Below, one piece after another: positions 1 through 38,808 of a DNA stretch of 38,808 nucleotides. The DNA is from an uncultured Frankiaceae bacterium (lineage in GTDB: Bacteria > Actinomycetota > Actinomycetes > JAFAQI01), in the NCBI GenBank assembly GCA_964395425.1, contig CAYNDD010000004.1, positions 1 through 38,808 of the forward strand, given 5' to 3'. The position numbers were made by a program, and so were the translations under genes. How positions within the stretch are numbered: position 1 is the first letter of the stretch; every line of letters begins with the position of its first letter. The notes beneath the pieces were generated by a model. That model saw nothing but the letters and a program-made list of their open reading frames with translations, was not told the origin of the DNA and did no database searches.

Positions 1-1733
1 GTGCCGGTGTTCATCGCGACGCCGACGTCGGCTTGTGCCAGTGCCGGCGCGTCGTTCGTGCCGTCACCGGTCATCGCGACCAGCTTGCCGCCGGTCTGCT
101 CGCTGCGGATCAGGGCCATCTTGTCCTCAGGCGTGGCCTCGGCGAGGAAGTCGTCCACGCCGGCCTCGTCCGCGATCGCCCGTGCAGTCAGCGGGTTGTC
201 GCCGGTGATCATGACGGTGCGGATGCCCATGGCACGCAGCTCGTCGAAGCGCTCGCGCATGCCCTGCTTGACGATGTCCTTGAGGTGGATCACGCCCAGC
301 GCCCGCGCGCCGGACGGCCCGGTCTCGGCCACCACCAGCGGGGTGCCGCCGGCACTGGAGATTCCGTCGACGATCTCGCCCAGCTCAGCGGGCACCGAGC
401 CGCCGTGCTCGCGCACCCAGTTCTGGACCGAGGCCGAGGCACCCTTGCGGATCTCCCGGGTCCCGCCGGCTTCGGCGAGGTCGACCCCGCTCATCCGGGT
501 CTGTGCGGTGAAGCCGACGAAGGTCGCGTGGGTGAGCTCGCCCTGCTGCCGTTCGCGCAGCCCGTACCGGGTCTTGGCAAGGACGACGACCGAGCGTCCC
601 TCGGGCGTCTCGTCGGCGAGGCTGGACAACTGCGCGGCGTCGGCCAGGGCTTGCTCGGTGACATCGCCGACCGGGATCAGCTCCGCGGCTTCGCGGTTGC
701 CGATTGTGATCGTGCCGGTCTTGTCGAGCAGCAGCGTGTTGACGTCGCCGGCCGCCTCGACTGCGCGACCCGACATCGCCAGCACGTTGCGCTGGACGAG
801 CCGGTCCATGCCGGCGATGCCGATCGCCGAGAGCAGGGCCCCGATCGTGGTGGGGATCAGGCAGACCAGCAAGGAGACCAGGACGACGCCGGTCACCCCG
901 TGTGTGTTGAGCGCGAGGGAGTTCGCGACGCCCGGCTGCTGTGCCTTGGCGAAGATCGCGAACGGCTGCAGCGTGGCGACCGCGAGCAGGAAGATGATCG
1001 TCAGCGACGCGAGCAGGATGTTCAGCGCGATTTCGTTCGGCGTCTTCTGTCGCGAGGCGCCTTCGACCAGCGCGATCATCCGGTCGATGAAGCTCTCGCC
1101 CGGCTTCTGCGTGATCTCGACGACGATTCGGTCCGACAGGACCCGCGTGCCTCCGGTGACCGAGCTGCGGTCACCGCCGGACTCGCGAATGACCGGAGCC
1201 GACTCGCCGGTGATCGCCGACTCGTCGACGCTGGCGATGCCCTCGACGACGTCGCCGTCTCCGGGCACGAACTGGCCGGCCTCGACGACGACGTACTGCC
1301 CTTGCTGGAGCGCGGTCGCCGCGACCTCCTGCTCGCGCAGGCTGGCCGGGTCGGCGCCCGCTGTCCAGTTGTCGAGCAACCGGGCCATGGTCGTGGTCTT
1401 CGCCCGGCGCAGGGTCTCGGCCTGGGCCTTGCCGCGGCCCTCGGCGACCGCCTCCGCGAGGTTCGCGAAGAGCACGGTCAACCACAGCCAGATCGTGGTG
1501 ATGATGGCGAACGACGTGTGGTCGTGGATCGCCAGCCAGGTCGTCCAGACCGATCCGATCTCGACGATGAACATGACCGGGTTCTTGTAGAGCGTGGCCG
1601 GGTTCAGCTTGCGGAACGCGTCGGGTGTCGAGGTCCACAGCATCTTCGGGTCGAGCAGGCCGCCCTGGACCCGCCGCGGGCCGTCATCGTGCGGGGCGCG
1701 CGGCGCAGGGGCGTCAAACGTTGCGGCAGTCAT
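1..1733 (-). CDS. kdpB: K+-transporting P-type ATPase subunit B (KdpB); about 577 N-terminal codons, 3' end runs off the window
   Basis: Not in the supplied ORF track because it runs off the edge. My reverse-strand translation from ATG 1733 gives [67 protein letters not shown]-type ATPase motifs DKTGT (711-725) and ITGDN (195-209) are in frame. The gene starts 1 nt after the kdpA stop. Confidence 0.9.
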
Positions 1734-1734
1734 G

Positions 1735-3396
1735 TCAGTGCAGGCCTTCCGCGAGCGGCCCGAGTGCAAGGGCCGGCAGGTAGGTGAGGGCGACGACGAT
1801 CAGTGCGACACCGGTCACCATGGCGATGAACAGCGTGCGGTGAGTCGGCAAGGTGCCCTCCGAGATGGGGACCTCTTGCTGTTTGGCGAGTGAGCCACCC
1901 AGACCGAGGATGAAGATCATCGGGATGAACCGCGCGCCGAGCATGACCAGCCCGAGCGCGGTGTTGTACCAGGCGGTGTTGACGCTGATTCCCGCGAAGG
2001 CGGACCCGTTGTTGTTCGCCGCCGAAGTGAAGGCGTAGAGCACCTCGGAGAATCCGTGCGCGCCGTAGTTGAGCATCCCGGCGCGTTCACCGGGTAAGGC
2101 CATGGCGATCCCAGCTCCCACGAGCACGAACGTCGGTGTCGTCAGGAAGTACAGCGAGGCGAACTTCATCTCGCGAGCGCCGATCTTCTTCTTGATGTAC
2201 TCCGGTGTTCGCCCGACCATCAGCCCGCCGACGAAGACGGTGATGATCGCGAGGACGAGGATGCCGTAGAGCCCTGAACCGGTGCCGCCAGGTGCAATCT
2301 CGCCGAGCTGCATGTCGAGCAGGGTGATCGCGCCACCGAGGCTGGTGTAGGAGTCGTGGAACGAGTCCACCGCACCGGTCGAGGTCAGGGTCGTCGAGGA
2401 CGCAAAGGTCGCGGAGTCGGGGATGCCGAACCGGACCTCGGTGCCTTCCGCAGAGGCGCCGACCGAGGTCGGCACCGTTCCATGGTGGATGTTCTGGAAG
2501 ACGTTCATCCCGACCACGCTTGTGATCCAGAGCACCGCCATCACGGCGACGATCGCGTAGCCCTGCCGGTTGTCCTTCACCATCCGGCCGAAGGTGCGGG
2601 GCAGCGAGAACCCGATGACCAGCAAGGCGTAGATCTGCAGCCAGTTCGTCCAGGAGGTCGGGTTCTCGAACGGGTGTGCCGAGTTCGCGTTGTAGAAGCC
2701 GCCGCCGTTCGTGCCGAGCTGCTTGATCGCCTCCTGGCTCGCGACCGGGCCGCCGGTGAGTGTCTGCTTGCCACCGGTGAGCGTCGAGTAGGTGTGCAAT
2801 GCGTGGAAGTTCTCGATCGCGCCGCCGGCCACGAGCACGATCGCCAACACGAAAGCCATCGGCAGCAGGATCCGCACGCAGGTGCGGACCAGGTCGACCC
2901 AGAAGTTGCCGAGCTGGTCGGTCTTCTGCCGCGCGATGCCACGGACCAGGGCGATCGCGACCACGATGCCGACCGCGGCCGAGGCGAAGTTCTGCACCGC
3001 GAGGCCGGCCATCTGCGCGGCGTATCCGAGCGAGGACTCGCCGGAGTAGGACTGCCAGTTGGTGTTGGTCGTGAAGCTGGCCGCGGTGTTGAAGGACTGG
3101 CTCGCGTGCATGCCGCCGTAGCCGAGGTTGAACGGCAGGTGGTGCTGCGCGCGCAGGATGAAGTAGACGCCCAGGACCGAGAGCGCCGAGAAGGCGAGCA
3201 CGCTACGCAGGTAGGTGCCCCACTTCTGGTCGACGTCCGGGTTCACCCCGGTCGCGCGGTAGATCCACCGCTCGACCCGCCAGTGATGGTCGCTCTCGTA
3301 GACCCGCGCCATGTAGTTGCCCAGCGGCCGGTACGACGCGGCCAGCGCGAGGACCAGGGAGACGATGAAGACGATCCCCGCCGTCGTCGAGCTCAT
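1735..3396 (-). CDS. kdpA: K+-transporting ATPase subunit A (KdpA)
   Basis: 553-aa ORF. It is a polytopic membrane protein whose N-terminus ([33 protein letters not shown]) and length are typical of KdpA. It sits between kdpF and kdpB in the canonical order. Confidence 0.95.
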
Positions 3397-3485
3397 CAGA
3401 ACCTCTCAGGGAAAAGCAGGGCGACGACCAGGAAGATGCCGGTCGCGATCGCGAGGATCAGCCCGACCAGGTTGTCGGCGGTCAT
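3396..3485 (-). CDS. kdpF: K+-transporting ATPase subunit F (KdpF), 29 aa
   Basis: Below the ORF-track length cut-off. My translation is [29 protein letters not shown]. It has a single TM helix, and its TGA overlaps the kdpA ATG (ATGA at 3394-3398). Confidence 0.85.
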
Positions 3486-3565
3486 AGCCGTTCGGCCCCC
3501 TTTGCGATCAACGCGAAGAGCGCGAACACGGCCACGGTCAGGAGAATGAAGGCGAGATCAGCCAT
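3482..3565 (-). CDS. 27-aa hydrophobic micro-protein translationally coupled to kdpF
   Basis: My translation is [27 protein letters not shown]. It has one predicted TM helix and GC-rich third positions. Its TGA overlaps the kdpF ATG (ATGA at 3482-3485). No clear Shine-Dalgarno; a possible -10 lies 6 nt upstream, so the transcript may be leaderless. Confidence 0.5.
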   Translation of the reverse strand: MADLAFILLTVAVFALFALIAKGAERL

Positions 3566-3571
3566 GCCCGC

Positions 3572-3656
3572 AGTCTTGATCCGCGGGTCAGGCGGCTCAA
3601 GGGTCCTGACGAGTTTCTGACGCGAAACCCTGTTATCTCAACGAGATCCTGACGCG
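3572..3656 (-). promoter_or_regulatory. Candidate kdp promoter with phased direct repeats (possible response-regulator boxes)
   Basis: Read on the minus strand: CGCGTCAGGA (3647-3656), CGCGTCAGAA (3615-3624) and CTCGTCAGGA (3604-3613). These are followed by TTGAGC (3595-3600), a 17-nt spacer, AAGACT (3572-3577), then 6 nt to ATG 3565. Repeat starts are 11 and 32 bp apart. An inverted partial copy lies at 3582-3592. Confidence 0.35.
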
Positions 3657-3687
3657 GCAGGCTGGATCAGCCGGCGGCGGATGAAAC

Positions 3688-5238
3688 TCAGGCGACCTTG
3701 AATTGCGCGATCGACGCGCGCAACTCCGCGGCGAGGGTGTTCAGCTGCGAGGCGGCGGCGGCTGACTGCTTGCTGCCGACCGCGTACTGCCGCGACACGT
3801 CGGACACCTGGGTCATCGCGGCGACGACCTGGTCGGACGCCGAGCGCTGCTGCTGGGTGGCAACCGAGATCTCCTTGGCCGCGGTGGTGGTCTCGTCGAC
3901 CATTCCGGAGATCCGCTCGAGCGCGTCGACCACGCCGCGAGCCAGGTTGGAGCCGTGCCGGACGTCCTTCGCACCTTCTTCGGTGGCGACGATGGTCGCG
4001 GTCGTCTCGGACTGGATCTCGGCGACGATCGCCTGGATCTGCCCGGTCGACTGCTGGGCCCGCTCGGCGAGCTTGCGCACCTCGGCGGCGACGACCGCGA
4101 AGCCGCGCCCGCCTTCGCCGGCGCGCGCCGCCTCGATCGCGGCATTCAGGGCGAGCAGGTTGGTCTGGTCGGCGAGGTCGTTGATGACGTCGAGGATCCG
4201 GCCGATCTCATGGCCCTTCTCGCCGAGCGAGATCGCCCGGCCGCCGATCTGGTCGACGCGGGCGGCGATCGTGTCCATCGCCTCGACGCTGGCCGACACC
4301 GCCTTGCGGCCGTCCTCGGCATGGCGGAGGGTTTCGGCGGCGTACCTCGCCACCGCTTCCGAGGTCTCCGCGATCTGCGCTGCGGTGGCCGCCAGCTCCT
4401 CGATCGTCGAGGTGGTTTCGGAGACCGCGGATGACTGCTGGGTGGCCGAGACCGCGTGCTCCTCGGCGGTCGCGAGCAGCTCGACCGCGGCGGCCACGAT
4501 CTGGTCTCCGCCGCCGCGCACCTGAGCGACCAGGTTGCGCAGGTTGCCGAGGGTTTCGTCGAAGGCGCCGGTCAAGTGGCCGAGCAGCTGCTCGGTGTGG
4601 ATGTCGGAGTCGACCCGGACCGACAGGTCACCCTGTGCGGCCTTGGCCAGCGCGCGCGACAGGTCGTCGACGGTGTGCTTGAGCTGGACCGCTTCGGTTT
4701 CGGTCGTGACCCGCTGCTCTTCGAGCGAGCTGGAGACCGCACTCCCGATCAGCGCCATCAACGGCGAGCAGATGCCGACCAGCAGCAACGGGCCGGCGCT
4801 TTGGCGGCTCAGGTCGTGCGCGAGCCAGGTGGCGAGCACCAGTCCGCCGACCATGAACATCGCCTGGCTGACCGCGATGGTCCGGTTCGGCGCGATCACC
4901 GAGGCGCCGGCCGTGGTCAGGAGCATCAGCACCCAGAACGGCCCGGCCACTCCGCCGGTCAGCGCCACGACCGCCACGAGCGCGACGAAGTCGACCATGC
5001 CCATGGTCAGCAGGTAGGGGATCTCGGCCCAGTCGGCGTTCGCCTTCATCCAGGGCACGCCGCCCTGCATCACGACCGACAGCACGCCCACGCCGAGCCA
5101 GATGTAGAGCACGTCCCGGTGGGTGTGGGTCGGTCCGTGACCCACGCTCGCCATGATGCTGATTGCGATCGCTGCAGCGATCCACTTGCCCAGGCTGGCG
5201 ATGCTCGCCTCGCGCGAGAGCCGGTTCCACGCGGTCAC
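3688..5238 (-). CDS. Methyl-accepting chemotaxis protein with a multi-pass membrane N-terminal region
   Basis: 516 aa with a GTG start at 5238, preceded by GGGGAAGG. The C-terminal signalling domain carries the conserved hairpin tip [33 protein letters not shown]. The first ~170 aa are almost entirely hydrophobic helices, followed by a HAMP-like linker. Confidence 0.9.
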
Positions 5239-5338
5239 GATTGCCTTCCCCGAGAAGTTGTTGCTTCCTCCATCGGGTGATTCGGCATTCGGGTGAAGCC
5301 GAGCGCAGGAAATCCGCCGAATAGTCGGTAATAGTCCG

Positions 5339-6568
5339 TTACGCCGGGGTGGCGGTGGACCCGGAACGGCGGCCGGTCAACATCGGCGCCGCCACGGCCG
5401 CCGCGACCATCCACGCCGCGGCGTAGGCGAACCCGACCGGTGCCGACACGGTGGCCCACAGCAGCCCGACCACCGCTGAGGAGGTGAGCGCGCCGATCCC
5501 CTGGACGACGCCGAGCAGCCCGAACCCGTTGCTGCGCAGGTGATCCGGCAGCAAGGTTGCCACCGCGGCCGACTCGGCGGGCTCGCCGAAGCCGATCCCG
5601 GCCCCGCCGAGAACGAAGCCGGCCAGGAGCACGACCGGCTGATGCGGCCCGAGCGCGAACAGCCCGTATCCCGCGACATACGCCGTGGCCGCAAGGACCA
5701 TGGCCGAGCGCGGACTGGCGCGATCGATCAGGTGGCCGGCCGTCAGCGCGGTCCCGGTTGCAGACAGGTTGTGTGCGGCGTAGAGCAGGACGGCGAGGCT
5801 GGTCGCGGCGGCGAGGCTGCGGCCGTCGCGGTGCATGAGCTCGGTGGCGCGCAGGATCAGCAGGGTCGGCGCGAGGTTGCCGAGCTCGAACAGCGTCGGA
5901 GCGGCCAGCACCCGGGTCAGCCCGGCGCGGTGGAGCTCGCCGAGGTGGTAGGAGAGCTGTTTGCGGCCCTTGGCGGTGTTGACCCGGTCGCGGGCCTCGC
6001 GGGCCGCCACCGTGATCGCCACGGCGGCCGCAAACCCGGGGATCGCGGCGACCAGCAGAGTGGGTCGGAGCCCGATCGTTGCGACCAGTAGCGCGGCCAG
6101 CAGTGGCCCACCGACCGCGCCGAGGTTGTCGCCGGCCCGCTCGAGCCCGCTGGCGCGCCCGATCGCGTTCGCCGGCACGAGGGAATAGAGCATCGAGTCG
6201 CGCGCCGGTGAACGAAGTCCGCGGCTGAACCACGCGGTCGCCCGCAGCACCGCGACCTGCCAGACCGCCACGGCCAGCCCGACCGCGCCGGTGGCCAGGG
6301 CGGTTCCGACGTACCCGCCGGTGACCAGCTTGCGCCGCCGGGCCGGGTCGGTCGCGAGCGGGCCGCCGACCAGCTTGGCGACTCCGACCAGCGCGTCCGC
6401 GACGCCTTCGATGGCGCCGAGCGCGCCCGGGCCGGCGTGCAGGGTCGAGGTGACGAAGCTCGGCAGCACGCTGGTCGTCATCTCGTGACCGAGATCGGAG
6501 AACATGCTGGCGGCGCTGATGCTGGCAACGCCCCGCGTGAGCCAGCGATCCGCCTCGCTCTCGCTCAC
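5339..6568 (-). CDS. MFS transporter
   Basis: The ORF is open to 6730, but its first 54 codons are Ser/Arg/Pro-rich and overlap the divergent small gene. I call GTG 6568 ([32 protein letters not shown]). The protein has about 12 hydrophobic segments, and a basic inter-helix loop ([13 protein letters not shown]) is consistent with the MFS loop 2-3 motif. Confidence 0.8.
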
Positions 6569-6596
6569 CGAGACGACCCTAGGGCACACTGGAGAC

Positions 6597-6818
6597 ATGC
6601 GCGACGACTCGAACGACCTGGCGGACATCATCTCCCTCGACGCCCGTCGTGACGAAGGTCGCCGCGACCGCGACGGGGTGGAGTCGTTGCGAGACACCGA
6701 GGCGGAGTCCGGTGACGAGGACGAGGTCAACGACCGCTACGAGCTGGACCGGCTCGAGGCTCAGGAGCTCGGCGTCCTGCTCGACCGCACCGACGGCGAG
6801 ACACCCCGACTCGACTGA
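6597..6818 (+). CDS. Small, highly acidic hypothetical protein (73 aa)
   Basis: ATG 6597 is preceded by GGAGA (6591-6595). Third codon positions are GC-rich throughout. Translation: MRDDSNDLADIISLDARRDEGRRDRDGVESLRDTEAESGDEDEVNDRYELDRLEAQELGVLLDRTDGETPRLD. I recognise no family. Confidence 0.5.
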   Translation: MRDDSNDLADIISLDARRDEGRRDRDGVESLRDTEAESGDEDEVNDRYELDRLEAQELGVLLDRTDGETPRLD

Positions 6819-6842
6819 CCTGTCGGCCGCCGGCCGGTCCAA

Positions 6843-6919
6843 GCAATGTCACATTGCCCCGCACTTCGTGGGGGCAATGTGACATCACCCCCAGGATCAG
6901 CCAGGCAATGTGACATTGC
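6843..6919. repeat. Three copies of a 15-bp palindromic box, GCAATGT(C/G)ACATTGC, at an exact 31-bp period
   Basis: Copies are at 6843-6857 (GCAATGTCACATTGC), 6874-6885 (GCAATGTGACAT, right arm degenerate) and 6905-6919 (GCAATGTGACATTGC). Segments 6846-6860 and 6871-6885 can pair as a 15-bp stem. The array lies between two convergent stop codons (6818 and 6923). Confidence 0.8.
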
Positions 6920-6922
6920 TGG

Positions 6923-8374
6923 CTAGGCCGACGGCGCTCGCTCGAGGTAGCGCAAGGCGCTGCGGGCGGCGTGATACCCGGACATTCCGTGGACGCCGGC
7001 GCCGGGTGGGGTCGACGCGGAGCAGAGGTAGACCCCCGGGATCCCGGTGAAGTACGGGTCGGGTGCGAGCCGGGGTCGTACGACCAGCTGCCGCCCCCCG
7101 CTTGCCCCGCCCGCGATGTCGCCGCCGACGTAGTTCGGGTTGTCGTGCTCGAGCCCGGCCGGCGATGTGGTGTGCCGCCCGACGATCCGGTCGCGCAGGC
7201 CGGGCGCGAACCGCTCGATCTGATCGAGGATCGCGTCGGTGGCGTCGTGTGGATAGCCGTTGGGAACGTGGGCGTAGGCCCAGATCGGGTGGATGTCGCC
7301 GGCCGATCGGGACGGGTCGGCGAGGTATTGCTGGGCGACCAGGACGAACGGGCGGGCCGGCATCTCGCCGCGGGCCACCGCGGCTTCGGCGGCGACGATT
7401 TCCGCCAGCGATCCGCCGACGTGCACGACGCCCGCCTCGCGACACGGCGGCGCGAGCCACGGGACGCCGCCCTCGACTGCGAGATCGACCTTGAACGCTC
7501 CAGGGCCGTGCCGCCAGCGCCGATAGGCCCGCCGGACCCGGGGCGGGAGCGCCTCGCCGGCGATGTCCCGGAACGCGCCGGGGGTGGTATCGAACAGCCG
7601 CACCGCGGCGTCCGGGAGGTCGGCGAACGAGGTGATGCGTACGCCGGTCTCGATGGTGCCGCCGAGCGAGCCGAGATAGCCCGCGAGCGCGGTGCTGATT
7701 GCCTGCGACCCACCGGCGGCGACCGGCCAGCCGGAGTGATGGCACGCGGCGACCAGCACGACGCCGGCCGACGCCGATGCCGGCGCGCTCAACGGGGCCA
7801 CCAGGTGCGCGGCCGAGCCGGCGAACAGGGCCCGGGCCTGCTCGGTCCGGAACCGGCGGGCCAGGGTGGTGGCCGGCAACAACCCCCGTCGGCCGAAGCG
7901 GGCCAGGTCGACCACATGCCGCGGCCGGTGGGCGAGTGGCTGCATGAGCTCCTCGGCCAGGGCCTCGAACCGGGTCGCGAGCGGGCCGAAGGTGCGCCGC
8001 CAGGCCGGGCCGTCGCCGTCGAGCTCCGCCACCGTGTCGTCGATCGACCGGACCATCGACACCGCTGCTCCGCCGTCGAGCGGATGGGCCAGATCGACCG
8101 CAGGCCAGCGCCATTCGAGGCCGTGCTCGGCCAGCGGGAGCGAGCCGAAGAACGGTGAGGAGGCGGCGAGTGGATGAACCGCGGAGCAGATGTCGTGCCG
8201 TACCCCTGGCACGGTGAGCTCGGCGGTGCGGGTGCCGCCACCGATCTGCTCGGCGGCCTCGACTACGGTGACCGACAGTCCGGCGCGGGCCAGTGTCACT
8301 GCGGCTGCGAGGCCGTTCGGGCCGGCGCCGACCACGACCGCGTCGATGGATGCCTCCCTTCGGGCGGTGCTCAC
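6923..8374 (-). CDS. NAD(P)/FAD-dependent oxidoreductase, phytoene-desaturase-like (COG1233-type)
   Basis: 483 aa. The N-terminal dinucleotide fold is DAVVVGAGPNGLAAAVTLARAGLSVTVVEAAEQIGGG. Overall length and layout resemble the CrtI-like family. Confidence 0.8.
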   Translation of the reverse strand: MSTARREASIDAVVVGAGPNGLAAAVTLARAGLSVTVVEAAEQIGGGTRTAELTVPGVRHDICSAVHPLAASSPFFGSLPLAEHGLEWRWPAVDLAHPLDGGAAVSMVRSIDDTVAELDGDGPAWRRTFGPLATRFEALAEELMQPLAHRPRHVVDLARFGRRGLLPATTLARRFRTEQARALFAGSAAHLVAPLSAPASASAGVVLVAACHHSGWPVAAGGSQAISTALAGYLGSLGGTIETGVRITSFADLPDAAVRLFDTTPGAFRDIAGEALPPRVRRAYRRWRHGPGAFKVDLAVEGGVPWLAPPCREAGVVHVGGSLAEIVAAEAAVARGEMPARPFVLVAQQYLADPSRSAGDIHPIWAYAHVPNGYPHDATDAILDQIERFAPGLRDRIVGRHTTSPAGLEHDNPNYVGGDIAGGASGGRQLVVRPRLAPDPYFTGIPGVYLCSASTPPGAGVHGMSGYHAARSALRYLERAPSA

Positions 8375-8415
8375 CTTACTTAGGATGTGGCCCTGTGACC
8401 GCGATCGAGGAACGC

Positions 8416-9756
8416 ATGCGGGTGGCGGTCGTCGGCGCGGGCCCGGCCGGGATCTACATCGCGGCCGCGCTGGTCGACCAGACCGATGTCCCGACGTCGG
8501 TCGACATCTTCGACCGGTTGCCGACCCCGTTCGGCCTGCTCCGTTACGGCGTCGCCCCCGACCACCTGAAGATGAAGGCCCTCGGGGTGACCTTGCAGCG
8601 CACCCTCGACCATGAGCACGTCCGCTTCTTCGGCAACGTGACGGTGGGCGTCGAGGTGACCGTCGACGAGCTGCTTGCCGACTACCACGCCGTCGTCTAC
8701 TCGTACGGCGCCGCGACCGACCGGCGGCTGGGGATCCCCGGCGAAGGCTTGCGGGGGAGCCTGTCCGCCCGCGAGTTCGTCAATTGGTACTGCGACGAGC
8801 CGGACGCAAGCATCGGCGGGTTCGATCTCAGCGCGCACAGCGCCGCCGTGATCGGTCTCGGCAATGTCGCGCTGGACGCGGCCCGGATCCTCATCCGTGA
8901 CCCCGAGGAGATGTCGCCGACCGATGTCAGCGACGCCGTCCTCAACGCGCTGCGCGCTTCGCCGATCACCGACGTCCACATCGTCGGCCGCCGCGGTCCC
9001 GAGCACGCGAAGTTCACCACGAAGGAGCTGCGCGAGCTCGGTGAGCTCGATGGCGTCGACGTGGTGGTCGACCCCTCCGCCCTCGACGGAATCGGCGAGA
9101 TCGACGACACCGTCGTACGCCGCAACGTCGAGGTCTTTCGCGGCTGGTCGCAACGGTCGTTGACCCGCGCGCCCCGGCGGGTGCACCTGCATTTCCACTC
9201 CCGGCCGGTCGCCGTGCTGGGCACCGAGTCGGTCGAGGGCCTCCGGGTCGAGCGTCCGGACGGGAGCACCGAGGACATCGAGGCTCAGCTGGTCCTTCGG
9301 TCGGCCGGTTACACCGGCGTCGCGTTGGAGGGCCTGCCGTTCGACGAGGAGTCCGGGACCCTGGCGGTCGTCGACCACCGGGTCCAGCGCGAGTCCGGCG
9401 AGCCCGGGGAGTATGCCTGCGGCTGGATCAAGCGCGGCGCGACCGGTGTCATCGGCACCAACCGGTCCGACGCGACCGCAACGGTCAAGGTGATCGTCGC
9501 CGACGCCGAGACCCTGCTCCACCGGCCGGTCGAGCCAGGCAGCGCGCTCGGCGCGGCGGTCGCGCGCGGTGCCCACCCGGTCGGGCTCGACGGCTGGGCG
9601 GCGATCGACGCCGCCGAGGTCGCGCTGGGTGCGGGTCGCAACAGCCCGCGGATCAAGCTCTCGCGCTGGGAGGAGTTGCTGGCGGCGTCCGGAGTGCTAG
9701 CCGTGGGCCACCTTGAGGACATTGACGGCGCGGGCGATGACGAGGCCGAGAGTTGA
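8416..9756 (+). CDS. FprA-like NADPH:ferredoxin/adrenodoxin-type FAD reductase
   Basis: The ORF is open from 8293. I call ATG 8416 (GAGGAA at 8407-8412), giving MRVAVVGAGPAGIYIAAALV. An alternative in-frame GTG at 8395 could be leaderless. A second nucleotide-binding motif, AAVIGLGNVALDAARIL, is present. About 446 aa. Confidence 0.75.
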   Translation: MRVAVVGAGPAGIYIAAALVDQTDVPTSVDIFDRLPTPFGLLRYGVAPDHLKMKALGVTLQRTLDHEHVRFFGNVTVGVEVTVDELLADYHAVVYSYGAATDRRLGIPGEGLRGSLSAREFVNWYCDEPDASIGGFDLSAHSAAVIGLGNVALDAARILIRDPEEMSPTDVSDAVLNALRASPITDVHIVGRRGPEHAKFTTKELRELGELDGVDVVVDPSALDGIGEIDDTVVRRNVEVFRGWSQRSLTRAPRRVHLHFHSRPVAVLGTESVEGLRVERPDGSTEDIEAQLVLRSAGYTGVALEGLPFDEESGTLAVVDHRVQRESGEPGEYACGWIKRGATGVIGTNRSDATATVKVIVADAETLLHRPVEPGSALGAAVARGAHPVGLDGWAAIDAAEVALGAGRNSPRIKLSRWEELLAASGVLAVGHLEDIDGAGDDEAES

Positions 9757-10476
9757 CAGTGCGACCAGGCTCTGGACCGCCATCAAGGCCTTGACGCCGC
9801 GGCCGAGCGGGAGCGTGTCGGTCGGTGAGAACGCGACCACGTTGGTGAAGCTGACGTACAAGTAGTCGAGGAACCGCGGCTCCCAGTCGGCCGGGGCCAG
9901 CTCCGGGTTCGTCATCTGCGGAAACATGAAGTCCGGGTGCGGGTCGCTTCCTTCGGTGCGCGCGAACGGCCCGCCCCGGTCGATCTCCCAGTACCAGAGC
10001 CCGAAGGCGATCATGTTCGTCAGGTAGATCGCCGACCCGCTCGCCAGCAGGCCGGTCGGGTCGTTGCTCGCGCTGCCGTTGAGGATGTCGTGGTCGAGCA
10101 GGACCGCGCTGATGATGTTGTCGGCCGTGATGAGCGCGACCATCAGCAACGCGCCGTACCGGCCGAACGCGGTCCGGCGGGTCAGCCGGACCGGGTTGAG
10201 GATCGTCAGCGCGATCAGCAGGACCAGCTCCATGCCGGGCAGGACCCAGCGCGGGTGCAGGCCGTACTTCACCGGCAACGACAGCTGCAGGAAGATCGCC
10301 ACCGCGATCGCCGCTCCGGCGGGCAGCCGGTTCTCCGCATCGGTCGGGCGCAGCCAGGCCGGCACGAAGCGGTCTTCGGCGTGCCTGATGTCGGACTCGA
10401 CCCGGTCGGTCAGCCAGCGACCCCGCGCGCCGGACTCGGCGGGAGCGCCGGGTGCGGCATCGGTCGGGTCGGTCAC
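9697..10476 (-). CDS. DUF1345-like integral membrane protein
   Basis: 259 aa with a GTG start. It has several TM helices and the segment FGLWYWEIDRGGPFAR, which I associate with the DUF1345 family. The family call is from memory only. Confidence 0.6.
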   Translation of the reverse strand: MTDPTDAAPGAPAESGARGRWLTDRVESDIRHAEDRFVPAWLRPTDAENRLPAGAAIAVAIFLQLSLPVKYGLHPRWVLPGMELVLLIALTILNPVRLTRRTAFGRYGALLMVALITADNIISAVLLDHDILNGSASNDPTGLLASGSAIYLTNMIAFGLWYWEIDRGGPFARTEGSDPHPDFMFPQMTNPELAPADWEPRFLDYLYVSFTNVVAFSPTDTLPLGRGVKALMAVQSLVALSTLGLVIARAVNVLKVAHG

Positions 10477-10495
10477 GGTGGGGGTGTGCGGAGGC

Positions 10496-10624
10496 CTACT
10501 GCGACTTGGTCTCGGTCGGGCGGGTCGTGGGCGGGATCACCGTCGTGCTGACCGGAGCGGCCTTGAGCTTGGCGCTCTTTTTCGGCTTCTTGGCCTCGCG
10601 GCCGGCCTTGTTCTTGTTGCCCAT
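10496..10624 (-). CDS. 42-aa lysine-rich small protein
   Basis: Below the ORF-track cut-off. ATG 10624 is preceded by AGGAG with an 8-nt spacer. Translation: MGNKNKAGREAKKPKKSAKLKAAPVSTTVIPPTTRPTETKSQ. Third positions are GC-rich. It ends 19 nt upstream of the DUF1345 gene. Confidence 0.5.
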   Translation of the reverse strand: MGNKNKAGREAKKPKKSAKLKAAPVSTTVIPPTTRPTETKSQ

Positions 10625-10765
10625 CGGGCGGGCTCCTGTCTTGTTGCTGCGATGCTCATCGCGGGCGTGGCAACGCCGACGGTACGCCGGTTATTGGCAT
10701 TGGACCATGCCGGCATGCGACTGTAGAGGCTAACGCGCGGCCGATACGGTCGGCCTAAAGGCAGG

Positions 10766-11710
10766 ATGACGATGCAGACGTTGGACCCGCTCGACCTCAT
10801 GCGCGAACTCGAACCAACGGTAGAAGCAAACCTCAACCGGCACATGTCCATCGCCCAGGAGTGGATGCCGCACGAGTATGTGCCGTGGCGGCTCGGCCGC
10901 GACTTCGTCGGTCCCGACGGCACGGCCTGGTCGCCGGATCAGTCCAGCCTGTCGCGGGAGGCCCAGATCTCCTTCGAGGTCAACCTGCTGACCGAGGACA
11001 ACCTCCCCAGCTATCACCACGAGATCGCGACCGTCTTCGGCCGGGACGGGGCGTGGGGGACCTGGGTGCATCGCTGGACCGCGGAAGAGGGCCGGCACGC
11101 CTGCTGCATCCGCGACTACCTCCTGGTGACCCGGGCGGTCGACCCGGTAGTGCTCGAGCGCGACCGGATGGCGACGATGGAGGTCGGCTACTCGGCCGAG
11201 GGCAAGGGCCTGACCCGGGTGCTCGCCTATGTCAGCTTCCAGGAGCTCGCGACCCGGATCGCCCACCGCAATACCGGCCGGATCGCCGGCGACCCGGTCG
11301 CCGACAAGCTGATGGCCCGGATCTCCGCCGACGAGAACCTGCACATGGTCTTCTACCGGGACCTGATCCGGGCCGCGATGGACATCGATCCGGATCAGAC
11401 CGTGGTCGCGATCGCCGCCGAGGTGCTCGGCTTCCGGATGCCGGGCACCGGCATTCCGAACTTCAACCGCAAGAGCGTCCAGATCGCCAAGGCCGGGATC
11501 TACAACCTGCGGATCCATCGCGACGAGGTCATCGCCCCGGTGCTCCGGCACTGGAAGATCTTCGACCTGACCTTCGTCTCGCCCGAGGCGCAGCAGGCCC
11601 AGGCCAGTCTCGCCGAGCACCTCGACCAGCTCGAGCAGCTCGCCCAGCAGTACGACGAGCGGCTCGGGGCCAACCGGGAGCGGATCGCCGCCGGCAACGC
11701 CACGCGCTAG
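10766..11710 (+). CDS. Soluble acyl-ACP desaturase family di-iron protein (DesA-like)
   Basis: 314 aa. Di-iron ligand motifs are TEDNLPSYH and WTAEEGRHA in the first half and ELATRIAHRN and ADENLHM in the second half. This matches the EXXH pairs of the stearoyl-ACP desaturase fold. Confidence 0.85.
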   Translation: MTMQTLDPLDLMRELEPTVEANLNRHMSIAQEWMPHEYVPWRLGRDFVGPDGTAWSPDQSSLSREAQISFEVNLLTEDNLPSYHHEIATVFGRDGAWGTWVHRWTAEEGRHACCIRDYLLVTRAVDPVVLERDRMATMEVGYSAEGKGLTRVLAYVSFQELATRIAHRNTGRIAGDPVADKLMARISADENLHMVFYRDLIRAAMDIDPDQTVVAIAAEVLGFRMPGTGIPNFNRKSVQIAKAGIYNLRIHRDEVIAPVLRHWKIFDLTFVSPEAQQAQASLAEHLDQLEQLAQQYDERLGANRERIAAGNATR

Positions 11711-12135
11711 TGCCGGACGGCGACTGGCGGCTCGCCTCGAGCTGCGCCGGGGTCGACTGGGCGAAGGCCCGCGCCGATCTCATCGCCGACGACTTCGACA
11801 ACGGCCGGAACCCGGCCGCGCTGCAGCGATCGTTCGAGAACTCGCCGCACGTCGTGATCGCCTGGGCCGGTGACCGGGTGGTCGGGATGGCCCGGTTGCT
11901 CTCCGACGGCGTGTGCAACGCCTATCTCATCGACGTGTGGACGCAGTCGTCCTGGCGTCGCCGGGGGATCGGGACGGCGATGGTTCGCCGGCTGGTCGAG
12001 GCGGTGCCCGGCCAGCACGTGGGCTGGCAGACCGACTCGGCGACCGACTTCTATCTCGCGCTCGGCGCGCGACTCCAGCCGCAGTTCATGTCGATCGTGT
12101 CCGGCGAATGGCTCGACAACGAGGCCAACCGCTGA
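11710..12135 (+). CDS. GNAT-family N-acetyltransferase
   Basis: The GTG start overlaps the desaturase TAG (TAGTG at 11708-11712). 141 aa. The acetyl-CoA-binding signature WRRRGIGTAMVRRLVE is present. Confidence 0.8.
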   Translation: MPDGDWRLASSCAGVDWAKARADLIADDFDNGRNPAALQRSFENSPHVVIAWAGDRVVGMARLLSDGVCNAYLIDVWTQSSWRRRGIGTAMVRRLVEAVPGQHVGWQTDSATDFYLALGARLQPQFMSIVSGEWLDNEANR

Positions 12136-12153
12136 GCACTGCTGCTCGCCGGC

Positions 12154-13380
12154 TCAGGTGGTGGCGCCGGCCTTTGCCGGCGTGTTCGACACCCGGTGGC
12201 CCTGGTAGCCGCGCGCGACCATCGTGACGTACTGGTAGACCGCGTCCTCCTCGGGCGAGAGCGGTCCCGGCTTGGCGTGCTCGGAGGTGAGCCCGCGGTG
12301 CACGGACTCGCAGGCCTGCCAGTCCTGCCGGTTCGTGATGTCCCAGAAGTCGACCGCATACGACGGGTCGAAGTCCTCGCGCTCGACCGCCTCGGGCGCG
12401 AACGCCCAGGTGCATTCGATCCGGGTGCGGCCGGCCGCGAGCGGGGTGAGCCGGTGCACCATCACGTAGTCGGGATGCAGGCTGATCAGGATGTTCGGGA
12501 AGACGTTGAGGTAGATCACGGTCCGCAGACCCACGGCGTCGAGCCCGCGGAGCGCGACGCCGCCGCTCGTGCCGTCGAGCGACATGGTGTCCATGCCCTC
12601 GCGCAGATCCATCGTGCCGCCGACCCAGGCTCCGCTGGAGGCGTAGTTGTGGCCGCTCGACGGCGGGCTCACGGCGCACAGCTCCGGGTGGATGACCGGG
12701 CAGTGGTAGCACTCGTGGTAGTTCTCGGTGAGGATCTTCCAGTTCGCCGTCGTCTCGTACTCGTGGCGGCCGGCGACCCGCAGCCGTTCCATCTCATACG
12801 GCGCGACGATCGGCTCGATGTCGGCAAGGGCATCCTCGAGCGCCGGTGCCGTTCCCGAGCCGTCGACGAAGATCAGGCCGTGCCATTCGCGGACCGGGAG
12901 TGACACCAGCCCCCACGCGTCGCTGTCGAATCCCTCGCGGCCCTTGAAGCCCTTGGCCGCCCGCAGCTCGCCGGACAGCTCGTAGCCCCAGGAGTGGTAC
13001 GGGCAGGCGATCACCCGACGGTTGATCGAGGCGCCGCAGCCGAGCAGCTCGTGCCCGCGATGGCGGCAGAAGTTGGCGAAGCAGCGCAGCACGCCGTCAT
13101 CGCCCCGGACCAGCAGGACCCCCGCCGGACCGACCGCCTCGGCCCGCTGGTCGCCGGGTGCGGCAACATCCTCGCTGCGGCCGACGCACATCCAGCCGCC
13201 GCCGAAGAAGTTGTGCCGCTCCCACTCGAAGACGGCCTCGTCGACGTACGCCGCCCGCGGCAGCATCCGGCTCTCGCCGAACGGCAGCAGCGATTCGGCC
13301 AGCGCGGCCGGATCGATCGGTGCGGGGTCGACGTGCCTCGGGCCGATCTGCGGACTACGGGCGCCGTTCTGACTGACCAT
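12154..13380 (-). CDS. Rieske [2Fe-2S] non-haem-iron oxygenase, alpha subunit (GbcA/CntA/choline-monooxygenase-like)
   Basis: 408 aa. The Rieske motif is CRHRGHELL...CPYHSWGY. The mononuclear-iron motif is NWKILTENYHECYHCPVIHPEL. Confidence 0.85.
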   Translation of the reverse strand: MVSQNGARSPQIGPRHVDPAPIDPAALAESLLPFGESRMLPRAAYVDEAVFEWERHNFFGGGWMCVGRSEDVAAPGDQRAEAVGPAGVLLVRGDDGVLRCFANFCRHRGHELLGCGASINRRVIACPYHSWGYELSGELRAAKGFKGREGFDSDAWGLVSLPVREWHGLIFVDGSGTAPALEDALADIEPIVAPYEMERLRVAGRHEYETTANWKILTENYHECYHCPVIHPELCAVSPPSSGHNYASSGAWVGGTMDLREGMDTMSLDGTSGGVALRGLDAVGLRTVIYLNVFPNILISLHPDYVMVHRLTPLAAGRTRIECTWAFAPEAVEREDFDPSYAVDFWDITNRQDWQACESVHRGLTSEHAKPGPLSPEEDAVYQYVTMVARGYQGHRVSNTPAKAGATT

Positions 13381-13440
13381 ACAGTCAGGATAAGCGGTGG
13401 CTTCGCACAGTGTCCAGCACCGGTTCTGCGGCGCCGATGC

Positions 13441-13485
13441 TTGTCAAAGCGTCTCGACTCTTCTAGTTTGAACGTTCAGTCAAAC
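13441..13485 (+). promoter_or_regulatory. Promoter-operator cassette P1 (drives the aminotransferase/importer operon)
   Basis: TTGTCA (13441-13446), a 17-nt spacer, TAGTTT (13464-13469), and the inverted repeat GTTTGAACGTTCAGTC (13466-13481). The downstream ATG is at 13501. Near-identical to P2 and P3. Confidence 0.6.
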
Positions 13486-13500
13486 CCCACATCGGAGCCC

Positions 13501-14922
13501 ATGGTGTCCGTCCACACCGAACCCGTCCCCGACATCTCCGTCGTGCTCGAGCAGGTCATCGCCGAGCAGGAACGGCGGTTCATCGAGCGCCAGCCGCGCT
13601 CAGCCGCGCTCAGCGCCCGGGCCGCCTCCTCGCTGGCCGGTGGGGTGACCTCCAGCTGGCAGATCACCCGGCCCCAGGCGGTCTGGCTGGCCGAAGGATC
13701 CGGGTCGACGATCATCGATGTCGACGGCAACACCTACGTCGACCTGCACGGCGGCTACGGTGCCGCGCTGGCCGGCCACGCTCACCCCGCCATCGTCGAG
13801 GCGGTGCGCGCCCAGGTGGCGCACGGCACCCACTTCGCCCAGCCGACCGAGACCGCGATCGTCGTCGCCGAGGAGCTCTCGCGCCGGTTCGGCCTGCCGC
13901 TGTGGCGGTTCGGCAACTCCGGCACCGAGGCCACGATGGACGCCGTCCACATCATGCGCGCGGTCACCGGGCGCGACCTGATCATCAAGGTCGAGGGCTG
14001 CTACCACGGTCATCACGACTCGGTGCAGGTGTCGGTCACCCCCGAGGAGGACGAGGTCGGCGACGCCGCGCGGCCCAACCAGGTCCCGGCGAGCAGCGGC
14101 ATCCCGTCCGCGATCACCGATCTGACGCTCGTCGTCAGCTTCAACGACCTTCCCGGTCTGGCGTCGCTGCTCGAGGACTACGACGGCAAGGTCGCCGGCA
14201 TGATCGTGGAGCCGATCATGATGAACGCCGGCATCATCACTCCCGACCCGGGCTATCTCGCCGGGGCCAAGGAGCTGCTCCACGCGCATGGCGCCCTGCT
14301 CGCCTTCGACGAGGTCAAGACCGGTCTCACCGCCGGACCGTCCGGTGCGACCGGCCTGGTCGGCGTCACCCCGGACATCGTCTGCCTGGCCAAGGCGATC
14401 GGCGGCGGGGTCGCGTCCGCGGCCGTCGGCGGGACCGCTGAGGTCATGGAGCACGTCGCGAACGGCGACTACGAGCAGGTCGGCACCTTCAACGGCAACC
14501 CGCTCGCGATGGCCGCGACCCGGGCGATGCTGACCGAGGTCGCGACCGATGAGGCCTACGCCCGGATCGACCGGCTTCGCGGCAAGGTGGTGAGCGAGTT
14601 CGAGCGGGTCATCGCCACCTACGACCTGGACGCCCACGTCGTCGCGGTCGGCGCCAAGGGCTGCGTGGTCTTCCGCCGCGAGCCGGTCCGCAACTACCGC
14701 GGGTTCCTCGGGATCGACGACCGGTACAACCACGCGCACTGGCTCTACCAGCACAACGGCGGGGTTTTCCTGCCGCCGTGGGGCAAGATCGAGCAATGGC
14801 TGATGTCGGTGCAGCACGACGACTCCGACATCGACCGGTTTGTGGGCAACTTCGAGCGTTGTGCGGCCGCCCTCACCGGCGGTGTTACGCAACCGACGCT
14901 TGCGACCGGGGGCACCGCGTAG
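13501..14922 (+). CDS. Class-III PLP-dependent aminotransferase (glutamate-1-semialdehyde aminomutase-like)
   Basis: ATG 13501 is preceded by GGAG (13493-13496). 473 aa. Recognisable motifs are NSGTEATMDAVHIMRAVTGR, FDEVKTG and the lysine-containing LAKAIGGG. Confidence 0.85.
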   Translation: MVSVHTEPVPDISVVLEQVIAEQERRFIERQPRSAALSARAASSLAGGVTSSWQITRPQAVWLAEGSGSTIIDVDGNTYVDLHGGYGAALAGHAHPAIVEAVRAQVAHGTHFAQPTETAIVVAEELSRRFGLPLWRFGNSGTEATMDAVHIMRAVTGRDLIIKVEGCYHGHHDSVQVSVTPEEDEVGDAARPNQVPASSGIPSAITDLTLVVSFNDLPGLASLLEDYDGKVAGMIVEPIMMNAGIITPDPGYLAGAKELLHAHGALLAFDEVKTGLTAGPSGATGLVGVTPDIVCLAKAIGGGVASAAVGGTAEVMEHVANGDYEQVGTFNGNPLAMAATRAMLTEVATDEAYARIDRLRGKVVSEFERVIATYDLDAHVVAVGAKGCVVFRREPVRNYRGFLGIDDRYNHAHWLYQHNGGVFLPPWGKIEQWLMSVQHDDSDIDRFVGNFERCAAALTGGVTQPTLATGGTA

Positions 14923-14954
14923 TTTCCTAACCCTGCTCCACCGTTGCGTCGTCC

Positions 14955-16259
14955 TTGGAGGTTGCGCTGACCCACCATCCTCGGCAAGGCTGGTCCGACT
15001 CCGATCCGTCGGCCGGCTTTTCCAGACGCGACCTGCTCAAGCGCGGCGCCGGACTCGGCGCGCTCGCCGGCCTGGCCCCGGTGGCCCTCGCGGCGTGCAG
15101 CGGCGGCACCGGCAACTCCACCGGCGGTGGCGGAGGTGGTGGCGGCAACACCGGCGGCAGCCTGCCTCGACCGGACAACCCGGTCACCTGGCCGATCTAC
15201 GCGGACAACAAGCCGATCGCGAACGGCCTTCCGCCGGAGCAGAATGCCACGCTGAAGGTCTACAACTGGGTCGCCTACGTCAACCCGCAGTCGATCAAGA
15301 ACTTCGAGAAGAAGTACAACTGCAAGGTCGAGGTCACGACCTTCAACACGATGGAAGAGGCGATGCAGAAGCTGCAGACCGGGCAGCTCAGCTTCGACGT
15401 CTTCATCCCCACCGTCGACCAGCTCGGTCCGCTGGTCGAGACCAAGCTGATCCGGCCGCTCAACCACAGCTACATCCCGAACATCTCCAACGCGTGGTCG
15501 GAGTTCGAGAACCCGTTCTATGACCAGAAGTGGCTGTACACCGTCCCCTACACGATCTACACGACCGGCATCTCGTGGCGCAACGACCACGTGCCGGGCA
15601 ACCCGGCGGCGCTGAAGAACCCCTGGTCGTTCCTCTGGCAGGGCAAGTACAAAGGCAAGGTCGCGATCCTCGACGACTACCGCGAGGGCCTCGGCCTCGG
15701 CCTGATGTACAACGGCCAGAGCGACCTCAACACGACCGACGCGACCTTGCTCACCGCGGCCGAGAAGTCCCTGCTCAACCTCGCCAAGCTGACCAACGTC
15801 CACATCGACAACAACGACTACACCAACATCCCGAGTGGTCAGATGTGGATCCACCACTCGTGGTCGGGTGACATCGCGGCGGCCGCGCAGTACATGCCGA
15901 AGGGCGTGTCGGTCGACGTGGTCAGCTACTGGTTCCCCGCGGACGGCCGCGGACCGGTCGCGAACGACACGATGGCGGTCCTGTCGGGTGGCAGCAACCC
16001 GGTGCTCGCGCACCTGTTCCTGAACTACTTCCTCAACACCGACAACGCGCTGGAGAACATCAGCTACAACGGCTACATGCAGCCGTTGTCAGGGGTCACG
16101 CCGCAGCGGCTGATCAAGGAGAAGATCCTTCCACCCAACCTGACGTCGACCGTGGTGCTCGAGTCGTACTTCTCCAAGGGCTACCACGAGCTCGAGCTGC
16201 CGGCGACGGCGAACACGACCTGGCAGCAGGACTGGCTCGACGTCACCCGCGGGGTCTAG
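14955..16259 (+). CDS. PotD/PotF-family polyamine-type ABC substrate-binding lipoprotein (Tat signal)
   Basis: The twin-arginine signal is SRRDLLKRGAGLGALAGLAPVALAAC, with lipobox LAAC followed by a Gly-rich linker. The YNWVAYV motif is typical of PotD/PotF. The start is uncertain: TTG 14955 or in-frame CTG 14967 after GGAGG. Confidence 0.85.
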   Translation: MEVALTHHPRQGWSDSDPSAGFSRRDLLKRGAGLGALAGLAPVALAACSGGTGNSTGGGGGGGGNTGGSLPRPDNPVTWPIYADNKPIANGLPPEQNATLKVYNWVAYVNPQSIKNFEKKYNCKVEVTTFNTMEEAMQKLQTGQLSFDVFIPTVDQLGPLVETKLIRPLNHSYIPNISNAWSEFENPFYDQKWLYTVPYTIYTTGISWRNDHVPGNPAALKNPWSFLWQGKYKGKVAILDDYREGLGLGLMYNGQSDLNTTDATLLTAAEKSLLNLAKLTNVHIDNNDYTNIPSGQMWIHHSWSGDIAAAAQYMPKGVSVDVVSYWFPADGRGPVANDTMAVLSGGSNPVLAHLFLNYFLNTDNALENISYNGYMQPLSGVTPQRLIKEKILPPNLTSTVVLESYFSKGYHELELPATANTTWQQDWLDVTRGV

Positions 16260-16265
16260 GCACCA

Positions 16266-17189
16266 GTGTCCCGCTTCACCCGCTCGGGCGGACCGAAGGC
16301 GCCGCGCCGGATCCTGTGGGCCGGGCTGTCCACGCCGGCGATGCTGTGGCTCCTGGCGCTGTTCATCGTGCCGTTCTTCGTCGCGCTCGCGGTGGCCGGC
16401 GGGTCGATCAACCAGATCATCGGCACTCCGCAGCCGGCCTGGAACCCGCTCGACTGGAGCGGCGCGGCGTACCGCGCCGTGTTTCACGAGTTCACCGGCA
16501 CCGGCGCATTTCTCGGTCCGGAGGTGCTGCGCACCCTCGAGTACGTCGCGATCGCGGCGGTCCTGTCGCTGCTGATCGGCTATCCGGCCGCGTACTTCGT
16601 GAGCCGGTTCGCGGGCAAGAAGAAGGGCCTGCTGCTCGGCTTGCTGCTCGCGCCGTTCTGGGTCAGCTACATGATGCGGATGCTGGCCTGGATCGATCTC
16701 CTGCAGACCGACGGCTACGTCAACCGGCTCCTGGTCGACCTGCACCTGGTCTCGCACCCCGTCGTGTGGCTGGGCGGCAAGGCGACGACGGTCATCCTCG
16801 GGTTGGTCTACGGCTACATCCCGTATCTCATCCTGGTGCTGTTCGCGGGCCTCGACCGGATCGATCCGCACCTGATCGAGGCCGGCCGCGATCTCGGCCT
16901 GAGCCGGGTGCGGACCTTCACCAAGGTGACGCTGCCGCTGAGCCGGCAGGCGATCCTGACCGGGTTGCTGGTCACGGTGCTGCCGATGCTCGGTGACTAC
17001 TTCACCAACCAGATGCTCTCCGGCGCCACGAATACCGCGATGATCGGCAACACCATCGAGCAGCAGCTGTCGTCCACCCAGCTGCAGACCCAGGGCGCCT
17101 CGTTGTCGCTGATGATGCTCGGCGTGCTCGTGATCCCGATGCTCTACTACGTCATCGCGACCAACCGCGCCTCGCAGGCGAACGCATGA
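16266..17189 (+). CDS. ABC transporter permease (PotB-like)
   Basis: 307 aa, about 6 TM helices. The EAA loop is IEAGRDLGLSRVRTFTKVTLPLS. Confidence 0.85.
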   Translation: MSRFTRSGGPKAPRRILWAGLSTPAMLWLLALFIVPFFVALAVAGGSINQIIGTPQPAWNPLDWSGAAYRAVFHEFTGTGAFLGPEVLRTLEYVAIAAVLSLLIGYPAAYFVSRFAGKKKGLLLGLLLAPFWVSYMMRMLAWIDLLQTDGYVNRLLVDLHLVSHPVVWLGGKATTVILGLVYGYIPYLILVLFAGLDRIDPHLIEAGRDLGLSRVRTFTKVTLPLSRQAILTGLLVTVLPMLGDYFTNQMLSGATNTAMIGNTIEQQLSSTQLQTQGASLSLMMLGVLVIPMLYYVIATNRASQANA

Positions 17190-18124
17190 GCGACGCAGTG
17201 GTGGACACCACCGCGGCTGCACCCGCCGCAAAGACCGTGCCCGCACCCAAGCCGCGCCGGTTCATCGGCAACCCTTGGCGGCGGCCGGTGTTCCTCGAGG
17301 GCTTCACCTGGTTGTACGTCGCGTGGTCACTGCTGCCGATCGGGCTGGCCGTCCTCTTCTCGTTCAACAACGGCAAGTCGCAGAGCGTGTGGCAGGGCTT
17401 CTCGATGCGGTGGTACACCTCCGACCCGCTCAACTCCGTGCTGCACGACCCGATCCTCCATGCCGCAGTCGCGCAGACGTTGAAGCTCTCGCTCTACACG
17501 ACTGTGATCGCGGTGCCGCTCGGGGTTGCGTTCGCGATCGGTATCGATCGCTGGCGCACCCGCCCGGCGTCGGTGGCGAACTTCGTGATGGTGTTCTCGT
17601 TCGTGATCCCGGAGCTGATCTTCGGCGTCGCGTTGTTCTTTGTTTTCAACACGTTGTTCACCTCGGTCCACCTCGGCACGCTTGCCGAGACGCTCGGCTT
17701 GGTGACCTGGAACCTGAGCTGGCCGGCGATCATCGTGCGCGCCCGGCTGGTGTCGATCGGACGACAATACGAGGAGGCGGCCGCGGATCTCGGCGCGTCG
17801 AAGCTCGAGGCGGTCCGCCGGGTGCTGCTGCCGATGCTGGCGCCGGCGATCTTCGCCTCCGCCGTCCTGGTGTTCTCCGGCGTGATCGACGACTTCGTGT
17901 TGGTCGACCTGCTGTCGTCATCGGCGGCGACCCAGCCGATGTCGGTCATCATCTACTCGAACACCCACGGCGGGAACGGCGGCCCGGCGCTCAACGCGCT
18001 GGCCACGCTGATGCTGGTCTTCTCGTTCGTGGTGGCGGTGCTGGGCTACATCGGCTACCGCTGGATGACCCGCGGCGAGCGCGCCTCCCGCGAGGAGTCA
18101 TTGGCCAACTTCGCCGGCATCTGA
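17186..18124 (+). CDS. ABC transporter permease (PotC-like)
   Basis: 312 aa. It overlaps the upstream permease by 4 bp (ATGA). The EAA loop is YEEAAADLGASKLEAVRRVLLPML. No ATPase gene follows. Confidence 0.85.
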   Translation: MSDAVVDTTAAAPAAKTVPAPKPRRFIGNPWRRPVFLEGFTWLYVAWSLLPIGLAVLFSFNNGKSQSVWQGFSMRWYTSDPLNSVLHDPILHAAVAQTLKLSLYTTVIAVPLGVAFAIGIDRWRTRPASVANFVMVFSFVIPELIFGVALFFVFNTLFTSVHLGTLAETLGLVTWNLSWPAIIVRARLVSIGRQYEEAAADLGASKLEAVRRVLLPMLAPAIFASAVLVFSGVIDDFVLVDLLSSSAATQPMSVIIYSNTHGGNGGPALNALATLMLVFSFVVAVLGYIGYRWMTRGERASREESLANFAGI

Positions 18125-18160
18125 CCACCGCCCGCAATCGTCCAAATGGCAGACCGGTCG

Positions 18161-19543
18161 CTAGCGTCCCGCCCGGCGCGAGAGACGCAGGTCCGTGTAC
18201 AGCAGTTCGTAGCCAGGAGGAGCGGGCTCGTAGAAGGTGATTCGCGTTCCACCGGTGCTCGACGAGTCGTCGCGGGCGAGCAGGGCCGACTCGCCGATCG
18301 GCACCGCCCGGAGCTCGGAGACCTCCATCGTCGGCGGCACCAGACAGTTCTGCTGCTCGTCGAGGATCGGAGTGCTCCGCAGCACGAGGCCGCCATCGTC
18401 CGCCTCGATGTCAAGGCGAACGCCCTTCCTGAGGTACGTGCCGACAAAGGGCTGGAGGGCGACGTCACTCCGAGCGTCTCCCGACGCCACCGACGACGGA
18501 TACGGCTCCTTCGGCAGCAGGAACTCCTCCAGGTCCGCGAGCACTGTGCTGCCGAGGGAGCTGTTGACGAAGGCGATGGAAACCAGGTTGTCAGCGGGAG
18601 ACACGATCGCCTCGCACACTCCGCCGATAGAGCCGCCGCCGTGGGACAGCACGCGGCGGCCGTCTTCCCCGTGGTAACGCCACCCGAGGCCGAAACCCGA
18701 GCTCGGGCCGGTCGGGTCGGGGCTGGTCGGGGTCTGCATGGCCGCTGCCGCATCGGGGGTGAGGATCCGCGTGCCCTCGACGGATACGCCGCCGGCCAGA
18801 TGCATGCGCAGGAACCTGATGGTGTCCTCGACCGTGGTGATCAAGGTCGTCCCGGGCGCGGCCCACGCGCTGGGGTAGAGGAACTGCGGCGTCGCCTCGT
18901 ACGTACCGTCTTTCGTGGGGAAGCTGCCGACCGCGGTCCGGTACAACATGGCCTCACCGGCGGACAGGACGCTTCGCTCGAGGCCGAGCGGCTCGATGAC
19001 CCGTTCCTTGACCAACTCGTGAAAGTTCTTGCCGGTCACCCGCCGCAGGACCATTTCCATGACGATCCAGCCCACGTTGTTGTACGACGAGACGAGACCG
19101 GGCTCGGTCAGCTTGCCGGCCGACGCGATCGGCTCCAGGTAGTCCTCAACCCCGTCGGGGTAGTCGCGGCTGGCGGCGAAGAGGTCGCCGGTGTCGACAC
19201 CGCTGGAGTGGTTGAGGAGATGGCGGATCGTCAGCGTTCTGGCAACAGCAGGATCGGCACCGAACTGGATGTCGGGCGCGTAGGCGACGATCTTCTCGTC
19301 GAGGTCGAGCACGCCGTCGGCCACGAGAGTCATGACCACGGTCGTCACCCAGATCTTGGTGATGGAGCCGGTGATGAAGCCGGTGTCGACGGTCATCGGC
19401 TCACCTGTGTTCAGGTTGCGCACGCCGGCGGCCGCGGTCGCCAGCACGCCGTCCCGCCAGACCGCCGCGACCATCCCGGGGGCTGCGTGCTCGGCAGTCA
19501 GGCGCTCGACCTCCGCCTGTAGCTGCTCCGACGTCATGGCCAT
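18161..19543 (-). CDS. Beta-lactamase-fold serine hydrolase (class C / D-aminopeptidase / DD-peptidase-like) with an extra C-terminal domain
   Basis: 460 aa. Motifs are SxxK (GSITK), YxN (SYNNVGW) and HGG (LSHGGGSIGG). It is the last gene of the peptide-importer operon, and AAAGGAA precedes ATG 19543. Confidence 0.8.
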   Translation of the reverse strand: MAMTSEQLQAEVERLTAEHAAPGMVAAVWRDGVLATAAAGVRNLNTGEPMTVDTGFITGSITKIWVTTVVMTLVADGVLDLDEKIVAYAPDIQFGADPAVARTLTIRHLLNHSSGVDTGDLFAASRDYPDGVEDYLEPIASAGKLTEPGLVSSYNNVGWIVMEMVLRRVTGKNFHELVKERVIEPLGLERSVLSAGEAMLYRTAVGSFPTKDGTYEATPQFLYPSAWAAPGTTLITTVEDTIRFLRMHLAGGVSVEGTRILTPDAAAAMQTPTSPDPTGPSSGFGLGWRYHGEDGRRVLSHGGGSIGGVCEAIVSPADNLVSIAFVNSSLGSTVLADLEEFLLPKEPYPSSVASGDARSDVALQPFVGTYLRKGVRLDIEADDGGLVLRSTPILDEQQNCLVPPTMEVSELRAVPIGESALLARDDSSSTGGTRITFYEPAPPGYELLYTDLRLSRRAGR

Positions 19544-19545
19544 GC

Positions 19546-21429
19546 CTATTCCTTTCTTGTCAGCGCGCCGCTGCTCGCCACATGACCAGGTGGGCTCGAC
19601 GTCAACCAGGATTGATCGGCTCGAGGTACCGACTTCAGCAGGTCGACCGTGTAAGGGTCCTTGGGGCCGTCCAGCACCTGCTCGGTTGGACCGGACTCGA
19701 CGACACGACCACGGTGCATGACGTAGAGGTAGTCGGAGACCTGCCGCACGATCGACAGATCATGGGTGATGAACAGGTAGCCGAGGCCGCGGTCGACGTG
19801 CAGCCGACGGATGAGGTTCAGAATCTGAGCCTGGACGGAGACATCGAGCGCGGATACAGGCTCGTCACAGACCAGCAACCTCGGCTCCGTCGCGAGGGCC
19901 CGCGCGATCGCCACCCGTTGCCGCATCCCTCCGGAGAGCGCGACCGGGCGGAGCTCTGCATACGACTGCGGAAGGCCGACTTCGCTGAGCAGGTCTGCCA
20001 CCCGTTGACCGACGTTCCGCGCGCGGCGGGAGCGGGTGGTGATCGCCTCGGCGATGGTCCAGCCGATGCTTCGCATCGGATCCAGGCTCGAGTAGGGGTC
20101 CTGAAAGATGATCTGGACGCTGCCGCGAAGCTTCCGGAGATCGGCGCGACCCAGTGCCGACCAGTCCGTGGCGTCGACACCGTCGATCGTGATCGTGCCT
20201 GCCGAAGCGCGCTCGAGGCCGACGAGCAGGCGGGCGAGCGTGGTCTTGCCGGACCCGGACTCGCCGACGAGGCCGACGCACTCGTTCTCGCCGACGCTGA
20301 GCGACACCTCGTCCAATGCCCGGTGCGTCGTCCGGCCGGAGTGGACGAACTCCTTCGACACCGCTCTGACGTCGATGAGTCGGCTCGTCAAGCGATCCGG
20401 CTGCCGGGGTGCGGCACCCGCCACCGCCTGGCGCCGAACCGCGGCCAGCTCAGCTCGAATGGCCGGCAGTCGAACGCAGGCCGATTGACGGTCGCCCTCA
20501 ATGGTGGACAGCGACACCGGGCCGTTGCTGCAGATCTCCGTCGCCCACTGACAACGGTCCACAAACGGGCAGCGATTTGTTACGGCGTCCGGGTTCGGCA
20601 CCGCTCCTGGAATAGAGAACATCGTGGCCACGCGATGGTCCAGCGGAGGCTCGGACAGGAGCAACCCCTGGGTGTAAGGGTGCAACGGCTCCGCGTCGAG
20701 CTCAGCGGGCTTCCCCACCTCTACGACCGTGCCCGCGTAGAGGACGTAGATCCGATCGCACATCGCGAACGCCACCCGCAGGTCATGGGTGATCAGGACC
20801 AGGCCCATGCCCCTCGTCGCTTGGATTTGCTTGATCAGCGAAAGCGTCTCCCGCTGAGTCGTGACGTCGAGAGCCGTCGATGGTTCGTCGGCGATGAGGA
20901 TCTCCGGGTCGCGAGCGAGGGCGGCCGCAATACCCACCCGCTGTCGCATGCCGCCGGAGAGTTGGAAGGGATAGCGATCGGCGGCGGCCGGATCGTGGAT
21001 CCCGACTTCGGCCAGCCGGCGGAGGACCTCCGCGCGCCGTGCGTTGCGGTCGAGACGCCGCTGCGTTCGCAGTGACTCGCCGAGAATGCTTGCGCATCGC
21101 AGCACCGGGTTCAGCATCGTGAACGGGTCTTGCAGAATGAGGCCGATCTCCGTGCCCCGAACGCCTCGCCACGCGCGTTCGGTCAAGTCAAGAAGGTTTC
21201 GGTTCCGGTAGCGAATCTCGCCCGAGGCCGAGAGGCCGCGCGGAAGCAGCCCCGTGATGGCTCGTGCCGTCATGGACTTGCCGCTTCCCGACTCGCCGAC
21301 GATCCCAACCGACTCGCCCCTCGCCACCGCGAGGTTTACGCCCGAGACGATCGCTTCGAGGCGTCCTTCCCGGACGCGGTCGATGCGCAGGTCGACGACC
21401 TCGAGGGCATTCCCCGCGGTGTCGGTCAT
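19546..21429 (-). CDS. Fused double ABC ATPase (DppD-DppF type) of a peptide importer
   Basis: I call ATG 21429, which overlaps the upstream permease stop (ATGA). 627 aa. Two nucleotide-binding domains are present: GESGSGKS...LSGGMRQR...LIADEPSTALD and GESGSGKTT...LSGGMRQR...LVCDEPVSALD. The 951-aa ORF in the track is an out-of-context 5' extension. Confidence 0.9.
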   Translation of the reverse strand: MTDTAGNALEVVDLRIDRVREGRLEAIVSGVNLAVARGESVGIVGESGSGKSMTARAITGLLPRGLSASGEIRYRNRNLLDLTERAWRGVRGTEIGLILQDPFTMLNPVLRCASILGESLRTQRRLDRNARRAEVLRRLAEVGIHDPAAADRYPFQLSGGMRQRVGIAAALARDPEILIADEPSTALDVTTQRETLSLIKQIQATRGMGLVLITHDLRVAFAMCDRIYVLYAGTVVEVGKPAELDAEPLHPYTQGLLLSEPPLDHRVATMFSIPGAVPNPDAVTNRCPFVDRCQWATEICSNGPVSLSTIEGDRQSACVRLPAIRAELAAVRRQAVAGAAPRQPDRLTSRLIDVRAVSKEFVHSGRTTHRALDEVSLSVGENECVGLVGESGSGKTTLARLLVGLERASAGTITIDGVDATDWSALGRADLRKLRGSVQIIFQDPYSSLDPMRSIGWTIAEAITTRSRRARNVGQRVADLLSEVGLPQSYAELRPVALSGGMRQRVAIARALATEPRLLVCDEPVSALDVSVQAQILNLIRRLHVDRGLGYLFITHDLSIVRQVSDYLYVMHRGRVVESGPTEQVLDGPKDPYTVDLLKSVPRADQSWLTSSPPGHVASSGALTRKE

Positions 21430-22298
21430 CTGGTGGCTCCCCGGCCGGCCAGGCTCTCGTCCAGCCAGTCGCCGACCAGGTTCATCGCCGTCGCGGTGAG
21501 GGCGATCATGACGCCCGGGACGATCGTGGCGATCGGGTTGGCGAACAGCAGAGTCTCGTTCTCGGAGAGCATCAGCCCCCAGTCGGGCGTGCCTGGAGAA
21601 ACGCCGAGTCCGAGGAACGACAGGCCGGCGAGTGCCACGAGCGAGCTGGCGAAGACCAGGAAGGTGTTCGCGATCGCGATCGAGGAGATGTTCGGCCAGA
21701 TGTGCCTCACCACGATCCAGCGACCGGGAACGCCCAAGGTCTTGGCGGCCTCGACGTACGGACGGGGTACCTGTTCCAGCGTCGCGCCGCGGACGACTCG
21801 GGTGTCGAAGGGAACGGTGAGTATCACCAGCAGGGCGACCGCCCACCAGTAGCTGGCCCCGATCGCGCCGGCAACGACGATCACGACGAGCAACGTCGGA
21901 ATCGACCACATCAGATCGACCCAGCGCATGATGAGCGCATCGACCCGGCCGCCGTGGTAGCCGGCCAGCAACCCGAGGACGTTGCCGAGGGTGAAGGAGC
22001 CCAACGCGATTACGAGCGGCCCGAAGAAGGCGGTGCGGGCGCCGACGATGACCCTGGAGAAGACGTCGCGCCCGAGCGCGTCGGTGCCCAGCCAGTGAGC
22101 GCTCGACGGGTCCGCGCTGACCAGCGCCAGGTGCTGTGCCTGCGGGTCCTGCGGTGCGAGCAACGGGCCGAAGATCGCCATCACGACCACGGCCCCCACG
22201 AACAGGAAGCAGATGCTGACGACCAGGCCCAGCCGACGTCGACGAGAACGGACATCGTGGCGGGTCAGGTCCAGATGCCTCTCGATCACGGCGCTCAC
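21426..22298 (-). CDS. ABC peptide transporter permease (DppC-like)
   Basis: 290 aa, multi-TM. Its position is typical for family-5 peptide systems, and the EAA-type loop is YVEAAKTLGVPGRWIVVRHIWPN. Confidence 0.85.
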   Translation of the reverse strand: MSAVIERHLDLTRHDVRSRRRRLGLVVSICFLFVGAVVVMAIFGPLLAPQDPQAQHLALVSADPSSAHWLGTDALGRDVFSRVIVGARTAFFGPLVIALGSFTLGNVLGLLAGYHGGRVDALIMRWVDLMWSIPTLLVVIVVAGAIGASYWWAVALLVILTVPFDTRVVRGATLEQVPRPYVEAAKTLGVPGRWIVVRHIWPNISSIAIANTFLVFASSLVALAGLSFLGLGVSPGTPDWGLMLSENETLLFANPIATIVPGVMIALTATAMNLVGDWLDESLAGRGATR

Positions 22299-23264
22299 TT
22301 ATCGGCGCCCCAGCACGATCCGCGGGTCCACGAGCAGGTAGACGATGTCTGCGAGCAGGTTGGCCACCAGGATCACTACGGCGATCAGCAGCGAGATGCA
22401 CTGCAACATCGGAATGTCCTTCGCATTCGCAGATTGCACCAGCAGCTGACCGAGCCCCTGGACCGAGAAGGTCACCTCCACGAGGACGGCTCCCACGATG
22501 AGTGACGACAGCATCACTCCGCTGATCGTCACGATGGGGATGACGGCGTTCCTCAGCAGGTAGGCGAAGAAGATCCGGGTCGCCGAGAGACCTCGCGCCT
22601 TGGCGAAGACGACGTGATCCTGGTCGAGCACGCCGAGGAACGCGGCGCGCGTGTGCTTCACGACGAACGCCGTACCGGCCGCGGCCAGTGTCACCGCCGG
22701 CAGCGTCAGGTGCGCAAGAGTGCCGGCGAACCCGCTTCCCGCCCCGAAGACCGGGAACCAGCCCAGCCGGACGGCAAACACGTAGAGCAGCACCACCCCG
22801 GCAACGAAGCTCGGCGTCGACACGGACACGACCGAGACGCCGACGACCAACCGGTCGAGCAGGCCACCCCGGCGCATCGCGGCCAGGGCGCCAACCCCTA
22901 CGCCGATCACCACGACGAGTATGAAGGCGTAGACGCCGAGGAAGAGCGAGGTCGGCAACCGCGACCGGATCTCCTCGCTCACCGGCAACGAGGTCTGGGT
23001 CGAGCTGCCGAAGTTAAGCCGCGCGGCGTGTTCGAGCCAGATCCAGTACTGGTCGAGGAACGGCTTGTTGAGGTGGTACTGGTCGGTCAGCGCGCGTACG
23101 GTCGCCGGCGTGCGCGGCCGGTGACCGAGCAGGACGTCGACGGCATTGCCCGGCGCCAGGTACAGCAGTGAGAAAACGCCGAGCGAGACGATGACCACCA
23201 GGGCGACGAGCGCGATGAGCCGACGCCCGATGAGGGTCAGGATCAGGGTGCCGCGCTCGCTCAT
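22299..23264 (-). CDS. ABC peptide transporter permease (DppB-like)
   Basis: 321 aa, multi-TM. The loop sequence is VFAKARGLSATRIFFAYLLRNA. GAAGGAGG precedes ATG 23264. Confidence 0.85.
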   Translation of the reverse strand: MSERGTLILTLIGRRLIALVALVVIVSLGVFSLLYLAPGNAVDVLLGHRPRTPATVRALTDQYHLNKPFLDQYWIWLEHAARLNFGSSTQTSLPVSEEIRSRLPTSLFLGVYAFILVVVIGVGVGALAAMRRGGLLDRLVVGVSVVSVSTPSFVAGVVLLYVFAVRLGWFPVFGAGSGFAGTLAHLTLPAVTLAAAGTAFVVKHTRAAFLGVLDQDHVVFAKARGLSATRIFFAYLLRNAVIPIVTISGVMLSSLIVGAVLVEVTFSVQGLGQLLVQSANAKDIPMLQCISLLIAVVILVANLLADIVYLLVDPRIVLGRR

Positions 23265-23319
23265 GTACGCCTCCTTCAGCCGCCATCATGCGGCCTGAAG
23301 GTGTCGCGACGACACCGCC

Positions 23320-24909
23320 TCACCCAGCCGCCTTGATGCCCAGCGCCCAGGGCGCCTTGAGCTGCCAGGTACTGCTGAAGCTCGGCCAGGTGTACTTGCT
23401 CGACAGCGCCACGGTCGTCTCGCTGGCGAAGATCGGGATCAGGGGTGCCGCGTTGGCGTAGTCGATCAGCAGTTGCCGGTAGAGGCTCATGCGTTGCGCG
23501 GCGTCGGATGTTGCGAGCCCCTCCTTGACGATCTGATCGACCGCGGGCGTGCTCCAGTTGGTGGAGTTCCAGTTCCCCGCGGTGGCGTTCCAGCTGCCCA
23601 TCGCGTAGTCGAAGCCTTCACCCGGATCCAAGGACACCGCGCCGTAGGTGCTGAACCCGGACGGCACGGCCGCGCGGTTCTTGCCCAAGGACACGGTCGT
23701 GAGGGCGTCGGGCGAGACGGTCTTGAGCTTGGCGTGGATCCCGATGCGTTGTAGCTCGGCGACGATCGCCTGGCTGATGTTGACGTCGGCGGAGGTGCTA
23801 TCCGTCACCAGGGTCGCTGTGACACCGTTGGGGTAGGCGGACTGCTGCATCTCTGCCTTGGCTTTCGCCAGGTTGTAGGAGTAGGGCGGCACCGCACCGA
23901 GGACCTGCTGCACCTGTGCCTGGGAACCGACGGTTCCCAGCATCGCGGATGTGATCAACGTCGTCTGCGGCGCCGCGTATCCACCGTACGCATTGATCAG
24001 GGCCGGCTTGTCGAGCGCGTAGGCGACCGCTCGCCGGACGTGAACGTCGCTCCACGGCTTGTCCAGGACGTTCATCTCGAAGGTACCGACCACGGTGGCC
24101 CCTGGCACGGTGAGCAGCTTCGTCCCCGCGGTGGTGGCGAAAGCCGTGTTGTCCTGCGGGAAGGCGAGGTCGATGTCGCCGGCACGGAAGGCGAGGGCCT
24201 CGTCCGTCTCGCTGGTGAAGAACTTCCAGCTGATGTGACTGAACGGCGGCTGGCCGCCCCAGTAGTGCGGGTTGGCGGTCAGCTCGGCGCCGGTCGTCGG
24301 GTCGAGGCTGGTCAGCTGCCAGGGCCCCGTTCCGCTGACGCCGGTGCCTGGCTGCCCGAACGTGGACTTGTGTGCCTCGAAGAACCTCTTCTCGAAGATG
24401 CCGAGCTGGCTCGCGGCCGGCACCACTGCCCAGGAGCTGTCCGGCTTGCTCAGCGTGATTTGGACGGTGTTCGGGTCGGTCGCAGTGATGCTCTTCAGGT
24501 CCGAGGGGAAGTTGTACTGGTTCGCGGAACCCGTCTTGCGGTAGTAGTCGAGGGAGAACACGACGTCAGCGGCGGTGAGTGGGTCGCCGTCGGCGAACTT
24601 CACTCCCTGGCGGATGTTGTAGATGTAGGTGGTGGGCTTGGGGTGCGTCCAGGACCGGGCGAGCCAGGGGGTCAGGCTGTTGTTTGAGTTCAAGACGAGA
24701 AGCGGCTCGAGAACGAGGTCGCCCAGTCCCAACGCGTAGCCGGCGTTGGACTTGTCGTAGTTCAGGGTGGAGATCGCGGTCGATCCCACTCGCAGGGTCG
24801 CGCTCCCGGCCTTAGGAGAACCGGAGCTGGAGCTACTCCCTGAGCATCCGGTCAGGGCCATCCCGCTGGCGGCCACGACAGCGACGAACATGCCGATCTT
24901 GGTCTTCAC
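23320..24909 (-). CDS. Family-5 (DppA/OppA-like) peptide substrate-binding lipoprotein
   Basis: 529 aa. The lipoprotein signal is MKTKIGMFVAVVAASGMALTGCSGSSSSSGS. The GTG start at 24909 is preceded by GGAGAA. Confidence 0.85.
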   Translation of the reverse strand: MKTKIGMFVAVVAASGMALTGCSGSSSSSGSPKAGSATLRVGSTAISTLNYDKSNAGYALGLGDLVLEPLLVLNSNNSLTPWLARSWTHPKPTTYIYNIRQGVKFADGDPLTAADVVFSLDYYRKTGSANQYNFPSDLKSITATDPNTVQITLSKPDSSWAVVPAASQLGIFEKRFFEAHKSTFGQPGTGVSGTGPWQLTSLDPTTGAELTANPHYWGGQPPFSHISWKFFTSETDEALAFRAGDIDLAFPQDNTAFATTAGTKLLTVPGATVVGTFEMNVLDKPWSDVHVRRAVAYALDKPALINAYGGYAAPQTTLITSAMLGTVGSQAQVQQVLGAVPPYSYNLAKAKAEMQQSAYPNGVTATLVTDSTSADVNISQAIVAELQRIGIHAKLKTVSPDALTTVSLGKNRAAVPSGFSTYGAVSLDPGEGFDYAMGSWNATAGNWNSTNWSTPAVDQIVKEGLATSDAAQRMSLYRQLLIDYANAAPLIPIFASETTVALSSKYTWPSFSSTWQLKAPWALGIKAAG

Positions 24910-24984
24910 CCGGATTCTCCTTATTCGTGTGTCAGCGCATGGCGCCGTAGCGCTTGATAAGGGCTGGTTGGATCTCGCCTCTGC

Positions 24985-25941
24985 TCACGGCCACATCCGC
25001 TCGAACAGGCGTAGCCAGTTCGCCCCGAGCACGCCGTGGATCTCGGTGTCGGAGTAGCCGCGCGCGCTCATGCGTTCGGCGAGCGCATCGATGGTCCGCG
25101 CTGTCTCGATCCCGGCGGGGTAGTTCCACGGCGGTGGCGGATAGTTCTCCTTGGTCCACTCACCGGTGTCGATCATTTCCCGGTACTCGGCGTCGCTCAT
25201 TTCGCAGTAGTCCAGGCCGAGCCCGACGTGCCCGACCCCGACCAGGCTGTCGATGTGGACCATGTGGTCGATCAGGTTGTCCATGGTCGGAGCCGGATCA
25301 GCAGACACGAAGGCGGGGAACCCGTTCATGCCGATGAGCCCGCCACTCTCGGCGATGCCGCGGATGATGTCGTCGGGCAGGTTGCGGGGGTGCGGCTGCA
25401 CCGCATGGGCGTTGGAGTGCGAGGCGATGCACGGATCGCCTGATGCCGCCAGCGCGTCGGCGCATGAGCGCCACCCGGTGTGCGAGAGGTCGACCACCAT
25501 CCCCAACCGGTTCATCTCGGTGATGACCTCGCGGCCGAGCTTGCTGAGCCCGGCGTCGCTGGGCTCCTCGCAGCCGTCGCAGACCGGGCCGCGGCGGTTG
25601 TAGGCCAAGCCCATGATCCGAAGTCCAAGACGCCAGAACACCTCGACCAGGCCCGGGTCGTAGCCCAGCTCCTGCGTGCCTTGGAAGTGGAGCAACACCG
25701 CGAGCTGGCCGCTTGCGTGGGCGCGGCGGATGTCGTCGGCGCTCAGTGCCAGCACGAGCCGCGGGTCTTCACGGATGGTGCGGTACACCCCGGCCAAGCC
25801 GGTCATCGCCTGCGAGCCCGAGCCTGACCCGCCGACACTCAGCGCGCAGGCGGAGAAGCCGCCGTCGATCCAGTCCTGATATCTGGCTTGCCAGGTCTCA
25901 CCGGGACAGGTGCCGTCGATGATGAGTGCGTTGTGCACCAT
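24985..25941 (-). CDS. M19 (renal/membrane dipeptidase) family protein, atypical active site
   Basis: I call ATG 25941 (GAGGAG, 6-nt spacer). 318 aa. Family motifs are LAYNRRGPVCDG, GLSKLGREVITEMNRLGMVVDLSH, ASHSNAHAVQPHPRNLPDD and GLGLDY. The N-terminal DGHND motif is replaced by DGTCPG. Confidence 0.75.
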   Translation of the reverse strand: MVHNALIIDGTCPGETWQARYQDWIDGGFSACALSVGGSGSGSQAMTGLAGVYRTIREDPRLVLALSADDIRRAHASGQLAVLLHFQGTQELGYDPGLVEVFWRLGLRIMGLAYNRRGPVCDGCEEPSDAGLSKLGREVITEMNRLGMVVDLSHTGWRSCADALAASGDPCIASHSNAHAVQPHPRNLPDDIIRGIAESGGLIGMNGFPAFVSADPAPTMDNLIDHMVHIDSLVGVGHVGLGLDYCEMSDAEYREMIDTGEWTKENYPPPPWNYPAGIETARTIDALAERMSARGYSDTEIHGVLGANWLRLFERMWP

Positions 25942-25996
25942 CTCGGACTCCTCGTCAGCAGCCAGGTGAGGTGCGGCCACCTTGCGGCCGCCGTTA

Positions 25997-26016
25997 AGGT
26001 GTAATACCTTACACCT
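25997..26016. promoter_or_regulatory. Candidate GntR operator, AGGTGTAA-TACC-TTACACCT
   Basis: A perfect inverted repeat with 8-bp arms lies in the 143-bp divergent region between the dipeptidase and the GntR gene. It contains the GT...AC core typical of FadR/GntR operators. Confidence 0.5.
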
Positions 26017-26084
26017 CACATGTCAAGGTCGTAGTGCACGCTGTGATGACCCCGGTACCGCTTCGTCTGAGGGGGAGGTCGAGG

Positions 26085-26765
26085 ATGAGCACTCCACCAC
26101 CCACCGCGGAGTTGGTTGCGCCGGCGTACGTGCCGCTACGCGAGCAGTGTGGTCACGCACTCCGCGCGCTCATTGTCACCGGTGAGCTCCGAGCCGGTGA
26201 GCTGCACTCGATCGGCTCGCTCGCGGAGCGCCTCCGCGTCTCCATCACTCCGGTGCGCGAGGCACTGCTCGACTTGATGCGCGAAGACCTCGTCGAGATG
26301 GTCCGCAACCGCGGTTTCCGGGTCGCCACCCTGACCGATGAGGACCTCGACGAGCTGATGGAGCTTCGGCTCATGCTCGAAGTGCCCGCGATCAGACGCA
26401 TCGCTGCTCACCCTCCGGCGCAAGGCCTGTCCGAACTGCGGGCGGTCGTTGAGGAGACAACGGCGTGTGCGGTCGCCGGGGACATGGTCGGATTCGTTGC
26501 CCGCGACCGCGATCTTCACCTCGCGATCTTGGAACTGGTTGGCAACCATCGGCTGGTGCGCACGGTGGGGCTGCTCCGTGACCAAACCCGGCTGTACGGC
26601 CTGCAACAGATCACGGGTAGTCACGAGTTCCTCGACTCCGCCGCAGAGCACGGCCAACTGCTGGACCTCATCGAGGGCGGGAAAGCCGATGAAGCAGCAG
26701 ACCTGATGCGTCGCCACTTGGAGCACACGCGTGGGCTCTGGGCCGGCCGCGGAGAACGGGACTGA
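26085..26765 (+). CDS. GntR-family (FadR/FCD-type) transcriptional regulator
   Basis: ATG 26085 follows GGGGGAGG (26071-26078). 226 aa. The winged-HTH is LHSIGSLAERLRVSITPVREALLDLMREDLVEMVRNRGFRVA. The C-terminal all-helical domain is FCD-like. Confidence 0.85.
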   Translation: MSTPPPTAELVAPAYVPLREQCGHALRALIVTGELRAGELHSIGSLAERLRVSITPVREALLDLMREDLVEMVRNRGFRVATLTDEDLDELMELRLMLEVPAIRRIAAHPPAQGLSELRAVVEETTACAVAGDMVGFVARDRDLHLAILELVGNHRLVRTVGLLRDQTRLYGLQQITGSHEFLDSAAEHGQLLDLIEGGKADEAADLMRRHLEHTRGLWAGRGERD

Positions 26766-26767
26766 CG

Positions 26768-27733
26768 ATGGCGGGGGCCGACATCGGGCTGGACGTGCGT
26801 CCGCCGCTTCGCTATCTGTCGGCCACCGATGTCACCTCGCGCCTGGACCTGGCGAGTGTCGTTGAGTCCGTGCGAACGGCATTCTTGGCGAACCATCGCG
26901 ACAGCGATGAACAGCCACAGCGACTGGCCCTCGGGGCGGGCGAGCTGCTCGTGATGGCGAGTCGACGCCGGGCAGAGCGTGACGCGGTGGTCAAGGTCCT
27001 CCGGGTCAACACCGACGGCAAGGACTCCCAGACAACTCCAGCCACCATCGACGGAGTCCTGCTGTGGCTGGGTGGCATGGGTGAGCCCATTCTGGCCATT
27101 GACGCAGGCTCCGTAACCGCCCTCCGCACGGCAGCGATCGTGGCCCTGGCCACCGACCTACTCGCGGACCCCGCGGCGAAGCGGCTGGCAATCCTCGGCG
27201 CCGGACGGCAAGCACGCGAGCAGGGTCCGGCGGTCGCGTTGGTGCGCCCCCTGACCGATATCGTGGTGTGGAATCGCACCCAGCGCCGTGCCGACGCACT
27301 GGCCGAGCACCTGGCCGCGACGATGCAAGACGTCTCAGTGCGGGTCGCGGATCATCCCTTTGAGGCAGTGAAGGACGCCGACATCGTGTGCTGCGCGACG
27401 GCCGCGACGGAGCCACTGTTCGCCGCATCGGTTCTCGACGCAGGGGCGCATGTGAACGCGATCGGTTCCTACCGCCCTGACATGCATGAGTTCTCGTCCG
27501 AACTCCTGGGCAAGGCATCGATAATCGCCGTCGATAGCGCGGCCGCCTGCCTCGTCGAGGCCGGCGAGATCATCGACGCCGTTGGGGCCGGGGTCATCGG
27601 AGCCGACGCACTCCGTGAGCTTGCCGACCTGCTCACCCAGCCGCCGGCCCGCCGCGGTCTCACGGTCTTCAAGTCGGTCGGGGTGGCCTTGGCCGACTTC
27701 GCGGTAGCCGCGCAGCTCGCCGCGACGGTGTGA
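26768..27733 (+). CDS. Ornithine cyclodeaminase / mu-crystallin family NAD(P)-dependent enzyme
   Basis: 321 aa. The Rossmann motif is LAILGAGRQAREQ. Family-typical segments include TALRTAA and AIGSYRPDMHE. Confidence 0.8.
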   Translation: MAGADIGLDVRPPLRYLSATDVTSRLDLASVVESVRTAFLANHRDSDEQPQRLALGAGELLVMASRRRAERDAVVKVLRVNTDGKDSQTTPATIDGVLLWLGGMGEPILAIDAGSVTALRTAAIVALATDLLADPAAKRLAILGAGRQAREQGPAVALVRPLTDIVVWNRTQRRADALAEHLAATMQDVSVRVADHPFEAVKDADIVCCATAATEPLFAASVLDAGAHVNAIGSYRPDMHEFSSELLGKASIIAVDSAAACLVEAGEIIDAVGAGVIGADALRELADLLTQPPARRGLTVFKSVGVALADFAVAAQLAATV

Positions 27734-27740
27734 GCGACCC

Positions 27741-28937
27741 ATGACGCGCCCGCGCCGGGCCGTCGTGGTCGGTGCCGGTGTCGTAGGACTCTCGACGGCC
27801 TGGTTCCTGCAAGAGCACGACATCGAGGTGACCGTCGTCGACCAGGTGGGGGTGGCCGCAGGCGCGTCGCGCGGGAACGCCGGCTGGATCACGCCCGGAT
27901 GGGCGGTGCCGCTCACTGAGCCGGCGGCGCTGCGGGCCGGGCTGGCGTCGATGCTCACACCCAATTCGACGTTCTTCGCGGTCTCACCGCGGTCCGGTCC
28001 TAGTACCTGGTGGTTTCTCGCTCGGCTCGCGGCCCACTGCACGCCACGCCGCTGGGAACGCGCGCGGTCGATGCTGGCTGCGCTCAACGAGAAGGCCTTT
28101 AGGGCGTACGACACGCTTGCCCGAGCAGGCGTCGTTGCCACCCCGGTCGACGAGCCCTTGATCGCTGCCTTCACCAGGCCCGAGCACGCGTCCCACCTGC
28201 ACGCCGGCGACCTCGAGACCCTGTCGCTGGCCGACGCACGAGGTCTGGTCCCGCTGCTGAGCGACCAGGTCACCCACGCCGTACGGATCAACGGCACCCG
28301 CTACCTGCACCCCGCGCTCTTCGTCGAAGCGTTGGCGACCTCGTTCACCCAACGTGGCGGGGTCATAGCCGTTGAGCGGGTGACCGGGATCGACCCAGCC
28401 GGCCAGGTGGAGACCGAGTCCGGGACCCTTCGCGCCGATGTCGCCGTGATCGCGACCGGTGCCGCCATCGGCCGGCTCGCGCGCCCGCTTGGCGTCCGAG
28501 GGCCGGTGCGCGCCGGGCGTGGCCATTCCTTTACCGTCGCGACCGACCTGCCCAACGACCACCCGATCTACCTGCCGCACCAGCGCATCACCTGCACTCC
28601 CGACGGGGGACGGGTGCGGCTAACCAGCACGATGGAGTTCGGGCCGCCGAGCGCTGCGTCCCGGGCTCGTCGGATCGACGCGATCGTTCGCCGCGCCTCG
28701 CCGCTGCTCACTGGCATCGACTGGACACAGCGCAACGACGAGTGGTCCGGCGACCGCCCGGTGACCAGCGACGGCCTGCCGATCATCGGTGCCACCCGCA
28801 TCCCCAACGTCTACGTCGCAGGCGGACACGCCATGTGGGGCATGACTCAGGGACCGGCATCAGGCCAGCTGCTCGCACGCTTCGTGGCAACAGGCACTCT
28901 CCCGGACGTCCTGAAGAGCTTCGACCCATTGCGTTGA
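27741..28937 (+). CDS. FAD-dependent D-amino-acid dehydrogenase/oxidase-like oxidoreductase (DadA-like)
   Basis: 398 aa. The N-terminus, RRAVVVGAGVVGLSTAWFLQEHDIEVTVVDQ, matches the DadA-type dinucleotide fold. The C-terminus contains GGHAMWGMTQGPASG. Confidence 0.8.
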   Translation: MTRPRRAVVVGAGVVGLSTAWFLQEHDIEVTVVDQVGVAAGASRGNAGWITPGWAVPLTEPAALRAGLASMLTPNSTFFAVSPRSGPSTWWFLARLAAHCTPRRWERARSMLAALNEKAFRAYDTLARAGVVATPVDEPLIAAFTRPEHASHLHAGDLETLSLADARGLVPLLSDQVTHAVRINGTRYLHPALFVEALATSFTQRGGVIAVERVTGIDPAGQVETESGTLRADVAVIATGAAIGRLARPLGVRGPVRAGRGHSFTVATDLPNDHPIYLPHQRITCTPDGGRVRLTSTMEFGPPSAASRARRIDAIVRRASPLLTGIDWTQRNDEWSGDRPVTSDGLPIIGATRIPNVYVAGGHAMWGMTQGPASGQLLARFVATGTLPDVLKSFDPLR

Positions 28938-28987
28938 TGACGCGCCGCCCGAGCCCGTCGCCTCGACCGAAGCGTGAGCCACCGCGT

Positions 28988-30217
28988 TCAGGCGGCGTGC
29001 GTCTGCGTGCCTGGTTCTTCTTTCCAGACGGTGACTTGGTTGTGGATGTCTTTGTGGATGCGCCATCGGGTGTGGTGGACGGTCCAGTGATGGAACGGAC
29101 ACAGGTGGATCCCGTTGGTCTTGTCGGTGGGTCCGTGGTCTTGGACCCAGTGCTGTTCATGGTGGATCCGGCATCGGTGCAGGGGTGCTTGGCAGCCGGG
29201 CCATCGGCACCCGCGGTCTTCCAGGCGTAGGGCGCGGCGTTGCGCGCGGGTCCAGGTCCGGGTGGAACGGCCGAGATCGAGGACCTCACTGTGACCGCCG
29301 AGCACGGCGGGGATGATCTGCGCGTCACACGCGATCATCCGGGCCGTGTTCGGGGTGATCGCGACCCCGTTCATGCTGACCGTCCCCGAGATCGGGTCGC
29401 TGCACGCGTCTGGGTGCGCCTGGATCTGGGCGGTGAGCTGGTCGTAGCCGATGGTGACGATGACCTGCGGGGGTTCACCACCGGTCTCGGGGAGCCCACC
29501 GGCGGCCAACGCGACCTCGGCGACGGTGACGAGCGCGTCAGCCGTGCGCTGCCCATGGGTCCGCTGATCGTCCGGCCCGGTACTCGCCAGTAGCGGGCTC
29601 AGCGCGGCTTTGATGCTCGCGGCGCTGGCGGGGTCGAGCATCCCTTCGACCGAGGTCATCCCCTCGAAGGTCTCCGAGAGCCGTAGCCACCGGGAGTCGT
29701 ACTTGCGTTGCGCGGCGGCTTCCGCGTCGTCGTTGGTGAGCCTGGCGATCAGCTCCCGGGTGAACGAGCCGAGCCGGCCCGGATCCACCGACTCGGCGGC
29801 GGTGACAAGCTCGGCTTCGACCACCTCACGCAGCTCGGCGGGGGCCTTCTGCACCGCGCCGGTGATCACCCTGGCCGCCTCCAGGGACAGCCGGCCGGCA
29901 CCGAACGCCTCCCCGATCCGGTGGTGGTAGGGCAGGCCACGCGCGACAGTCAAGAAGCGCGACGCTTCGGCCGGGGCGAGGAGCTGGTCTTCGATCAGCC
30001 AACCGCGGGTCTGCCGGCCGTACTCCTCCACGGTGACGTCCCGCACGTCGATCACCTGAAGCTGGCCGGTGATCACCGCGTCGAGCTGGTTCCGCAACTC
30101 CAACAACAGCTCGGTGCTGTTGAGCAGCTCCAGGTCGGCAAGAGCATGCGGGTCTTCGGCGAGCACCGCGTGCACCCCGTCAGCGATCTGAGCGACCGCG
30201 GCCCGTGGCGTGTACAT
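28988..30217 (-). CDS. DUF222-type protein with a C-terminal HNH endonuclease domain (13E12-repeat-like family)
   Basis: The C-terminus is CRWPGCQAPLHRCRIHHEQHWVQDHGPTDKTNGIHLCPFHHWTVHH. I call ATG 30217; TAAAGT (30225-30230, minus strand) lies 7 nt upstream, so the start may be leaderless. The ORF stays open to 30304. Confidence 0.8.
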   Translation of the reverse strand: MYTPRAAVAQIADGVHAVLAEDPHALADLELLNSTELLLELRNQLDAVITGQLQVIDVRDVTVEEYGRQTRGWLIEDQLLAPAEASRFLTVARGLPYHHRIGEAFGAGRLSLEAARVITGAVQKAPAELREVVEAELVTAAESVDPGRLGSFTRELIARLTNDDAEAAAQRKYDSRWLRLSETFEGMTSVEGMLDPASAASIKAALSPLLASTGPDDQRTHGQRTADALVTVAEVALAAGGLPETGGEPPQVIVTIGYDQLTAQIQAHPDACSDPISGTVSMNGVAITPNTARMIACDAQIIPAVLGGHSEVLDLGRSTRTWTRAQRRALRLEDRGCRWPGCQAPLHRCRIHHEQHWVQDHGPTDKTNGIHLCPFHHWTVHHTRWRIHKDIHNQVTVWKEEPGTQTHAA

Positions 30218-30261
30218 GTGAATGACTTTAGGAACCGGGTCTGACAGTTTTCGGGCCAGAA

Positions 30262-30314
30262 AACCGTTGTGAACAAACAAAAAACAAGCAATTCGTGTCC
30301 ACAACTGTGGACAC
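30262..30314 (-). terminator. Possible terminator of tetR-potA: 20-bp palindrome followed by a T-rich tract
   Basis: On the minus-strand RNA the sequence reads GTGTCCACA-GT-TGTGGACAC (30295-30314), then GAATTGC, then TTGTTTTTTGTTTGTT. It lies 64 nt after the potA-like stop. The 2-nt loop and 7-nt gap are non-canonical. It could instead be an operator for the HNH gene. Confidence 0.35.
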
Positions 30315-30377
30315 GATCACCACCATCCACAGAACCCAGGCGAGCCCTTGACGATCAACCAGCGTGTCTGCCCGGCG

Positions 30378-31508
30378 TCAGGCGGGGTCGCCGGGGTCTG
30401 CGGCGTCCCAGTCGCCGGGGGCTTTGGCGGCGAAGGCGGGATCCTCGGGGAGCACGCGCAGGGCGTGCGCCGGCAGATGCACGTTGACCGGGGTGCCCTG
30501 GGTCAACGCAACGGCGGCCTGCTCACCGGTGAGCTGGGCCTGCAGCGACGGGCCGGCGGCCAGCCGGACATAGACCTGGGTCGACGATCCGAGGAACACG
30601 CTGCGCTCGACCATCGCCGGTGCCCGGTTGTCGCCGGGGCTGCCGTGCGGCTCGAGCAGGACGTTCTCGGGGCGGATCGACAACATCGCCGGACCACGCG
30701 ACTGCGAGCCGTTCGACTCGACCGACAGCACCGATTCGCCGAGCTTCACCTGGCATTTCTGGCCGGCCTCGATGACCTCGACGCTCATCAGGTTGGACAC
30801 CCCGAGGAAGTCCGCGACGTAGGTCGATGCCGGCGCTTCGTACACCTCGCGCGGCGAGCCGACCTGGGCCAGCTTGCCGTCGCACATCACGGCCAGCCGG
30901 TCGGACATCGTGAGGGCTTCCTCCTGGTCGTGGGTGACGTAGAGGAAGGTGATGCCGACCCGCTCCTGGAGGGCCTTGAGCTCGACCTTCAACGCGCGAC
31001 GCAGCTTCGCGTCGAGCGCGCCGAGCGGCTCGTCGAGCAGTAACACCGCCGGGTTCAGCACCAACGCGCGGGCCAGCGCTACCCGCTGCTGCTGGCCGCC
31101 GGAGATCTCGCTCGGGCGGCGCTTGGCGTACTGCCCCATCTCGACCAGATCGAGCGCGGCGCCGACCTGGCGGACCATGTCGGCCTTGGAGACCTTGCGG
31201 TAGCGCAGCCCGAACGCGACGTTGTCGTAGACGCTGAGGAACGGGAACAGCGCGTAGTTCTGGAAGACCGTGTTGACGTTGCGCTTGTCCGGCGGCACCC
31301 GCGAGACGTCGGAGCCGTCGAGCAGGATCTGCCCGCTGGTGGGTTGCTCGAAGCCGGCAATCATCCGCAGCGTGGTGGTCTTGCCACAGCCAGAGGGTCC
31401 GAGCAGCGAGAAGAACTCGCCGCTGGCGATGTTCAGGTCGATCGCGTCGACCGCGGTCTCGGTGAACCGCTTGGTGAGACCGATCAGGTCGATCTGGCCG
31501 CCAGGCAC
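30378..31508 (-). CDS. PotA-type ABC transporter ATPase (polyamine/iron(III) importer class)
   Basis: I call GTG 31508 (AAGGAG upstream). 376 aa. Motifs are LLGPSGCGKTTTLRMIAGFE, LSGGQQQRVALARAL and LLLDEPLGALD. A TOBE-like C-terminal domain is present. The 468-aa ORF in the track overlaps the tetR 3' end. Confidence 0.9.
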   Translation of the reverse strand: MPGGQIDLIGLTKRFTETAVDAIDLNIASGEFFSLLGPSGCGKTTTLRMIAGFEQPTSGQILLDGSDVSRVPPDKRNVNTVFQNYALFPFLSVYDNVAFGLRYRKVSKADMVRQVGAALDLVEMGQYAKRRPSEISGGQQQRVALARALVLNPAVLLLDEPLGALDAKLRRALKVELKALQERVGITFLYVTHDQEEALTMSDRLAVMCDGKLAQVGSPREVYEAPASTYVADFLGVSNLMSVEVIEAGQKCQVKLGESVLSVESNGSQSRGPAMLSIRPENVLLEPHGSPGDNRAPAMVERSVFLGSSTQVYVRLAAGPSLQAQLTGEQAAVALTQGTPVNVHLPAHALRVLPEDPAFAAKAPGDWDAADPGDPA

Positions 31509-31524
31509 TCGATATAGCTCCTTG

Positions 31525-32226
31525 CTATGACGGGCGCGGGGACCGCGGCGCCTGACCCACTCGCTGCCGGCGCCCGCGGGGCTTGGGCGACCAGCTGAAC
31601 CCGAGTTGGCCGGCGGCGAACTCCATGCTGAGTCGGAAGGTCCTCTCGTTGTCGACGACCGGGTCACACAGTGCAATCTGGATGGCGAATCCGTCAAGGA
31701 GTGCGGACAGCAGAATCGAGAACGAGTCCGCGTCGATCGCGGCGAACTCGCCCGATGCCTGCCCCTCGGTGACGAGGTCGACAATGGTCTGGCGCCAGCG
31801 CTCGTCGAACTCGCGGCGGACCGCGGCCACCTCGGGATGCCGTGCTGCCTGCGCCCACAGGTCGAGCCAGAGCGTCCACGACACCGGGTCGCCCTCTTCT
31901 TCCGGCATGCAGGTCATCGCGACCAGCTCTTCGAGCCGGCCCGCGGCGGTGGGGATGCTCGCGATCCTGGCGATGCCCTCGGCGTACCAGCGGTCTTCGG
32001 AGAGGCGGATCGCCTCGGTCAGCAGCTGGTCGCGGGTCTTGAAGTAGTAGATGACCAGGGCCGGGCTGGTGCCGGCCCGCGCCGCGACGTCGGCGATCCG
32101 GGTCTCCGGGAAGCCGCGTTCGCCGATGACGGTCAGGGCGGCCTCGAGCAGCTGGTCGCGGCGGCCGTCGGGCGGGCTCGCGGCACTCGGGTCGCCGGCT
32201 TCCGGGGCAAGCGCGCTCATCTGCAC
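31525..32226 (-). CDS. TetR/AcrR-family transcriptional regulator
   Basis: 233 aa, starting at GTG 32226 or ATG 32220. The HTH is RDQLLEAALTVIGERGFPETRIADVAARAGTSPALVIYYFKTRDQLL. It lies 16 nt upstream of the ATPase gene on the same strand. Confidence 0.85.
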   Translation of the reverse strand: MQMSALAPEAGDPSAASPPDGRRDQLLEAALTVIGERGFPETRIADVAARAGTSPALVIYYFKTRDQLLTEAIRLSEDRWYAEGIARIASIPTAAGRLEELVAMTCMPEEEGDPVSWTLWLDLWAQAARHPEVAAVRREFDERWRQTIVDLVTEGQASGEFAAIDADSFSILLSALLDGFAIQIALCDPVVDNERTFRLSMEFAAGQLGFSWSPKPRGRRQRVGQAPRSPRPS

Positions 32227-32301
32227 GACCTTAGGATGAAATCCTCGCCGGAATGCAGTGAACGGATCGTCAACACCACTCGATCTCCTGCACCAGATCC
32301 C

Positions 32302-32346
32302 TTGTCGCGGACCTTATCAGTTCCTAGACTGAACATTCAGTCAAAC
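32302..32346 (+). promoter_or_regulatory. Promoter-operator cassette P2 (between tetR and the COG1233 oxidoreductase)
   Basis: TTGTCG (32302-32307), a 17-nt spacer, TAGACT (32325-32330), and the inverted repeat GACTGAACATTCAGTC (32327-32342) with perfect 6-bp arms. Confidence 0.6.
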
Positions 32347-32350
32347 AATG

Positions 32351-32388
32351 AGATCCTGTCAGCAGGCAGACAGATCCTGTCAGCAGGC
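32351..32388 (+). repeat. Tandem 21-bp-period direct repeat, AGATCCTGTCAGCAGGC x2, in the predicted 5' leader
   Basis: Identical 17-mers lie at 32351-32367 and 32372-32388. Each contains CCTG-TCAG-CAGG. A third GAGATCC sits at 32409-32415 and overlaps the Shine-Dalgarno GGAGA. Confidence 0.8.
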
Positions 32389-32417
32389 GGAACCGGCCGA
32401 ACTCAGCGGAGATCCCA

Positions 32418-34073
32418 ATGACCAGCAGTAGTTACGACGCGATCGTCGTCGGTGGCGGACACAACGGCCTGGTGGCCGCGGCATACCTGGCCCGCAACGG
32501 CGCCAACACGGTGGTGCTGGAGTCCCGGCACAAGACCGGTGGCGCGGCGACCACTGAGTCGCCGTGGCCGGACGCGCCGGAGTTCAAGGTGACCCGGCTG
32601 TCCTATGTCATGAGCCTGCTGCCACCGACGATCATGCGCGAGCTGCAGCTGGAGCGCCACGGCTACAAGGTCCACCCGATGGGCCCCTACTACCAGGCCT
32701 TCGCCGACGGCGGATCGATCAAGATCCTCGCCGACGACGCGAAGCGCAACCACGAAGAGATCTCCAAGTGGTCCAAGAAGGACGCCGACGCGATGGTCAA
32801 ATGGGACGCCTGGATGGGCGGGCTCGCCGACGTCCTCGGCCCGCTGCTGCTCACCGTCCCGCCGAAGCTGGGCTCCAAGCGCCCGGCCGACCTGGTCGAC
32901 ACCCTGCGGCTGGCCTGGCGGCATCGCGGCGTCGACGTCCGCACGATCGGTGACGTCACCCGGCTGATGGGGATGAGCATCGCCGACCTGCTCGACGACT
33001 GGTTCGAGTCGCCGCAGGTCAAGGGGGCGATGGCGGTCAACGGCGTCATCGGCACCTGGGCCGGACCGTGCGAGCCGGGTACGGCGTACGTCATGGCGCA
33101 CCACTCGATCGGTGACATCGGCGACGGCCATCTCGGCAACTGGGGCTTCCCGGAGGGCGGGATGGGCGGGGTCGCGACCGCGATCGAGAACTCGGCCCGC
33201 AGCTTCGGCGCGGAGATCCGGCTCAACGCGCCGGTCTCGCGCCTGCTGGTCGAGAACGGCCGGGTCCAGGGTGCCGTGCTGGCCAACGGCGACGAGCTGC
33301 GCGCCCCCGTGGTGGTCTCGAGTCTGCACCCGCGCACTGCCTTCCTCGACCATGTCGGCCGGGCCAACCTGCCGTCGGACTTCGTCCGCGACATCGAGAC
33401 CTGGAAGACCCGCAGCGGGGTCGTGAAGATCAACTTGGCGCTCGCCGAGCTGCCCGACTTCATCGCCGACCCGGGCACCAACCTGCAGGAGCACCACACC
33501 GGCTCGGTGGAGATGGCGCCCTCGGTCGAATACATGGAGCAGGCCTTCCAGGACGCCCGCAACGGCAAGGCTGCGGTCCGGCCGTTCAGCGACGGCGTGA
33601 TCCCGTCGACCTTCGACCGCTCGCTGTGCCCGGAGGGCACGCACATCATGTCGCTGTTCACCCAGTGGGTGCCTGAGACGTGGAGCGAGGAGCCGCACGC
33701 CGAGGAGATCGAGGCGTACGCCGACCGGATGATCGACTGCTACAACGAGCTCGCCCCGAACTTCAAGAGCTCGATCCTGCATCGCGACGTGGTCAGCCCG
33801 TACGAGATGGAGCAGGAGTACGGGCTGGTCGGCGGCAACATCTTCCACGGCGAGCTCTCGATCGAGCAGCTGTTCCACATGCGCCCGGCGCCGGGCTATG
33901 CCGACTACCGCACGCCGGTCAAGGGTCTGTACAACGCCAGCTCGGCGACCCACGCCGGCGGCGGCGTGTGCGGCATTCCCGGCTGGCAGGCGGCCAAGGC
34001 CGCGATCCGTGACGCCAAGGTGGCGGCCGGCCGGCAGCGGCTGTCCGGTCTGCTGCCGTCCAAGCGGGGGTGA
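32418..34073 (+). CDS. NAD(P)/FAD-dependent oxidoreductase, phytoene-desaturase-like (COG1233-type); paralogue of 6923-8374
   Basis: 551 aa. The N-terminus is YDAIVVGGGHNGLVAAAYLARNGANTVVLESRHKTGGAA. GGAGA precedes ATG 32418. Confidence 0.8.
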   Translation: MTSSSYDAIVVGGGHNGLVAAAYLARNGANTVVLESRHKTGGAATTESPWPDAPEFKVTRLSYVMSLLPPTIMRELQLERHGYKVHPMGPYYQAFADGGSIKILADDAKRNHEEISKWSKKDADAMVKWDAWMGGLADVLGPLLLTVPPKLGSKRPADLVDTLRLAWRHRGVDVRTIGDVTRLMGMSIADLLDDWFESPQVKGAMAVNGVIGTWAGPCEPGTAYVMAHHSIGDIGDGHLGNWGFPEGGMGGVATAIENSARSFGAEIRLNAPVSRLLVENGRVQGAVLANGDELRAPVVVSSLHPRTAFLDHVGRANLPSDFVRDIETWKTRSGVVKINLALAELPDFIADPGTNLQEHHTGSVEMAPSVEYMEQAFQDARNGKAAVRPFSDGVIPSTFDRSLCPEGTHIMSLFTQWVPETWSEEPHAEEIEAYADRMIDCYNELAPNFKSSILHRDVVSPYEMEQEYGLVGGNIFHGELSIEQLFHMRPAPGYADYRTPVKGLYNASSATHAGGGVCGIPGWQAAKAAIRDAKVAAGRQRLSGLLPSKRG

Positions 34074-36175
34074 GCGCGCCCGCGCGCGAGTCCGGCCTCC
34101 TGACCTGCTTGCTCGAGCCCCGCAGCATCGCCGTCGTCGGCGCCAGCCCGCGGCCGGGCAGTTTCGGCGAGCGGATGGTGACCGAGGTCCTGCGCAGCTC
34201 TGCGGAGGTCAGTGTCCACCTGGTCAACCCGCGGTACGCCGACCTCGCCGGTCGCCGTTGCTATCCCTCGCTCGCCGAGATCGGCGACGCGATCGACCTG
34301 GTCCTGCTCGGCGTCGGTGATCCGGCCCTCGAGGCCGAGCTTTCGCTCGTGGCGAAGCGCGGCGACCGCGCGGCGGTGATCTTCGGCAATGCCTACGAGC
34401 CACCGGCTGCGGGGGTCATCCCGCTGCGGACCCGGCTCGCGACCATCGCCCGCGAGGCATCGATGCAGCTGTGCGGCGGCGGCTGCATGGGCTACGTCAA
34501 CGTCGCCAAGGGGATCCGCGCGATTGGCTATCTCGAGCCCGACCCGATCCCGGCCGGGCCGGTGGCGATGGTGACGCACTCGGGATCGGTCTTCTCGGCC
34601 GTCCTGCGGGCCCGTCGCGGCTTGGGCTTCACCCTCGCGGTGTCGTCCGGCCAGGAGCTGGTGACGACCACCGCGGCCTACCTCGACTACGCCCTCGGGC
34701 TGCCCCAGACCGAGGTGATCGCGCTCGTCCTGGAGGCGATGCGGGACACCGCGGCGCTGCGCGAGTCGCTGTCTGCGGCGGCGGCGCGCGACATCCCGGT
34801 CGTGGTGTTGCCGGTTGGCACGAGCGAGCGGGGGGCCTCGATGGTGGCCGCGCACTCTGGCGCGGTCGCCGGCGGCACCGCCGCCTGGGAGGCACTGGCC
34901 GATGCCCACGGCCTGCACCTGGTGTCCGACCTCGGTGAGCTGCTCGACACGGTCGAGCTGTTCGCGGCCGGCCGGCGGGCGCGACCGAGAGGACGTAGCG
35001 GCGGCGGGCTGGCCGCGGTGCTCGACTCCGGTGCGGAGCGGGCCCTGATCGTCGACGTGGCGGCGGCGGTTGGGGTGCCGTTCGCCGAGATCTCGGCTGA
35101 GACAACGTCGCGCATCGCGCAGCGGCTCGATCCCGGCCTGGTCGCGACCAACCCGCTCGACGTCTGGGGCAACGGCGCCGACACCGAGGGCCTGTTCGGC
35201 GATGTGCTGATCGACCTGGCCCGCGATCCGGCGGTCCAGGCGGTCGCCCTCGCGGTCGACCTGGTCGAGGAGCTCGACGGTGACGACTCCTACCGCAATG
35301 CGGTCCGCCGCTGCGCGACGGCGACCGATCTCCCGGTCGTCGTCCTCAGTCACCTGCCGTCGGCGCTCGACCTCGGCGCGGCCGCGGCGCTTCGGGGGGC
35401 AGGCGTACCGGTGCTCGAGGGCACCCGAAGCGGCCTGCGGGCGCTCGGACATCTCCTCCGGCACGCCGACCGGCTACCGCCGGTGCCAGGCCCTGCGGTC
35501 GACACCGCGCGCCGGGATCGCTGGCGCGCGCGTCTGGCCGACGGTCCGTTGCCCGCGGCGGAGGGCTTCCGGTTGTTGGCCGACTACGGGCTCGAGGTGG
35601 CCGAGATCCGCCCGGCCGATCACGAAGGCGCCGTGCTCGCCGCCGCGTCGGAGCTCGGTTACCCAGTCGTTCTCAAGACCGACGAGGACATCGCGCACAA
35701 GACGGACGTCGGCGGGGTAGTCGTCGGGATCGGAGACGATCAGGAGCTGGTGGAGACCTACCGGGAGCTGGCCAGCCGGCTTGGTCCGCGGGTGATTGTG
35801 TGCCGGCAGGTCGCGCCGGGCGTCGAGGTGCTGGTCGGGGCGGTGCGCGACCCGAGTCTCGGCCTGCTGCTCGTGGTCGGCCCGGGTGGGGTGCTGGTCG
35901 AGTACGTCGCCGACCGGGCTGCGGCCCTGCCGCCGGCCGGCGCGGAGCATGCGCGGACCCTGCTCGGCCGGACCATGGTCGAGCGCCTGCTGCTCGAGCC
36001 CCGGCACGGTGCGGCCGCCGACATCGACGCCGTCGCCGCCGCGATCGCGGCGCTGTCACAGCTGGCGACCGAGCTCGGTGATTCACTCGACGCGATCGAG
36101 ATCAACCCGCTGGTGTGCAGCGCGGCCGGCGCGGTCGCGGTCGACGTCCACCTCGAGCAGACGAAGGCGTCCTAG
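34070..36175 (+). CDS. ADP-forming acyl-CoA synthetase family protein (CoA-binding + ligase-CoA + ATP-grasp domains)
   Basis: 701 aa. GTG 34070 overlaps the upstream TGA (GTGA). The N-terminal CoA-binding segment is LLEPRSIAVVGASPRPGSFG. The C-terminal ATP-grasp segment is LADYGLEVAEIRPADHEGAVLAAASELGYPVVLKTDEDIAHKTDVGGV. Confidence 0.8.
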   Translation: MSAPARESGLLTCLLEPRSIAVVGASPRPGSFGERMVTEVLRSSAEVSVHLVNPRYADLAGRRCYPSLAEIGDAIDLVLLGVGDPALEAELSLVAKRGDRAAVIFGNAYEPPAAGVIPLRTRLATIAREASMQLCGGGCMGYVNVAKGIRAIGYLEPDPIPAGPVAMVTHSGSVFSAVLRARRGLGFTLAVSSGQELVTTTAAYLDYALGLPQTEVIALVLEAMRDTAALRESLSAAAARDIPVVVLPVGTSERGASMVAAHSGAVAGGTAAWEALADAHGLHLVSDLGELLDTVELFAAGRRARPRGRSGGGLAAVLDSGAERALIVDVAAAVGVPFAEISAETTSRIAQRLDPGLVATNPLDVWGNGADTEGLFGDVLIDLARDPAVQAVALAVDLVEELDGDDSYRNAVRRCATATDLPVVVLSHLPSALDLGAAAALRGAGVPVLEGTRSGLRALGHLLRHADRLPPVPGPAVDTARRDRWRARLADGPLPAAEGFRLLADYGLEVAEIRPADHEGAVLAAASELGYPVVLKTDEDIAHKTDVGGVVVGIGDDQELVETYRELASRLGPRVIVCRQVAPGVEVLVGAVRDPSLGLLLVVGPGGVLVEYVADRAAALPPAGAEHARTLLGRTMVERLLLEPRHGAAADIDAVAAAIAALSQLATELGDSLDAIEINPLVCSAAGAVAVDVHLEQTKAS

Positions 36176-36696
36176 CCAGGGGTCTCGTCCAGGTCTTGCA
36201 AGGTGCCCACGATCAGCAGCCAGGCGCCGGACACGAAGAAGGAGAAGTTGACGATGAGGGCGATCGCGGCGACGTAGATCCCGGCGCGCGTGCCGTCGTA
36301 CAACAACAGCGCGGCGACGACCTGCCCCAGGTAGCAAACGCTCCCACCGACGATGCGGCTCGGACTGAGGGCATAGCGGCTGCTGTGCAGCCGGAAGGCC
36401 TGGACATACCCGTTGGTGTTGATCGCCCCGGCGATGGCCGCCACGAGCAGCCACTCGATCCCCAACGACCGATGGGTCTGGTGCCCCATCAGTGCAAAGG
36501 CGCAAAGAATGAACGCAGCGGTGAAGCCGGTGAGCATGTTGATGGCGCGGTACTTGTGCGTCGCGTCCGCCGTGACGACCCGTGAGTTGATCGTCATGGC
36601 CACAAAAACCAGTCCGGCCAACGTCGCAGAGCCAGTGCCTACCAGGACGAAGAAGTCCGTCCACTGCCGAGGGTCGTACCCCGCCGCCGCGAGCAC
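36172..36696 (-). CDS. Hypothetical integral membrane protein (about 5 TM helices)
   Basis: 174 aa with a GTG start 16 nt after the cupin stop. Hydrophobic helices run throughout. I recognise no family and see no clear RBS. Confidence 0.5.
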   Translation of the reverse strand: MLAAAGYDPRQWTDFFVLVGTGSATLAGLVFVAMTINSRVVTADATHKYRAINMLTGFTAAFILCAFALMGHQTHRSLGIEWLLVAAIAGAINTNGYVQAFRLHSSRYALSPSRIVGGSVCYLGQVVAALLLYDGTRAGIYVAAIALIVNFSFFVSGAWLLIVGTLQDLDETPG

Positions 36697-36712
36697 GGCG
36701 CAAGGCTAGCCG

Positions 36713-37075
36713 CTAGAAGATGACGTACAGCTTGCGCAGCGTCTCGTGGATCTGCCAGGTGCCGGCCCAGCCGCGCGGGAACACGACCGCATCGCCGGCG
36801 CCGACCTCAACCGGCTCGTTGCCCTCGCGGGTGACCGTCATCCGGCCGGAGATGATGTAGATCTCCTCGTGCGTTTCGAGCGTCCAGTACGACGGGCCGG
36901 GCGTGCACTCCCAGATCCCGACCTCGGCGTCGCCGTCCTTCCACAGCGTCAGGCCCGCGGTGGTCATCGGGGTGTTGTCCGGGTCGCTGGCCTCCTCGAG
37001 CGGGCCCCAGTCCTCGAGCTCGCTGCCGGCCGCGATGGCGTGCAGGTGGGGAGTGCCGGTGTCGACGTGGGTCAT
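36713..37075 (-). CDS. Small cupin-fold protein (DUF861/EutQ-like)
   Basis: 120 aa. Its ATG overlaps the stop of the upstream flavoenzyme (ATGA at 37072-37075). The cupin core is GIWECTPGPSYWTLETHEEIYIISGRMTVTREGNEPVEVGAGDAVVFPRGWAGTW. Confidence 0.7.
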   Translation of the reverse strand: MTHVDTGTPHLHAIAAGSELEDWGPLEEASDPDNTPMTTAGLTLWKDGDAEVGIWECTPGPSYWTLETHEEIYIISGRMTVTREGNEPVEVGAGDAVVFPRGWAGTWQIHETLRKLYVIF

Positions 37076-38280
37076 GTGGAGGAGGTCCTTTCCGGGAACG
37101 GCAGTGCGATCGGGTCGGCGGGAAGCTTGCTGCGGCCCTCGGCGTCGAACCGGTCGAGGCCGAGGTCGGTGCAGTCGGTGACGGACGTGGTGCCGGTCAG
37201 GGCCAGATCGGCGGCGGCCCGGGCCACGCCCGGCCCCCACATCATGCCGTGGCCACCAGGCGCGGCGACGGTCACGCCCCCGATCGGGCCGTCCGCGGTG
37301 ATGCCGGGGCCGAGGATCGGCAGGTGGTCGGGGGTGAAGTCGATGGTTGCCGCCCAGGCACGGCGCAGCGCGAGCTTCTCGGTCACCGGGACCAGCTCGG
37401 CGAGCCGCCCGCGCATCCGGTCGAGATAGGGAAGGTCGATCTCGGTGGCCTTGCCCTCGGGCTCGTCCGGATTGCTCATCCCGAACAGCAGGCCGCGTTC
37501 CTCCGCGCGCCAGTAGAGCCCGGCGACCAGGTCGAAGACCATCGGCAGCCGGCTCGGCTCGAAGTCCGGGTGGGGCTCGGTGACCGCGACCTGATGGCGG
37601 ACCCCGCCGACCGGGATCCGGATGCCGGCGAGCGCACCGACCGCGCGTAGCTTCGGGCCGCCGGTCAGGACCACCCGGTCGGTGGCGATCGGACCGGCCG
37701 AGGTCTCGACTCCGGTGACCGTGCCGGCGTCGGTCGCCAGCCCGGTGAAGGCGGTGTGCTCGTGGACGTCGACCCCGGCCTGCGCCATCGCGACGGCGTA
37801 GGCGAGCACGTTGCGCGGCGGGGTGATGTAGCCGTCTCCGTCGAAGTAGGTGCCGCCGAGGGTCATCCCGGGCGCCATCGTGGGGTTGACCCGGTCGGCC
37901 TCGTCCGGATCCAGCCACCTGACGTCGAGACCGGCCGCGCGCTGCATCTGCATCCGCGCTTCGGCGGCGACGAGGTCGTCGGGGGTGAAGCAGGGCAGGA
38001 AGTAGCCCTGCTGAGTGAAGCCGGAGTCGATCCCGATCTCATCGTGCTGCGAGCGGTAGAACGTGCGCGACCATTCGGCGAGCTCGACCGCCCAGCGGGT
38101 GCCACCCTGGCTGCGGACGATGCCGGCCGCCCGGCTGCTCGCGCCCTGGCCGAGCTGGTCCTTCTCCACCAGGACCACCCGGTCGAGCCCGCTGCGCTTG
38201 AGGAAATAGGCACACCAGGCACCGATGGTTCCGCCGCCGACGACGACGGCGTCGGCGGATTCGGGCAGGGTCGACGCCAT
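37072..38280 (-). CDS. FAD-dependent oxidoreductase (sarcosine-oxidase-beta / glycine-D-amino-acid-oxidase-like, COG0665-type)
   Basis: I call ATG 38280, giving MASTLPESADAVVVGGGTIGAWCAYFLKRSGLDRVVLVEKDQLGQGASSRAAG. 402 aa. The track ORF extends to 38628 but crosses the P3 operator and the divergent gene. Confidence 0.8.
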   Translation of the reverse strand: MASTLPESADAVVVGGGTIGAWCAYFLKRSGLDRVVLVEKDQLGQGASSRAAGIVRSQGGTRWAVELAEWSRTFYRSQHDEIGIDSGFTQQGYFLPCFTPDDLVAAEARMQMQRAAGLDVRWLDPDEADRVNPTMAPGMTLGGTYFDGDGYITPPRNVLAYAVAMAQAGVDVHEHTAFTGLATDAGTVTGVETSAGPIATDRVVLTGGPKLRAVGALAGIRIPVGGVRHQVAVTEPHPDFEPSRLPMVFDLVAGLYWRAEERGLLFGMSNPDEPEGKATEIDLPYLDRMRGRLAELVPVTEKLALRRAWAATIDFTPDHLPILGPGITADGPIGGVTVAAPGGHGMMWGPGVARAAADLALTGTTSVTDCTDLGLDRFDAEGRSKLPADPIALPFPERTSST

Positions 38281-38324
38281 TGGCACGGCGGGAACGCTCG
38301 CATAGACTGAACAGTCAGTCAAGG
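38280..38324 (+). promoter_or_regulatory. Promoter-operator cassette P3 (drives the acyl-CoA dehydrogenase)
   Basis: TTGGCA (38280-38285), a 17-nt spacer, TAGACT (38303-38308), and the inverted repeat GACTGAACAGTCAGTC (38305-38320) with perfect 6-bp arms. The ATG at 38343 is preceded by GAGGGGA. Confidence 0.6.
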
Positions 38325-38342
38325 CCATGAGGGGACCTTCGC

Positions 38343-38808
38343 ATGTATGAGTTGACAGCGGCCGACCTCGACCTGCAGGCCCGGGCCAGGAGCTTCGCCG
38401 ACGAGCTGATCCCCTTCGAGGTCGAAGCCGAAATGGCCGGCGGCGAGCTGCCCGCATCGGTGGTCGCCGCGCACCGCACCCGCGCCCACGAGCTGGGTCT
38501 GTGCGCGACCAACATGCCGGTGCAGCTCGGCGGGCTCGGCTGCACGTCGCTGCAGCAGGTGCTGGTGCAGGAGCAGATGGGCCGGGTGACCAACGCCCTC
38601 GGCTGGGTCGCCTCCACGCCGCCGTCATGGTTCCCCGAGGTGGCGACCGAGCACCAGATCGAGCGCTGGCTGCGCCCGACCGTGTCCGGCGATCGCGAGG
38701 AGTGCTACGCGATCACCGAGGCGGGCGCCGGCTCCGACGTCGACGACATCGTGGCCACCGCTCGCCGGGACGGCGACGACTACATCCTCGACGGCGAGAA
38801 GTGGCACG
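38343..38808 (+). CDS. Acyl-CoA dehydrogenase, N-terminal 155 codons (runs off the window)
   Basis: Not in the ORF track because it runs off the edge. My translation is MYELTAADLDLQARARSFADELIPFEVEAEMAGGELPASVVAAHRTRAHELGLCATNMPVQLGG...ECYAITEAGAGSDVDDIVATARRDGDDYILDGEKWH. The YAITEAGAGSD and GEKW segments are typical of acyl-CoA dehydrogenases. Confidence 0.85.
   Translation, partial: MYELTAADLDLQARARSFADELIPFEVEAEMAGGELPASVVAAHRTRAHELGLCATNMPVQLGGLGCTSLQQVLVQEQMGRVTNALGWVASTPPSWFPEVATEHQIERWLRPTVSGDREECYAITEAGAGSDVDDIVATARRDGDDYILDGEKWH

Follow-up and report, generated by a model that had tools for sequence, protein, structure and literature searches.

KstR and KstR2 are mycobacterial TetR repressors of cholesterol catabolism whose conserved promoter palindrome was found by comparative genomics; the KstR motif is TnnAACnnGTTnnA, and the KstR regulon comprises dozens of genes. 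BetI is the choline-responsive TetR repressor of the bet genes. In Ruegeria pomeroyi the BetI1 box (ATTGACG*CGTCAAT) has been footprinted, and BetI2 possesses two overlapping boxes with effector-dependent affinities (PMC12442346). Regulation by BetI-family proteins can, by this example, sometimes be more complex than simple repression. Near dddX, which encodes the ATP-dependent DMSP lyase of Psychrobacter sp. D2 (ACD superfamily, PDB 7cm9), there is a transporter of the betaine or polyamine type (PMC8163506).

The window, i.e. the whole stretch of 38,808 nucleotides analysed here, contains exactly four sites of one palindrome of approximately 22 bp, with the consensus TTGACTGAAYRTTCAGTCTAG. 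We propose, at a probability of roughly 80%, that these are the operators of a BetI-like TetR repressor encoded at 31525-32220, which would shut off six transcription units, all belonging to a single catabolic cluster. Either one TetR dimer or two of them would occupy the ~20-22-bp site TTGACTGAAYRTTCAGTC(T/A)A and thereby turn off the Rieske gene, the aminotransferase-binding protein-permease operon, tetR and the ATPase gene, the COG1233-CoA ligase operon, the SoxB-like oxidase-cupin operon, and the acyl-CoA dehydrogenase gene. As tetR and the ATPase gene are among the repressed units, the repressor would be autoregulated. The effector that releases the repressor may be a small cationic molecule or an intermediate of the pathway, either the imported amine or an acyl-CoA. 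A TetR would thus switch a single amine-breakdown gene cluster, an ordinary and tidy kind of bacterial gene control.

The original prediction described three promoter-operator cassettes, all of which are real, with the positions and hexamers claimed. P1 (13441-13485, + strand) reads TTGTCA-17-TAGTTT at 13441-13469, and is the predicted promoter of the aminotransferase-transporter operon; its operator O1 (13463-13484) spans both the -10 hexamer and the position where transcription should begin. P2 (32302-32346, + strand) reads TTGTCG-17-TAGACT at 32302-32330 and would drive the COG1233-CoA ligase operon; its operator O2 (32324-32345) is shared with the divergent tetR promoter. P3 (38280-38324, + strand) reads TTGGCA-17-TAGACT at 38280-38308, with operator O3 (38302-38323), and is assigned to the acyl-CoA dehydrogenase gene; its -35 hexamer shares sequence with the start codon (38280) of the oxidoreductase gene that diverges from it. 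As had been noted, all three face the same way in divergent intergenic regions, the 22-nt cores agree at 19/22 positions for P1 versus P2 and for P2 versus P3, and the start codons follow the -10 hexamers at intervals of 31 to 87 nt, namely 31 nt for P1 (ATG 13501), 87 nt for P2 (ATG 32418) and 34 nt for P3 (ATG 38343). The inverted repeat GACTGA-N4-TCAGTC, which had been ascribed to each cassette, is imperfect in P1, where the left arm is degenerate (TTTGAA in place of GACTGA). With up to three mismatches allowed, the pattern TAGACTGAACRTTCAGTCAA matched only P1, P2 and P3 in the window, and gave no match in 100 dinucleotide-preserving shuffles. The 17-nt spacers of the three cassettes show no mutual similarity when compared; likeness is confined to the functional elements, and an origin of the cassettes as copies of a mobile repeat was therefore rejected.

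A fourth site, O4 (13368-13389, minus strand), had been missed. It is the palindrome TCTGACTGACCATACAGTCAGG, with the start codon of the Rieske oxygenase gene (ATG 13380) at its centre; within it GACTGACCATACAGTC, at 13371-13386, is an exact match to GACTG-N6-CAGTC. A weight matrix derived from 238 orthologous sites gave O2 40.5, O3 36.5, O1 28.3 and O4 25.4 bits, while the fifth-ranked position in the window reached -8.0 bits and the top score among 30 shuffles was 7.2. The orthologue of O4, CTTGACTGTATGGTCAGTCAA, was found again upstream of the Rieske gene elsewhere, with TATG[G/A]T at its centre in 11/11 cases, and in 56 loci an orthologue of O1 precedes the aminotransferase gene.

Conservation was assessed against about 200 related soil-actinobacterial DNA stretches. 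Among these were 79 loci, representing species-level genomes of uncultured soil Actinomycetota (Mycobacteriales, Frankiaceae, Streptosporangiaceae, Nocardioidaceae and Acidimicrobiales), in which the TetR is 58-97% identical. They hold 238 sites with no more than two mismatches, 233 of them within 600 bp of a conserved cluster gene; the four or five intergenic positions occupied in the cluster are the same from genome to genome. The operator columns carry ~2 bits each, and the flanking intergenic DNA ~0-0.4 bits. Every tetR transcription unit possesses a site (79/79), which in 78 loci lies just upstream of tetR with at most one mismatch; in the remaining locus it precedes a co-directional COG1233-tetR pair. 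When metagenomes were searched motif-first, sites were found almost exclusively in this cluster: 568 of the 662 first ORFs beside them belong to seven cluster families, and tetR stood opposite at 34/34 informative COG1233-side sites. In one locus (L175) a site adjoins the gene of an OYE/FadH-type flavoprotein. The other genomes were examined as 20-kb pieces (20-39 kb per genome overall), and further regulon members may lie elsewhere in the chromosome.

The genes behind the operators form one conserved catabolic cluster, not the dispersed regulon originally proposed. The appearance of dispersal is due to a 12.3-kb insertion in this genome (18123-30429), which parts the transporter ATPase gene from those of the permeases; BLASTN comparison with locus L001 showed collinearity at 92-94% identity on both flanks and only ~30 bp at the insertion point. 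The insertion, which lies outside the regulon, carries beta-lactamase-family, Dpp-type ABC transporter, M19 dipeptidase, GntR-OCD-DAO and DUF222 genes, none of which shows linkage with tetR in any of the 79 loci.

Gene assignments were based on Pfam, NCBIfam and solved structures. The Rieske non-haem iron oxygenase alpha subunit (12154-13380, minus strand) contains Rieske and Ring_hydroxyl_A domains and falls in the CntA/GbcA/Stc2 group; NCBIfam matches it best to GbcA (195 bits, below the cut-off of 670), and its best solved relatives are 3n0q, the carnitine monooxygenase CntA and the demethylase 3vca/4qup. On the plus strand, the operon at 13501-18124 begins with a class-III aminotransferase (13501-14922), followed by a PotD/F-like solute-binding protein (14955-16259) and two permeases (16266-17189 and 17186-18124); these four are tetR-linked in 53-59 of the 79 loci. 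The PotA-type transporter ATPase (30378-31508, minus strand; ABC_tran and TOBE_2) scores above the potA subfamily cut-off (366.5 versus 355.6), and its gene immediately follows tetR in nearly all loci. Since it begins 17 nt past the tetR stop codon, it is probably co-transcribed with tetR. The operon at 32418-36175 (plus strand) encodes a COG1233 (CrtI/CrtO-like) FAD oxidoreductase (32418-34073) and an ADP/NDP-forming acyl-CoA synthetase, here called the CoA ligase (34070-36175), the two genes overlapping by 4 nt. On the minus strand the operon at 36713-38280 encodes a SoxB/ThiO-like FAD oxidoreductase (37072-38280), the closest solved relatives of which are the sarcosine oxidase beta subunit and dimethylglycine dehydrogenase, and a Cupin_3 protein (36713-37075). 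The gene for a 174 amino acid membrane protein (36172-36696) after the Cupin_3 gene occurs only in this genome, and by BLASTN positions 36157-36711 of the window are missing from L001. The acyl-CoA dehydrogenase gene (38343-38808, plus strand; Acyl-CoA_dh_N and Acyl-CoA_dh_M) is cut by the window end; its full-length orthologue in L001 best matches AcrC, acryloyl-CoA reductase (193 bits versus a cut-off of 640), with CarC as the best solved relative. By its content, i.e. a PotA-type transporter, class-III aminotransferase, CntA/GbcA-like oxygenase, SoxB-like oxidase, DddX-like CoA ligase and acyl-CoA dehydrogenase, the cluster resembles those for catabolism of polyamines or onium compounds.

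The regulator lies where it had been placed (31525-32226), on the minus strand, but its start is the ATG at 32220, position 32226 being an in-frame GTG two codons upstream. The 231 amino acid product contains TetR_N and TetR_C_6, the latter a BetI-type C-terminal domain; its best NCBIfam match is BetI, and a full-length comparison with E. coli BetI gives 27% identity. Across 25 homologues with 64-87% overall identity many positions of its helix-turn-helix do not vary, A49 and S52-F60 among them, which matches the invariance of the operator.

As regards the promoter-like elements first noticed as TTGnCn and TAnnnT, TTGnnn, the 17-nt spacing and TAGACT are kept from genome to genome, in contrast to the intergenic DNA around them. 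TTGnnn-17-TAGACT is conserved at both P2, where the footprint is TTGtgg-17-TAGACT, and P3. A promoter consensus scan independently picked the P3 promoter and that of the Rieske gene, P1 and P2 scoring below the strict sigma-70 threshold of the tool. At P1, P2 and P3 one operator arm would double as the -10 hexamer (TAGACT), so that the bound repressor would cover this hexamer and the transcription start, whereas the other arm (TTGACT) would lie over the -35 region of the divergent promoter, that of tetR at P2 and of the oxidase gene at P3, where the far arm of O3 is -35-like for the latter gene. The arms are conserved as TAGAC in 68/70 and TTGAC in 69/70 loci at P2, and as TA[A/G]AC and TTGAC in 38/38 each at P3, where a conserved cAGCaT follows 17 nt past TTGACT. 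TAGAC stands on the side from which the catabolic gene is read and TTGAC opposite (68-70 of 70 P2 sites, 38/38 P3 sites); judged from the aligned sites, this asymmetry is a constraint additional to that of a symmetric protein site.

On the tetR side, tGnTAnnnT is conserved ~9-11 nt past the operator in 70 loci, and the predicted extended -10 element of the window is TGATAAGGT (32311-32319, minus strand), a placement in which O2 would overlie the tetR promoter at its -35 region. TTGACT stands ~22-23 nt from this -10 hexamer, and given both features autorepression may be weak or differently tuned. In the predicted Rieske-gene promoter, TGGACA-18-TATCCT (13387-13416, minus strand), the -10 hexamer ends 6 nt ahead of the ATG, which suggests a leaderless or near-leaderless mRNA starting inside O4; in 10 orthologous Rieske loci TGGACA-17-TAGcCT is followed by 7 nt and ATG. 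The Rieske-gene mRNA is thus probably leaderless, with the operator centred on its start codon. Sites at the Rieske gene, and those upstream of the binding-protein gene in other genomes, have TTGAC-type arms on both sides without TAGACT; in the latter class the operator lies at the -35 region and not over the -10 hexamer and start. Overall, the idea that one TetR controls six units by promoter occlusion is supported by the sequence comparison, with four operators instead of three.

It is unlikely that another transcription factor, encoded elsewhere, reads the palindrome and that the adjacent tetR is merely a target. Such a factor could have lain beyond the 20-39 kb covered per genome, and it would accommodate two loci (L065 and L076) in which tetR and a site occur with no other cluster gene within 10 kb. 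However, in the 79 loci no regulator other than the TetR is conserved alongside the sites; the GntR/FCD regulator of the window (26034-26765, within the insertion) is linked in 0/79. The presence of a site in every tetR unit also counts against another factor, the near-exclusive recovery of this cluster in the motif-first scan argues against a global regulator, and the motif departs little from the box of BetI, the nearest characterised family. It is scarcely likely that the TetR, while binding these sites, serves at some as an activator or dual regulator, for example through opposite, effector-dependent tuning of tetR in the manner of BetI2. The -35 location of the operator at tetR and at the binding-protein-gene sites of other genomes is in keeping with this, as is the different action of R. 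pomeroyi BetI2 at its overlapping boxes (PMC12442346). Against it, the P1-P3 sites cover the -10 hexamer and start and the Rieske site covers the start codon, a geometry incompatible with activation. In addition, TetR-family proteins are mostly repressors.

We consider it very improbable that the 22-mer serves chiefly as the promoter element of a dedicated sigma factor, or as a 5'-leader RNA hairpin, rather than as a repressor site. Both -10-like and -35-like hexamers occur in it, it could fold into a perfect hairpin, and GAAC and CGTT recall ECF-type promoter elements; here, however, these two are adjacent and not ~16 nt apart. The symmetric conservation of both arms, together with the two classes of sites lacking TAGACT, points to a dimeric DNA-binding protein. 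Furthermore, the predicted starts lie inside the palindrome or, on the other strand, downstream of it, so no transcript would contain the whole hairpin; the arms are invariant, with no compensatory changes, and an Rfam search gave no match at the site positions.

By its sequence, the proposed repressor is BetI-like, not BetI. It shares with BetI the same domain pair and a gene divergent from its targets with one operator region in common, but its 81 bits fall far under the BetI equivalog cut-off of 201; betA, betB and betT are absent, and the targets are aminotransferase, oxygenase, oxidase and CoA-pathway genes. The half-site of the E. coli betI box, ATTGAAC, is one base from the ACTGAAC found here (T versus C at position 2), and the E. 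coli betI-betT region reads ATTGGAC*GTTCAAT, matching the core TGAAC*GTTCA of the present palindrome, which likewise has no central spacer. The operator also resembles the R. pomeroyi BetI1 box, but the conserved site here reaches out to the TTGAC/TAGAC flanks.

DddX is the closest solved structure to the CoA ligase (E = 5.8e-71, 29% identity, full length with the same domain order), and both genes have a betaine- or polyamine-type transporter gene nearby. The phosphohistidine (DddX H292, here H262; 82/82 orthologues) and the cation-pi tryptophan (W391, here W366; 77/78) are kept, while Y181 and D208 are not conserved; the equivalents of E432 and F435 vary with the alignment, being D405 and Y408 by phmmer, and an upstream Glu and a Gly, respectively, by BLAST. 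The organisms here are from soil, and the neighbouring genes suggest amines over sulfonium compounds. The ATPase and binding protein recall PotABCD/PotFGHI, though the binding protein is far under the PotD/PotF equivalog cut-offs. As in PatA/PatD-type polyamine catabolism, a class-III aminotransferase is involved, here encoded first in the transporter operon, and in Acidimicrobiales relatives the product of an aldehyde dehydrogenase gene behind an operator passes the aminobutyraldehyde dehydrogenase subfamily cut-off (638 versus 615); the aminotransferase, however, is of the GSA-aminomutase/beta-transaminase type, unlike PatA/SpuC, and the known polyamine routes have no counterpart to the Rieske, SoxB-like, COG1233, CoA ligase and acyl-CoA dehydrogenase genes. 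KstR differs from this TetR in motif, C-terminal domain type and pathway, and its dozens of genes compare with four to five operators per genome here. Nevertheless, KstR and KstR2 offer the same overall arrangement, in which an actinobacterial TetR repressor governs, or here would govern, several transcription units of one catabolic region.

We recovered all three promoter-operator cassettes previously described in the window, P1 (TTGTCA-17-TAGTTT, 13441–13469), P2 (TTGTCG-17-TAGACT, 32302–32330) and P3 (TTGGCA-17-TAGACT, 38280–38308), and the 19/22 agreement between their 22-nt cores was borne out. Three, however, is one too few. A 20-nt pattern from the cores, allowing up to three mismatches, matched only these cassettes in the window and nothing in 100 dinucleotide-preserving shuffles; a search for the bare palindrome GACTG-N6-CAGTC located a further copy at 13371–13386, 80 bp from P1 on the opposite side of the same intergenic region. 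Scored with a weight matrix of 238 orthologous sites, the four window positions reached 40.5, 36.5, 28.3 and 25.4 bits, the next best position -8.0 bits and the best position in shuffled sequence 7.2 bits. The gap between 25.4 and -8.0 bits leaves no grey zone and indicates exactly four sites in the window. Since the window has 65–75% G+C, an A+T-rich palindrome of such length is not due to composition. A mobile repeat as the source of the cassettes was ruled out, their 17-nt spacers being unrelated to one another. Full-text literature searches for TGAACGTTCA and for 12-mers returned only primers and unrelated sequences, and keyword searches gave no relevant account of such a cluster or regulon in Actinobacteria.

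The genes around these sites were mapped from third-position G+C together with Pfam and NCBIfam scans. P1 and the fourth copy are flanked by genes for a Rieske oxygenase (12154–13380, minus strand) and a class-III aminotransferase (13501–14922, plus strand), the latter followed on the same strand by a PotD/F-like binding protein (14955–16259) and two permeases (16266–18124). On one side of P2 are TetR, a regulator with a BetI-type C-terminal domain (31525–32220), and a PotA-type ATPase (30378–31508), both on the minus strand; on the other are a COG1233 flavoprotein (32418–34073) and an ADP/NDP-forming acyl-CoA synthetase, here called the CoA ligase (34070–36175), both on the plus strand. P3 is flanked by genes for a SoxB/ThiO-like flavoprotein (37072–38280) and a Cupin_3 protein (36713–37075) on the minus strand, and by an acyl-CoA dehydrogenase (ACAD) gene (38343 onward, plus strand). 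Elsewhere in the window are a methyl-accepting chemotaxis protein gene (3688–5238, minus strand) and an Rfam match to ASdes, a mycobacterial antisense sRNA (11087–11154, minus strand; 44.9 bits against a gathering score of 40), which lies antisense inside an acyl-ACP desaturase-like gene (10766–11710).

As a control, metagenome contigs were scanned for exact matches to TTGACTGAANNTTCAGTCTA, a pattern independent of any gene, and 120 stretches were returned. In these and the genome set together, 568 of the 662 first ORFs flanking sites fell into seven families, namely TetR, COG1233, aminotransferase, SoxB-like, ACAD, binding protein and Rieske; in the metagenome scan itself, tetR stood opposite at 34/34 informative COG1233-side sites. 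The remaining flanking ORFs were mostly spurious, or were lineage-specific genes divergent from the aminotransferase, including a Zn-dependent alcohol dehydrogenase, an FMN-reductase-like protein, a purple acid phosphatase and an aldehyde dehydrogenase scoring above the aminobutyraldehyde dehydrogenase subfamily cut-off. The original prediction had itself named, as a ground for refutation, a motif common at random intragenic positions; the motif proved neither randomly scattered nor intragenic.

Relatives of TetR number thousands in soil metagenomes and occur in 549 of about 185,000 species-level genomes. From the latter we fetched 79 loci, with an alignment of 25 TetR relatives. All are metagenome-assembled genomes of Actinomycetota, save one bin labelled Gemmatimonadota, and among them are Mycobacteriales, Frankiaceae, Streptosporangiaceae, Nocardioidaceae and Acidimicrobiales. 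The closest named relatives of the tetR locus of the window are labelled Mycobacteriales or simply Actinomycetota. The site TTGACTGAAYGTTCAGTCTAG, with 0–1 mismatch, was found 100–300 bp upstream of tetR in 78 of the 79 loci; in the remaining one (L052) COG1233 and tetR are co-directional with the site upstream of the pair, and the palindrome is present at 79/79 tetR transcription units. Analysis with tblastn revealed a conserved order in which ACAD diverges across an operator from the SoxB-like and cupin genes; COG1233, followed by the CoA ligase, diverges across an operator from tetR and the ATPase gene; and the aminotransferase, followed by the binding protein and permease genes, diverges from the Rieske gene across one or sometimes two operators. 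Sites with up to two mismatches total 238, of which 233 lie within 600 bp of a cluster gene. In 38 loci a fifth site class separates the aminotransferase gene from that of the binding protein; the window, where only 32 nt lie between these genes, lacks it.

Several loci depart from this layout. Some of Streptosporangiaceae type have a pair of neighbouring operators, their starts 19 bp apart, upstream of the aminotransferase (L008, 19803–19837), and in these loci a further operator separates the aminotransferase gene from that of the binding protein. A perfect operator in L175 (6677–6692) lies upstream of a gene for a 693-aa OYE + Pyr_redox_2 flavoprotein of the FadH / trimethylamine-dehydrogenase type, with no cluster gene within 12 kb, and in L065 and L076 (around 9835) tetR and an operator are unaccompanied by any further cluster gene within 10 kb. 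The arrangements in L175, L065 and L076 suggest that the regulon may be split or extended in some genomes.

The sites of the window had been described as a dispersed regulon extending over 25 kb, a view which alignment with the close relative L001 (TetR 97%, DNA 92–94% identical) overturns. Relative to L001, positions 18123–30429 and 36157–36711 of the window are insertions, and what remains is one cluster, split here by the 12.3-kb segment; the apparent 25-kb spread is therefore a peculiarity of this genome. Separating the permease and ATPase genes at their convergent 3' ends, the larger insertion contains a beta-lactamase-family gene, a Dpp-type ABC transporter, an M19 dipeptidase, GntR-OCD-DAO genes (a GntR/FCD regulator, an ornithine cyclodeaminase-like gene and a second DAO-family gene) and a DUF222 gene, and none of the genes at 18161–30304 is linked to tetR in the other loci. 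No tRNA genes or terminal repeats, as marks of a mobile element, were found at its ends. The smaller insertion, of 555 bp, encodes a predicted membrane protein of 174 aa (36172–36696, minus strand) with no Pfam or NCBIfam match; in other genomes the same position holds a different ORF of about 180 aa, likewise without Pfam match. Glutathione peroxidase, methyltransferase, HTH/DUF5753 and methyladenine glycosylase genes fill variable gaps of the cluster in other genomes; they are not conserved, look like unrelated insertions and were rejected as cluster members.

Across genomes the palindrome overlaps conserved -10-like and -35-like hexamers. At P2, the sequence toward COG1233 conserves TTGtgg, a 17-nt spacer and TAGACT, and the palindrome begins within this -10 hexamer. 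Toward tetR, the operator is followed 9–11 nt on by a conserved extended -10 element, tGnTAnnnT (TGATAAGGT in the window, 32319–32311, minus strand), which places the operator over the -35 region of the predicted tetR promoter. P3 reads TTGgCA-17-TA(A/G)ACT toward ACAD, its -35 hexamer overlapping the start codon of the divergent oxidase gene; in the direction of the latter, 17 nt separate the operator arm TTGACT from a conserved cAGCaT. The two arms differ consistently. On the catabolic-gene side P2 has TAGAC (68/70) and P3 TA[A/G]AC (38/38), and on the other side both have TTGAC (69/70 and 38/38, respectively). Binding by a symmetric dimer would not call for such a difference; the best explanation is that one arm also serves as a -10 hexamer and the other as a -35-like hexamer. 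In front of the Rieske gene we found TGGACA-17/18-TA(G/T)CCT with the ATG 6–7 nt later, and this ATG lies invariantly at the palindrome centre (TATG[G/A]T in 11/11). From this spacing a leaderless or near-leaderless transcript beginning inside the operator is predicted, so that the Rieske mRNA is probably leaderless with its start codon at the operator centre.

A strict sigma-70 consensus scan independently reported P3 and the Rieske-gene promoter, while P1 and P2 fell one match below threshold, and for these two promoter status rests on conservation between genomes. The 5' leader of the COG1233 gene contains an exact 17-nt direct repeat, two copies of AGATCCTGTCAGCAGGC with a 21-nt period (32351–32388). 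L001 has a single copy of AGATCCTGTCAGCAGGC, which makes this a recent tandem duplication; conservation of the leader does not extend to more distant genomes.

The original prediction had named TetR as the probable controlling repressor, and the comparative evidence supports this strongly, TetR being the sole regulator conserved with the sites. It possesses TetR_N (47 bits, cut-off 24) and TetR_C_6 (78.5 bits, cut-off 27) Pfam domains. Many positions of its helix-turn-helix, including A49 and S52-F60, are invariant among 25 homologues with 64–87% identity overall, just as the operator is nearly invariant in two classes of Actinomycetota. Occlusion of promoters, the classical TetR-type mechanism, would be the expected mode of action. 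The GntR/FCD regulator (26034–26765) was considered as the binder and rejected, since it belongs to the 12.3-kb insertion and shows no linkage to the sites in any of the 79 loci. A global regulator encoded elsewhere might instead recognize the palindrome; this is unlikely, the motif being essentially confined to this cluster.

Other readings dispense with a repressor. If the palindrome were a sigma-factor promoter element, it would have to accommodate the symmetrical conservation of both arms and the site classes that have no TAGACT, and it does not fit. An RNA hairpin is excluded: the predicted transcription starts preclude a complete hairpin in any transcript, there is no compensatory variation between the arms, and the sites have no Rfam match. 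The interpretation that TetR acts on these sites is the supported one on comparative grounds, and regulation may be dual, with the sites positioned at -35 controlled in a more complicated way, as described for BetI2.

No enzyme of the regulon scored above an NCBIfam equivalog cut-off (solved structures were also compared), and the pathway is accordingly counted as uncharacterised. Among the transport proteins, the ATPase exceeds the potA subfamily cut-off (TIGR01187, 366.5 vs 355.6 bits), while the binding protein is only related to PotF (81.6 vs 636 bits) and PotD (79.9 vs 582 bits). The aminotransferase is GSA-aminomutase / beta-transaminase-like, the SoxB-like flavoprotein resembles sarcosine oxidase and dimethylglycine dehydrogenase, and the Rieske oxygenase falls in the group of CntA, GbcA and Stc2, which attack quaternary amines. 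An aminobutyraldehyde dehydrogenase lies behind an operator in some lineages, and all of these clues lean the same way. The best family match of ACAD is the acryloyl-CoA reductase AcrC, at a score far below the cut-off. Cupin-type DMSP lyases are expected to have an HxH metal motif; the cupin of the regulon is without one.

The closest solved structure to the CoA ligase is DddX (PDB 7cm9, 29% identity), an ATP-dependent DMSP lyase which forms DMSP-CoA and, by elimination of DMS, acryloyl-CoA (PMC8163506). The two align over their full length and share the ACD-superfamily architecture (CoA_binding_2, Succ_CoA_lig and ATP-grasp_5). The phosphohistidine His292 of DddX corresponds to H262 (conserved in 82/82 orthologues) and the cation-pi Trp391 to W366 (77/78). 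The loop carrying the catalytic base Glu432 and the aromatic Phe435 aligns ambiguously: phmmer pairs them with D405 (74/77) and Y408 (75/77), BLAST with an upstream Glu and a Gly. It is only a guess that a cationic amine is imported, transaminated, oxidised to an amino or onium acid and activated to a CoA thioester, which then loses the amine by elimination. We can also picture, as a rather improbable scheme, a catabolic route widespread in uncultured soil Actinomycetota in which the DddX-like ligase would activate a beta-amino or onium carboxylate and eliminate the amine or sulfide, the resulting acryloyl-CoA would be handled by the AcrC/CarC-like ACAD, and the BetI-like TetR would sense the cationic substrate. 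The latter might be DMSP, beta-alanine betaine or a spermidine-derived carboxyethyl-polyamine. Were it DMSP or a relative, the route could represent the DMSP-cleaving activity of those Actinobacteria that have no known lyase gene, a gap pointed out in PMC8163506.

What is new is this regulator-operator pair and the pathway that it marks in uncultured soil Actinomycetota; TetR-type control itself is textbook material, so the general biological surprise is modest. The result is a clean, testable regulon hypothesis for soil Actinomycetota known solely as metagenome-assembled genomes, with one repressor, a nearly invariant 20–22-bp operator and predicted promoters that include one of a probably leaderless gene. 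The operator provides a search tag for the seven core genes of an uncharacterised amine/onium-compound pathway and for accessory genes encoding aminobutyraldehyde dehydrogenase, Zn-dependent alcohol dehydrogenase, flavin reductase-like protein and an OYE/FadH-type flavoprotein. With its ligand identified, the repressor-operator pair could be put to use in high-GC hosts as a biosensor or inducible switch.

Among characterised regulators the closest family is BetI, which shares the TetR_C_6 domain, gives the best NCBIfam match and, in E. coli, is 27% identical to TetR. Yet TetR falls far below both BetI equivalog cut-offs (TIGR03384, 81.2 vs 201.3 bits; NF001978, 75.8 vs 118 bits), and the bet linkage has no counterpart, the window and the conserved cluster containing no choline dehydrogenase, betaine aldehyde dehydrogenase or BCCT gene. 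The half-site ACTGAAC is identical at 6/7 positions to the E. coli BetI half-site ATTGAAC. Between betI and betT of E. coli the sequence ATTGGAC·GTTCAAT is present, and footprinting of Ruegeria pomeroyi BetI1 defined the box ATTGACG·CGTCAAT (PMC12442346). Given the low scores and the lack of bet genes, TetR is not a member of the BetI family, and its likeness to BetI is one of mechanism.
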